Made by a program: the position numbers and the translations under genes
Part shown: piece by piece, positions 1 to 53,425 of the stretch
Position numbering within the stretch: the stretch's first letter is position 1
Layout: each line of letters begins with the position of its first letter
Source of the DNA: Rhizaria sp. SCN 62-66
Lineage: Eukaryota
DNA: 53,425 nucleotides
NCBI GenBank assembly: GCA_001724265.1
Contig: MEDY01000280.1
Location: 1 to 53,425 of the forward strand
Reading direction: 5' to 3'
Notes under the pieces: generated by a model
The model's database searches: none
What the model was told of the DNA's origin: nothing
The model's input: the letters and a program-made list of their open reading frames with translations, nothing else

Positions 1-463
1 GAGACCACGGATACCGTGGGTCTTGGGCTTACCGTAGACGATACCCTTGGAGTTGGGGCGCTTGGAGGAGCCGCGGCGAACACGGACACGGTAGATGACA
101 AAACCCTGCTTGGCCTTGTAGCCCATGCGGTGGGCCTTGTCGGGGCGAGAGGGCTTGGAGGCGCGGTGCACGGTGGCAAGCTGGCGGAACTCCCAGGTAC
201 GGATGCGCATGACGAAGCGCATCACGTCGGACTGCTTCTTGCGCCAAAGCTCGGTAAGATACTTGTAAGCACCTATAGTACACAAAACATATGAAATCCG
301 ACGCATAATACATTGACAGGGTAGGTTAGCAGAGGACAGAGGTGGGCGAGGGCAAGTGGTGGACCAGAGTCGAGTTGGAAGACTTTGCGGTCTTGATTGA
401 CGGCAAAAGAAAGTGCGTAAAAAGCTGACAATATTATCTACACAAAAAATAAGACGTACCCAT
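1..463 (-). CDS. RPL15: 60S ribosomal protein L15 (eL15), 3' end runs off the window
   Basis: Exon 1 = 463-460 (ATGG), intron 459-273 (GTACGT...CTATAG), exon 2 from 272. Spliced translation [33 protein letters not shown]...[26 protein letters not shown] is the eL15 N-terminus. This frame is absent from the ORF track. Confidence 0.97.
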
Positions 464-602
464 TATGTCAACACTACTAACTCGTGTTCACGATGTTCAA
501 GAGGTTCTCAAAGTTCACGCTTCGTCCTCTCTCGCCAGACCGCATACCGGGGCGGACTGAGGCTTAACTTCAGGCTCACAGTCACTTTGCAGGCAAACTT
601 GT

Positions 603-659
603 GACCGAGAACTGACCGAGCTTGACTGGCGACCGAAGCTGGACCGAGCGACCGACCGA
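603..659. promoter_or_regulatory. Cluster of six GACCGA hexamers in the divergent RPL15/cyclin intergenic region
   Basis: GACCGA at 603, 614, 631, 642, 650 and 654. A regulatory role is inferred only from its position between divergent genes. Confidence 0.35.
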
Positions 660-987
660 AGAGTGAGATTTGGTGTTGGACAGAGAACAGAGTTGTCCGA
701 GTTCAACCGCCTTCCTAGCACCCCACAACCCCTGATTAGTATAATAGAAGAATCAACCCAGGCCCTCTTACAGGTACGACTCTATTCTGTCGCCACATTC
801 CCGCGTACTGTTTCCTGCGTAACCTCTCTGCACAAAGCTCGGCCAGACGTCTTTCGTCTCGCGGGCGGATGCCTCGCCTGCCCGGCCTGCACCGTGTCTG
901 GAAATGCCAACCTGACTGACAGGTAGTTAACTCTCCTTTGTACCTTGTTTTACTACTTGTGGCTTCTCTAGCGTTCTTTCTGCACCC

Positions 988-2068
988 ATGAGCACGAAGA
1001 GTGAGGAGTGTTCCAACATCATCTCGGTGTTGGCATGCGTCCTTCAGCAGCTCTGCCTCCGCAACGACAGGGTACGTTGTATTTTCATGCCAGTGTTATA
1101 TTGCTATGCTCTTCATTTAGTTTAATTTATTGACTGCATTCTTTTGCGCATCTTCTGATGGGCTGAATGCATGCGTTTTGTCCACGCTTGTCGGCCGAGG
1201 TTTTCCTCCCCCTCCTGCACTATTCCCACTTCAGCTCCTCAGAAGGGGCGGAGAAAGCACCAGAGCTTGCATTTTCAGTCACTAATATCTATGCCATGTC
1301 CAACAATTCACTATATGCGCCGACACTCACGCCACATGTCCACTTTCCCTCGCTGTTTCTCTTTCGTCCGGCCATCCATCCGACCTCGTGTCAACTTCTT
1401 CGCCCTTCTCATGTGCTTGTTTCCGCCTCGCTACGCGCCCATTCCACCTGCTTTACTCTGACCACTCACCATCGCTTGTGTACCCCCTATAGATTCAGAC
1501 GACGAACCGGAACATCTCTAAGTTCCACGCCCTGCGTCCCCCGCAGATTTCCATCAAGGACTACCTTGCGCGTATCGCGCGCTACGCCCAGTGCTCCAAG
1601 GAGTGCTTCGTCCTCGCACTGGTGTACATCGACCGCATCATCCAGACCAACCCGTCGTTCATCGTCAACTCGCTCAACATCCACCGTCTCATCATCACCA
1701 GCGTGATGCTTGCGGCCAAGTTCTTCGATGACCAGTACTTCAACAACGACTACTACGGCAAGGTCGGCGGTGTTCCCTGCCACGAGATGAACTCCCTCGA
1801 AGTCGAGTTCCTCTTCATGAACAACTTCACACTGTTCGTCACGTCCGAGACTTACGATCAGTACTTCACAGAGCTATGCTCGCACGTCCAGTCCTCGGCC
1901 TGCGGCTGCACCTGCAAGGGCGACGCCGCGGCCGGCGCACCCGGGGGCGTGCCCGTCGGCGTCCCCGTCGCGGGCGTCGCGGGCACGGAGGCCGGCGGCG
2001 TCGCCGTCCACGGTCAGGCCATGACCGACGCGGCCCCCATCGCGCACCCCACCGGCTACGAGGCGTAA
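988..2068 (+). CDS. PHO80-like / cyclin-U (P-type) cyclin
   Basis: Exon 1 988-1071 (MSTKSEECSNIISVLACVLQQLCLRNDR), intron 1072-1492 (GTACGT...CTATAG), exon 2 1493-2068. Motifs FHALRPPQISIKDYLARI, CFVLALVYIDR, NIHRLIITSVMLAAKFFDD, YYGKVGGV, EMNSLEVEFL. Stop TAA. Confidence 0.95.
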
Positions 2069-3273
2069 ACAACAGTAAACACGCTTATTCACAACAAACG
2101 CAGAGCTTGCGTTTACCGCTCTTTTCCTAAGCTTCATTCTACGACCTGTTCTCGTCTTCGTTTTTGTTTTTGTTTTTTTTCGTCTGTATCGCTCCTGTGC
2201 CGCATCACCACCCACGCACACCACTGCTGCTTGTTGTCTCTCTGTTTGCGGCTGCTTCTCAACAATCAACAATCACACTCACACTCCCGCATCCGCGCTT
2301 TCTATCATCACTCAGGCGTGCATGCACAGAGCGACTCTCAGCCGCGTATGGTTGCATCAGCAAGCACACATACTGCTTGCTCATGATGCCTCGCGCCACT
2401 GGGCTGTTGTCGTGTATCACTGAAACGCTCCACTGTATACATGCCATGGTTCTCTGCTGCGCAATCTAGCAGAGGCGAGCCTGCGAAGCTGTGATCGAAT
2501 TGAACACTCTTATACGCACTGCTAGACTCGCCACACAGGGCAATACTGTACTGGCAGCGAGCCAGCGTGCAACGTTGCTCTGTGTGATGTGGTATGATGC
2601 GTTTGTCTTGAGGGATGCAATTTCGCAGTGAAGTGAGAGGATATGATCTACTCATTTGATATGATACGGATACGATATGATATGATAACAACGCGCGCCG
2701 CGGCCACGGGCCCCGGCGCCTTCCCTGATACCTGGTTTGTGTCCCTGCTGGTGTCGTTGCATCAGTAAGGGCACGTTTTAGTATTTTCCTTCTTTCCCTT
2801 TGTTCTTTTTTTAGTTTTTCTTTGTTTTACACTTTTCGTTTTGCCGTTGTGTCTGATATTGACCAAACAACTTATAATAACAAGTCTCTTTTAACTAATC
2901 ATGTTGTCTGAATAGAGAACTCCTTAATCCACCTGTGTTTACATCGTCTAACATGCGCCCACCACAAACGCGGTTGACAAGTCGTCTACGATCTGACCCT
3001 CACACCAACCTTGCGTTTTCAAACTTTGCTCACATAGCTGTTTCATGTCGAAATTTCCACACATAGCTACTGTTCCAAGATTATAAATTTGGTATAAATT
3101 CCGCATATCTATTAAAATCGTGTATACGTGTGATATGTCGAGCTACATCTTTCTTTTAGTATCTCTCTTTGAACATAGATCTGACCCAACTTGTCCCTCT
3201 TTGACTTTCTCACATTGTCTCCGCTAATCTCCACATGTAACGCATGCCTTATTGCCCACATAGCTTTCGCGCT

Positions 3274-4539
3274 ATGATTGCACTCCGGCGCACGTTGATA
3301 TTTGCAGCAGCCACGCTTTGCGTGCTGCACAGTTCTTTTAGCGGCGGGGCAGGTCTCACCCTCGTATCTGCTGCTGCTCCCTCGGGGACTGACTACAGCT
3401 CGCTGGGTCTGCCTGAGGCTATCACAGTCACCGCTGCCAGCGACGCTACCATGCCTGGCGCCGGCCGCGGCCGCGCGGGCACGCCCTTGCAGAACTTCCT
3501 GCCCGTCAGCAACGCCCCAAACAGCAACAATAACAACAACAACGCTGGCTCTTCATCTTCATCCTCGTCGGCGCGCACGTGCCCTGCGACCGTCCCCGGC
3601 GGCCTCGACTGCACGGTCTACTCCTCGCTTGTCTCCGCCGCCGCGGCCGCCGCTGTCTCGGCCACCCAGCGCGCATCGTCTGCCGGCCGCGAGTCCCTCG
3701 TCGTCCGCGGCTCTGGCTCTGCGTCGGCGGCCGTCACGCGCGCTCAGTTCACGGTCACCGTCGAGGTGAGCTCGCAGGACGTCTTCGCGGGCGCGCTGCA
3801 GGACATCACCACTCCTGTGTCCGGTCCCTACGGTGATGTGGAGCGGTGGTCTCGCGCCGCGGCGGAGCAGGCGATGGATCCTGCCCGCAAGAAGGAAGTG
3901 CTCTTCTGCGCGTCGTGCACCAACCGCGAGGCGGGCCGCCGCGTAACTTCCGTGCTCAACTACCTCGCCGCGCGCAACGCCAGCTACGTCGCCGAGCAGC
4001 TTGCGCAGCGCCGGCCCGCTGACGGTGCGATCGCCCCCCCGCGGACGACGTCGATGTCCCTGTCGCCGGAGTATGAGTACCGGGACAGCCGCCGCGAGCT
4101 GGCGGGGTACCGCGGCCGCACCACCGTCTCCGTCGACGTCCCCGTTGCGCTGGCCGCAGAAGTGCTTGATGGCGTGCTGGCCTCGGGCGCGACGTCCATG
4201 AGCGACGTCAAGCTGGCCGCCACACCGGCTGCGGTCGTCGCCGCGCAGCTCGAGGCGGACCGCGCCGCGGCACTCGCCGCCGTCGACCGCGCGCAGAACG
4301 TGCTCTCAGCGCTGCACGTGACGGGCACGTTCCCGCTCACGCGTGTGTCGATCCTCGGCGCGGGTGCCGCGGCGCAGGCGGGTGCGGGCGTCGAGAGCAG
4401 CGGCGGCGGATTGATGCGCGCCGCGTCGTTCGCGGCTGACTCGGGCAACATAGGCGCGACCGTGGGCGACGACGTTGTGGTCTACGGCAGCGTGGAGATC
4501 GCGGTGTCGTTCACTGATAACAACGCGGTTAACGTCTGA
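3274..4539 (+). CDS. SIMPL (DUF541) domain protein with N-terminal signal peptide
   Basis: Single ORF with a hydrophobic N-terminus from ATG 3274 (alternative ATG 3244). Pattern LVVRGSGSA...A.FTVTVEV, TTSMSLSPEYEY...LAGYRGRTTVSV, AAEVLDGVLASGATSMSDV, AAVDRAQNVLSAL and terminal VVVYGSVEIAVSF fits SIMPL/YggE/Bp26. Stop TGA. Confidence 0.8.
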   Translation: MIALRRTLIFAAATLCVLHSSFSGGAGLTLVSAAAPSGTDYSSLGLPEAITVTAASDATMPGAGRGRAGTPLQNFLPVSNAPNSNNNNNNAGSSSSSSSARTCPATVPGGLDCTVYSSLVSAAAAAAVSATQRASSAGRESLVVRGSGSASAAVTRAQFTVTVEVSSQDVFAGALQDITTPVSGPYGDVERWSRAAAEQAMDPARKKEVLFCASCTNREAGRRVTSVLNYLAARNASYVAEQLAQRRPADGAIAPPRTTSMSLSPEYEYRDSRRELAGYRGRTTVSVDVPVALAAEVLDGVLASGATSMSDVKLAATPAAVVAAQLEADRAAALAAVDRAQNVLSALHVTGTFPLTRVSILGAGAAAQAGAGVESSGGGLMRAASFAADSGNIGATVGDDVVVYGSVEIAVSFTDNNAVNV

Positions 4540-5667
4540 GTTGCCTGCGAGCCCTTTGTTCGAGTAACTGAGTCAATGTATAAAGCTCAGCATTGCATAG
4601 GCTTTTTAGTGCGACACTTTGCCGTGGCTGATGCAGCTGTCGAGGCAGAGACGCACTAGAAACACAGTATTCCAATGATTCTATTCGGAATAATGACAAT
4701 ACCTGACGTCTCTGCGATAAAAGTAACGAATTAGCGCGAACTAACGAATCAGCTCGATATCGCGAGCGCTCAAGTAGCAAGGGCCGTGTGGCGTGAAGCT
4801 GCGCGCCCCCGCTTTGACGCGGGATACCGCGCGCACACTGCACTTTGGCGAGAAAACAGGTCTTTGCAATACAAAAAACACGTAAAAAAACATATCTTCA
4901 AGTTGTACCAATAAAATATAGCCATTTGTTCCAGATTTTGTTCTTATTAAGAGTGCCGAACGAGACGACGCGCCGAGGCGCGAGGCTGCCGAGCTCGAGC
5001 GGCAGCGTCCGCGCCAGAGCGGGGACCGTGGGGAGGCTCGAGGAGCATTTTAAATTGGGCGATCTGTGGGGCAACGCTGGGACGGCAGGACAAACCAGGA
5101 ACCACGCAGACATGTTTTTAACACGATTATTTGCTTGGTGTTTAATCTATGCCAGCCCTTCCATGAGATTTGGGCTTCTGACACACGAGATAATTTCGCT
5201 CTCACGACCAGTCATAGTCGCTCTGTGGCAACGCCTTTTGGATCCTATTTGCTGAGTCCGATATGGTCCGCCCGACTTGCATGCGACAACTACGCCGTTT
5301 TTGTGTGCGTTAAATACCCAATCGGTGTAATCGGATCCCACCCTCTGCTGATCTGCGCCTGTCTGAGGCGTGATGGGGCGCCTTGAAACGGGCCTTTCGC
5401 TGCGCTGTCCGTTCCGCAAGAGCGTGCCTGTCCGCACTGCGTCCAAATTTCTTCGGGACAACTATTTTCTCTTCTACGACCACTCTCAACGTACACTTCT
5501 ATCTTATCCTTGTTTTTCCGCTTGTCAATCCTCTCGCCTCGCGCCACAACTGCTCCGCGCCTCCCCCTTCTTCGTCTCCGTCCGACTCGACTGCTTCTTT
5601 ACTTTTCTCTCTCCCCTGCCCGCGCCGCGCGCCCCACCCAAACAGTCCTTCGCTTTCCCCGCCCCCG

Positions 5668-7942
5668 ATGGACGACCCTAGCGGCGGCTCCCGCCTGCGC
5701 GGTGGAGGCAGCCCCGCGGGGGACCTCGTCTCCAGGACCGCTGCCCTCTCCCTTGGGCCCATGCCCCCGCCGTCGACTGCGTCGCCGGACTCGGTCTCCC
5801 CGCCGCCCATGCCCGCCTCGGCGTCGCCCTCGCTGCCCTCGGTTTCCACCTCCGGCTCCACGTCCGTGCCGGGCCCCAGCTCGGGCTCCTCCGGCGGCGA
5901 CGCAGACCGGCAGCGGCCTGTGTGCCACGGCTGCAAGCAAGTGATCACGACGACGCAGTTCATCCGCGTCTCGGGCTTCTGCTTCCACAAAGAACACTTC
6001 GCCTGCTCCGTCTGCAACAAGCTGCTCATGGACCAGCGCCCGCGCCAGCGCGACGGGCTCTTCTACTGCCCCGAGGACTACTCCCAGCGGTTCTGCCAGA
6101 CGTGCCGCGCCTGCGGCGAGAAGATCGTCGAAGGATCCATCATCCGCGCGCTCGGCGGGTATTACCATCAGCACCACTTCGTGTGCGTTGTGTGCCGCGA
6201 GCCGTTTAAGGAGGGCAAGTACTACGAGGCTGACGGTATGCCCTACTGCGTGGACCACTTCGCGGCGCAACAGGAGATCTGCGCCAAGTGCGCGCGGCCC
6301 ATCTCCGACGATGATTTCGTCACGCTGAAAGATAAGCCGTACCATGTCTCCTGCTTGCACTGCCACCACTGCCGCGTCCCGCTCGCCGGCAAGGCGTCGA
6401 TCTTCCAGAAGGACTCACACGTGTACTGCCGCGCTGATTTTCTCAACTTCTTCTGCAAGATCTGCACCGCGTGTGGTGAACATATCGTCAAACAGGTGCT
6501 CTCCGTCAACAACGAGTTTTACCACCCCGACTGCCTCAAGTGCGCCGTCTGCGACGTCAAGCTGAACCAGTACATCTCCGCGGGCGGGTACCTGCGGTGC
6601 GCGGAGCACACATCCACTCCGCTGCCGCAGCCCACGTGTTCTGTGTGTGCCCACCCCATCGCCGGCGAAGTCGTCATGTCTGCCGGCGCCAAGTGCCACC
6701 CAGACTGCTTCCGCTGCTTCACTTGCAACGCCCCGCTCGACAAGGCCAAGACGAAGCTGCGCGACGGCCGTTTATGCTGCACCGCGTGCCTCAACGCGGC
6801 TGCTGGCGGGCCGGGGGGATCGCCGCGCCTCGGCACGGGCTCCAGCGTCACTTCTTCTTCGTCGTCCTCGGGCGCGAACGGTGAGTCGAGGTCGCCGGGC
6901 CGTGGGACGCCGCGTGAGGACGGGCAGTTGCAGTCGCAGTTCTACCAGTCCCAGTCCCAGTCGCAGGCGCAGGCAAGTGACGTCCGCGCCGGTGTTGCCA
7001 ACAACAACGTGAACAACAACAATACCAACACACAGCAGTCGCAGTGGGGCGGTACGGCGTCCACGGCGGCCCACGGCGGGTTTAACTCGACTGCCAACAC
7101 CAACGCCCCCGGCGTGGGCGGCTCTATGCCCCCCAACGTTGGGTACAACAACAACGGTAACAACAACCAACAGCAGACGCAGCAGTCGCAGCCAGGTGGT
7201 GGGAGAGACGCGGTGCGCAACGCGCCCACTCGCGCCGCACCCAGCCACACGGTGCCCGCGCGCGACGCCCCCACTCTGTCCCCGCCCGCGCCCGCGGCGG
7301 CCGCGTCAACATCATCTTCGGCTGCGGCGTCGGCCGGAAACAGCAACAGCAACGCGCCGAGCAGCGCGCGGCGGCCCTTCCAGACCGTGGACGTATTTTC
7401 CGACTCGAACGACGGGCGGTGCGACATCGAGTGGAAGCGGGGCGAGATGGTCGGCAAGGGCTCGTTCGGCAAGGTCTACATGGGCATGAACACTAAAAAC
7501 GGCGAACTCATCGCGGTCAAGCAGGTGCAGTTGAACAGCGCCGAGGACGTCGAGGCAGCGCAGCAGATTCAGACCGAGATCACGCTGATGGAGAATCTGC
7601 GCCACCCCAACATCGTCACTCTGCTCGGCACGCAGCGCTCGGGCCAGAAGCTCAACATCCTCATGGAGTACGTGCCTGGCAAGTCGCTCGACGTGCTCTT
7701 AGAGAAGTTCGGCACGCTGACCGAGAAGGTGATCCAGCTCTACGCGCGGCAACTGCTCGACGCGCTCGCGTACTGCCACGAGCACGGCGTTGTGCACCGC
7801 GATATCAAGGGCAAGAACGTGCTGGTGGACACCAACGGCAACCTCAAGCTCGCTGATTTCGGCTCCGCCAAGCAGTTCCAGGTACGCTTTTTGAGCGATT
7901 TGATTTTGATTTGTTTATCAATTGATGCCTTGTTTCAGTTCT

Positions 7943-8006
<64 letters not shown>

Positions 8007-8426
8007 GTTTTATGTCCGTTTCTCAACTTATCATTACATTCACTCACTCTAATTCTAAAAATATATTTTTTCGATCTTCCACAGGACGTGATGCGCAAGG
8101 ACGCGCCTTCGCTGGGCTACAACTACACACCCTTGTGGACGGCGCCCGAAGTTCTCGTGGGCGACTACAACTCCAAGGTTGACATCTGGTCCCTGGGCTG
8201 CGTGGTGATCGAAATGGCCACCGGCAAGCCTCCGTGGGCAGAGCAAAACTTCGAGCACCCGTTCCGCGCTCTCTATCACATCGCGAACGAGAACTCGATC
8301 CCGCGCATCCCCGAGAGGCTGTCGCCGGAAGGACAGGACTTTCTTAGGCAGTGTCTGCGGCGCAACCCTGACGAGCGCCCCTCGGCCGCGGACCTGCTCA
8401 AGCACCCCTGGCTCGCAAAGGACTGA
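5668..8426 (+). CDS. Ser/Thr kinase (STE11/MAP3K-like) with five N-terminal LIM domains
   Basis: Exon 1 5668-7881, intron 7882-8084 (GTACGC...CCACAG), exon 2 8085-8426, joining ORFs 5383..8004 and 8088..8426 in frame. Five CxxC..HxxH/C..CxxC..CxxD/H/C units at 5923-6789. Kinase motifs WKRGEMVGKGSFGKVY, IAVKQV, MEYVPG, HRDIKGKN, DFG, WTAPE, DIWSLGCVVIEMATGKPPW. Start ATG is inferred. Stop TGA. Confidence 0.93.
7944..8002. repeat. 59-nt poly(T) homopolymer inside the kinase intron
   Basis: Uninterrupted T run read directly. Exact length may be unreliable in the assembly. Confidence 0.95.
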
Positions 8427-11057
8427 GCGAGCGCACAGTGCAAACTGCGATGCTATATGCTCAAGCACTTGGCTCGCCAAGGACTGCGTGCAAAAGCAAA
8501 AGAATGATGAGCATGTAACGGCTCTTAGTCTTAGTGTGAGTTTGAGTTTGAGTTGGATTTTTGAGTGGGAGTCTCAAGTTGAGCGCCAAAAAGAGAATTG
8601 CTGCCGCGAATGACAGTCTAATAGCACGACATTATCGAATGTGCACCGCATTTCTGCACCGCATTAAATCAGTGTAAAGAACGAAGAACTGAGTTACTGC
8701 AGTGTACACCGTTAGTGCCACGGAACGAATCACATTGCATTATTATCTCGTCGTGCATTCTATGGACGTACTGTGATGTGTCTTACAGCGCCGATTTTGC
8801 TTGTGTGTGTGCATGTGTAGAGTCATTGTTGAGTCCACACGCGCTAGGCTGTGCTTTCATTTGCCGTGCTTGAGCTGTTTGTTTGTCTCGATTTTCCGTC
8901 AGCTTTGATCTCTTCGTTTCTGTGTGTTGTGTTTAAAAATTATCGCTTCTGCTGAAACTGAAACACTGTAGATGTCGTCGTTCTAGCCCTTCCCACTCTC
9001 TTCTTGAATTTACCACTTTTGCTCTTGCTTGAACTCTCGTCTCACGTTGTTGCGTTGTCTGCGAAGTATCTTACAGCTATTACGCTACAAGAGCCCGGCC
9101 AATCCCCATGTAAGTCTACATGACTCCCCCAAATGTATGTATACCCATTCCTCCCCCTCTCTCTCTCTTGCAACCGTTTTTCTTTCCCTCTATCTTGTGA
9201 GTGCGACGACAGACACAACGAACACTTTGCAGTGCAACGCACCCGTGTTGTGCCATGCATGCGTGCACATATATGCATGTGCGACGTAATGGGTACGCTT
9301 GTGCGTTCGTCCTGGTGCTGAGATTAGGGAAAGGAAAGCAAGCAAGTGCGCCGCTCACGGGCCAATATCCCTTTGTCTGAGTGTGTGAGCGTTGCGTTGC
9401 GTTGATCAAGATGAAGATGAATTATAACAATGAACCTCGACATAATACTGCATTTTTTTCTTTTTGCTTTTGTATTAATGTGTGTGCGAGTGATCTAGGT
9501 GTGCGGTGATGCGATTTCGTGTGATTCGTCTTTTGCTGTCGCCTGTGTTTTTGCTTCTGTATTAAAAAATAATGTTGACGTTTGCTCATCATTCATTTCT
9601 TTGTTTCTTTTGTTCGAGCCTCGGCTTTTCATTTGTGTTTGCTTTCGTTTGTACCCCCCGATTTGTTTGCATATCCCATTAAACCATCTCTTCCTTAGCT
9701 CTGCTGTCCCAAGAACAATTACATCTCGAAGCCATAACAGGCCAGATTACTGTCACAAGCAAGCAGCAGGATCATACGCCCAACTGCGCTGTGATTTACG
9801 CTGCACCGTCGCTGTCACATCCACTGTCGCGGTCGGTGCCGCCGTCGCACGTGCTACTGCTGTTGTTGCTGCTGCTGCGGCTGCTGATCCTGCCGCAGCT
9901 GTTGCTGCTTGCTGCTCTCATTGTGTATCAGTCGTTGTTATTTCTGGCGTGTTTGTGTTTTATTTCTTTGTGTCACGGCTGCAGAGCTCCAGCTCGCTCT
10001 TTTGCTAGCCTCCCCCATTCTCTCTCTATCTTTGCGTTCTACCAAGCCTCTTCTGAGCGTCCGTTCGTCGTCTCCGGCGCCCCCGCGCGCTGCTCCGCTG
10101 CACAGTTGGCCTGTTTCACTGCGCCCGCGCCCTCTCCCAGATTCGGGGGCGTGGCGGGCAACGATTACGGGCCGGCACGAGCTGTGTCACACGCCACTCG
10201 TGGTGTGCAATCACACTTGTAAAGTGCAGCGAGGCGAGCGGTCAGCAGTTTAGTTGTCCCCCCTAGACGCGCCGACACGGCGATTATTATTACAAGTTGC
10301 ACTTCTAGCATAATAAATATCCTTGAAAATACCCGTTGTATCTTCTTTTGCGAATGAAAAGTGCCCATATCAAGATGGAATCGAGGCCCACCACACACGC
10401 TCCAGAGGGCGACTTAACTTTGGTCGCTTGCTGGAGAGCGAGTCAAACTATGGCACTGTGTGAACCTACTGAGGCTGGTGAGATCAAGGCCGTCCAGAGC
10501 TTCCCAACACCGTGTACACGGGGTATTATCTATTTCCTGATTTTTTGGCATCATTAGGTATCTTGTGTTTTAATCTTTAGTTGCCAGAAACTCGTGCTGG
10601 TAGCGTAGTGGCGGTGCTGGGGGAGGCCACCTCTCACCGACTATTCTAGAATGCGGACCAAACTCCAGAGAACGTCCGCGCCCGGCTGGGAGTGCTGAGA
10701 GGAATCTTAGCTCTGCCTCAAAATCCATAGGGCGCTTGCGTATTCTAATAATGCACTCTAAATATACGAAGCTTTCCTTTTTGTGCTCTAAACGCTACGC
10801 GTGTCGAGTGACATCGAGCGCGTTTTGTTTAGCGATTCGCTGACAAGCATCTTGTACTGCATCGCGCCGCGTCCCTATCGCTTTTGTTCCACTCTTGCAC
10901 AACTATGTTACGACATCACCCATCTTTGTATTAATATCTTACTCCCTGACTCTATTCCTGCATTCTTTTCTCCCGACCTGTTGCTTTTCGCACTCAATGA
11001 CGCCATCACTCCCACCGTCCACCTGAACAACTCTTGATTAGTTTACACACAGCAACC

Positions 11058-11837
11058 ATGGCTACCGTGAACAAGCAGGCCGAGGCCTACAAGGAGAAGG
11101 GCAACGACGAGTTCCGCAAGGGTGACTTTGCCAAGGCGATCGAGAACTACACGTACGCCACCGAGATGGACCCCAAGAACCCCGTTTACTTCACCAACCG
11201 CTCCATGTGCTACTTCAAGATGGGCGAGCACGCAAAGTCCCTCCGCGACGCCGAGAAGTCGATCAAGCTCAACAACAACTGGGTCAAGGGCTACTACCGT
11301 GCTGGCATGGCGCAGGTCGAGATGGGCCAGTTCAAGGAGGCTGTCAAGTCGCTGGAGCAGGCGGCTGCGATGGAGCCCGCGACCGCAGCATACTCCGAGG
11401 CCGCCGCCGACGCCAAGCGCCGTCTGATGGCCACCATGACCAAGGCCGAGGTGACCAAGTTCGAGGGCAACGAGCTCTTCAAGTCCGGTGAGATCGACAA
11501 GGCGCTGGCCAAGTACGAGCGCGCCCTCACTGAGGTCAAGCCCACCGACGAGAAGACCAAGGCCATCGTGTCCGACATCTACGCCAACATCGCCATGTGC
11601 CAGCAGCAGCGCTGGGACTACTCCTCCGTCGTCGAGTCGTGCACCAAGTGCCTCGAGTTCGCCCCGCAGCACGTCAAGGCGCTGGTCCGCCGCGCCCAGG
11701 CGTATGAGAGCCTCGAGAAGTACAAGGCCGCGCTCGCCGACTTCGATGCCGCCTCGGCGCTCTCGCCCGAGCTGGAGATCGCGTACAAGGGCGCTGTCCG
11801 CCTCCGCGGCACGCTCCGCAAGCTCGGCGAGCTCTAA
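11058..11837 (+). CDS. TPR protein with two TPR clusters (Hsp70/Hsp90 co-chaperone-like)
   Basis: AEAYKEKGNDEFRKGDFAKAIENYT, YFTNRSMCY, WVKGYYRAG, then KFEGNELFKSGEIDKAL, YANIAMC, HVKALVRRAQAYE. Strong C/G third-position bias. ATG 11058, stop TAA. Confidence 0.93.
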   Translation: MATVNKQAEAYKEKGNDEFRKGDFAKAIENYTYATEMDPKNPVYFTNRSMCYFKMGEHAKSLRDAEKSIKLNNNWVKGYYRAGMAQVEMGQFKEAVKSLEQAAAMEPATAAYSEAAADAKRRLMATMTKAEVTKFEGNELFKSGEIDKALAKYERALTEVKPTDEKTKAIVSDIYANIAMCQQQRWDYSSVVESCTKCLEFAPQHVKALVRRAQAYESLEKYKAALADFDAASALSPELEIAYKGAVRLRGTLRKLGEL

Positions 11838-12198
11838 GCGAACCGGCTACTGCGATAACAGCAGTGACAACGGCAACAGCAGCGACCGGTGCCGGTTTGA
11901 AATGAAAGACGCTGGGGCCTTTGGTCGAACATGTGAATTTTGAGTGAGGGGCGCGCGGACGTATAAAGAACCATAACATGCGGCGTCCCGGAGAGAATAA
12001 TACAATATTTCAAAGGGTATCTTTACATTACACGTGTTCATTTCATCACAATGGTTTTGACTGAGATTAGAGAGATCGCGATTCAGACAGCAGCAGAGAG
12101 TGGGGTGGATGTTTGAGGTAATTTTGTGTATGCGCTTGAGTTTTAGAGTATGCTTAGCATACCAGTGTCTTGTTGTTTAAACAGAAACAATGGTGCAC

Positions 12199-12882
12199 TT
12201 ACGCGGACTCCTCAACGACGGCGGGGGCGTAGACGGACATGCCACCGGCGGGGGAGACGACCTTGAGGGAGCCGTTCTTGGTGAGCTCGCGAACCAGGCG
12301 GCGCGCCAGGGAGCCACGCCAACGGCGGAGTCGTAGAGCGCCTTGGTGAAGACGACACGGTTGTTCTTCTTCTCGCGGAGCTTGGTCTTCTGTGATTGGA
12401 CAGGAGAGTAGAGAGAGCAAGAGAGCGAGGAGAATCGAGACACAAGATGGAGGAGAGGGAAAGTGAGATTAAGCGAGCATATGTAGCGAAAGGTAGAGAA
12501 GAGTACAGTGGTGCTACAGAGGCACACGGCGGAGTTGAGGCCAATGCGGCAGGTCGGGAGGAATGAGATGATTACGAACCTTCTTGTTCTTGTTCTTAGA
12601 CTTCGAAGAGGACTGGGCAGCGAGAAGCTTGGCAGCCTTGGACTTCTGAACCTTGGGGGGCTGTGAGGTGCAACGAGAAAGATGATGAACACAACATAGA
12701 AAATGCACGTGAGCAACAGCGGCAACAAGAAGAGGACGGGCAGAGGCAATGGGGCAGGCAGCGAGTGGGCCGATCGACGCAATTGAAAAGAGAACAGAAC
12801 ACGCGAAATGCTCCGATATTAGGAATGTAACCAGATTGAATAGATATGATATCCCATAGAGAATCCTCACATGACGTACCAT
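12199..12882 (-). pseudogene. RPS25: 40S ribosomal protein S25 (eS25), frameshifted and internally deleted as assembled
   Basis: Exon 1 ATG 12882-12880, intron 12879-12661, exon 2 12660-12580 (PPKVQKSKAAKLLAAQSSSKSKNKNKK), intron 12579-12390, exon 3 12389-12199 = 191 nt (not 3n). KTKLREKKNNRVVFTKALYD is in one frame and GSLARRLVRELTKNGSLKVVSPAGGMSVY in another. Family identity is secure; pseudogene versus assembly error is not. Confidence 0.75.
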
Positions 12883-14117
12883 ACTGAATAGTTTACCTCA
12901 AGCAGAGCTTTCAAACGAAAATGATCGGCCCAGAGCCAGATCAAGGACCTGCGGCTCCACCCACAGCGCACCGGCTAAGGGCTCCCACCCCTTAGATCCC
13001 TCGACTGGCACTCACAGTCCCTGACCAGCTGGCCCGTCCTGTGCAAGACTGTTGAATGCCGAATAGTGGTGGTAGAGGAGGCTGTTTTCCGTTGATGTAT
13101 TATCTGTTTCACTTGTAGATTGCTGCGTAAGTTGTATACTTTGTGGTTCATTTATGCATATTAGGGGGTTCTTTACACAGTTCAACTGACGTGCTGTGTG
13201 TGGGGGCTAAGACCTACTCGTTGCAAGCTATCACCTCTGCGCGTCACGAGCCAGCATCGCGAAGTCTATTCTCATATTTGTGGCATCGCACGGGAGAGTA
13301 TTTATGTATATATGTTCTAATGGCACTATACGGTGCTTTGCGAGACCACTGGAGGCTGTTCCACCTTTCTGGAGAGCGACGTGCAGCTTGCCTCGTGCCC
13401 TTCACGCCATTTTCGTCATCTCGGTGCCGTATATTGGTAGATCTTGTGCCTATGTGCCTAAATATATGTGATGACATTGAGTTGATACGTCATGTGAGAC
13501 GGCTCAGTTGGCTTCTGAGCTTCGCTGCTTTTGGGACGACTGCGGCTTCGTTGTGACTCGGTGTGCGGCTGCTGAGACCGCGAAAGAACGCGCGCCCTTC
13601 TATCGGAGCGTGCAGTGTGGATATACAGGAATGCGGATAAAAATAAACAGCTTCAGACCATAGCACATGTAGTGACATATCATGGGAAGAGCGTTGGTGT
13701 GAAACTGCAATCTTCTTGACAGATGTATGCAGCAATGTGTATGTTTTGACCTGGTTCCGATGTAGGTCAGACCCATCGAATCTCCATGACGATGGCGAAC
13801 GTGAAAACTGATTAAGCGGGATGTCATGATCGTCAAATAGGCTGGAAGCAATTGGCCATAATTTATATTTGTAACTTGTTATTGAACAATCTTTTTGAAC
13901 CTTTATAGATTTGTTTTGGCGTCAGAAAACACTTGATTTGATCGCAGTGAACATACATGGATCTCACCTCACCCGCTTCCTATCCCATTCCTGCGACCAC
14001 TTTAATGTCCACTTTGGCTTTATTTAACAGGCATTTCAGTTACAAACCAGAATAACCTACCGGATATATCTTTGCCCCGTAATCCAGCTTCGAGATTGAG
14101 CTGCGTTACCACGCCCA

Positions 14118-17100
14118 ATGCCTCCCCCTTCCTCGGCCCGAGAGCCAACGTCACCCTCCACCTTGCCCGCTGCGGCCGTGGATCCCGCGGCCGTCGTAGC
14201 TGCCGCAACAGCTGCGTCCGCAATGCTCGCATCAGGCGAAACCTCTGCACGCGCGCTACTGGCGCAGTCAGGCTCTCTCGCCGCGCTGCCGCTGTTTGAC
14301 GCCGCGCCCTTCACCGCGCTCACAGTCGCGCTCACCGCGTCCGACGCCGCAACTGCCGCCGCTGCGGCCGCCGGCGACGCTTCCGCCGCGGCCGGCGCCG
14401 ACGCTGCGCACCCTGCACTTGCCCCCGCGGCGCTGGCGGACGTTTTTGGCGCTATCCGCGACCAGTGGCTGCGTGCCGCCGCCGTCGACGCCGAAATCAC
14501 TCACCTCTCCCATATTGACGCTCACAATGGCAGCGGCAAGGCGGGCGCTCACTCCGCCAGCGCCAGCGCGGGCACCGGTGACGCCAGTGATGCAAGCGCT
14601 GCGCGCTGTGTACATGCGCCGCTGGCCACGCCCGCGCTGGGCCCCTACGTGTCGCTGTTGACACTGCGTCTCGCAGCGGTTGCGGACGCCCTAGCCCCCG
14701 TCTCTGCCCACAGTCAGTCTGCTACATCGAGCGACACCGCGTCCAATCAAGCTGCTCTTTTGTGGCCCGCAGACTGCGGACTGGCCCCGCTTGCGCTCTC
14801 TCTGCCCTCTGGGAGCGCCAATGCGAGTGCTGGGAATACTGCAAATGCCACTTCGGACGCCACCGCTGCCGCTGCGATGACTTTGCTCTCCACCATCTCG
14901 GCGTCGACCCAGCGTGGCGCTGTTGGTCCCCGCGACAGTGCGTACAATCCCGTGCTCGCTGCGCGCGCTGCCGCCGCACGCCGGGTGTTTTGCATGTTTG
15001 TGCTGACATGGCTGCTTCCACTGTCGGGCTTCTCGTTCCCGCTCTTGCCGCCTGCGCCCACACTCGCCCGCGCGCGCGAGAACCCCCAGCCCACCGCATC
15101 CGCGCACGCGCAGCTACCGTCTCAGGCACAGGCGCAGGTGCAGGTACAGTCGGCGATGACGAAGCGTGCCGCGCAGGGCCAAGTGCTGGCGCTGCTGCTG
15201 GTGCTGGGCCGTGCCACGCGCGGCGGCGCAGCGGATCCCGCGGTGCTGTGTGCGATCACCGCGCTCACGGTCCCGCCGCGCGCGCTACTCACCGCGACCA
15301 CCAGCTCTGCGAACGGCGGTAGTCATCACACCGCAACCACTGTTGGCGCTGTTGCCGCGAACGCCGACCCAGTTGCTGCGGCAACCGAAGCCAACGCCGC
15401 GGCGTCCGCGGCGGCTGCGGCCTCAGCTGGCTCCGCGTTCGCCGTCACCGCTGCTGCCGCCGCGGCCGCTGCGACAGTCGGCACCGCTGCGGCCGCGTCC
15501 GTGGCCCCCGCCGCGGCCGCGGTCGCCGCGCTAGCGTCTCTGCACGCGCGCGCCGAGGTGAAGCCACTCGCCGGCGCTGCGGTGGGCGCGGCGACTGAGC
15601 CGCTGCTGCCGCCGCTGTCGTCCTTCGCCGACGCGTACGCGCACGCTGTGGCGCTCCTGCCGCCCGCGCAGTTCTGCCCTTTCCCGTTGCCGCCGCGCCG
15701 CGCGCGCGCGCACGCGGGCGGCGCCGAGGCAGAGGCTGAGGCTGCTGCTGTGGAAATCGAGGCCGAGGCGCTTGCGTCGGATGCCGTGGTTGACGCTGCG
15801 GGGTCGCAGTCGCGTCTGCTCGTCGTTGCGCACGCGCCGTCGACGCTGGCTGACCCGCGCGGCCGCGGGTTCCTCAAGGAGACGCTGCCCTTCGCCACGG
15901 CGGCTGCGCTCGCAGTCGCGCGCACGCCCGGCGCTGCGGCCGCCGCCGCCGCAGTTGTCGCCGCAGCGCTTACCACCTGTGACGGCGCCCGTGTCAACGC
16001 GCTTATCAGCGACAGCGAGGACGTGAGCGAGAGCGAGGGCGAGAGCGGCGTCGCTGACGCCAGAGTCTCCCCCGCCGTCGCCGCTGCGGCCGCATTGCCC
16101 CGCTCACAGCTGCTGCAGCGCGCGTTCGGGCCCGTGCCGCCAGCGCGCCTGCGTCTACGCGCGCGCAAGCCTGCGCACAGCCACGCCGGCGCCGCCGCAG
16201 CTGTCGTCGGCGCGGTGGCCGAGGAGGGTGATGAGAGCAGCTGCGACGAAGACGGCGCCGCGGCGGCGCTGCAAGAGCAGTGGCGCGGCCGCCGGGCCGC
16301 TGCGCGCGCGCGCTGCCACGCCAGCTCCAGCGCCAGCGCGAGCGCCAGTGATAGCACGGGGCCAGCGCATTACATCGACTGCGCGGTACCTGTCGCCAGC
16401 TCGGCAACTGCGAGCGCTGGGGCCGACTCGAAGGCGCTACGCACGGGCGCGCGCGGCGGTGTGACACTGTCGCTGACTACCGCGATGAACGACAACGATA
16501 TTGATAACGACGCGGGTTTTCTCGCCGGCGACGGTGACGATGACGACAACAACGGTGGTGCAAACGCGCTTGACAGTGCTGCAGCGCTGCGCCCTGCTGC
16601 CGGGCTGCCGGATGCCGCTGACGGTTACTCTTTCGCCTGCTGGGTTCGCCTCCCAGCTGCATCCACGCAGTCAGGCGATGAAGTCGCAACGCCGTCAACT
16701 GTAGGCACTCTGTTCCGTTACCGCGCCGACACCGGCGACGCCGTCGCGCTGCGCGTGTGCACTGCCACGGGCGCGCTCACGGTTACCACGCGCAATGGCG
16801 CCAGCCGCGTCCGTGCCCGCGCCACCGCGGCCGCCTCCAGCTACGGCAGCGACGACGACGACCGTGACGAAGACCTCACCGCTGCTGAGGCCGCCGCCGC
16901 GTGCGGTGGCGCTGGCGCGCTGTTTCCGGCTCCCGTGCTGCCGCGCGGCCGCTGGTGCCACGTCGTGCTGTCCCACCGCGGCGGCCACACCGGCGGCTTG
17001 ACTTCCGCGCCTCCCGCCGCGGACCCGCCTGCAGCCGCGTGCGCAGTGGCCGAGACGTTGCGCTACCTGCTCGCCTCCGCGCGCGGTGCCGCCGCGCCCG

Positions 17101-20100
17101 CGCCGGTGCTGGCCGGCGTGCTTACGCTCACCGTCGACGGCGCACTCGCGCTGGCGCTGCCGGCGCATTTCCCCGTCGCGGCCGAGAACGCCGCGGTGAC
17201 CGTGGGCGCCGCGCGGTGTGCACTCGCTGCACCGATGTGGCTGGCGCGCGCGCTGCCGGTCCGCGCCGCGCGCGCGCTGGGCGTCGCATGCGCTGGCGGT
17301 GCACTTCCCGCGCTCTCGCTCTCCTCTGCCGGCGCTCCAACGCTGACGCTGCGCGCAACGCCCGGTGCGGAGGCCGAGGCCGAGACGGTTGCCTGGGTCC
17401 ACGCCTCCTCCGCCGCGGCCTCGCGGTGGCCCGACACCGGCAGCGCGCAGAACGGCGCGCAGAGCGGCGCGCGCGCGTGCACGCTGTACCCTGCCGCGTG
17501 CGGCGACGCGGGCGCTCGGGCGCTGGTGCTGGCGTTGCTGGCGAGTGTCGGCGACCGCGCGACGACCGCGGCCACCGCGGCCGCCGCTGCTGCTGCTGCA
17601 CTGGCTGCGCGCTCAGTGGGCCGCAATGCGAGCGCCGACTCGCTCAGCGACAGCTTCAGCGCCTTTGCGGCTGAGTCGTCGCCCGTGGCTAGCACAGCCG
17701 CTGTTGCCGCGGCAACGGCCGCGTTCTCCGGCCCGGCGCTGCTGGCGCGCGCTGAGGCTGTGTACAGCGAGCTCTTGCCGCACGGCGCTGGCTTTATCAC
17801 GGCCCTGCGCGCACTGCTGCCGCCCTCGCGCCCGGTAGCTGCTGCTGCCGCTGCGGCGCTCGCGACCGTTGGCGCTGCTGGCGCTGGCGCGGCCACTGCA
17901 GTCGGCGCGTTTGAAGGAGCGCTTACGCCGCTGATTGATCCCACTGTGTCGCCTACCAACGTGGCCCCCGCAGCTCCCACAGCGCCAGCGCAGGGTCCGA
18001 TGGCAACGCTTGGCTTTGAGCTCACTGCGCCCGTGATTATGGCGCTCGATGCTGCGTCCTCGTCTTCCACTGATACCAGCGCTGGCGCCAATGCTCAGAC
18101 TGCTCTGGCGCTCGCACTCGCCAACTGGGAGCGCAGTGCCGCCGGCGATGTTAGCAACCAGAGTGCCGCGAACAAGAGCGTTGCGTCTGCGAGCTCGACG
18201 GTGTTGGCGCTGCGCGGTCTGAACCCTCATCCGCTGCTGCCACAAACACTCCCGCTTTCTTTCAGCGACAGTGCGGTTACCGTCCGTCACTCCGTGCCTG
18301 CCTCCGGCTTTACCGCTGTGGCTGCTGAGCCCGGCAACGGCCTCGCTGCGCTGGTGCTCGCGTCTTCGTCACAGCTGCTGCTTGGCCTCCCCTATGCATC
18401 CCCCGCTGCGCCTTTGGCCGCGGTCCGCGCAATGGCTGCGCTTGCCGCTGCGCCGGGCCCGCGCGCGCTACTCGCGAGCGCCGTCGGCCCCGCGGCTCTG
18501 CGCGCGCTGCTGCTCGATCCTGTCCCGCTTCTCTGGCGCATGGCAGCCAACGGCACCGCTAGCAACAGCGCCCCTGGTGCGAGTGACGCGAGAGAGCAGT
18601 GGCGGCGCAGCTTGTTCCGTGCCGTGCGTTTGCTCGCGCGCCGGCTCTACTGGGGCTCGGCCGCGGGGCTGGGCGCGTACGGCCGCAGCGCGCTCGCGGC
18701 GGGACTCATCAAATATCTCGTCGGCGACGTCACGTACTGGTGCCCACAGCCTTCGGCCCCCACCAGTGCTGACGCGGGCAGCCGCTGCGACGTGTGGATG
18801 CACACACACGTGGCAGCCGCGGTGGCCGAACTGTGGACGCACCCACTGACGCAGCCGCCGCCGCTGAGCGCCGCGGCCGCCGTCGCCGCGCGCATGCGCG
18901 TGTTTGCGGCCGCTCAGGCGCGCGCGAGCGCGTTACGCGCCGAGTTCTCGCGGCTGCAGCGTCAGCGTGCGTCGTTGCTGCACCAGTGGCAGCGCCACCA
19001 GCAGGCCTCAGCGCGGCTTGGCGCTAGCGCGGCGCAGTCGTCCTCCGGGGCCGGCCGCCGCGGCGCGCTGTTGTCTTCTTCGCAGGCGCAGGCGCTGGCG
19101 CAAAAGCTCAACGCGACGACCTCTGCACTCGACGCCGCTGCGCAGCGCTCGCGCACTGCAACGGCCACGGCCACCGCCGTTGCACCGCCGTTCCTGCTGC
19201 TGCCGCACCTCGCGAGCGACTCCCCGCTCGTTAGAGCCGAGGCTGCGAGCGGCGGCGCGGGCAGCAACACCAGTGCACCTGCGCTCGGTGCCGGCCTCGG
19301 TCCCGGCTTTATCCTGGACCTGGTCCGGTTGATGCACGCGCCGCATTTGGCACGTGGCTCCGCTCGTGCGGACTCGCTCATCGCTCCGTCCGAGAGTGAA
19401 GACGATGCCGGCTCTAAGGGATTTGCTCTTGTTCGCGTGTACGCGCGCGCGGCCGCCGAAGCGCTTCTGAGCCAGTGGGTCTCTCGTTGCGCGCGCAATG
19501 CTAAGACCGACACTGCTGCACCTCGTGACGCCATCCTCGCGATGGGACTGTCCAACGTTTCCACAGGTCTTGAACCCACCGCGAGCACGGCTGGTTCACG
19601 CAGTGTCGACGCCGATGCGGAGCCCTACTACGCGCTGACCGGCCCGACATCGCGCATTGTGACCGGCGCGACCGAGGGCGCTGCGGCGGACGCGGCCGTT
19701 GCTGCAGGCGGAAGCCAGGCTGCGGCCGCGGGTGCGAGCGCGGCGTCGTTCCTCGCGTTCCAGCATACGCAGCTCTGCGCGTTGCCGCTTACACCGTACG
19801 CCGTGCTAACTGTGCCGCGCTCTCGTGCGCTTGCGGTTGAGGCTGGCATTCGTTCTGCGCCAACAGCCCATGCGACCAACAAGAGCGCTAGCTCGAGTAC
19901 TAAGCCTATTACTGCGGAACCGCGTTCACTGTCAACGCTTGCGGCGCGTGCTCGCCGGCTTAACTTCTCTCGCGCGGACTGCGCGGCGCTGGCGCGTGCG
20001 CTGCATGCGCGCGTGGGCCGCTTCTTTCGCTCTATGCGCGCGGTGCGTCTGCGTGCGCTTAGGGCTCGCACTGCGGGCTCTGCTCTACCGCCTCCCGCAT

Positions 20101-23100
20101 CTGATGACGACGAAGAGGAGGAGGAAGAGAATGACGAGAGTGACAACGACGGTGAGTATGTTGGCGAGAAGAATGCTGACGGAGATGACGCTGAGACTGC
20201 AGCCTGGTGCGATGCGCTTTGGAACGCGCTCGCGCTTGATACCACGGTTGACAATAATGCAAGCTCTGCTGCAGCCGACGACGATAATGATGACGAAGGC
20301 GAGGACGAGGAAGCCGGACTTGCTGCACTCGAGACGTATCTCGCGCTTTCTGCAACGTTCGGCCTCGCACTTACGGACATGCCGCCTGTGCTTGTTCCTG
20401 CCTGCGCCATGCCCGGGCCTGCCGCGTCGGTGGCCGCGACGCCTGCAACTGCACTGTTGTCTGCTCCCGGCCGCCTCGGTCGGCGCTGGTTGCGCGCGCT
20501 TACTGCGCTAACTGGCCACGCGCGTGCCGCCGCCGCTGCAGCCGCCGCGGGCGTGCCGGTGCCGGCGCTCAACAACGTGACTGATCCTGCGGCTGTGGCC
20601 ACCGCCTCCGCCGCTGCGGCTGCGCTTGCGCGCGGCGCCGGCTCGCTTTTCAACGGCCTCACGCCTGCGATGCCGCCCAAGACGTTACTGCCGCTGCTCA
20701 ATGACAACGCTTCCCAATTCAACGCTTCTCTCAAGCCGTTGACGCTGGATTCGACAGCGCCTGCACGCCGGCTGCTCGCGTTGCTGCCGCCCGCACTCGC
20801 CTGCGCGGCCGCTCAGAAGGACTACAGCGATGTCTTGGCGCTGCTTGCGCTTGCCGCTGACTGCACGGAGGCCGCTGCCGGCCCCGCGGCGACCGAGCCG
20901 CTGCTGGGCGCAGTGCTTGAGACGTTGCTTGCTACGGTGCTCCTTGCGGGCCAGCCGCACGCTCTGTACACGGTCTTCCTGCAGCAGCACGTGCACCTGA
21001 CTTTGGCGCGCGTGCTTAGCCACGCGACGTCCTTCTCCTCAGCCGCGGTGCCCGCGCTCGTGCTGCGTGTGCTGCAACTGACCGTGGGTACGCTCGTCGG
21101 CAAGATGGTGTCCCGCGCCGCGCCACCCGCGCCCGTGACGTCCCCCGCGCCAGCACCGGGCCAGCCCGCGCTGCCGCCGCCGCCGGTGCCCGCGGGTCTG
21201 GGGCTCGGTGCAGCGACCGTGAGCGCGGCTGTCGGCGGCCCCGGCGCCAACTCCGCGGCCGCGCTTGACCCATTCTCCGTCACTCTCTATGTGCCGCTGA
21301 CGTCGGGCACCCAGGCCGGCACCCGGCTTGATCTGCTCGCGCTACGCTACCTTGAAGACGAGTCCGCTGCGGTCGAGCGCGCACTGTCTCTTGCGCTCGA
21401 CGCGGCGGACGCGCTCACAGTCACCAGCGTGGAGTGCGCTGTGAACGCGGACGAAGCCGTGGAGGCTTGCGCTCCGCTCGCGCGCTGCGCGGACTGGGCG
21501 AGCGCTGTTACGGGCGCGCACAGGGCGCAGCTCACCTCGGCCCTGGCGCTTACTGCGCGCGCTGTGCTGACGACGACCGACGCTGCCATGGCCGCGGGGT
21601 CTCGCGAGTCTCGCACGGGCACTCTCTCCGGCTTTGGCGTCACGGGCGAGGGGCTTGCGCGCGGTGTGCTCCAGTGGCCTTCGTCCGCCGCGGCGGCTCG
21701 CGCCCGTGCTCGGGCGCAGACGCTGCTTGGTATTGCATCCGAGACTACCGCGAACGATGACACGAAGAGTGACGACTGTGTTGTTGTCAGCGGGACTGTG
21801 TTCTCGGTGCTACTTGACGCTATTATGCCATTGCTGCCTTCTGATGTCATTCAGTCCACAGCGGCGCAGGCGAATGCCAATGCGCTGTTTGCGCCTTCAT
21901 GGTTGTATCTGTCAAGCTCGACTCACGGAACTGCGCCGCCGCTGGCCGCGTTGCCGCCGCCGTCGTTCCACTCCCTCACTTCGCCGCTGCTCACGGTCAC
22001 TGGTCCCGCTCCACTGATGGCGTTGCTGCGCCTGGCCGCGCGCGCTCCTGCTGACTGCGCTGCGCCGGCACTGCGCAGGTTGTATCTGCTTCTTGCACGT
22101 GACGTGCGCGCCGACTTTTTTGGTCCCGCGCGCGTCTGGGCCTGGTCCTCTGTTGCTGCACTGCCCGGTGTCCGTGGTTGGGAGCGCGCCGTCTCAGCCC
22201 TCACAGTCTCCGCCATTGCGCACGCATCTTCCGACTCGACTGACACCGATGACAACGCCCGCGCGCGCATGCTGGCGATGGCCACCGCGGTCCTTGCCGC
22301 AGCGCCCGCCGCCGCGTTCCTGGACCTCACTGCAGACGCCGCTGTGACCGGCGCGACCATGGCAGGCGCCGCTCCGCTGTCCGCCGTCCCCGCACTTGCG
22401 CCCGCCGCCGCTGCCGCTGCGTCCGCTGTCGCCGGAACGCTACGCCGCACGTCGGCCATGACGTCGCCGTCCCTCGCTGACGCTGCCGCAGCGGCCGCCG
22501 TCGTGGCTGGGTTGGAGGCGCGCTTCGGCCGCGGCATCTCACCCGCACCCGCCGGCTTCGCGTGGCTCCCGCCGCCGCCCGCTGCCGCGCTGCCTCTGCC
22601 GGGCGACGCCGCGGCCGCGCGTGGTGTGTTCGCCCCAGTTGCGCTGCCTGCAGCCTCCGCAGTTGCTGCGGCGTCTCCCGCGGCTGGTGGCGTAGACCTC
22701 TTCTCTGCGTCGTCCGCCTCAGCTGCTGCTGCCGCTGCCGCGCCACTGCGCTTGCTCCTGATTGCTGGCACAACTACCACCGTCGACGCCGCTGCCATCA
22801 TGCGGTTGCGTGCTGTGCTTGGTGGGGTTATCGAGATCAAGCCTTGGGCTGTCGACACCAGGGTCTCCGCACGCTCGCAGCCGGCTTCCGCGCTCACCGT
22901 CGCCGACGCCGCCGCTGCGGTTCCTCCTGCAAACGCGAGCGGCGACTCCGCGCGGCGCCGCAACTCCGCGGCAGCTGCTGCGGCCGCAGCGGCGACTGCC
23001 GCGGCCAGCGCCGCCGCGGCTGCCTCCGCGTCGCATGTGTGGTCCGTGGCCGCCGCGCTGGACAAGGGTATCGACAAGGCGCTTGTGCTGCCCGCCACTC

Positions 23101-26100
23101 TCCGCGCGCTCGCCACGGCCGCCCGCCTTGCGCGCACCGCTGTTCCAGCTGCGCAGGTCTGGGAGGCGCGCACCGGCGTCCTGCTGGCGACTGTGCGTCG
23201 CGCAGCGGCGGCTTTCCCGTCGCTGCAGCGCATTGAGGGCGCGCGCGCTACGGTGCAGGACAACGCTGTCGGTCCGCTTTTGTGGCCCTGCGTGTCGGCT
23301 GCGCCCCCTGCGCAGACCCAGCTCTTTCCGCGCTCGCTTGCGCCGGCTGGTGGCGCCATCTATGGCAGCTCTAGTGCCGCATCTTTTGGTGGCCAGCCTG
23401 GCATGGGGTCATCGTTGTCATCCTCGTCGTCGGGCTTAACGGGCTCCATGACTATGCCTGGGACAACCATGGCTATGGACACCTTCATGATCGAGTCTCC
23501 TGCCAACGTCAACGTCAGTGGAAGCACAAACTCCTCAAGCACACAGCGCGCGACACTGATGCGCGCACCGGCACCTCTGGCGATGCCGCTTTCGGGCGCG
23601 CGCGTGGAGCCTGACGTGTTCCCCGACGTTTTGCCGGTGCTCAGCTCGAGCTCCGATGGAATTTCGCCAGCTGCTCCTGCTGTCGTAGCCGCACCATTCG
23701 ATGGCCCTGTCGCGTTTGTGTTCCCTGTGGCACCTTACAAGTCGCGTTTCTCGCGCACCGTGCTCACTCTGCGTGGTCCCTCGTGTGCGCTACACGGCGT
23801 CCCTGTGCCCGCCGTCGCAGCGTCCGCGCCCGCGCCTGCTCTGGGCTCTTCTCGTGCCACGCGCTCCGCCGCTGCAGACAAGCTCGCCCGCCTTAACGTC
23901 ACACTAGGCCATGTCGAGGAGACCGCTGACGCCCGCGGCGGCCGCGGCTCCGTCCCTAGAGGCTCGGCGCCGCCGCCCGACGTGTTCGAGGCCGCGGCGG
24001 CCGCTGTCTGCACGTGCTCGGTGCAGCAGGTGACGTCGACTCCGCTGGCCGCCGACTACTCCACCCGCGGCTCGCACGTGCCGCCGCTGCAAGCGCCGGT
24101 CTTCATCCCCGCTTCCGGCACTGCTGCGGCCGCTGCCGCCGCCGCCGCGGCCGCTGTGTCGGCCGCGGCGCCCGGTTCGGGTGAGCTGCCTGGGGCGCCC
24201 GCGGCGCCGGCCGCGACGACGGTGGGCGACGTTTCGAGCATGCTGCTCTCGCTGCCCGGCCCGCACCAGCGCGTGCTGCTGGCGCGTCTGGAGGCGCTTG
24301 TGCTCACTGTGCTGCACCACTGCTTCGACCACCGCTCGGGCCCCGTGCGCCGTGCAGAGCGTGCGCTCCGCAAGCAGAGTGCCGGCGCCAGCGACGTCGA
24401 CGACGACTGCGCTCTGCCCACGGAGACTGAGCTCGAGCTGCTGCTGTTCGCGCTCTCGGCCTCGGCCACAGTGCTCGCTGCGCACCCCGTGCCGGTTGAC
24501 CCGTCATCCTCGTCTGCAGGCCCCGCTGCTGCCGCCGCTGCAGCTCTCGCTGGCGCGGCTGCTGTAGGCGCGGGCGCATGTGCACGTCCGTTTGCAGCGC
24601 ACGTGCTCGCGCTGTATCTATCGCGCCTTGCACCGCTGCCGGCCTTCTACCCGCTCCTGCTGCCGCTGGCCCTTCTTACCCAGCGCGTGCTGCTCGGCGA
24701 CCTCGTCCGCGAGACCCCCGTCTTCGACGCCAGCGGCCGGCTTGAGCGCGTCTGGGGTGGCGACGACACGGAGGCACCGCAAAACACCGCCTTGTCCGCA
24801 GCCGCTGAGAGAGCGACAAGCGTCGACTGGTGGTGCCAGGAAGGTACTGCGGCTGCGGGGATCACGGCACGCCGTCTTCTCGCTGTTTCCGCGCCGCCTG
24901 ATGTGCCTGAGCGCGGGTACAGTCTGCCGCCTACGCCCAGTAGCACTGGTTACGCCGGTGACACCGCCGCGCTGAGCTCGGTGCCTGCGCCTGCACCCAC
25001 GCCCTTCGCGCTGCCTAGCAGTGCGCTCTGCAGTGCTGACGCTGCAACAACCAGCGGTCACGGCACCGAAGGCCCCGGCCTGCTGCCCTCGAGCTCGGCG
25101 GTGCCGCTGGATCACTTCCTGACGAGTGAGAGCGCTGACCGGCTTGCCGCTGGCGCGCTGTCTACGTCTGCCTCCTCAGCGCACGTTTCTGTGGCGATCC
25201 CCGAGGCGTCCACTGCGTCATCCTTGTTCCTTTCCGTCCCCGTCGAGAGCAACTACGACCGTAACGCACGACTCGTCATGGGATTTATCGCTCTGCTGTC
25301 GCGCGCCGCTGATGCTGCAGAGCCTGCGATCGCCTCCATGGGTGCAACTGCTTCCGTGTCTGACGAGAAGAAGGACAGTGAGGAGGCCGCGACTGAGAAG
25401 GCGAGCGAGCTGGTAGCACCGCTGCGCGCACTGGCGACGGAGCTGTGTCAGCAATGGGGCCTCGCGGGTTCGGCCAACGTGACCGCACTGTTGGTACGCA
25501 TGCGACAGGCCGAGGAGCGCGAGCTACTTGTCGCGCGCAGCCGTCAGCGCCGCTCGCGCCGCCTCAATCCCAGCCCTGCACCCAGCGCTACAGCTGCTAG
25601 CGGCCTCGTCTCAGCCATGCCGTACTCTGGCACCAGCGCTGACGGTGACGCTGACGAAGACGAGGGCGGCGCGCGTATTCCCTTCGACACGCCGACGGAC
25701 GCCGCATCAGCGTGGTCAATCGCCATGCTCGCGACCGCGCGCCCCGCCACTGCGCCCGCTCCGACAAAGAGCAGCGCAACGCTTTGCGCGCCTGCAAGCT
25801 TCCCCTGCGCGTTGCCTGCGCGGCCCGCTGGCCCGCTGGCGCAGATGTCCACGTCGCCGGCGCTCTCTGCGCTTGCGCGCGCTTCTCTGGCCGGTGCCGC
25901 CGCGCTCCGTGCCGGCGCGGCCCGCGCGTGGCGCCGTGGGTACTGGCGCCGCGGCGCGTTTGCCGCCGCGCTGGACGCGCCCTGGGCAGGCTGCGCGCGC
26001 GAGGCCGCCGGCGGCGACGGCGCCGTGGCTCGCGTTGCCGCGCTGCTCGACGCAGACCGCGAGGAGAAGGAGGCCGAGGCGTGGGGCCTTGCGCAGGGCG

Positions 26101-29100
26101 CTGCTGCCGCTGCTTGCGTTCTCGGCGATTGCGCCGACCCGCTCACGCCCGATGCAGTGCCTGAGCTGCCGCCGCATGCAGGTGCTCTAGCCCTCGCGCC
26201 CGCGACCACTGCTGCTGCCGCTGCTGCCGCCCCGTACCTTCCGCGTGTGTTCTCCCCCGAAGCGCAGCGTGCCGCTTTGGCGGCCCTCCCCGTTGCCGTC
26301 CTGGCTTCCTTTGCGCGTGCCTGGCGCTGCGAACTGAGCTACTGGGGAATTCACCCGTCGCATCCCCCCTTGCCGGTTCCGTCCGCTTTGTTGCGCTCGC
26401 AACGCCGCTTCCGTGCTCTGGCAACAGCCGCTGCGCACGCGCTGCCCGCGCTCACTCATGCTGCACCCGAAGTTATTGACGCTGCGTTCGGCGCTGGTCC
26501 GTGGGCTGCAGCAGCTTACGTCGCGCTTGTCAACGCCGCTACCCCCGCAGCTTCGCCTGCTTCTGCCGTCACTGAGATGGGCAGTCCGCGCGTCGCTGAC
26601 AACCGGACAGAGAGCAGCGCTGAAGATGGCACTGAGGTTGACTGGGACGGCATCGCTCTGCGGAGCATCATCAATGACGCCTTGCTTGCGGTCACGAGAG
26701 CGCATGTGAGCTCGACGAACGCGCATCCTGCTTTAGCGTCCCGGATTCTGCTCCTGCCTGCACAGTCTGCAACGCGCACGTTGCTAGAGCATGATATCTC
26801 GCGTGCGCGCAATTTCGCCACCGTGCTTGACAACTCAGTGCTTGTGCCGGTGTTTCCTGCCGCCACTGATCGGCGCGTGCAACGCGCGGCGCGCGCTGTT
26901 GCGGCCGCTGCGCTGTCGCCCGTGCTGGCCCGTGGTGCCGAGTCCGTTGATGGCACTGGACTTGGGTTATTCCCCGGCTCCGCGTTGTCGCTTGGCCTCG
27001 CTCCCACGACAGATCTCCTGGGTTCGTGGCTCCGCGCGGCGTGTTTGGTGACTGGCGGGAACGCGCTCGACAACCTCCCAGTCGTGGCGCGCGGCGCAGT
27101 GGCTGCAGCGGCGCGGCGCGGTCTCTGGACCCCCCCAATTTCTCCGCTGCCTGCGGCGGCCGCTGTTGCACTTGCGCTTGCAAAATGGCGTGTCAAGTCT
27201 GCTCTCGCCCCGCTGCTCACTCTGGCGCCGGGCTCTGCTACTCTGGCACCGCGTCTTCTGCTGTCTTTCACGGAACCGCTTGCGGACGTTTGCGCGATGC
27301 GCGCGGTTTACAGGCCCTCTTTGCCCGTCGAGTCGCCAGCGTTCCCGCTACTGCCGGGGCTCGAGACGCCCACTGAGGCGCGCGCAGTTGCCGGCCGGGG
27401 GATCTGGACGCGTGCCGCCGCTGCCGCGCAGGGCCGCGCTGGACTCCCGCTTGCACTGCCACCGCTCGCTGCGCACACAAACGCACAGTCTTGCGAGAGT
27501 GCAGCTGCGGAGGCTGATGCGCAACAACGCCGGCTTGACCTGTTGCTGCCACTTGCACTGAGCGCGTTGGCGCGCTCGGGTCCCGTGCCCGCTGCGGCTA
27601 ATTGCCCCGCTGTTGAGGCTGAGCGCCGTGTTGCTGGCGCCATCATGGTGGCACTCCGCAATGCGCCTGCGATTGCGCAGTCCGCGACGGTGGGCGCACT
27701 GGCCTCACTCTACGCTGCGCTGACATTGGCGCTGTCTGGTGCGGACGCCACACCCGAGACCCAGCCTGCGGTTGACGGCCTGCTAACATCTCTGGCAATC
27801 CCGATTCTTGCCCCGCGCTCAGCAGAGGGCGCCATGACGCAGACCTCACCTGTTGCGGCCACCTACGCACTCTCCGCGTTCCCCTACGCACCGCTTGCTC
27901 ATCCGCTTGCCGCGGTCACGGTCTCGTATAATCCCACAAACACGCCACGTGCAGCAGGCACACGCCGCCGCCCTACGACTCCGCGTGCTTCCAACAGCCG
28001 TTCGCACTCTTCCTCTGCAGCTGCGACAGCACCCGCGTCTGCACGCGCGAATGGTCCCGCGTTCCCCGCGCCGGCCACGACTCACCTGTCCGCGGGCGCT
28101 GACCCGCTGCGCGCGGGCACCGCCGCTCTCGCACGGCTGCACTTTGCGCTTGACGAGCGCGCTCTCGTCGCCGCTGCGTCGCTGGAGCCCTCTGCCGAGT
28201 CGGTGTATTTGGCCGCCTCGTGGCAGAGTGCGGAGAAGCGTTCGCTGCTTGCGCTGCGGCGCATGGCGCTCGCTGGCCTTGTTTCAGCCGCATCTGCCGC
28301 CGCCGCGCGCGCTGCTGCTCGTCTGCCCTATGGAGGTGCACTCGCCGCGCCTGCTGCGGAGGATTCTGCGTCCGCAGCCGCTGCGGCTGCGGCTGCTGCG
28401 GCAGCCGAGGGTGACGCGCTTGATAGCGCGAGTGGTGACGCTGGTCTCATGACGGGGCTGGACGCTACGCTGATGGCGCAAACGGCGCGCGCTGCCGCCG
28501 TGGCCGCCGCTGCCGCTGCGGCAGGCGCAGGCACTGGACTTGTGATTGAGGAGGTGGCTGAGTCGTCTCTGTCTGATGTTGACACCGAGCTTGCTGCCTC
28601 AACCGCAGGTGCTCAGAGTGAGATCTCGGTGCGCGGCACGCGGGCGGGATCGATGGACGTCGACGACGATCTCTCTGCGTCCGCAGGTGCCGCATCTACT
28701 GCAAGCGCGGCGCGTGGTGGTGACGATGACGATGACGACGGCGGCCAGGTGTACTACGGCGCAACAGACTCTGTACTCCACGCGCACCGGCTTGCTGATG
28801 ACGACGACTCTAGTGCGGCCGCCGCATCCGACTCCACTGGTCCCACTGTCACCATCGGCACCAGCAGCGCGATCGCGATCGCCACCACAAAAGGCGCGCT
28901 GGGCGCCGGCGTCGGCGTGGGCGTTATGAGCACCGGTGCGACCGCTGTGGTGCTTGCGACTCCCGGTAACTTGCCGCAGTCGACTTCTCAGTCTGCTGCG
29001 CGCAAGGTCAAGCCGCACCCTGTATTGCCCAACGGCGCGTCTGGCATCAGCTCAGAGCATCATGCTGCTGCTGGTGCTGACGTCGCCCCGGCCGAGGCTG

Positions 29101-32100
29101 CAGCTGCTGCGCCTGCGCCTCCTGCTCTGTCCGACACGGAGACTGCAGCGGCGCTGGCGAAACGCACAGGCGTGGCGATTGCTGCGGCAGTTGTGCTTGT
29201 GACACCGCTGGCGCAGTTCAAAGGCGTTCTTAGCATCGATAATGAGCTGGTACGTTTCACTGGTCTGGAGGTTGCGCCCACTGTATCGGCTGCTGTCGCT
29301 GCCGCTTCCGCCGCCGCAGCTGCCGCTGTGGGTTCTGCTGTTATCAACGCCGGCGGTGTGGTTCCGAAGGGTGCCTCTTGGCGCGATGAAGACGGCGTGC
29401 GCCCGCTGTGGCCTGCGTATCCTGAGGCCAGAGCTGACGCACGCGCCCGCCGAAGCAAGCGTTCGCGCTCGGCCGTGGTTCGTCGCCGCGATGCTGGCTG
29501 CAGTGGCTCGGACAGTGCGTCTGACAGCGCTGGTGAGCAGAGCAGTGACAAGGGTTCTTCATCCACCTCATCAGATGGTGAAGATGACGACGACTACAAG
29601 CACGACGGGCTCGAAAAGAGTGACAGTTCGCGTGTGCTCGCTAAGGGCGTCACTCCGACGGCTCAAGCGCCGGCGACCGTGTCGCTGGCGCTGCCGTTGT
29701 CGGACCTTCGCCGCGCACTGCCGCTTCGTCATCTGTCACGCCCGTGTGCACTCGAGCTGTACTTTGCTGACGCGCGGTCGTACCTCTTCTCGTTCTGTCA
29801 CCCTGATGCCAGCGACGAGGCGCTCGCGCTCAACGTTATTGCTGCGGAGACGCGCCGCGCTCGCCGCGCTGAGCACCAGCGTGAATCTACCGCGCGCGTT
29901 CAGCGGCAGCAGCAGCGCGGTGTGCGCTGGCGCATGCTGCAACGGCAGCTGCAGCAGGCGACGCTGCAACAACAACAGGCTGCGAACCCGTCTGAGGCTG
30001 GCGCCGCTAACGCCGCGGTCGCCGACCTGCGCGTTGCTATGGCTGCTCTTGACCGTGACGCTAATGTTGACGCCGCTGCAGGTGAGGCCGCAGACGCTGC
30101 CGCTGCTGCCGCTGCTGCCGAGACCACTGAGAGTCTCGTGCGTGGTTATGACGGCGCGGGTCTTCTGACGGCACCGCCTGCGATGTTCCCGGTGCGTCTG
30201 TACAACACGGCGCGTCTGCGTCAGCGTGCGAGCTAGTACGCTGCGCGTGACGCGTGCTACACGCATCTGTGCCGTGCCGTGCTGCGCTGCCCCGCGCGCC
30301 TGAACCCGCGCGAGGCTCTGGCTGCAAGTGGCGTTACTGCCCGCTGGCGCCGCGGGCAATGCTCTAACTTTGACTACCTGCTCGAGCTTAACCTTCTGGC
30401 TGGACGGTCCTTCAACGACCTGTCACAGTATCCCGTTTTCCCTTGGATTTTGTCAGACTACACGTCATCGCGGCTCGATCTGACCGATCCCGCAGTGTTC
30501 CGTGATTTGCGCCGCCCCGTCGGTGCCCTCAGTCGCGACCGTTGGCGCACGCTGCGCGCACGGTACAACACGCTTCGTGCGGCTCAGCGCATGGCGGCCG
30601 GTATTGATGATGACGACGAGGATGACATGGCTGGTGGCGACGGAGACGGCGATAGCTCCGGTGGTGAAGACGCCTGGGATGCCTCTGGCATTGCGCGCGC
30701 CGCTCCTCTGCCTCGCCTGCACCGTTTCCGCAACTACCCGGATGCGATGCAGAGTTCGTCTTCTGAGTGCGAAAGCAGTGACCACGAGTTATCCGAGTTC
30801 GAGGCCGACCGTCGCATCGTTGAAGCCGCGATGGTGACAGCCGAAGCGACCGCGGCTGCTCTGGGTGAGTCCGGCGACGGAGACTCTGATGACGACGCCC
30901 CACCCCCCGCCGCTGACGGCGTCGAGGGTCCGCGCGCGCCCGCTCGCGCCGGCCTGACTTCTTTTATCGCTCTGGCAACATCCGCTGCTGAGAGCCGGGA
31001 CGTCGAGGCGCGCGCGGCGGACCGGTACGGTGGCCGCGAACTCTTCTACATTTCGCCCACAAGGCTTGCTGCCAACTCGACCGCTCTGCGCACCGAGCTT
31101 GCCAAGCAGGCTGCTAACGCCGAGAAGGCATTGTTGCCCGCACTTCCCCCCGCTGCCGCTGCCGCAGCAGCCGCTGCCGCCGCGGCTGCCGCGAAGGCGC
31201 CCGGCAGTGGATTGCGCGCACGTGCAGCGTCAACCGCAGCCGCTCACGCGACCGCTCAGGCTGAGGGCACACGCGCCTTACGCCGCCTCACGAAGGCGCT
31301 TGGCGCTCTTACGCTTGCGCGCAACGCTAAGGCCGCCGCACGCGTGCCTGCCGCAGCGACGGCGCCCTCGTCTGCGGCTGCATCGGGTACTAAGGCTCTG
31401 ACAGCCGCGCGTGATGCGCTAGCCGTAGCGTTGTCGCATGCGAACAAGCCTGCTGCCGGCTCCGGTAGCAAAGCGCCGACCGCGATGACGTCGACGCTGC
31501 TTGCAGCAACGGGCACTGCGGCAACTCTCTGGCTGACGCCTCTCGCTGCGCACACCCCTGCCTCGGCTCCTCCTGCGGCTGCCGGTGGCGCCGGCCGCGA
31601 CATGGTTGTACCTGTTGACAGCTCGGTGATTGCGTCCACCTTGAGCCCTGTCATGGTGCCATTCATGTACGGCTCTCACTACAGCTCACCGATGGCCGTT
31701 CTGCACTTCCTTCTGCGCATGCGGCCGTTCACTGCCGCGGCCGCGCGTCTTCAGGGTGGTACTGCTGCAGCTGCAGCGGTGCAGAAGCAGCAGCACCAGC
31801 TCATGCAACAGCAGCAGAAGGCCAAGAAGGCCGCTGCCGCTGCAGTCACTGCGGCGAACGCCGCCGCCGAGCGGGACGTGGCTTCGTCCGTCGCGAGCCC
31901 CAAGAGCGTTGACGACGAGACCTCTGCACATCGCCGTCGCCGCCGCGCGCGCCGCACTGCGCGCCGTTTCTCACGCTCACTGCGTCATGCGTGGGCTGCG
32001 TCGGTCGCAGCGCATCCGCTTCCCGCTCCCACCACCGTTGCGCTTGCGCTGCCGCGCGCAGCCGCCGCCTCTACCGACGATGTTGACATTCAGAATGATA

Positions 32101-35100
32101 ATACCGCGGCACTTGACTCCGACGCAGCTACATTTGCTCACGCCGCCGCCGCTGCCGCTGCGGAGCTGGTCTCTGGCGCAGTGACCCAAGTCGGCTACGG
32201 TGCCGGTGGTCCTGTCGCTGCGGCTGCTGAGGCACTGCTGCGCTCCGCTGTCAAGGAACTCCGGCGCCGCCGCGCGCCGCTCGCCCCGGCCCCGGCCACT
32301 GCGCCGACCGAGTCCGCACACGGCTCGATCGAGGAGGTGCTTTGTGCAGCGCCGACGCAGCGTCTGACCGCCCTTCTGTCTGCCGCGTTGGCAGTGGTGA
32401 ACGCTTGCTACCCGCACCCGCAGCCGGGCCCTGTGCTTGACCTCCCTGACCGCCTGTTCGCCTCAGTTGCCGGCGCATGGGCCGCTGCCACTGCGTCCGG
32501 TGGCGACGTCAAGGAGCTCACTCCCGAGCTCTACATGGCGCCTGCCGCGTTCGTCAACTCGGCTGGCGCGGACCTCGGCGTTCGCTCCGCACCCAGTCAG
32601 GTTCATCCCGTCTCCGCGGCTAATGACGACGCCTCTGTTGCTGCGGCTGCCGCTGCAGCGCGCGCCGCTGCTGCCCCCGCCGCTGTGCTGGGCCGTCGCC
32701 TTGCTGATGTCGAGCTGCCGCCGTGGGCGCAGGGCTCTCCCGAACGCTTTGTGGCGCTGATGCGGTCTGCGCTTGAGTCGCCGCACGTGACCGCGCACCT
32801 GCATCACTGGGTTGATCTCGTTTTCGGACTCAAGCAACGCGGTGCACTCGCAGCAAGCGCCCGTAATGTTTTTTTCGACGTCACTTACTTCGCCGGTCGC
32901 GACTGCCGCGTGCTTATTCCACCTGCTGCCGCCGCTGCTGCCGCAAACGCCGCACGCGCCGTGGCTCCCGCACCGCTGCCCGCGCCTGGTGAGGCGCGCC
33001 CGGCGGCTCGTGCGCGTGTTGAGGTGACTGCAGCGTTCCTTGACACGATTGAGGATTACGCTATGCGCAAGGCCATGAGCGACCAGATCGACTTCTTCGG
33101 AACTTGCCCCGCACAGATCTTTGCTACTCCGCACCCGCGTCACTGCCGAGCGCGTGCCGCGTTGCCGCCGGTGCCCCCGATGCTGCCGCCCCTCTATTGG
33201 TCGCGTGTACCTCGTGGTTCCGTCGCCACTGCCGGCTCTGGTGAGAACGCTACAGAGGATGACGTTACACACGCCAGTTGCCCCGTGATTCGTGTGAAGG
33301 ACGCCGCGCTGGCCGCACTCACGGTCTCGCTGCCGGAGCTGCTTGCACCCTCGCCGAGCGACACTGGCGCCGTGATCGTCGCTCCAACCCCCGTCGGCTC
33401 GTCAGCGCACGCGATCTCTGAAGCCCCGTTAACACCGTTCACGACGACGGTTGCTCCTGCTCCCGGTTCTGCCCCCGCAGTGCTGCCCCGCGCCACAGCG
33501 GCCGGCATGCAAACGATTGTGGCGTATGAGCCCTCGCAGGCGCTGCCGCGCGCGCTCGCGCTAACGGCTGACGGCGCGATCCTGACGATCACTGACGTCG
33601 ACAGTCCCAAGAACTCTGCCAAGGGTCGTTTCGCTGTTGCAAGTGGCGCAGTTACTGTGGGCAGTTTGGATCTGGCGCCTTGGCTGTTGGCTTGTGCGGC
33701 TCAGCTGTCCACCGCGGCTGCCACCCATGCCACAGCGGCCGCGCTTCGCCGGCTTGACTTCGATGACGCAGCCTTCGCGGCTGCTGACGCTGCTGCGACC
33801 GCCACGGACTCCGCTGCGTCTGCTGCTGAGCGTCAGCGCTGCAGTGCCGCCATCACTGCTGCGGTTGCCGCAGCAGCGACTGTGGCGACGGCGGAAGCTG
33901 CGCTCCGAGACGCGGAGAGTGCTGCGGCCGACCGCCGCGACGCGCTCCGTCGCCGGCGCGATCGCCGCGCGCGCCGTGCCGCCGCTGCGCGCGCTGCCGC
34001 TCTGGAAGATCCTGAGTCGAGCCCCCCGCGTGTCCGCACGGAGGACGGGAACTTGACGCCGCAACCGGATGTGCGGAGCCCCGTCGTTCCTGCTGGTTTG
34101 AACGTGCCTGTCCACGCGCACGAGAAGCCGGAGACGCCCGCGGAGGCTGCTGCTGAAGACGCCGCTGAGGCAGCCGAGGAGGCTGCTGCGAGAGTGGCTG
34201 GCGAGAAGGCGGCTGCTGCGCGCGCAGAGGTCCGCGCCGCGCACGCCACGGCAGCGTCGGCCGCTGCGCGGGCTGCTGACGCAACTAGTGACTCGTCTGC
34301 CGCGTCTGGTGCACGCGAAGGCGCCGCGAGTGCTCGCGCCCGCACCACGGCTGCGCGCCACGCCGCCAACATCCGGCTGCGGACCGCGCTTGCGCACGTG
34401 GAGATGGCGCTGTCACTTACTCCTACCGCACCCGTGACGGCCTCCGCGGCTCCCGCGGCCGAGCCTGCGTGGACGATGGGCTTTCTGCCGTCACCGCGCG
34501 CTGCTGCGGCCGGAGCTGCTGCCGCGCGCGCGCTGCTGCTGCTGCAGTCAGATGCGCAGGACATCTCGCGTCACAGCGAGGAGCCCACAGTCAGTGACAG
34601 CTGCGTTGTGCGCGTTTCCCCTGCCGCACTCGAGGCAGCTGCGGGCGCGACCGTGATTGTGCCTGCGTCTGCGGCGCGGAGCGCTGCGGCCTTGCTTGCG
34701 CTGTACTCTGAGCTTGACCGTGCGACGCACGCACCGCCCGCGCTCGCGCCCATCGTGACGCCCGCGGCCCTGCTCGCGCATCTGAATCCCGCCGCTCGCC
34801 GTCGTGGCCACGCGTCGATGCAGTTGAGCGAGGATGACACGCAAACTATTTTGACAGCAGTTGTCGCCGCTCTTTATCGCGCAACTGTTGCAGACGATCT
34901 CGCCAAGTTCTCTTCCCTAAGTACCGCCGTCAAGCTCCCATTGCACCCTGCGTTTGCGCCTTTGAACGTGTCCGCTCGTGGCGTACCGTCGATGATCTCG
35001 TCTGTATTGCTTCCCGCGCTCTATGTCGCAGCCATTGCAGCTTCAAGTGTTGTTGCATTGCCTGCACCTCGCGCGCTACCTGCACCGGTGCCTGCTGCCG

Positions 35101-38100
35101 TAGCAATGCTGTCCGCTGCACTGCACGCTGGCCCTACTGCGCACACGAGCGCAGTGTACTTTTCGCTTCTTTCTGCTGCTCGCTCCGATGCGGCGAAGCC
35201 GTCGAAGCAAGGCAAGTCCCCGTGCGCCGCTCCTGATCAACGTCGCAGCGTCGCTGTCGAGCGTGCACCGCTGGTTGCTCCTGTCATTGTAGGCGCACAC
35301 CGGCTGGTGCTCACGGTCACCGCGACGGGCCAGCTCAACGTGCACTGTCAGAGCACTCGCACAGGCGCATTCACCACAGTTGCCACCGCTGCCGCTGCGG
35401 CCTTGGGTGCGCCTGCGACTGCTTTAACAGCTACTGTCGCACACCAATGCGCGCGCGCCGCATGGGCTCTGGTCGGTGGCGCGGACAGTACTGTCTCGCT
35501 CTGGCACATCGTCATCGGATCTGACACGGACGTGAAGTCGCCCACCGTTGCCCTCAACCGCCGCGGGATCTGGCACCCGCACTCGGCCGCGGCGGGCCCC
35601 GTGGTTGCGTTGAGCGTGGACGCCGCTTCCGGTCTGATGGCCTCGCTCGCGACGCACCACTGCCCCGCGAGCACAGCTGTGATGTCCACAGGCGGCGAAG
35701 TCGTCGTGCTGACTGCCGCGCTGCCGGCCTTCGCGGCGTCGGCGGCTGCTGCTGCAGCGACCCAAGTCGCCGCCACGGTTGCTGCGCGCGTGCACCTGCC
35801 GAATGACACCGCGCCCGAGGCACTCGTCATCGTGCCGGGGCCTGTGCCAACGGTTGCCGTCGCCGCTCGTGCGCTGCTTGTCCCGCGTGTTTTGACCGAC
35901 GACCGTGAGCGCCTCGCCATGCACACGCTGCTGACCGCCGCTCCGCAGCGCGCGGACGCTGCGCACGACGCCGCGGCCGCCAACGCAGGCGTGCCTGCTG
36001 GCGTCGCGGTGCCGCTCATCGCGAGCCTGCCGCCCGTGTTCAACACCGCACCTGCGCACCGCAGCGAGACGACGCAGCGCTGGGGCTCGGACGTGTTGAT
36101 GCTCTTCTCGGTGCTCGACGGCACCGGCCGCCTGCTGCGCCGGGTCCAGTGTCGCGACAGGCTCACTGTGCTCACCGTGACTCCCGCTGCTGCACATGAG
36201 ACGTTTACTGCGGCTGCTTCGCCTGCCTCAGCCACGCCGAGCAACGCACTCGTGCCCAGCGGGTCCTCTTTCGCGTCGTCCGCTGCTGCCGCCGCCGCTG
36301 CTGCTGCGGCTGAGGCTGATACCGCGGCCGCTGTGACGGCTGCGCAGACTGAGCTCGCCGCCGCGACGGGTACTTCGTCCGTGGCGCTCAACCCGGCCGC
36401 GTTCCACGTCGTCACCGGCGGCCTCAGTGGTCGCGTGACGGTTTATGACGCGAGTCTGACGCCACTCACAACGTCTGCCAGCACAGGTTCAGGCGCTGCT
36501 GCCGCGCTTGCTCTTGCCGTTACCAGTCCTGCCCCGGACACGTCCGTGCTCGCCGCCCCGCAGCGCGCCGTGCTGAACCGCCTTGCGCGCACCCTCTCCC
36601 GCGGGCTGCATCTCGACGAGCCCCTGTGGGCGCTGGCACACACCGCAACTGGCGACGGCGCGAGCGCGCGCATTGCTAGGGGCGATGACGCGACTGGACA
36701 AAACAACGCCGACGATGATGATGACTATACTGACGCGCCCGTGACCGCTGGTATCAACCGCGGCGCTGTCTCGACTTCGGCCGGCCCGCGTGGCGTTGTT
36801 GCCCTCACTGTGCAGCAGCCACCAAAGATCAGTACTTCCGTGGCAGCTGCTCCGGGTGCGCTGCCCGTGCGGATTGCGCAGTCTGCTGCCGCCGCAGTGT
36901 GCGCTGCGGGGGCTGCGACAGCGACTGGTGCGAACGCGGCTGCTGCCAGCGGCGGCGCGAACGCTCGCACTGCGCTGCTGCCGACCCCAGCCGAGGTTGC
37001 GGCTGGCTTCGCTGCTGTGGGCGCGACGGTGGTTTCGCAAACCGTGGCATACCCTGCCTGTGGGGCTGCCGCGACTGTCTCTGCGGCTAACGCTGCGGCG
37101 ACCGCTGCGGCTGCCGCAGTGTCCGCGATCGACACCAGCCACGGCATTCCACTCAAGACCGCCGAGTCTGCGCGCTCCGAGGCCGCTGATGTGTGCCACA
37201 TTCCCTTCTCGTTGTTGCTTTCCCCTGAGCAGCAGCAGGCGCTGCCTGTGATGCCGCTCACGCGTGCCACGCGCTCGCCATCTATGGGATCCCCCACTGC
37301 CGGTGGCCTCGGTGCGACTGCAAGTGGAGGGTCGCCGCCGCGTCTGTCTGGCGCGAGTCCGCGCTCCGGGCCCAGCACCACCGCTGCGCTGACTGAAGAG
37401 GCTCTGCTGGTGCTTGCGCCGCTGGCCGTGGCGACTACCGCGCCCGCGTCTGCTGTCGCGTCGTCTGGACCCGCTCTGCTGTCGATTCCGTCGTCGTCAT
37501 TCTCGTCATCCGTGTCTGCTGCAGCGCTGCCGAGCCCCGGCGGCGCGTATCGCCAGTGGGCGACGTCGTCATCGCCCATCCCGCCTGCGTTTGCCTCTGC
37601 GTCGCCGCATGCGCATACGTCGGCATCCGGCTTTGCCAACGCACGCGGCAGCCCCGCAGGCTCGGTCACGGGCCCTAGTGCCGGTCCAGCGGGCGCTCGT
37701 TCGTCTGTGACGACCAGCGCTGGTGGCTATCTGCGCCGCGCGCTTGGCATTCTCACTTCAGCTGCGAACGCGATGCCTGGCACTGTTGCAGTCAACGGGC
37801 TCTCAGCTGCTGAGGCCGCTGCGGCTGCCGATGCCGCGACGACCGCTGCCGCTCTCGCACTGGCGTCTGCGTCTGGCGCCCCCACGCTGCGCTCGCGTGT
37901 GACAGTTGGTGCACTCGCCACTGCCGCGACGGTCCCTCTTGGTATTTCGGCCTTCACTGCGCACGCGCGTCCCGACACGTTTGCAAACGAGGCGGCGACT
38001 GCGCTTGCCACCGCTGTTTCACTGGCGCAGCTGTCCCCCTCGACACTCGCTGCCTCACGCGGCTCGCGTGGTGGCAGCGTCGGTGGCTTCTCGTTCTCAC

Positions 38101-40691
38101 ACTCTGGCTCTTTAGGTTCATTCCTGTCACCCCACGGCGGGCTCACGCTGGCCGCATCAGGCCCTGGCTCTCCTCAGGGGGCGCCAGCAGGCACCGCTCG
38201 GCTGTCCTTGCTGTCGCCCACGTCGCCCTTCGCTGGGACGCAGCGTCTTTCTCAATCGCCTCCCCTTGCTCGCGCGGGTATCGCAGGCTCTCCACCGCTG
38301 CAGCAGTCTGCGCTGCCCGCAGCAGCCGCCGACAGCTCTCCCAGTGTTGACAGCAGCGCCGACTCTGCTGCGCTCGCCGCGTCCACGCAACCGCCGTCGT
38401 CCGCCGCGCTTGCCGCGTCGCAGGCGCTCACCGCGCTGCTGGCCGAGGCCGCTGAGCAGAACGGCGCGCCGCGCCTCGGCTCTGCTGCGGGCGCGACCGC
38501 GCTTGGCCGGCTGCTGCGCAAGCTTGCCACGGGCTCCGGCGCGGATGCCGTCACTGCCATGTCGGCCGCTGGCGCCGCCGCTGGTTGGCAGCGCCACTCG
38601 CGCAGCAGCTTCGCGGCTGCCGTTGCACCCGGTGGCCTCGGCTCGATCGCACTCTCTGCCGCTGCGGCTGCGGGCGGCGTGCTTACTGTCACCCCCGCCG
38701 TCACCGCGCTCGCTCTGACGGTCGGTCCCCGCGACGCGCAGCCGCTCGCACCCACCGTGACGCCGCAGTGCGCCGACGCCGCCGCCCCGGTCCACACGCC
38801 GGAGCGACTGCTGTCTCTCGCTGCAGTGGTTGCGGAGCCCTGGGTTCCTGCGACCGTCGTCGCTCGCGTCGCGCGCAGGCACGCCGCCGCCGCTGCGGTC
38901 CTAAGCGCCGCCGCAGTCGCCATGGGCGCCAGCGCGAGCAGCAGCACTGACGTCAGTCGCGCTGCGGCGACGCGTGTGTACCTCGCGGCGCCCAGCTCGG
39001 CCCCCGTCGGTGCGATGACCGCTGTCGATCCGCTTGCGGTCGCTGCCGTGCACGGTCTGCTGGCGACCAGCGCGGCTGCCGGTAGCGTCTCGTTCGCGGC
39101 TGTCGGTCCCGAGGCTGTGGCCTCCGCTGGTGCCCCAGTGGCGGCCGACGCGGCCGTGCTTACAGTTGAGGCGCAGTCTGCGCCCGCAGCGCGCCGCCGC
39201 GACGCACTACTGCAGCTGCGCACCGCTGTTGCCGTGGCGGCGCGTGAGCAGGCGGTCGCGGTTTCCGCCGCGCTCAGTGCTGCTGTTGAGAGCGCGTTTG
39301 AGGAGGCCCGCGCCGCCGCCGCTCTCGCCGCCGAGGCTGAGGTGCACAAGGCGGCGGTGGCCGCTGCGATCGCTGAAGAGAACGCGCACGCCATTGCGGA
39401 AGCTGAGGTCGACACAATCACAGGTACCAAGTCGCCTGCTGATGCGCTGACCGCTTTCCTCGAAAGCTCCGATCCAGCAGTCACTGCACCCATCCCCATC
39501 GGGAGCAGCAACAAGACTGCCGTTGTTGCCTCTCCGACAACGCCTGCGCCCAAGGCGAGCCCCGTTGCCGACACCGGCAGGGAGCTCTTTATGCCTGTGG
39601 TCTCCGTGTCTACGGTGACTGTGCCCGACGTTCCTGTGACACCGCTGCCGACTCTCGAGACTCCTGGCTCGCTTGGTGACAGCGTTGCGACCCGGGCGCT
39701 CTCAGGTCGCCAGCAACGTGCGTTATTGGGCCAATTTATGTCGAGTGTCGTGGCCGCTACAGACGTGCTTACCGCTGCAGAGGAGGAAGGCTCTGCTGAT
39801 CTCTCTGCGTTTGTGCGCGCCGACGACGGTCCTGCACACGAGCGCGGCAGCGCCAGGTTGGTGCTGCTCGCGCTTTCTGTGCCTACTAGTGTACACAAAG
39901 CCGCACAGGTCGCCGCTGACGGTGACGACACCATCGATGACAGTGACGATGACGGTGAAGAGGGCGCCGCTGCCGAGTCGGAGTCTGCTCGCGAGAGTAT
40001 AAGTCTGGCGGAGCTGTTGCTGCCGCGCGGCGAGCGCCGCCTTGCGTGCGCCAGGCTCGGATTCTCGTCCGTGTTATCAGGCGCCCGGGCCTACGCCTCC
40101 GCTGTGCGTGCGGCCGAGCGCCGCGCGCACGAGGGCGCTGAAGAGCATGAGGTGCGCGCGCGCGTGCGCACTCGCACCCTCCGCGAGCTCGAGATTGCCG
40201 AGCTTGGCATCGCGGGCGATGAGGCCGCCGCCGTCGCTGCAGCGGAGGAGGACGAGCACCTCGGCCTTGCCGCGCGCGCGAGGGCTGCCCATGCGGCGAC
40301 GCTCGCGGCGCGCGGCGGCGTCACGCTCGCAGAAGGTGGGTTCAGTGCAGGTATTAGTCTTGCAACCCCGCCTGTTGCGGCCGAGCTTGCCAGGGTTGCT
40401 GCGGCCGCGCAAGCGGCTGTGGCGGCTGCAGCTGCTGCTGAAGCTGCGGCCGCGGCACAGGCTGCTGCCGAGGCCGAGGCTGCTGCTGTTGCCGCTGCGA
40501 CCGCCGCCGCCGCTGCGGAGGCTGATGCAGCGCGCCGGGCGGCTGGCAAGGGCTCATCGAGCAGCGGATGGCCCGGCTCTCCCGGCCAGAGCGACAACGA
40601 CGCTGCCGGATCCGCCGTAGGTGGCGAGGGCGACGGCAAGAAAACGGTCAAGGCACGTCTCTCGTCGGTCATTAACTGGTTCAAGAAGTAA
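14118..40691 (+). CDS. Giant BEACH-domain protein (ConA/LamG-like, PH, BEACH, WD40-like), about 8857 aa if the internal TAG at 30234-30236 is read through
   Basis: ORFs 14118..30236 and 30279..40691 share a frame and are separated by one TAG. ConA-like YSFACWVRL...GRWCHVVLSH...LTVDG (~16626-17140). PH-BEACH VLVTPL..KGVLSI...LPLSDLR...[104 protein letters not shown]..PHP. Final stop TAA. The start codon is uncertain. Confidence 0.88.
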
Positions 40692-41001
40692 GCTTCGAAA
40701 TCATTACTTCTTTATCACAATTGGACGGAAGCACGATTTCCTTTCAAAAAGCGTGTTTCTTTCCTCCGATACTTGTAGGAACATTGCTAAGTTTATAGAA
40801 CCTCATATATATTCATATTATCTGCTCAATGATTAATCAAAGGAAAGTCAATACATTTACGATTTACCGTCAAGATCTCTTAGCTGACTCACGTGTATTC
40901 TTAATCAAACTTAGTGGGAAAACTCCACATCATGACAATATCCAGCGCTGATGTGACTTAATATCACCGCCGCATTACTTCCACAAATCTAGTTGTTTTG
41001 T

Positions 41002-41557
41002 TTACTTTGCGAAGAGGTACATGGAGCGGAAGCAGTAGAGCGTGCCAGCCATGACGCCGTGCTGAAGCACGTTGAACAGGATGTCGACAAAGAAGAGCGC
41101 GGGATCGGCGCCGGTAAAGAGGTAGTTGTGCGCGATTGCTGTGCCGGCGATGCCGCCGCCTGTGACGAGTCCACGCGTGATGGCGCCCGCGAACGAGGCC
41201 GGGATGCCGATGAGCTTGGCCAGCACGAGAGCGGAGATGAAGTTGATCATGAAGGCCTTGATCATGAGCTCGAAGGACGGACCCTTGCTAGCGGGGCGCT
41301 GCGAGTATTTAGTCCACAAGGGCAGGAACATGAAGCGGCTGTAGAACAGCGCTATGGGGCGGCAATGGGCAAGAACAAGATAGGATGTGAGACGGGGCGG
41401 GAGTGGGATGAGGTAAGAGATCCGACTCGATACAACTTGATCATGAAGAGGCACTGCATCAATGACATACAAAAGACGTACCACCAAACAGGACGCCGGC
41501 TACAGCCGAAAAGCAAATACCGGAGAACTCGGTTAACATGCTCGGAGAACCAAACAT
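41002..41557 (-). CDS. DUF1761-like small multi-pass membrane protein (141 aa)
   Basis: Exon 1 41557-41482, intron 41481-41352 (GTACGT...CCATAG), exon 2 41351-41002. Splicing gives SAVAGVLFGALFYSRFMFLPLWTKY, resembling the DUF1761 G-ALWYSP..F...W motif, plus further hydrophobic helices and HNYLF...LFFVDILF. Stop TAA. Confidence 0.75.
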
Positions 41558-44492
41558 TGTTGCTGCACGAAGGCGCGAAGTGACAAGCAAGCATAGACGC
41601 AAGGATGAGAGTCAATCTCCAAGATATCATGGTGCGTCAGCAAACGATTATTATTTTCCAGTGGCTTGCCTTATAGATAATAAAGATATACTTAGAGATT
41701 ACTTGAAGTGAAGATATATCTGCCGTATTATTCTCTTCTATGACTCTGTCAGTCTCGCCCTGAATCATCTGACTGTTCGTGCGAGCAACTTGAAAAAAAC
41801 TGGTGAGCAGCAGTACGAACAACAACTGATTGAAACATACATGCGCTTATATCTAGCTCTCGAATAAGTCGCGTACCGTGCTCACCAGAAACCTATGATA
41901 GAAAACGTACTTGTTCTCCTGTGCACATTCAAGCGAAAATGAATGCATTACAATCACGCCGTTGCTTGGAGCCAGCGTGGATGTGGCGCGCATTTTTATT
42001 CCATAACGCTTCTATCGTTCTTTTTTGTGATACATCGATTTTTAAGCTGATTCTGTTGTGCTAGCAGCTTCTGTGTGATCACGGGGAGCGTCATGTCGTG
42101 AGAGGCATCAACCACTGGCTATACAAAGCCATGGAACTGCTTGTAAAAGCCCCACAAGCGCAATATACGTCAAGATGTGAAATTGATTGGTTACAGTATA
42201 TAATAATCAGAAGCGAACTCTCATCCTGATAGCAGTGACGTGTACATCAGCAGTCATGGTCGTCCCTTTGGGATTTCCAAGACGCAGCAAAAGTTATGAA
42301 ACAGGGAATATAACCCTCAATAAAAGGCCTGAGTGCGTATCATTTAAATAAAAATAATCAATTGCATATAATAAAAATGAAGATATGCAAATACATATTT
42401 TACAGTATAATCAACAATCGGAAACCAATGCTTGATTAATATTCTACTTTCGTTCGTGAGTGCTTGGGTAGTCAAAATTTTGCTGGATCCAAGTGACCGT
42501 GGTCAGGTCGAGTACTTACCTACCTAAGACTGATCCGTGATCAAGAAGGCGGATGTCTCTGACTGCTATTCGTGCTTACACGCCTCGCGAGTGGTTGTTC
42601 GGAAAGCTTCGGCTTGGGTCCAATAGTTGGCAAAGGGGACCTTGCATTCGTGCGGGACCCCGTTTTTTTAATCAAACAATCAAAGCAAGAAACGAACGAC
42701 GATCGTATTGATTCATGAACAAACGCGACACAGTCTACATCCATATTATGCTTAATAAACGCAAATCTGTATTGTGAAAACCCCACACAAGCTCCTCAGT
42801 CACTAACGATGCTCAAAGCGACTGTAACGGAGATAAAACGACATCAATAGGATGCTTAAGACCAGTACCAAACCAAGAATATCGACATCGCAGATATTGG
42901 ATCCCCATGCGCGACACTCTGGCGCTGCAGCAAGTCAGGGCCAGCTATCACGCGTAATTACTCCGCAACTGGAGCTGTCGCTGAACTGCTCTGGCATGGA
43001 TATGTTCAGTGTTGTTATTGCTGCGCACGGCGCTTCGCGAGCTCTTGCTGCCCAAGCAGCAGGTGCTTCGCGAAAATGGCAATCTTTTGTCGGTGTGGAG
43101 ATTGCACTTGCCGGCGCGGGCGTGCGCGGGCGTCGCAGAGCCGCTTCGGGGTCCCGTACGCCGCGGCGCAAGTGGTGGTACGTCTGAAGATCATGTGGGA
43201 AGATCACGGAGTTCTTCGTCGTGTAAAATAAGTTTGTTGATAATATTATTATACTTTCGCAATAAATGGGGCAATATACTTTAAAATGGATATGGGGCAG
43301 CTGCCAACAAAAGACATGACGTTATCGGTGTAAATTGATGCTTTAATATCGTGTCTGGAAGGAGAGTGATGTCCGACGTTGTCAACGCAAAGGAAAACAA
43401 AAGTATGCAATGTACACACATACATATACAATGTAATTAACTGTTGAACTAGGAAAAAAGTTGCTGAAATTTGAAATTGAAGTACGCAAATCGATTTCAA
43501 CGATAAATACTATGATCTCATGCGGAACAAACAACAAGACTTTTCTTGGCGTGGACTGACCCCGACTGTGACGAAATGCATCATAGCTCAGTACTCATCA
43601 TATGCGTCTTTATATACATAACAAACATGCGATATCATTCGTGTGTGGTACCAACAATACAGACTATGTGTGCTTTTAAGTGTGTGAATGTTATCGGGGC
43701 CACCATTCTACCTTCAAATGCCCGTGCTAAATTAAATGCAGCTCGCATGAAACTATTCCAAGTGAAAGCTTACACATAAAATATCACACGAAACGATCAA
43801 AAACAGGATTTTTATTTTAGAAATATACATATTTATTGGAGAATACAATTTAATTTGCAAACACTCGTTGCTTTCTTTCTGTACTGTCAAAGTTGATGTT
43901 TTTTCGCATCTCTTCCAGTTCTGTGAAGACATGTCGAGGTGTTACACACCATGGAAATCATGCAGAGGAGCAAGAAAAGCACTTCTGCCACTATCAAGCT
44001 AGACCATATAAGACGGTGCGTTATAATAGGCTGTGTTGCATACTGATACATAGCGATCAATTTGCGATGCACCATTATCAACAACCTTAACTTAAAGCAT
44101 TGCTTTATAGCCCTAGGTTTGCAACAGTTTGGACAACTGCTTACGTTTACAAGGACTTGGTTAACATTTTAACGACATGCTTAAGTAATAGACGCCAGGC
44201 GTGATTTGGGCGAAAACAACAAATGCGATCTTGCTCACGGTCACATTAGTGAATTTGAGCACACTTGTTGCTGTGCAAATGGGCACTCGAGACAGCGACA
44301 ATGTGAAGAGTTAAAACACACTGGTTATGGAAATGTAGCGCGTCGAAATGTAACTTGTCAATTTAATTGTACGGGTAATATTTCGAACATTTAAGAAAAC
44401 AGTAGATATAGTTCCTTTACCCCGCCATATCTACCGATTCTTTCCTCTTCACCCAATTGCAACTTGAACAGAGCTCGCGCTTGAAAACAATC

Positions 44493-47400
44493 ATGCTGAA
44501 GCTCTCTTCTCCCCTCCTGTTTCGCGCGGGGAGACTACTCCGCGCCACTATCTGTCTGGCGCTTGCGTCCTGTGTTGCGCTTGCGTTTGCGCAAGGCCCT
44601 CTCAGCGTGTCATCATCCAACACTGTCTTTGACAACACTGTCGCAATGCGTGATGAAATCAACACCGACATCATCCCGGCTCTTCAACACCCTAACCTTA
44701 TTAGTACGTCAGATATTCGTCAAATTTCAAGTTGGTTATAGTGGTTTATGACGTTTTATATAATTTCTAACTTTATCGCATGTTTTATTCTTACGATATC
44801 GTTCTTATCACAGGCGTGATGACCCGGCTCAACAACGCGAATCTGCCCACGACTCTGCTCGCCCCCGTCAAGTCTGCAGCTGGCACTGCCGTTACGCTTG
44901 ACAACATTGATGACGTTGCCAAGGCCATTAAGTACCACGTAATTCCGGCGCGTGTTGTGATCAGCGAGCTGCCGCTTGAACCAGCCTTCACCACTTTCCC
45001 CACGATGCTGACTGGCAGTGATATCCAGCTCTCCCGCAGGCCCAACGGCTCCGTGCTCTACCGTTCGTTCTACGGGGCCACAGCCACTCTTGTGTTACCC
45101 GAGGTTGCATCTTCTAACGGCGCGCTGCACATTATCAGCTCCCAGTTCTCTGTGCCCACCGGAATGGTGCAGCAGCAGACTGGCGACATCAGCATCTCGC
45201 CGTCAGCTGTCCTTAATAACAACCCCGCGGCCAGTGTCATCCTGCCGACCGCAACTACCGCGGTTCCTACGGGTCCCACTGTTGGTAGCGCCTCTGTTCC
45301 TGCTGTGCCAACAGTCAGCGTGCCCGCTACTACGATTCCTGCTGTTGCGAGCAACGACCCAGTCCTGACCGCCGCCAACGCCAACAATGTTGCGGTTAGC
45401 AACAACATTGCTGCGAACCACAACCTGGCGCTCAACAACGCTGCGGTCGCTACCAACAACAACGCCGCTGCAATTAGTGCCGCCACCGGTGTGCCCTTGG
45501 TCAACACTCCTGTGATCGCTACGCCCGCCCTCACCGCGCCTGTCACGCTGCCCGCGGTGTCTGTTCCCACAGTGTCCGTGCCTACCGTAAGTGTCCCTAT
45601 TGTAACTGCGCCCGCCGTCACCGTGCCCGTCGCCACCGTCGTTCCCGCTGCTTCCGACGCAAACCTGTTCCTCACACTTATGCGGGGTGGCGACAGCGGC
45701 GTGCCGATGAACACGATGCAGTTCCCGGTGCTGCCGGTGGCGCCCCTCGCGCCCGTCGCCGCGTCGCCGCTGCTGGGCAACTCGCTCACATCGCTCTTCA
45801 CGCCGACCACGACAACCGCGACAACGCTGCCGGGCCTCACCACTCCTCTCACAACCGCCACGACGACTGCGACGACGGCCACGGGCACGAGTCCGATTGC
45901 AGGCATTGCGAGTTCGATCGCGACGCCGATCTTTGAGATCGCCAGCGGCATTTTCGATGGCTTTGGCAACGCGCAAAATGCTGTTGGTGGCGCAGCCGCT
46001 GTGCCGGCCACTGCCGCTACCACCGCAGCAGGCGCTGCTTCGACTGCGGCAACGACCGCGGCAACGACCGCCGCGACTGTTCCGACTACGGCCGCCGCTA
46101 CTGCTGCCGCCGTGCCGACCACCGCTACTGCTGCTCTTACCCCGTTGACCAACGCTGCGGCAACTGTGCTCCCCACAACCACCGCGGCGACAACTGCGGC
46201 TACGGCTGTGCCAACCGCCGTCACGACCGCTGCGACGACCGCCGCCACTCCTGCAGCTACTGCTGCGGCGCAGGCCGCCGCCGCTGCCGCGGCCCTGGGC
46301 CTGCCCGCGCTGCCCGCGCTGACCGTCACGCCGTTTGCTTTTACGGATGCGCTGATTAACGCTGCATTCCCCGCTGACCGCGGCCACGCCGTTGCCACGA
46401 TGGAGTCCGTCGCCAGCGCGCTGCCCGTCGCCGTCCCCGTCGTGACGTCTTCCGCACTCGCGACCTCGGTTCCGCTGACTGCGACCCAGGCCAACATCGA
46501 CGGCATCACGCCCACGCCCGGCAGCGTCATCATCGGCGACGTCACGCCCGTGTCGCACCTTGCCGCCAGCGCCTCGTTCTCGACCACGGGCAACCCCGCC
46601 GAGCCTGCGGTCGCCACAGCCGCCTTCATTGACCCCGTCACCGGCCAGGCCGTCAATGTTCCGCAGCCGCCCTCTGCCCCCACTGCGCCCGCCACCCCCA
46701 CTGCCCCGACCGTGCCCACTGTGCCCACTGTGCCCACTGTGCCTACCGCACCCGCGGCTCCCACTGCGCCGGCCGCGCCATCGATCCCCGGCTTCAACGC
46801 ACCCGCCGCGCCCACGGTCCCCACTGCGCCTACCTTTACCGCTCCCGCTGTGCCGACCGCACCGTCATCGCCGTTCACGTTCACCACGGCTGCGCCCGCC
46901 GCAGACGCCGCCGCCGCTGCGCTGCCCGTCAACACCGCAATCCCCACACTCACCGGCGCGACTGTGTCTGGCCCGGCCGTTGGTCACGCCGCCGTTACTT
47001 TCCAGCTCCCCGCGCTCCCGCCGCTCGCCGCCGCCCCCACCGCGCTCGCCGGGCCCGCCCTCGCCGCCGCGCCCACCGCGCTTGCTGCGCCGACGGCCCT
47101 TGCGGCGCCCGCTCTCGGCGCCGCCGCCACGCTGCCCACGTTCGCGCTGGGCACCGCCGCGCCCACGCTCGGCGCCGCGGCGGCGCTGCCGACCGCAGCC
47201 CTGGGCGCCGCACCCGCGCTGACGGCCCCCGTGCTCGGTGCCGCGGCAACCGCGCCCGCCGCGCTGACCGCCACCGCTGCGACGGTCCCGGCGACATTGG
47301 CTGCGACGGCTGCGACCGCGCCCGCGACGCTGACGGCCACAGCGGCGACGCTACCCGCGACCCTGGCGACGACTGCGGCGTCTGTGCCCGCCACGCTCGG

Positions 47401-47512
47401 TGCCGCGGTGACGTCGACCACTGCGGGGCTCACCGGTGCTCTAAGCGCCCCGGCCGCCGCGCTCTCTGCGGGCCCTGCTGCTCTCGCCGCCGCGCTTCCT
47501 TTCCCGTTCTAA
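44493..47512 (+). CDS. Secreted fasciclin (FAS1) domain protein with long Ala/Thr/Pro-rich mucin-like tail (969 aa)
   Basis: Exon 1 44493-44703 (signal peptide ...ATICLALASCVALAFAQ), intron 44704-44813 (GTACGT...TCACAG), exon 2 44814-47512. FAS1 motifs TTLLAPVKSA (H1), IKYHVIP, EVASSNGALHIISS (H2). Stop TAA. Confidence 0.88.
46670..46870 (+). repeat. Coding 9-nt tandem repeats (PTA/PTV tripeptides) in the fasciclin tail
   Basis: Repeated CCCACTGTG/CCCACTGCG units giving PTAPATPTAPTVPTVPTVPTAP. Confidence 0.8.
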
Positions 47513-47816
47513 ACGCGTGACGCCGGCAGCACTGATAACGTAACAGAACTTGTACTACCCTTACATGTATGAATTGAAGCAAAGAGATTTGGTTTTATCA
47601 ATACAGGTTTTATTTTTTTTCTTGATACGGACAACAAAAAAAAACAACATATCGATCACAGTGTGATCAAAACAAGACCGCTGATGGAGGTAGATAGTTC
47701 AAAGCTAGATATGATGACGAGTTATGAGTAAGATTTTTAACCTAACAGTGCAAAGTTTCACAGAGCAGCCAACGCGCTCACAGTTGCTATTTGAGTCTTG
47801 CACATGCAGTATGCAC

Positions 47817-50800
47817 TCACCGAGTGCCAGCCTTAACTGGCGCAGCAGAGCTGCGCGCAATGAGCGACCGACGCAAGACGTCGCTGCCGCCTGCTGCTGG
47901 AGCCCCAGTCACGGGACCAGCGCGCGGCAGAAGCCCACGCGCAGCAACCGGACCGGCAACTGCAGTCGCGGTCATCGGAGGCCGCGTGCCGTACGTGGCG
48001 CGCCCGGAGCTGGCGCCGGCGGCGGCGCGCATTGTGGACGCGCGCGAAGACACGGGCACGTGGCCAGACGGGCGCAACAGCGGTGCTGGCGCTGGAGTCG
48101 CTGCCGTGACAGCGGCTGACACGCCACGCACGCCGGATGTAGACGAAGCAACAGCGGGAACGATGCGGGGGCTGGGCATGCTCTCAGCAGTGCTCGCGGC
48201 AGACGCGGTGGAGAGAGTCAGCGCTGGGACAGACGCGTACGTCGGGACGAACGTGCGTGCGGAACCGGGGGGCTTGAGCGCCTGCGCAAACTGCAGCGTT
48301 GCCTGCGACTCGGCGGCGTCCTCAACGTCGGTCGACGCGCAGAGTAGGAACATCACCTTAGCGGCGCCGGTGCGGAGCGCGGGGCCAGAGACAGTGTCGT
48401 CGCTCGAGGCCGCAGTGGAGGGCTTGTACAGCGAGTCACGCAGCGACACCGTCAGGCGCGAGTCGCGGAACGGGACGTGCTTCGCCTCCTTGGCACTGCC
48501 AGCAATGTCGACGAGCGCCTTGACGCACTGGCCCAGCGTCGAAAGAGAAAGATTGATCGATTTCATCTCGTGAAAGCCCGCGTCGCCGCCGGCGGACGAG
48601 TCGACCTGTGACTTGTCCAGCCGCTCCGAGCCGGCGAGATCGACCAGCGTCAGCATCGACCACGGGGTCGCGACAGGCTCGGCAGCAGTAGCTGAGGCGG
48701 TGGCTGCCGCGGGCGCAGGGGCAGTCGCGGTGGCGGACGAGCGGCGCGTGACGCGAGCGGGCGCGACAGCAGCAGCCGGTACAGCAGCGGCGTTACCGTA
48801 GTCGATCTTATCGATGAAGAGCTTAACGACGAGGTGCGAGCGCGACGACGCAGCGTTAGCGGCAGTGTAAGCTGTGGCGCGGTTGCGTACAGCGGCAGTA
48901 ACGAGAAACTCGACCTGCGCGGGCGTTGTGACAGGAACAGTCGCGAACGACATGGTGCGCTCGATCTGGTACAACACACCATCAGGCAGCTCTGACTTGG
49001 CATCCTCTGCATCAGCAGCTCCGGCCAAGGCGGCCCACAACGCGGTGGGCGTCATCGCTGGACGCTCAGCGGCGGCAGCACGGCGCAGGACATCGCGCCA
49101 GCCACCGGTCTGCGTGTCCAGCAGGTCGTACGTTTCGTTGTTGTACACCTGGTACGCGCAGACGCGCAGCCGGTACTCCTCCTTCGGCTTTGCATCGGCT
49201 CCACTCATGTTTGAGCGGGCACGGGCGCGGCGCGTGGCGAGCTCGGCGAACACCGCGTCGACAGCGCGCGGCATCACACCGGCTTGCTCCGACAACGCGT
49301 GGGTGGAGGCAGAGTCCGAACCAGCATTCGCGGAGGACGCGATAAGAGCACGGCCCGAAGGCACGCTCCAGTCGCCGACCATCGTGTACGTCTTGCCAGA
49401 GCCCGTCATGCCATACGCGAGGATGGTCACGGGGCATCCATTGAGGCTTGACTGCACAAACTCGTGGACCGCGGCGTACGTCTCCTGTTGCGACGTGCTG
49501 GCGGGCAACACGCGGTCGAGCGCGTACTGAGTCGCCTGGTCGCGCGTCTGCACTGTGACGAGCTCGCTGCCGTCGGAGCTGCGGCCGGGCTGAACAAACA
49601 CGACCTCCGCGCGCGGGCCATCGCCTGCGGTGCGGCGCGACGCGGTCGGGTTCACGGACTGCGGGCGCAGGCGCAGATACACGCGCACGCGCCCGAAAGC
49701 CTCGATGAGCTGCTCGCGAATCCGGAACAGTGTCGCCGACTCGTCGCGCGCAATCTGCGAGAACTTGTCCGCATCAGCGCGCGCGGCGTTGAGCTCCTGC
49801 TGCAGCCGCGCCGCCTCGTCGGCGCTTTGCTCGAGCTGCTTTTGCAGCGCTGCGGTCACCAGCGCAGTCTTGCTTGCGGCCGGGGATGTCTGCGAGGACG
49901 CAGATGCGAGGGCCTGAGATTGAATTTGAGCCTGCGCCACCAACGCCTGCACTTCCGCGCGTGCGGCCTTGAGCTCATTAGCAGCCTTTGTGGCCGCTGC
50001 TTCAAGCGCAGCATCGTGCTGCGCAACCACTGCTTCAAGTGCAGCTTTGTGGGTGTCAGCGGCCTGCTTAAGAGCTTCGATCTCAGCCTGAGCTGCGCTG
50101 GCGTCGGAAGCCCGCTCGGCGCGTTCGTACTCGAGCTCTTCACGCAGCGCTTGAAGCGCGGCTGCGTGCTCTGTCACAGCAGCAGCATTTGCAGCGGCGA
50201 CAGCGGCCTTTGTCGCAGCGACGGCGCTTTCCGCGGTAGTGGCAGCGGCGAGTTGGCGGCGCAGCTGCGCTGCCTCGTCCTTGTACTTGTTCGCCGTGTC
50301 GCGCTGTTCCTTGAGCTGCTCCTCCCGGCGGCCAAGGTCCCGCTGCGTCGACTCGACTAGCTTGTCCTTCTGCTTGATCTTGGCCTCCAGCACTATCACG
50401 CGGTCCGCCACAGTTTTGCGCGCCACCTCGGCGTCGGCTGCGGCCGCCTCAAGCTCCTCCACGCGCTCCGTCGCCTCGTCAAGCTTCGTCTCAACCTTTT
50501 CGCGAGCTTTAAGCACTTCATTGAGTTCGGCCTTGCAATCTTTCAAGCGCTTCTCGACATGCTTCGTCGCTGCCTGCGCCGCCTCGAGCGACCTCTGGGT
50601 CGCGTCGACCAAACGGCACTTCGCCTCGTATGTGCGTCGCGGCACCACGTCCTGGGGTGCACTGCCTGCGAGCGCCGGAGCAGCCAGAGCCAGTGCAGCC
50701 TGATTCGACGCAGTCGCAGTGGGCGCAGTCACTGTTGCCACCATGGGCGCAGTGGGGAGCGTCTCGCCTTCATCGCTCGCGTTGACTGCAACAGCGGTGG

Positions 50801-52568
50801 CAGCAGCGGCTGCCGCAGCAGAGGTGCGGGCGACAGCAAATGCATTCGAAGGCGAGACAGTTGCAGTTGCGTTTTGACGCGTGCGCGCGCTCGAGCGCAT
50901 TGATGTAGAGCGCTTGGCAGTGGGGCGAGCATTCGAGCGCGCGGAACCCGCGCTCCTAGCCACACTGGCGCGGCGTGCGGACTTGTCGTCTTCGCTCTCA
51001 TTCTCGCTCTCGGTCCGGCCGCCGCGCGGCGACCTTAGCGGGGGCTCGCGAGCACGCGCGTCGTCTCCACTGCCTTCATTGTCGTCGTCGCTGTTGCCAC
51101 CGTTCTCGCTGCCGCTAACGCTAGTGGGCATGCTGAGGCGCGCCGACTTGCGCCGCGCGGGCGCAGACGCAGTGTGAGAAGCAGGAACAACAACAAGAGA
51201 CGCAGCGCGGGCGGCTGCAGAAACTGCAACAATAACAGGCGCAAGCTCAGGCTCTTGGTCTGAGGCCACGGGAACGCTGCGCTGCGGACGGCCCAGGTTG
51301 GACCGAATTCCGACAGTCTTGGGGCGCAAAGCGGGCTCCTCAGCCGCGGAGGCAACGGCAACGGCAACATCACCGGTGACAGCGTCGGTCTTCGCCGCGT
51401 CGCTGCCGTAAGCGTTGACCTCGTGGGTGGCAGCGCTGACAGCGATGGAGGTGCGGCGCAGAGCCATCTTGCCCTCATCCTTGCGTCCTAGCACGCTGAT
51501 AATGCCGCGCCCACTCGCACGCACCCCGGGCTCGGCAATAATAGGCTGCACGGCAACGCTCGCAGCGGCGGCGGCAGCGGCGGCCGCAGTGCGCGCGATA
51601 GCGGCCTGTCCGTGTGCTGAGAGCTAGGGCTTGCCGCGGGCCAGCAGCGCGGACGCGTCCATCGCGCTGCGGTCGCAGTCAGTGCTCACAGACTGGCGGC
51701 GCGCGGACCGGCGCGGCGCCACAGCGACGGCCTCGGGCGGCGACGCCAGCGCCGCCGCCGCAGCGGCCGCGGCAGCAGCAGGGGGCGCGAGGGAAGTGCG
51801 CTTGGGCCGGGGACTGATGACCGCGGACGCAGCGTCCGCGTCCGCGTCGTTATCATCATCGCGAGCAGCGGCACCGGCCGCAGTTGCTGCGTCGGGCTCG
51901 GCAACAAACGTTTCGTGCGAGCGGCGCTTTGAGCCGGCGCGCGCACGCGTGTGCACGACGGGGGGCGCAGCGCCGTCATTTTCTTCGCTAGCTGCGGGCG
52001 CAGCAGTGGCCGCAACTGTGGGCGCAGCAGCAGGCGCAGCAGAAGCTACGGGGGTCGCAGGAACGCCGGTAGTTGCGACGGCGTTGGTTACGGGGACAGA
52101 GGAACGTGAGGCCTTGCTTATGTGACAAGCGCGGAGAACAGAAGCAGAATCAGCAGAGGTTGCGGCAGAGGCAACTGAGGAAGCACCTGGAACAGTGGAA
52201 ATTGAGCGAGCTGCGGACCGGAGCTCGTTCGTTTTAATGTCGCGGAGCTTCTCATTGGTAAGGGCGTCCAAGTTGCTGTTTGTGAGCTCCTTTGTGTTCG
52301 TGGGCGCGACGAAACGTGACAGCAAGCCCTTGCTCGAACTCGCGACACCAGTGCTGGGACGCCGGAGCACGAGTCCGCTTGTGTCAGGCCGCAGCTGTGC
52401 GGAGGCGGGCAAAGGCGCGCGGGATGACACACCACGTGATGTGAAAAGCGGAGTCGTTATGCTTCCTTGTTTCTGTGAACTGCTCGCGACGCACGTAGCA
52501 GGAGGAACGAGGGGAGGCCTGTTCTCCCCAACTGGACGGGGACACGATGCCACGGACCTCGAGTACAT
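47817..52568 (-). CDS. Kinesin-14-like motor (N-terminal tail, coiled coil, motor domain), about 1583 aa if the internal TAG at 51626-51624 is read through
   Basis: ORFs 51624..52730 and 47817..51551 share a frame and are separated by one TAG. Coiled coil followed by neck IREQLIEAFGRVRVYLRLRP, AYGMTGSGKTYTM, NAASSRSH, LVDLAGSER, INLSLSTLG, HVPFRDSRLT. ATG 52568 is inferred. The end is TGA 47819-47817 unless the overlapping GTGAGT is a splice donor. Confidence 0.85.
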
Positions 52569-53329
52569 CGCTGGTGACGCGGTTCTGGAGTGGATAAGAA
52601 AAGAGCGGGTATATATAAAGTCAAACATATTCAAAGTTAGCAACACGGTGACATTTCCTTCATTGGAGAAAAAAAATATCAATGTTTGAAGGACGGTCCC
52701 AAGCTCGACAGCTTTAGGCTTGTCGGTCACAAAGAATACGATGATTTCGCACTATTTAGTAGCTGTAATGCTGAAATAATACCAAGAGATGACAGGAACT
52801 TAAAAATATATTCCAGATAAACATTATCATCGTGATAATAACGACTCTAAAATGCGGGAAGTTCGTTAAAAGTTTGCAGTCCACTGCGCGGTGCTAGGCT
52901 TCTAACGGTCACTTTTGGTGTTCAGCCTTTTTCTTACAGTCACCGACACATGGTAAGAGGACAGAATACAGAGTCAGAGGGAGAAGACGTGGCTGCAGAA
53001 AACCAAAAATAGCATTATTTTTAAAACAATAAAGAGACGAATTTCTAACAATGGTTTGTATTCATTAAGACACTGGATAACGACCGAGACGCGCCTTACG
53101 AAGTGAGTCAGCAAGACGCGCACCGCGCCCGCGCTCGCAGTGCCGTGCGGGACGAATACGACCAGCGGCGACAAGAACATATCCTTGCCGCGCCAGAGTG
53201 CCCACACTAAGTCTGTTGACTGTAACGCGCAATGGTAAGTTGGAGCGCGGCGCAGCCTTCAGGGAAGGGTGACTGCAGCAGACGGTAGTCGAGAGTCTGC
53301 GAGTTGGGGTAGTGCTGAGGTAAGCGCAC

Positions 53330-53425
53330 TTAGAAGCCGTACTTGGCGAGCTCGGCGTTGATGGGAGCAAGCTCCTTGGAGGCGGCGGCAATAGCCTTGG
53401 CCTGGAGCTTGGCAACCTGCTTCTT
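53330..53425 (-). CDS. RPL13A: 60S ribosomal protein L13a (uL13), C-terminal fragment
   Basis: KKQVAKLQAKAIAAASKELAPINAELAKYGF-TAA resembles the eukaryotic uL13 C-terminus (KK....L...A...LA.YGY/F) and has ribosomal-protein-like codon bias. Only 31 residues are visible. Confidence 0.7.
   Translation of the reverse strand, partial: KKQVAKLQAKAIAAASKELAPINAELAKYGF

Follow-up and report, generated by a model that had tools for sequence, protein, structure and literature searches.

Genes and gene ends of the window

The window is a 53,425-nt stretch of DNA from Rhizaria sp. SCN 62-66 (contig MEDY01000280.1) in which ten terminators could be placed. Seven of these are TAA, and end the genes for a cyclin (2066), a TPR (STI1-like) protein (11001..11837, forward strand; TAA at 11835, with the C-terminus in register with its orthologues), a copy of eS25 (12199..12660, reverse strand; TAA at 12199), a giant alanine-rich PH-BEACH protein (14118..40691, forward strand; TAA at 40689), a DUF1761 protein (reverse strand, 41002) and a fasciclin protein (47510), as well as a C-terminal fragment of 31 codons, with no family match, at the edge of the window (reverse strand, 53330). 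The other three are TGA, and belong to the SIMPL gene (4537), the LIM-kinase gene (8424; the kinase domain ends at 163/166) and a kinesin gene with a C-terminal motor (47817..52568, reverse strand; TGA at 47817). All ten stops lie where the sequence-only reading of this DNA had placed them. The TAA at 12199 is counted with the caveat that its eS25 copy, which contains one GTTCGT..CACAG intron, is missing some 20 codons and has a frameshift between 'ALYD' and 'RGSLAR'; the absent segment was looked for elsewhere in the window and was not found. Lesions therefore occur either in the assembly or in the organism, and genuine premature stops have to be reckoned with.

Across 13,297 modelled sense codons TAG occurs in frame twice, at 30234..30236 in the PH-BEACH gene (forward strand) and at 51624..51626 in the kinesin gene (reverse strand), and TAA and TGA do not occur at all. 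This bears out the earlier statement that TAG is found only inside genes, and twice; UAA and UGA act as pure terminators here. The modelled codons contain no frameshift, and the two off-frames of the same coding sequences hold 465 TGA, 71 TAA and 63 TAG triplets.

The lack of TAG among the ten gene ends had been regarded as suggestive, a view that did not survive. Zero in ten is not significant, because it is expected by chance with a probability of 35% if TAG makes up 10% of terminators and of 11% if it makes up 20%. Moreover, the accessible part of Panek et al. (2017, PMC5304391) reports that nearly all genes of Guttulinopsis vulgaris, which uses the standard code, end in UAA, and a like preference in a standard-code relative leaves the tally without weight. 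The real signal is the two internal TAGs, which as features exceed what chance would give, not the missing TAG terminators.

Two in-frame TAG codons

The PH-BEACH gene runs for 8,858 codons in a single frame, and its sole interruption is the TAG at codon 5373. This codon, which lies 35 codons upstream of 'SNFDYLL', falls within a conserved motif of the PH-BEACH linker, S-[x]-x-x-x-R-[DN]-x-V-Y-x-x-L-C. The coding score is 0.33 bits per codon upstream of the TAG and 0.35 downstream, where a further 3,485 codons are open and keep the full score. The kinesin gene (Pfam Kinesin, 1.8e-56) comprises about 1,583 codons from an ATG near 52568 to its TGA, and is likewise interrupted only once, at about codon 315, in a low-complexity N-terminal region that has no alignable homologue. 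Here the frame-specific coding score runs positive across the TAG to about 52450, the frame upstream of it has candidate start methionines at its codons 41 and 61, and the roughly 1,268 codons on its 3' side show no frameshift, no further stop and no loss of coding score. Both TAGs are thus genuine, lie in frame and have coding sequence on either side. The distance between them is 21.4 kb.

Two separate genes were considered at each site and ruled out, since the coding score continues without a break and an AT-rich spacer is absent. At the PH-BEACH site the first methionine downstream of the TAG falls inside the BEACH domain, with none between the TAG and the start of that domain, which excludes a separate downstream gene.

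Assembly error does not explain the PH-BEACH TAG. Two studies (2017 and 2025) besides the probable source of the window have contigs that span it without a difference, namely X3 record 2 (29588-30745) and X4 record 11 (30156-30907). The window is a metagenome assembly whose eS25 lesion could itself be an assembly flaw, and the contig comparison covers 20 kb around the PH-BEACH TAG, with the kinesin TAG lying outside it; nevertheless, errors would not favour substitutions that leave 8,858 codons otherwise open, and sequencing or assembly error is a highly improbable account of the two codons.

The site in the PH-BEACH gene could be aligned with 18 distant BEACH proteins that cross it, drawn from the 1,251 proteins (E ≤ 0.001) that an HMMER search of 1.84 billion representatives returned. 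In that search the sole close match (P0246, 5,337 aa) ends precisely at the TAG, and is the organism's own product. In a word-based search with region 5173-5572, the shorter proteins gave BEACH-domain matches only, covering at most 38% of the query (among the 120 matches listed, all but one cover at most 31%), and a scan of metagenome contigs with the BEACH segment gave 584 pattern stretches and no relatives. All 18 homologues have a residue at the TAG column and none has a gap; the preceding position is serine in 9 of 18 and position +4 is arginine in 15 of 18. The column itself is variable, with glycine in seven, serine in three, valine and alanine in two each, proline, glutamate, asparagine and glutamine in one each, and leucine in none. 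With a single alignable site of this kind, the amino acid at either TAG is not assignable from these data, and the glutamine proposed from sequence alone finds no support in a column where it occurs in 1 of 18 homologues.

Splicing, truncation and readthrough

Three introns in the window are verified; they are 190-428 nt long, with a GC content of 0.22 to about 0.47, pyrimidine-rich 3' ends and donors of the form GTNCGY. The reference among them, in the LIM-kinase gene (7882..8084, forward strand), begins GTACGC and ends ACAG, measures 203 nt with a GC content of 0.22 and contains a long poly-T stretch; the cyclin intron ends in ATAG. TAG is the only stop codon that doubles as a YAG acceptor, so that TAG in frame, in contrast to TAA and TGA, can look like a change of code. 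If each of the two TAGs is taken to close a short phase-0 intron with a length divisible by three, then the standard code would suffice. Two candidates fit this description, which the earlier claim of UAG as a sense codon had not considered: 30192..30236 (forward strand; GTGCGT..GCTAG, 45 nt, in frame, GC 0.64) and 51624..51689 (reverse strand; GTGAGC..CCCTAG, 66 nt, in frame, GC 0.73), the latter of which could also be an intronised piece of exon. In one form of this explanation, mutation to TAG would have created the acceptor and a cryptic in-frame donor upstream would have rescued the gene; in either form, splicing would take out 15 and 22 codons.

Both segments have GT..AG ends and begin with a donor-like hexamer. 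At least five matches to the six positions of GTRAGT within 30-120 nt upstream are found for 1,035 of 11,581 codons (8.9%), and the joint chance of such hexamers 45 and 66 nt upstream of the two TAGs is about 0.8%, by a criterion chosen post hoc. GTGCGT also fits GTNCGY, the pattern of the verified donors, a feature shared by 8.5% of codons. In size and composition, however, the candidates fall far outside the range of the verified introns. The codon usage of the 66-nt segment is strongly exon-like, its score being reached by only 0.1% of off-frame windows; among in-frame windows the 45-nt segment ranks at the 13th percentile, a score reached by 5.6% of off-frame windows. The serine before the PH-BEACH TAG, which matches 9 of 18 homologues, would have to be intronic. 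Ordinary short introns would mostly break the frame, yet the 8,858 and about 1,583 codons of the two genes show none that do. With regard to RNA, no piece among those listed bridges the PH-BEACH TAG unspliced, the X6 pieces flanking it at 25391-27782 and 30705-39436, and no splice joint at this TAG is among the 15 of 216 joints listed for the 20-kb comparison.

Exitrons, and introns that arise by nonsense-driven intronisation, are exon-like segments within a coding exon that are bounded by GT..AG and have a length divisible by three. The 45- and 66-nt segments resemble them in each of these respects; they differ in being far smaller than the three verified introns, and their splicing is that of candidates only. 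Taken together, mini-introns, whether ordinary or born of mutation and cryptic rescue, are an unlikely explanation of the two TAGs.

Genuine premature stops under the standard code are rather less likely still. The TAGs would then mark alleles, null or truncated, that have become fixed in a near-clonal lineage, or else a single allele in a heterozygous organism. About 65% of the single-step nonsense changes open to the codon usage of the window yield TAG, so that two TAGs would arise by chance with p ~0.42; the restriction to TAG, on which the earlier claim had leaned, is what random nonsense would also produce. Both genes are very long and hence large targets, the eS25 copy has a deletion and a frameshift, and the population is near-clonal (over 20 kb, X3 has no differences and X4 has two), which means that persistence from 2015 to 2025 is no proof of selection. 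On the other hand, natural isolates usually show far fewer nonsense-bearing genes than two in about ten. In neither gene has the sequence downstream of the TAG gathered a frameshift or an extra stop, a BEACH protein severed between its PH and BEACH domains would be null, and three assemblies all have the PH-BEACH TAG.

A further explanation retains the standard code and has near-cognate tRNAs read through these two TAGs only, by leaky or programmed readthrough, giving mostly truncated and some full-length protein. In eukaryotes a C at position +4 after a stop codon is a leaky context. The kinesin TAG is followed by C and both genes are open downstream; the PH-BEACH TAG, in contrast, is followed by T, and the two sites share no common context. 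RNA structure on the 3' side of the TAGs is nothing unusual (z +0.9 and +2.4), which argues for a general mechanism rather than a readthrough device local to these sites. A PH-BEACH unit made by rare readthrough alone is also hard to rationalise, and this explanation is very unlikely.

Placement of the organism and decoding of UAG

The TPR gene was used as a marker in order to place the organism. Its protein is 65% identical to that of G. vulgaris, 59.5% to a protein from the 'Lygus hesperus' TSA and at most 50% to the next group. In a tree, these three sequences fall in a clade supported at 100/99 (19 among 28 rows), within which they form a polytomy, the window sequence not being placed beside the exLh-like one. 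The organism therefore groups with named sainouroids on the evidence of one protein, and the clade may extend beyond Sainouroidea. The Lygus protein (P0017) we infer to be that of exLh, the database label being Lygus hesperus; the TPR gene is not among the genes in the accessible part of the PMC5304391 supplement.

A scan of metagenome contigs with the TPR protein gave eight loci, of which the sole close one (L001; 1.6 kb, 83% identity) has a gene ending in TAA. Another, L002 (63% identity), lies in the same TPR clade, and there an Enkurin domain ends at 530/537 and is followed by TAG as a true terminator; a code with UAG as sense is therefore not clade-wide. A scan of genome contigs for the organism or close relatives returned three irrelevant bacterial or archaeal loci only. 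DNA of the window is present in bioreactor or wastewater metagenomes and recurs in public data from 2015 to 2025. This fits the occurrence of sainouroids (Rosculus, Guttulinopsis) in wastewater plants, as reported in the accessible part of PMC8827150.

The best single explanation of the two TAGs is that UAG encodes an amino acid in this organism, with termination only at UAA and UGA, and we give it a probability of about 0.5. Two codons cannot prove such translation. Consistent with it, PH and BEACH are needed in one polypeptide and no methionine intervenes, which supports passage through the TAG, and the grouping with Guttulinopsis and an exLh-like sequence gives the idea a strong prior. The earlier proposal of UAG as a sense codon thus keeps its place as the leading explanation, with no weight left to the terminator count and with the TAG-only pattern weakened as an argument. 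In mechanistic terms, a tRNA whose anticodon is CUA would pair with UAG and not with UAA, and/or an eRF1 with weakened recognition of UAG would spare it; translation would in that case carry on through both TAGs and yield the PH-BEACH-WD40 protein and the kinesin at full length. The window contains no tRNA gene and no eRF1 gene, and we infer, rather than observe, genome-wide decoding of UAG, its residue and its tRNA or eRF1 basis.

To our knowledge, exLh is the only rhizarian with UAG read as leucine. In the accessible part of its description it is a sainouroid found in a Lygus TSA, with UAA and UGA as stops, 384 in-frame UAG codons in 71 genes, terminators divided among 56 UAA, 15 UGA and no UAG, and an eRF1 with alanine at the position of human Leu69, a substitution linked with the recognition of UAG (Panek et al., 2017, PMC5304391). 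The window resembles exLh in that UAG alone occurs in frame, in genuine coding sequence at two sites, in that UAA far exceeds UGA with no UAG at gene ends (7:3:0 against 56:15:0), and in its position within the same wider clade as Guttulinopsis in the TPR tree. It differs in that its usage, two in about 13,300 codons, is some 100-fold lower, which counts against UAG as sense; in that exLh has leucine at conserved columns, whereas the one alignable column here has leucine in 0 of 18; in habitat, exLh living inside an insect and this organism in wastewater reactors; in composition, with a coding GC of about 70% where the exLh supplement sequences seen are not GC-rich; and in lacking a resolved sister relationship with the exLh-like sequence. 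On even odds, then, a code of the exLh type operates here at very low usage.

Other codes offer partial parallels, as far as the accessible parts of their sources go. Iotanema spirale, an unrelated metamonad, reads UAG as glutamine and stops at UAA and UGA (PMC5304391); it shares the uncoupling of UAG from UAA and the use of UAA as main terminator, whereas glutamine occupies the column here in 1 of 18 homologues. In an oligohymenophorean ciliate UAA and UAG code for different amino acids (PMC10553269), so the two codons differ in meaning as they would here, but both are sense there and UAA is the main terminator in the window. The context-dependent codes of Condylostoma, Parduczia and Blastocrithidia (PMC5304391) also place stop codons inside genes; they have UAA and/or UGA in frame, in contrast to 0 of 13,297 codons in the window.

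We propose only tentatively, with the odds against it, that this is a free-living wastewater sainouroid, distinct from exLh, in which the reassignment of UAG is at an early stage. The codon would be gone from gene ends and barely reappearing as sense, at about 1.5 per 10,000 codons, either as a 'captured', near-empty codon that it shares with the ancestor of exLh or as a second, independent UAG-only reassignment in the clade.

Reassignment of UAG alone in a nuclear code is known from very few lineages, and a translated TAG here, if true, would add a further case of the exLh type at far lower usage. If the TAGs are instead the ends of mini-introns or rescued nonsense mutations, they are a warning on inferring a change of code. 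The authors of the exLh study called for a survey of sainouroid genomes that would date the code change (PMC5304391, accessible part). The present organism is represented by long genomic contigs, through which its tRNA and eRF1 genes would come within reach, as those of exLh, known from a transcriptome only, did not. Since its UAG codons are so few, the organism could show the first steps of a stop-codon takeover, and, if the early-stage interpretation is true, the order in which loss of UAG stops, a tRNA(CUA) and the change in eRF1 came about would be readable from real genomes.

Genes and gene ends of the window

The window is a GC-rich eukaryotic contig with few introns, in which coding stretches have a GC content of ~70% and the spacers and introns are AT-rich; no tRNA was found in it. 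Its DNA is present in bioreactor, wastewater and activated-sludge runs of 2015–2025 from several studies, and the organism is therefore uncultured. On the forward strand, a PHO80-type cyclin (ending at 2066), a TPR protein (11001–11837), a giant PH-BEACH protein (14118–40691) and a fasciclin protein (44771–47512) terminate in TAA, and a SIMPL protein (3241–4539) and a LIM-domain kinase (ending at 8424, with one intron at 7882–8084) in TGA. On the reverse strand, eS25 (stop at 12199), a DUF1761 protein (stop at 41002) and 31 C-terminal codons at the window edge (53333–53425, stop at 53330; ...AELAKYGF, without a Pfam match) terminate in TAA, and a C-terminal-motor kinesin (stop at 47817) in TGA. 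The kinase intron has a GC of 0.22 in a gene with a GC3 of 0.81, and contains ~70 T in an unbroken run at 7935–8003. The PH-BEACH-WD40 protein is of extreme length (8,858 codons), alanine-rich and intronless, with big low-complexity inserts even within its PH and BEACH domains.

The ten stops comprise 7 TAA, 3 TGA and no TAG, all found where the sequence-only reading had placed them. The absence of TAG terminators, taken alone, carries little weight: if TAG truly made up 10% of stops it would arise with a probability of 0.35, and if 20%, with one of 0.11, in keeping with the earlier judgement that zero of ten is not decisive. TAA is the chief terminator (7/10) despite a gene GC3 of 0.7–0.9; a preference for UAA is likewise reported in PMC5304391 for Guttulinopsis vulgaris and for Rhizaria sp. 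exLh, a sainouroid with UAG read as Leu. Just two stop codons, both TAG, interrupt the 13,297 modelled sense codons in frame: one at 30234–30236 (+) in the PH-BEACH gene (TAG#1) and one at 51624–51626 (−) in the kinesin gene (TAG#2), in agreement with the two internal TAGs noted beforehand. TAG#1 stands between ...RQRAS and YAARD... in the translated frame, and TAG#2 between ...ARGKP and LSAHGQ.... The off-frames of the same coding sequences hold 465 TGA, 71 TAA and 63 TAG.

Two TAG codons internal to genes

TAG#1 is internal to a single gene. It lies 35 codons upstream of the start of the BEACH domain ('SNFDYLL'), and the first Met past it falls within that domain, so a second gene cannot begin after TAG#1. 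The GC around the site remains 0.68 and the coding score is equal on either side. One protein in the databases, 5,337 aa long, terminates exactly at TAG#1 and shows how gene callers using the standard code cut the gene. Logan contigs of four public sequencing runs (X3–X6, RNA included) were compared over 25000–44999, a span with TAG#1 inside and TAG#2 outside. TAG#1 is spanned with 0 differences by contigs of X3 (record 2, 29588–30745) and X4 (record 11, 30156–30907), from two studies of which neither is the probable source; these contigs rule out an assembly error at TAG#1, and assembly or sequencing error as the origin of the TAGs is extremely unlikely. No other letter at TAG#1 was found in any of the four runs, and no RNA contig spans it among the RNA pieces listed. 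Studies from 2017 to 2025 point to an almost clonal population (differences over the 20 kb: X3 0, X4 2, X5 ~15), and the persistence of TAG#1 among runs is no demonstration of purifying selection.

TAG#2 is also internal to its gene. In the kinesin frame the frame-specific score for coding is positive through TAG#2 to ~52450, and Mets at codons 41 and 61 of the frame upstream place the kinesin start near 52568 and TAG#2 at about codon 315. Moreover, the 157 bases from TAG#2 to the next in-frame ATG have a GC of 69–78%, unlike every spacer in the window.

Eighteen distant BEACH proteins crossing TAG#1 were aligned, and all 18 have a residue in its column (G in seven, S in three, V and A in two each, and P, E, N and Q once each). 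The column belongs to a motif, S-x-x-x-x-R-[DN]-x-V-Y-x-x-L-C, in which position −1 is S in 9/18 proteins and in the window, followed by R at +4 (15/18), Y at +8 (12/18), L at +11 (13/18) and C at +12 (11/18). With the column filled and homologous residues on both sides, TAG#1 therefore stands at a genuine residue position. The column itself is variable and names no residue: its eight residue types include Leu in 0/18 and Gln in 1/18, which leaves the suggestion of Gln made from the sequence without support and bears out the accompanying view that the residue is not assignable. No close relative spanning TAG#1 was found by metagenome contig scan or protein searches, and TAG#2, in low-complexity sequence, has no alignable homologue.

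Splicing, decay or translation of the TAG codons

TAG alone among the stops doubles as a YAG splice acceptor, and each TAG might close a short GT..TAG mini-intron. In-frame segments with lengths divisible by three do end at both sites, 30192–30236 (45 nt, GTGCGT) and 51689–51624 on the reverse strand (66 nt, GTGAGC). By a criterion chosen post hoc, with the data already seen, an in-frame 5/6 match to GTRAGT lies within 30–120 nt of 8.9% of codons (1,035/11,581), so that both sites would have one by chance at ~0.8%; an in-frame GT of any sort lies within that distance of 87% of codons. The candidate segments, however, have a GC of 0.64 and 0.73, whereas the three verified introns are 190–428 nt long with a GC of 0.22 to ~0.47, and are pyrimidine-rich at their ends (LIM-domain kinase GTACGC..ACAG, cyclin GTACGT..ATAG, eS25 GTTCGT..CACAG). 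The 66-nt segment has exon-grade codon usage, its score being reached by 0.1% of off-frame windows, and the Ser at −1 of TAG#1 would become intronic. Usual short introns, moreover, would mostly break the frame, and ~10,400 codons of the two genes are without a break. Mini-introns are thus unlikely, although most of these objections are evaded by 'intronisation', the rescue of a TAG-creating mutation by a cryptic upstream splice donor.

Real premature stops are a little less probable still. About 65% of single-step nonsense changes from the window's codon usage yield TAG, so the restriction to TAG is not diagnostic, and a lesioned gene does occur in the window. The eS25 gene (12199–12660, −; one intron from 12579 to 12390) has a frame shift in its second exon between 'ALYD' and 'RGSLAR': 'KTKLREKKNNRVVFTKALYD' (PDB eS25 residues ~30–50) and 'RGSLARRLVRELTKNGSLKVV...' (~70–104) are in different frames with 11 bases between them, and ~20 codons that every eS25 chain in the PDB contains are gone and were not found elsewhere in the window. 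The gene copy is defective or else misassembled, and lesions therefore occur in the organism or in the assembly. Two nonsense alleles in ~10 genes, followed by thousands of codons with neither frameshift nor second stop and with an undiminished coding score past both TAGs, are nevertheless unlike decay. Readthrough local to the two sites is improbable: they share no context (T follows TAG#1, C follows TAG#2), and no stable structure lies 3' of either (z +0.9 and +2.4).

We give a probability of about 0.5 to translation of UAG, under a code of the exLh type or one at an early stage, with UAG still sparsely used. The proposal from sequence of UAG as a rarely used sense codon, with UAA and UGA kept as stops, is partly supported: its two in-frame TAGs, one at a residue position, are the stronger signal, and its terminator tally is weak.

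Affinity of the organism

The TPR protein, for which the database lists a contig of 133 kb, is 83% and 77% identical to two database relatives (P0002 and P0003). Its nearest named relatives are a G. vulgaris sequence from EukProt (65%) and, at 59.5%, a UniRef entry under the label 'Lygus hesperus'; the next group has ≤50% identity. In a maximum-likelihood tree of this one 259-residue protein, with outgroup rows lacking taxon names, 19 of 28 proteins form one clade (support 100/99) containing a window group (100/99), a Lygus-labelled group (97/93) and a Guttulinopsis group (98/92). exLh was a contaminant of a Lygus hesperus transcriptome and was placed in Sainouroidea beside G. vulgaris (Panek et al. 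2017, PMC5304391); the Lygus-labelled protein probably derives from exLh or a close relative. The window's organism would, on its 259-residue protein, be a sainouroid or near to one. Indeed, Rosculus and Guttulinopsis are reported from wastewater plants (PMC8827150).

For exLh, PMC5304391 reports 384 in-frame UAG over 71 genes, with 56 UAA and 15 UGA terminators; for G. vulgaris it describes UAA at the end of all transcripts but one and no in-frame stops, and for Rosculus one gene terminating in UAG. Two exLh transcripts in its supplement file 1 start with a nearly identical short A-rich stretch just ahead of the ATG; it resembles a common 5' leader and has no bearing on the window.

As a limit on the reading of UAG as translated, the window lineage is not joined to the exLh-like lineage in the TPR tree. 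A more distant clade member, on a metagenome contig (L002; 425 kb, GC 54%), joins the window, Lygus-labelled and Guttulinopsis groups as a polytomy. Its Enkurin-domain gene (4629–6242, −), which suggests a flagellate, ends in TAG, with the domain end at residue 530 of 537. L002 terminates at TAG, so that any real reassignment does not extend to the whole clade. A second L002 gene (15978–17711, −), probably a nucleotide-sugar transporter, likewise ends in TAG.

If UAG is indeed translated, the window would represent another case of an already known code type, within the clade of its discovery, and in an organism accessible via public wastewater data.

Follow-up and report, generated by a model that had tools for sequence, protein, structure and literature searches.

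A single in-frame TAG within the PH-BEACH module of a giant protist gene as a candidate UAG sense codon

The window (the whole stretch of 53,425 nucleotides that was analysed) contains a giant, intronless gene for a BEACH protein that is interrupted by a single TAG. This TAG is a genuine genomic codon and, as protein comparison and modelling show, it lies within conserved coding sequence. We believe that this organism translates UAG, whether as a rare sense codon or as an efficiently suppressed one, and we hold this belief with about as much doubt as confidence; both the translation through the TAG and its mechanism are what we infer from the comparisons below. An in-frame TAG in a kinesin gene, the absence of TAG from the gene ends of the window and an intron look-alike at the TAG are new in this analysis, i.e., they go beyond the earlier note on this DNA. 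Nuclear genomes rarely depart from the standard code, and to our knowledge UAG has changed its meaning with UAA still a stop in only a few lineages. The coordinates are collected in Table 1.

Results

The BEACH frame and its TAG

The frame lies between a TGA at 14097 and a TAA at 40689, and the ATG at 14118 opens 8,857 codons in it. The earlier note claimed a single internal TAG, and a six-frame stop count indeed finds the TAG at 30234-30236 of the plus strand as the sole stop of the frame 14100-40691. Over the span of the gene the stops number 136 and 285 in the other two plus frames and 108, 99 and 247 in the three minus frames. Compared with these counts of 99-285, the stop-free runs of 5,378 and 3,484 codons on either side of the TAG, in one and the same frame, are far past chance. 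The peptide that the note gave around the TAG agrees with the translation of the window, and the sequence likewise confirms the next in-frame ATG at 30591, inside BEACH. A database protein of 5,337 residues (P0002) is identical with the N-terminal open reading frame from the ATG at 14223; its last codon is directly before the TAG.

Table 1. Features of the two interrupted genes and candidate introns at their TAGs (positions in the window)
Feature	Position	Strand	Remarks
Giant intronless BEACH-protein gene	14118..40691	+	8,857 codons including the TAG; TAA end at 40689-40691
PH_BEACH core strands (LRHLSRPCALELYFADARSYLFSF)	29691..29822	+	PF14844 profile positions 51-94 of 99, E 6e-4
Lineage-specific insert of ~140 codons between PH strand beta7 and the C-terminal helix	29802..30233	+	TAG at its 3' end
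In-frame TAG of the BEACH frame	30234..30236	+	Only stop of the 26.6-kb frame; present in X2 (=X3) and X4 DNA contigs and in an X5 RNA-library contig
PH C-terminal helix (ARDACYTHL...) and lead-in to BEACH (..NPREALAAS)	30237..30329	+	31 codons directly after the TAG, conserved
First BEACH-domain stretch	30342..30581	+	Pfam profile positions 2-81 of 276
First in-frame ATG downstream of the TAG	30591..30593	+	Beyond the first BEACH stretch
Candidate intron GTGCGT...CTAG	30192..30236	+	45 nt; GC 0.64; a 99-nt version starts at 30138
Rejected 93-nt intron	30236..30328	+	GTACGC from the G of the TAG; acceptor AAG 30326-30328
Kinesin gene, C-terminal motor	47817..52568	-	314 codons from ATG 52568 to the TAG, then 1,268 codons; TGA end
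Single in-frame TAG (...ARGKP-TAG-LSAHG...) in the kinesin N-terminal tail	51624..51626	-	One frame scores best on both sides
Kinesin candidate intron, donor GTGAGC	51689-51624	-	66 nt

Presence of the T in other assemblies

Logan contigs of four runs were compared with the window; the records of X2/X3 date from 2016/2017 and that of X4 from 2025 (different studies), and X5 is a polyA-RNA library. The X3 contigs are identical to those of X2, so both were counted as one data set. Record 1 of X2 (29588-30745), record 18 of X4 (30156-30907) and record 25 of X5 (30152-30397), which carries the TAG, all align with the window without a difference or a gap, and the contigs of the four runs contain no alternative base at 30234. 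Since the T is shared by independent DNA data sets and by an RNA-library contig, it is neither a base-call error nor a private allele. The presence of the T in the DNA is thus established by the X2/X3 and X4 contigs, and the base-call error that the earlier note kept as an alternative is refuted, the same T being found in X2/X3, X4 and X5. Minor variants are lost from Logan contigs, in which a heterozygous CAG allele or a minor spliced form would stay hidden. Runs X6-X17, with word shares of 0.07-0.18, were left out of the contig comparison.

Over the 20 kb compared, X4 and the window disagree at only 3 sites. Two of its variants are in the BEACH gene (33383 T>A, synonymous, and 35101 T>C, Val>Ala), which is too few for a selection test downstream of the TAG. 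The joints listed in the contig comparison were rejected as signs of splicing and treated as repeat artefacts, since their sides of 20-23 nt lie in GCN-repeat sequence and they also occur in the DNA runs.

The PH-BEACH module around the TAG

The open reading frame after the TAG matches the Beach domain (Pfam PF02138) at E 2.6e-80 and 270 bits, in four stretches; P0001 has the BEACH domain PF02138 at E 1.7e-40. The domain begins about 35 codons beyond the TAG, and its first stretch has 50-60% identity to neurobeachin, LRBA and plant BCHC2-type proteins. The core of a PH domain was placed by the earlier note ahead of the TAG and is found there: the PF14844 match at about 29691-29822 has 20.3 bits, i.e., below the curated cutoff of 27.5; the region also aligns with residues 61-96 of the PDB chains 1mi1 and 1t77, and the core strands have pLDDT 75-91 in an AlphaFold model. 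The insert that follows is modelled as a long helical hairpin (helices 208-266 and 270-321; pLDDT 85-97) and then a loop. At this site 18 of the 20 homologues in alignment A2 have 3-6 residues; P0136 and P0135 also have inserts.

In the same model the TAG position is residue 352, within a helix (338-368, pLDDT 74-92). The alignments of about 20 PH-domain structures with the model reach as far as residue 367-370, where this helix ends; matches to PH-fold structures have Z 6.3-7.4 across model residues 8-370. Four residues past the TAG stands an Arg that does not vary in alignment A1 and is at least 90% conserved in A2, and a Pro within the 31 post-TAG codons is likewise invariant in A1. When the 150 best library representatives are aligned by HMMER, the start lies within these 31 residues for 139 (at residue 22 or earlier for 84 of the 150, at residue 5 or earlier for 16). 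The conserved Arg and the reach of the structural alignments support an RD..Y..L helix just past the TAG, as the note had it.

BEACH-type PH and BEACH on one polypeptide would need passage through the TAG. A model with two proteins would break both domains, because the PH helix follows the TAG and the first ATG beyond it (30591) falls within BEACH; with translation starting there, BEACH profile positions 2-81 would be lost, so the harm to both domains that the note had argued for holds. The order of PH_BEACH and BEACH is that of neurobeachin (1mi1) and LRBA (1t77): the first BEACH stretch aligns with these chains over about 92 residues at E 5e-27, and the model matches 1mi1 and 1t77 with Z 7.0 and 6.8 over 157 and 160 residues. 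Unlike neurobeachin and LRBA, the present protein is about three times longer (8,857 codons), has the in-frame TAG, and is split by Ala-rich inserts both in PH (about 140 residues before the last helix) and in BEACH (four stretches). A Pfam search at E 0.01 gave no other domain in the N-terminal part and no WD40 family in the 3,484-residue C-terminal part, where low-complexity inserts may mask repeats.

The kinesin gene and its TAG

The second interrupted gene matches Kinesin (1.8e-56) and Microtub_bd (3.6e-17) in Pfam and, in our own reading, has a putative kinesin-14 architecture. Upstream of its TAG the codon-usage score is 0.255 per codon in frame 0 compared with -0.40 and -0.53 in the other frames, and GC stays at 0.64-0.85 across the TAG. 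Within 450 nt upstream of this TAG there is no in-phase donor with 5/6 bases of the local consensus. The BEACH and kinesin TAGs are the only two in real coding frames of the window. Both are at poorly conserved positions, i.e., at the loop/helix start of PH and in a disordered kinesin tail. The frame score, informative for kinesin, ranges from -6 to +6 near the BEACH TAG, where it is uninformative since the model was trained on Ala-rich sequence.

Codon and terminator usage

The eight gene ends in the window are five TAA, three TGA and no TAG, at a GC3 of 0.70 and a coding GC of about 0.68. For so small a sample the absence of TAG would arise by chance with a probability of roughly 10-30% (our own estimate), and we take it as a weak indication. 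The stops found in frame within genes are TAG only; TAA and TGA do not occur there. In-frame UAG amounts to about 2 per roughly 13,000 codons, or about 0.15 per 1,000. The BEACH gene uses CTG and TTG in the proportion 351:88 and contains 153 CAG; had TAG long been synonymous with CAG or TTG, such counts would lead one to expect dozens of TAGs. A tRNA scan found no tRNA genes of any kind in the 53-kb window.

Discussion

UAG as a sense codon

We propose that the TAG at 30234 is inside one continuous, functional PH-BEACH gene and that the ribosome passes through it. The cause would be organism-wide: in this GC-rich, intron-poor, uncultured wastewater protist UAG may no longer be a reliable terminator, genes would be terminated by UAA and UGA, and UAG would be decoded as an amino acid, with the help of a dedicated tRNA(CUA) or because it is efficiently suppressed. 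The earlier note had suggested decoding or readthrough of UAG; the kinesin TAG and the eight gene ends without TAG speak for this suggestion, and the placement of both TAGs at unconserved positions speaks against it. Being very rare (about 2 in roughly 13,000 codons), UAG is more in keeping with a reassignment that is young or weakly efficient than with one that is old and settled. A narrower proposal, which we put forward tentatively and would sooner doubt than defend, is that the lineage has been caught early in a UAG-only reassignment, with UAG gone from gene ends, tolerated or decoded internally, and almost unused. If true, it would show the codon-capture or ambiguous-intermediate stage as it occurs in nature, a stage that established UAG-sense lineages left behind long ago, and would bear on how stop codons are captured.

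Panek et al. 2017 (PMC5304391) describe UAG as Leu in the rhizarian exLh and as Gln in Iotanema spirale, with UAA and UGA as stops; their study counts 71 UAG in 8 proteins that are conserved, and 204 in a set of 126 genes, for known UAG-sense lineages, places the UAGs of exLh and Iotanema at conserved Leu or Gln positions, and finds the UAG terminator absent from the Iotanema genes examined. These organisms share with ours the in-frame UAG in intact genes and the UAA/UGA terminators; in contrast, UAG is far rarer here (1 in 8,857 codons in BEACH) and falls at unconserved positions, in a GC-rich genome. Sparse use of reassigned stops has a precedent in Amoebophrya sp. ex Karlodinium veneficum, where all three stops are also sense codons and about half of the annotated transcripts are without reassigned codons (PMC6394959); three stops are affected there, and TAG alone is in frame here. 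UAG alone is reported to be reassigned in Oligohymenophorea sp. (PMC10553269) and in phyllopharyngean ciliates (PMC11687900). In these ciliates UAG is decoupled from UAA, as it would be in the window, which otherwise has nothing ciliate-like: coding GC is about 0.68, the introns are 110-203 nt long, and UAA is a stop. Ciliate genomes are mostly AT-rich.

If UAG is translated, another lineage, one repeatedly recovered from wastewater and bioreactors, joins the short UAG-sense list. Gene callers split such genes, as the separate N-terminal piece of 5,337 residues illustrates, and annotations would be systematically truncated. Should the TAGs turn out to be nonsense alleles or odd introns, there would be nothing unusual in the finding.

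Alternative explanations

A short, atypical in-frame spliceosomal intron with the TAG as its 3' splice site would take the stop away on splicing; we consider this quite improbable. Its GT...AG borders are in phase, the BEACH donor GTGCGT has 5/6 bases of the local consensus GTACGT, and the codons lost would lie in the lineage-specific insert, so that nothing conserved would be deleted. By our own count TAG stands at three of the five intron 3' ends read in the window, and in one real intron, in the cyclin gene, the terminal TAG happens to share the frame of the following exon. However, an in-phase donor with 5/6 consensus bases occurs by chance 45-207 nt upstream of 9.6% of codon positions (830/8,656), and the kinesin candidate donor GTGAGC has only 3/6. 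The four measured introns are 110-203 nt long, T- or pyrimidine-rich, with GC 0.22-0.50, and start with GTACGT or GTACGC, whereas the candidates at the TAGs are 45-99 nt long with GC 0.64-0.73 and lack a pyrimidine tract; when a GTACGY donor, a T- or pyrimidine-rich low-GC body, a length of at least 110 nt and a YAG acceptor are compared, the candidates have the YAG only. Proven introns of the window lie at 273-459, 7882-8084, 41352-41481 and 44704-44813. Residues 338-352 are modelled as part of a helix (pLDDT 74-89), and the 21 codons of the kinesin candidate have a coding LLR of 6.4, as against a maximum of 5.1 in 14-codon intron windows, values that are not strictly comparable. Removal by introns would, moreover, demand that both be multiples of three, stop-free and in phase with a terminal TAG, and 31.5 kb of BEACH and kinesin genes contain no frame-breaking intron of that kind. 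Concerning retention of 30192-30236 in RNA, which the earlier note had suggested looking at, the single RNA-library contig over the site (X5 record 25) keeps these bases; record 31 of the same run (41364-41653) is also unspliced across the proven DUF1761 intron 41352-41481, so that the RNA-library contig has no power to discriminate splicing, and its retained bases are compatible with a spliced intron as well; the contigs showed no control intron in spliced form.

Recent nonsense alleles (e.g., CAG>TAG) under the standard code, fixed or collapsed from heterozygous sites in assembly, with downstream frames that have not decayed, are in our opinion unlikely, and the rarity of in-frame TAG suits them better than it suits an old reassignment. 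A stop arises most easily by C>T at the abundant CAG (153 in BEACH), very long genes present the biggest targets, and minor alleles are hidden in Logan contigs; with X4 differing at 3 sites per 20 kb the populations are near-identical, so a young lesion would leave no secondary damage. Such alleles would, nonetheless, destroy a PH-BEACH module whose BEACH keeps 50-60% identity to distant homologues, and the T is identical in every assembly examined (window, X2/X3, X4 and X5). Two of about ten genes in 53 kb are interrupted, both by TAG, while no gene end is TAG; this density would imply hundreds of truncated genes genome-wide. Gene-specific readthrough, programmed or leaky, in which near-cognate tRNAs pass UAG at two sites under the standard code, is compatible with sparse TAGs at a few special sites, and the base following the kinesin TAG is C, which in eukaryotes can make the context of a stop codon leaky. 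We presume that it is very improbable here. Folding of the 100 nt downstream of each TAG is no better than that of shuffles (z 0.03 and 2.2; three control stretches give 1.3-1.9), the contexts AGC-TAG-TAC and CCC-TAG-CTC have no obvious common feature, and the eight gene ends without TAG are left unexplained. Readthrough normally extends a complete protein; it does not pass a stop in mid-domain where both halves are needed. Programmed UAG readthrough, viral or cellular, resembles the present case in that UAG has to be passed for the full-length product, and differs from it in that here the stop is inside a domain, without downstream structure or a common context.

Further observations

A different intron, of 93 nt, would begin with GTACGC at the G of the TAG (30236). 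It was rejected, since it would delete 31 conserved codons and GC does not drop past the site (0.71 after it and 0.65 before); the AAG at 30326-30328 is the only in-frame acceptor before the conserved BEACH part. GTACGC itself is the local 5' splice consensus, and the motif occurs seven times in the open reading frame; by our own estimate, its occurrence here has a chance of about 0.2%. The FAS1 intron falls in bins 43342-45342, to which the cover by X5 does not extend.

The column of alignment A1 at the TAG reads, in our interpretation, G, G, gap/N, S and G, and points to no amino acid. A close orthologue was sought in several collections. Among proteins of 2,014-6,411 residues only the N-terminal open reading frame of the window itself was found, the others having at most 54% identity. 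No close orthologue appeared among fragments of 121-387 residues, where the best match has 77% identity over 16% of the query, in the conserved BEACH part only; fragments covering at least one-fifth of the query have at most 68%, all on that part. Metagenome contigs gave none (best match 62%), nor did a prokaryotic genome collection, in which two BEACH matches of 52-61% are in bacterial MAGs. As regards the affiliation of the organism, the best relative found with an RPL15 fragment is a metagenome protein with 88% identity, and the named matches (71-79%) belong to unrelated groups: Protocruzia, Goniomonas, Vitrella and Cyanoptyche.

The BEACH frame and its TAG

Genes of the window carry spliceosomal introns, and the window is eukaryotic; GC is 0.65-0.75 in coding sequence versus 0.42-0.52 between genes. 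The TAG at 30234-30236, described in the earlier note as the single internal stop of the giant BEACH gene, is exactly that: no other stop interrupts this frame between 14100 and its TAA at 40689, against 99-285 stops in each of the other five frames over the same span, and the frame is no chance ORF. Counted from the ATG at 14118, it has 8,857 codons, with one TAG beside 153 CAG, 88 TTG and 351 CTG. The eight definable gene ends in the window are five TAA and three TGA; none is TAG, yet GC3 is 0.70. No tRNA gene was found in the window.

The run search placed the stretch in bioreactor, wastewater and activated-sludge metagenome runs, and positions 28001-48000 (20 kb) were compared with the Logan contigs of four runs, X2-X5. 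The TAG is spanned with zero differences by contigs of X2 (record 1, 29588-30745, also without gaps), X4 (record 18, 30156-30907) and X5 (record 25, 30152-30397); the X3 contigs are identical to those of X2, and the two runs are counted as one data set. X4 is a 2025 run of a separate study and behaves like DNA, its contigs continuing through intergenic 41552-44816; X5 is recorded as a polyA metatranscriptome. No variants at 30234 occur in the contigs of the four runs. Since the T is identical in X2/X3, X4 and X5, a base-call error, one of the alternatives proposed earlier, is excluded, and so is an allele private to one sample. Because contigs drop minor variants, a C allele or a spliced form could still be present as a minority.

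The RNA check suggested in the earlier note concerns retention of 30192-30236. X5 record 25 keeps this segment and the TAG unspliced, but X5 record 31 (41364-41653) also keeps most of the proven DUF1761 intron; pre-mRNA, a retained intron or carry-over of DNA might account for this. The library therefore contains unspliced RNA or carried-over DNA, so that retention of the TAG does not discriminate and is not counted against splicing.

Position of the TAG in the protein

The PH_BEACH core lies at about 29691-29822 (Pfam; a weak match of 20.3 bits) and the BEACH domain starts at 30342 (Pfam); both blocks can also be aligned with neurobeachin (PDB chain 1mi1) and LRBA (PDB chain 1t77). The 121 residues 3' of the TAG have 6,279 matches among 1.84 billion representatives. 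The best 150 of these were re-aligned, and the alignment start was located relative to the 31 residues directly behind the TAG: it falls among them in 139 of the 150, at or before residue 22 in 84 and at or before residue 5 in 16. The motif R-[DN]-x-x-Y-x-x-L, seen in alignments of five metagenome BEACH genes (A1) and of 20 fragments (A2), comes 3-6 residues after the last PH strand in homologues. Its Arg, in fourth position behind the TAG, does not vary in A1 and is conserved at 90% or more in A2; the A1 column opposite the TAG is a variable loop position. In the window protein the last PH strand and the motif helix are separated by a lineage-specific insert about 140 residues long, and two homologues in A2 also have inserts at this point.

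In an AlphaFold model built from A2 with the TAG taken as Gln (table 15; mean pLDDT 65.8), the TAG position is residue 352, within helix 338-368 (pLDDT 74-92). About 20 PH-domain structures match the model from about residue 8 to 367-370 with Z of 6.3-7.4 (1mi1: 7.0 over 157 residues; 1t77: 6.8 over 160); these values are middling and are used as support only. Given the PH core upstream, the conserved helix downstream and the PH-fold matches, the TAG splits the PH domain, as had been claimed from the sequence. The objection to a two-gene model also holds: the earliest ATG after the TAG, at 30591, lies past BEACH profile positions 2-81, so translation starting there would give a protein without the conserved beginning of BEACH.

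A low-complexity insert within the PH domain at 29802-30143 (model residues 208-321) is predicted to form a long antiparallel helical hairpin (pLDDT 85-97); the structures it resembles most, coiled-coil hairpins including ESCRT-III-like ones, match at Z of about 8, a level that generic helical matches also reach. No close BEACH orthologue was found in the protein, fragment, metagenome-contig or prokaryotic-genome collections searched. BEACH coding sequence with 52-61% identity to the query is present on two short contigs (L081, 314-562; L082, 4682-4924) of bacterial MAGs labelled Burkholderiales and Planctomycetaceae, and probably reached these bins as eukaryotic contamination.

A second TAG and the introns of the window

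Kinesin gene features and introns of the window
Feature	Position	Strand	Description
Kinesin gene	47817-52568	minus	C-terminal motor, Pfam 1.8e-56
Kinesin in-frame TAG	51626-51624	minus	only one in gene
Kinase intron	7882-8084	plus	203 nt, donor GTACGC, GC 0.22
FAS1 intron	44704-44813	plus	110 nt, donor GTACGT, GC 0.30
DUF1761 intron	41352-41481	minus	130 nt, donor GTACGT, GC 0.50
RPL15 intron	273-459	minus	187 nt, donor GTACGT, GC 0.43
Further intron	about 1072-1492	plus	donor GTACGT or GTACGC, end CAG or TAG

The kinesin TAG is new relative to the earlier note and falls outside 28001-48000, the region of the run-contig comparison. It follows 314 codons from the ATG at 52568 and precedes 1,268 codons to a TGA. 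GC across it is steady (0.64-0.85), and the codon-usage score prefers the same frame on both sides (upstream, 0.255 per codon in frame 0 vs -0.40 and -0.53 in the others). A six-frame scan of the window with TAA and TGA as sole stops found no further TAG in a real coding frame.

All four measured introns end in CAG or TAG behind a pyrimidine-rich tail, and every intron seen combines a GTACGT or GTACGC donor with a CAG or TAG acceptor. Introns are scarce, at roughly one for each gene, and the 26.6 kb of BEACH have none. The strict GTACGY donor motif may be useful for placing the lineage. Two more such motifs lie ahead of the DUF1761 start codon at 41870-41925 (minus); TCATAG comes about 20 nt after one of them, and they may indicate small introns in the 5' UTR. 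The gene at 5374-8426 encodes a fusion of five LIM domains and a protein kinase domain; its intron splits the kinase domain and contains about 65 uninterrupted T at 7940-8003.

The exact local 5' splice consensus, GTACGC, begins with the G of the BEACH TAG (30236-30241). The coincidence is a striking one: the chance of this motif at exactly that spot is estimated at about 0.2%, and it occurs seven times in the BEACH ORF. The sole in-frame acceptor ahead of conserved BEACH implies an intron at 30236-30328. We rejected it: the 31 conserved codons after the TAG would be removed, and GC does not fall past the donor (0.71), a value like that at the ORF's six other GTACGY motifs, which are chance occurrences.

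Discussion

We give an even chance to UAG being decoded or suppressed organism-wide; the ribosome would then pass UAG throughout the organism by one of these routes. This reading is favored by two long genes in one window with a single in-frame TAG each, by the persistence of frame and coding signal past each TAG, by the conserved residues directly after the BEACH TAG, and by the absence of TAG from the gene ends. The codon counts of the BEACH gene argue against an old, efficient reassignment, and so does the UAG usage of exLh and Iotanema given below. Nonsense alleles would suit the near-identity of the populations (X4 has three differences over the 20 kb compared), but two lesions, both TAG, would be needed in about ten genes, and we regard this as unlikely, if deserving of attention. 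Site-specific readthrough seems quite improbable: over the 100 nt that follow each TAG, folding is no better than in shuffled sequence (z of 0.03 and 2.2, with 1.3-1.9 in three control stretches), and the sequence contexts of the two TAGs differ.

A short atypical intron ending at the TAG, either the 45-nt candidate 30192-30236 of the earlier note or a 99-nt variant, would remove only insert sequence. Nevertheless, the 45-nt candidate has a GTGCGT donor, GC of 0.64 and no pyrimidine tract, and is shorter than the measured introns (110-203 nt). For 9.6% of all codons an equally good in-phase donor lies 45-207 nt upstream; therefore, the presence of GTGCGT means little. The kinesin TAG lacks a donor this good; its best in-phase one is GTGAGC, with three of six bases matched. 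Taking both TAGs as 3' splice sites would require two off-type introns, both of them in phase, free of stops and divisible by three in length; frame-breaking introns are absent from the 31.5 kb of BEACH and kinesin, which we infer to speak against splicing as well. We consider such an intron rather unlikely.

Codes with UAG alone as sense are already described (PMC5304391, PMC10553269, PMC11687900). If confirmed, organism-wide UAG translation here would be an additional one, notable for very low UAG usage and a GC-rich genome; otherwise, the finding comes down to a common lesion or an unusual intron. The figures reported for the rhizarian exLh (71 UAG in 8 proteins) and for Iotanema (204 UAG in 126 genes; PMC5304391) make UAG frequent there, in contrast to the single TAG of the BEACH gene. 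A precedent for sparse use is Amoebophrya ex K. veneficum: about half of its transcripts lack the reassigned stops (PMC6394959). As for lineage, the RPL15 fragment shares 88% identity with one metagenome protein; its named matches, at 71-79%, belong to unrelated groups.
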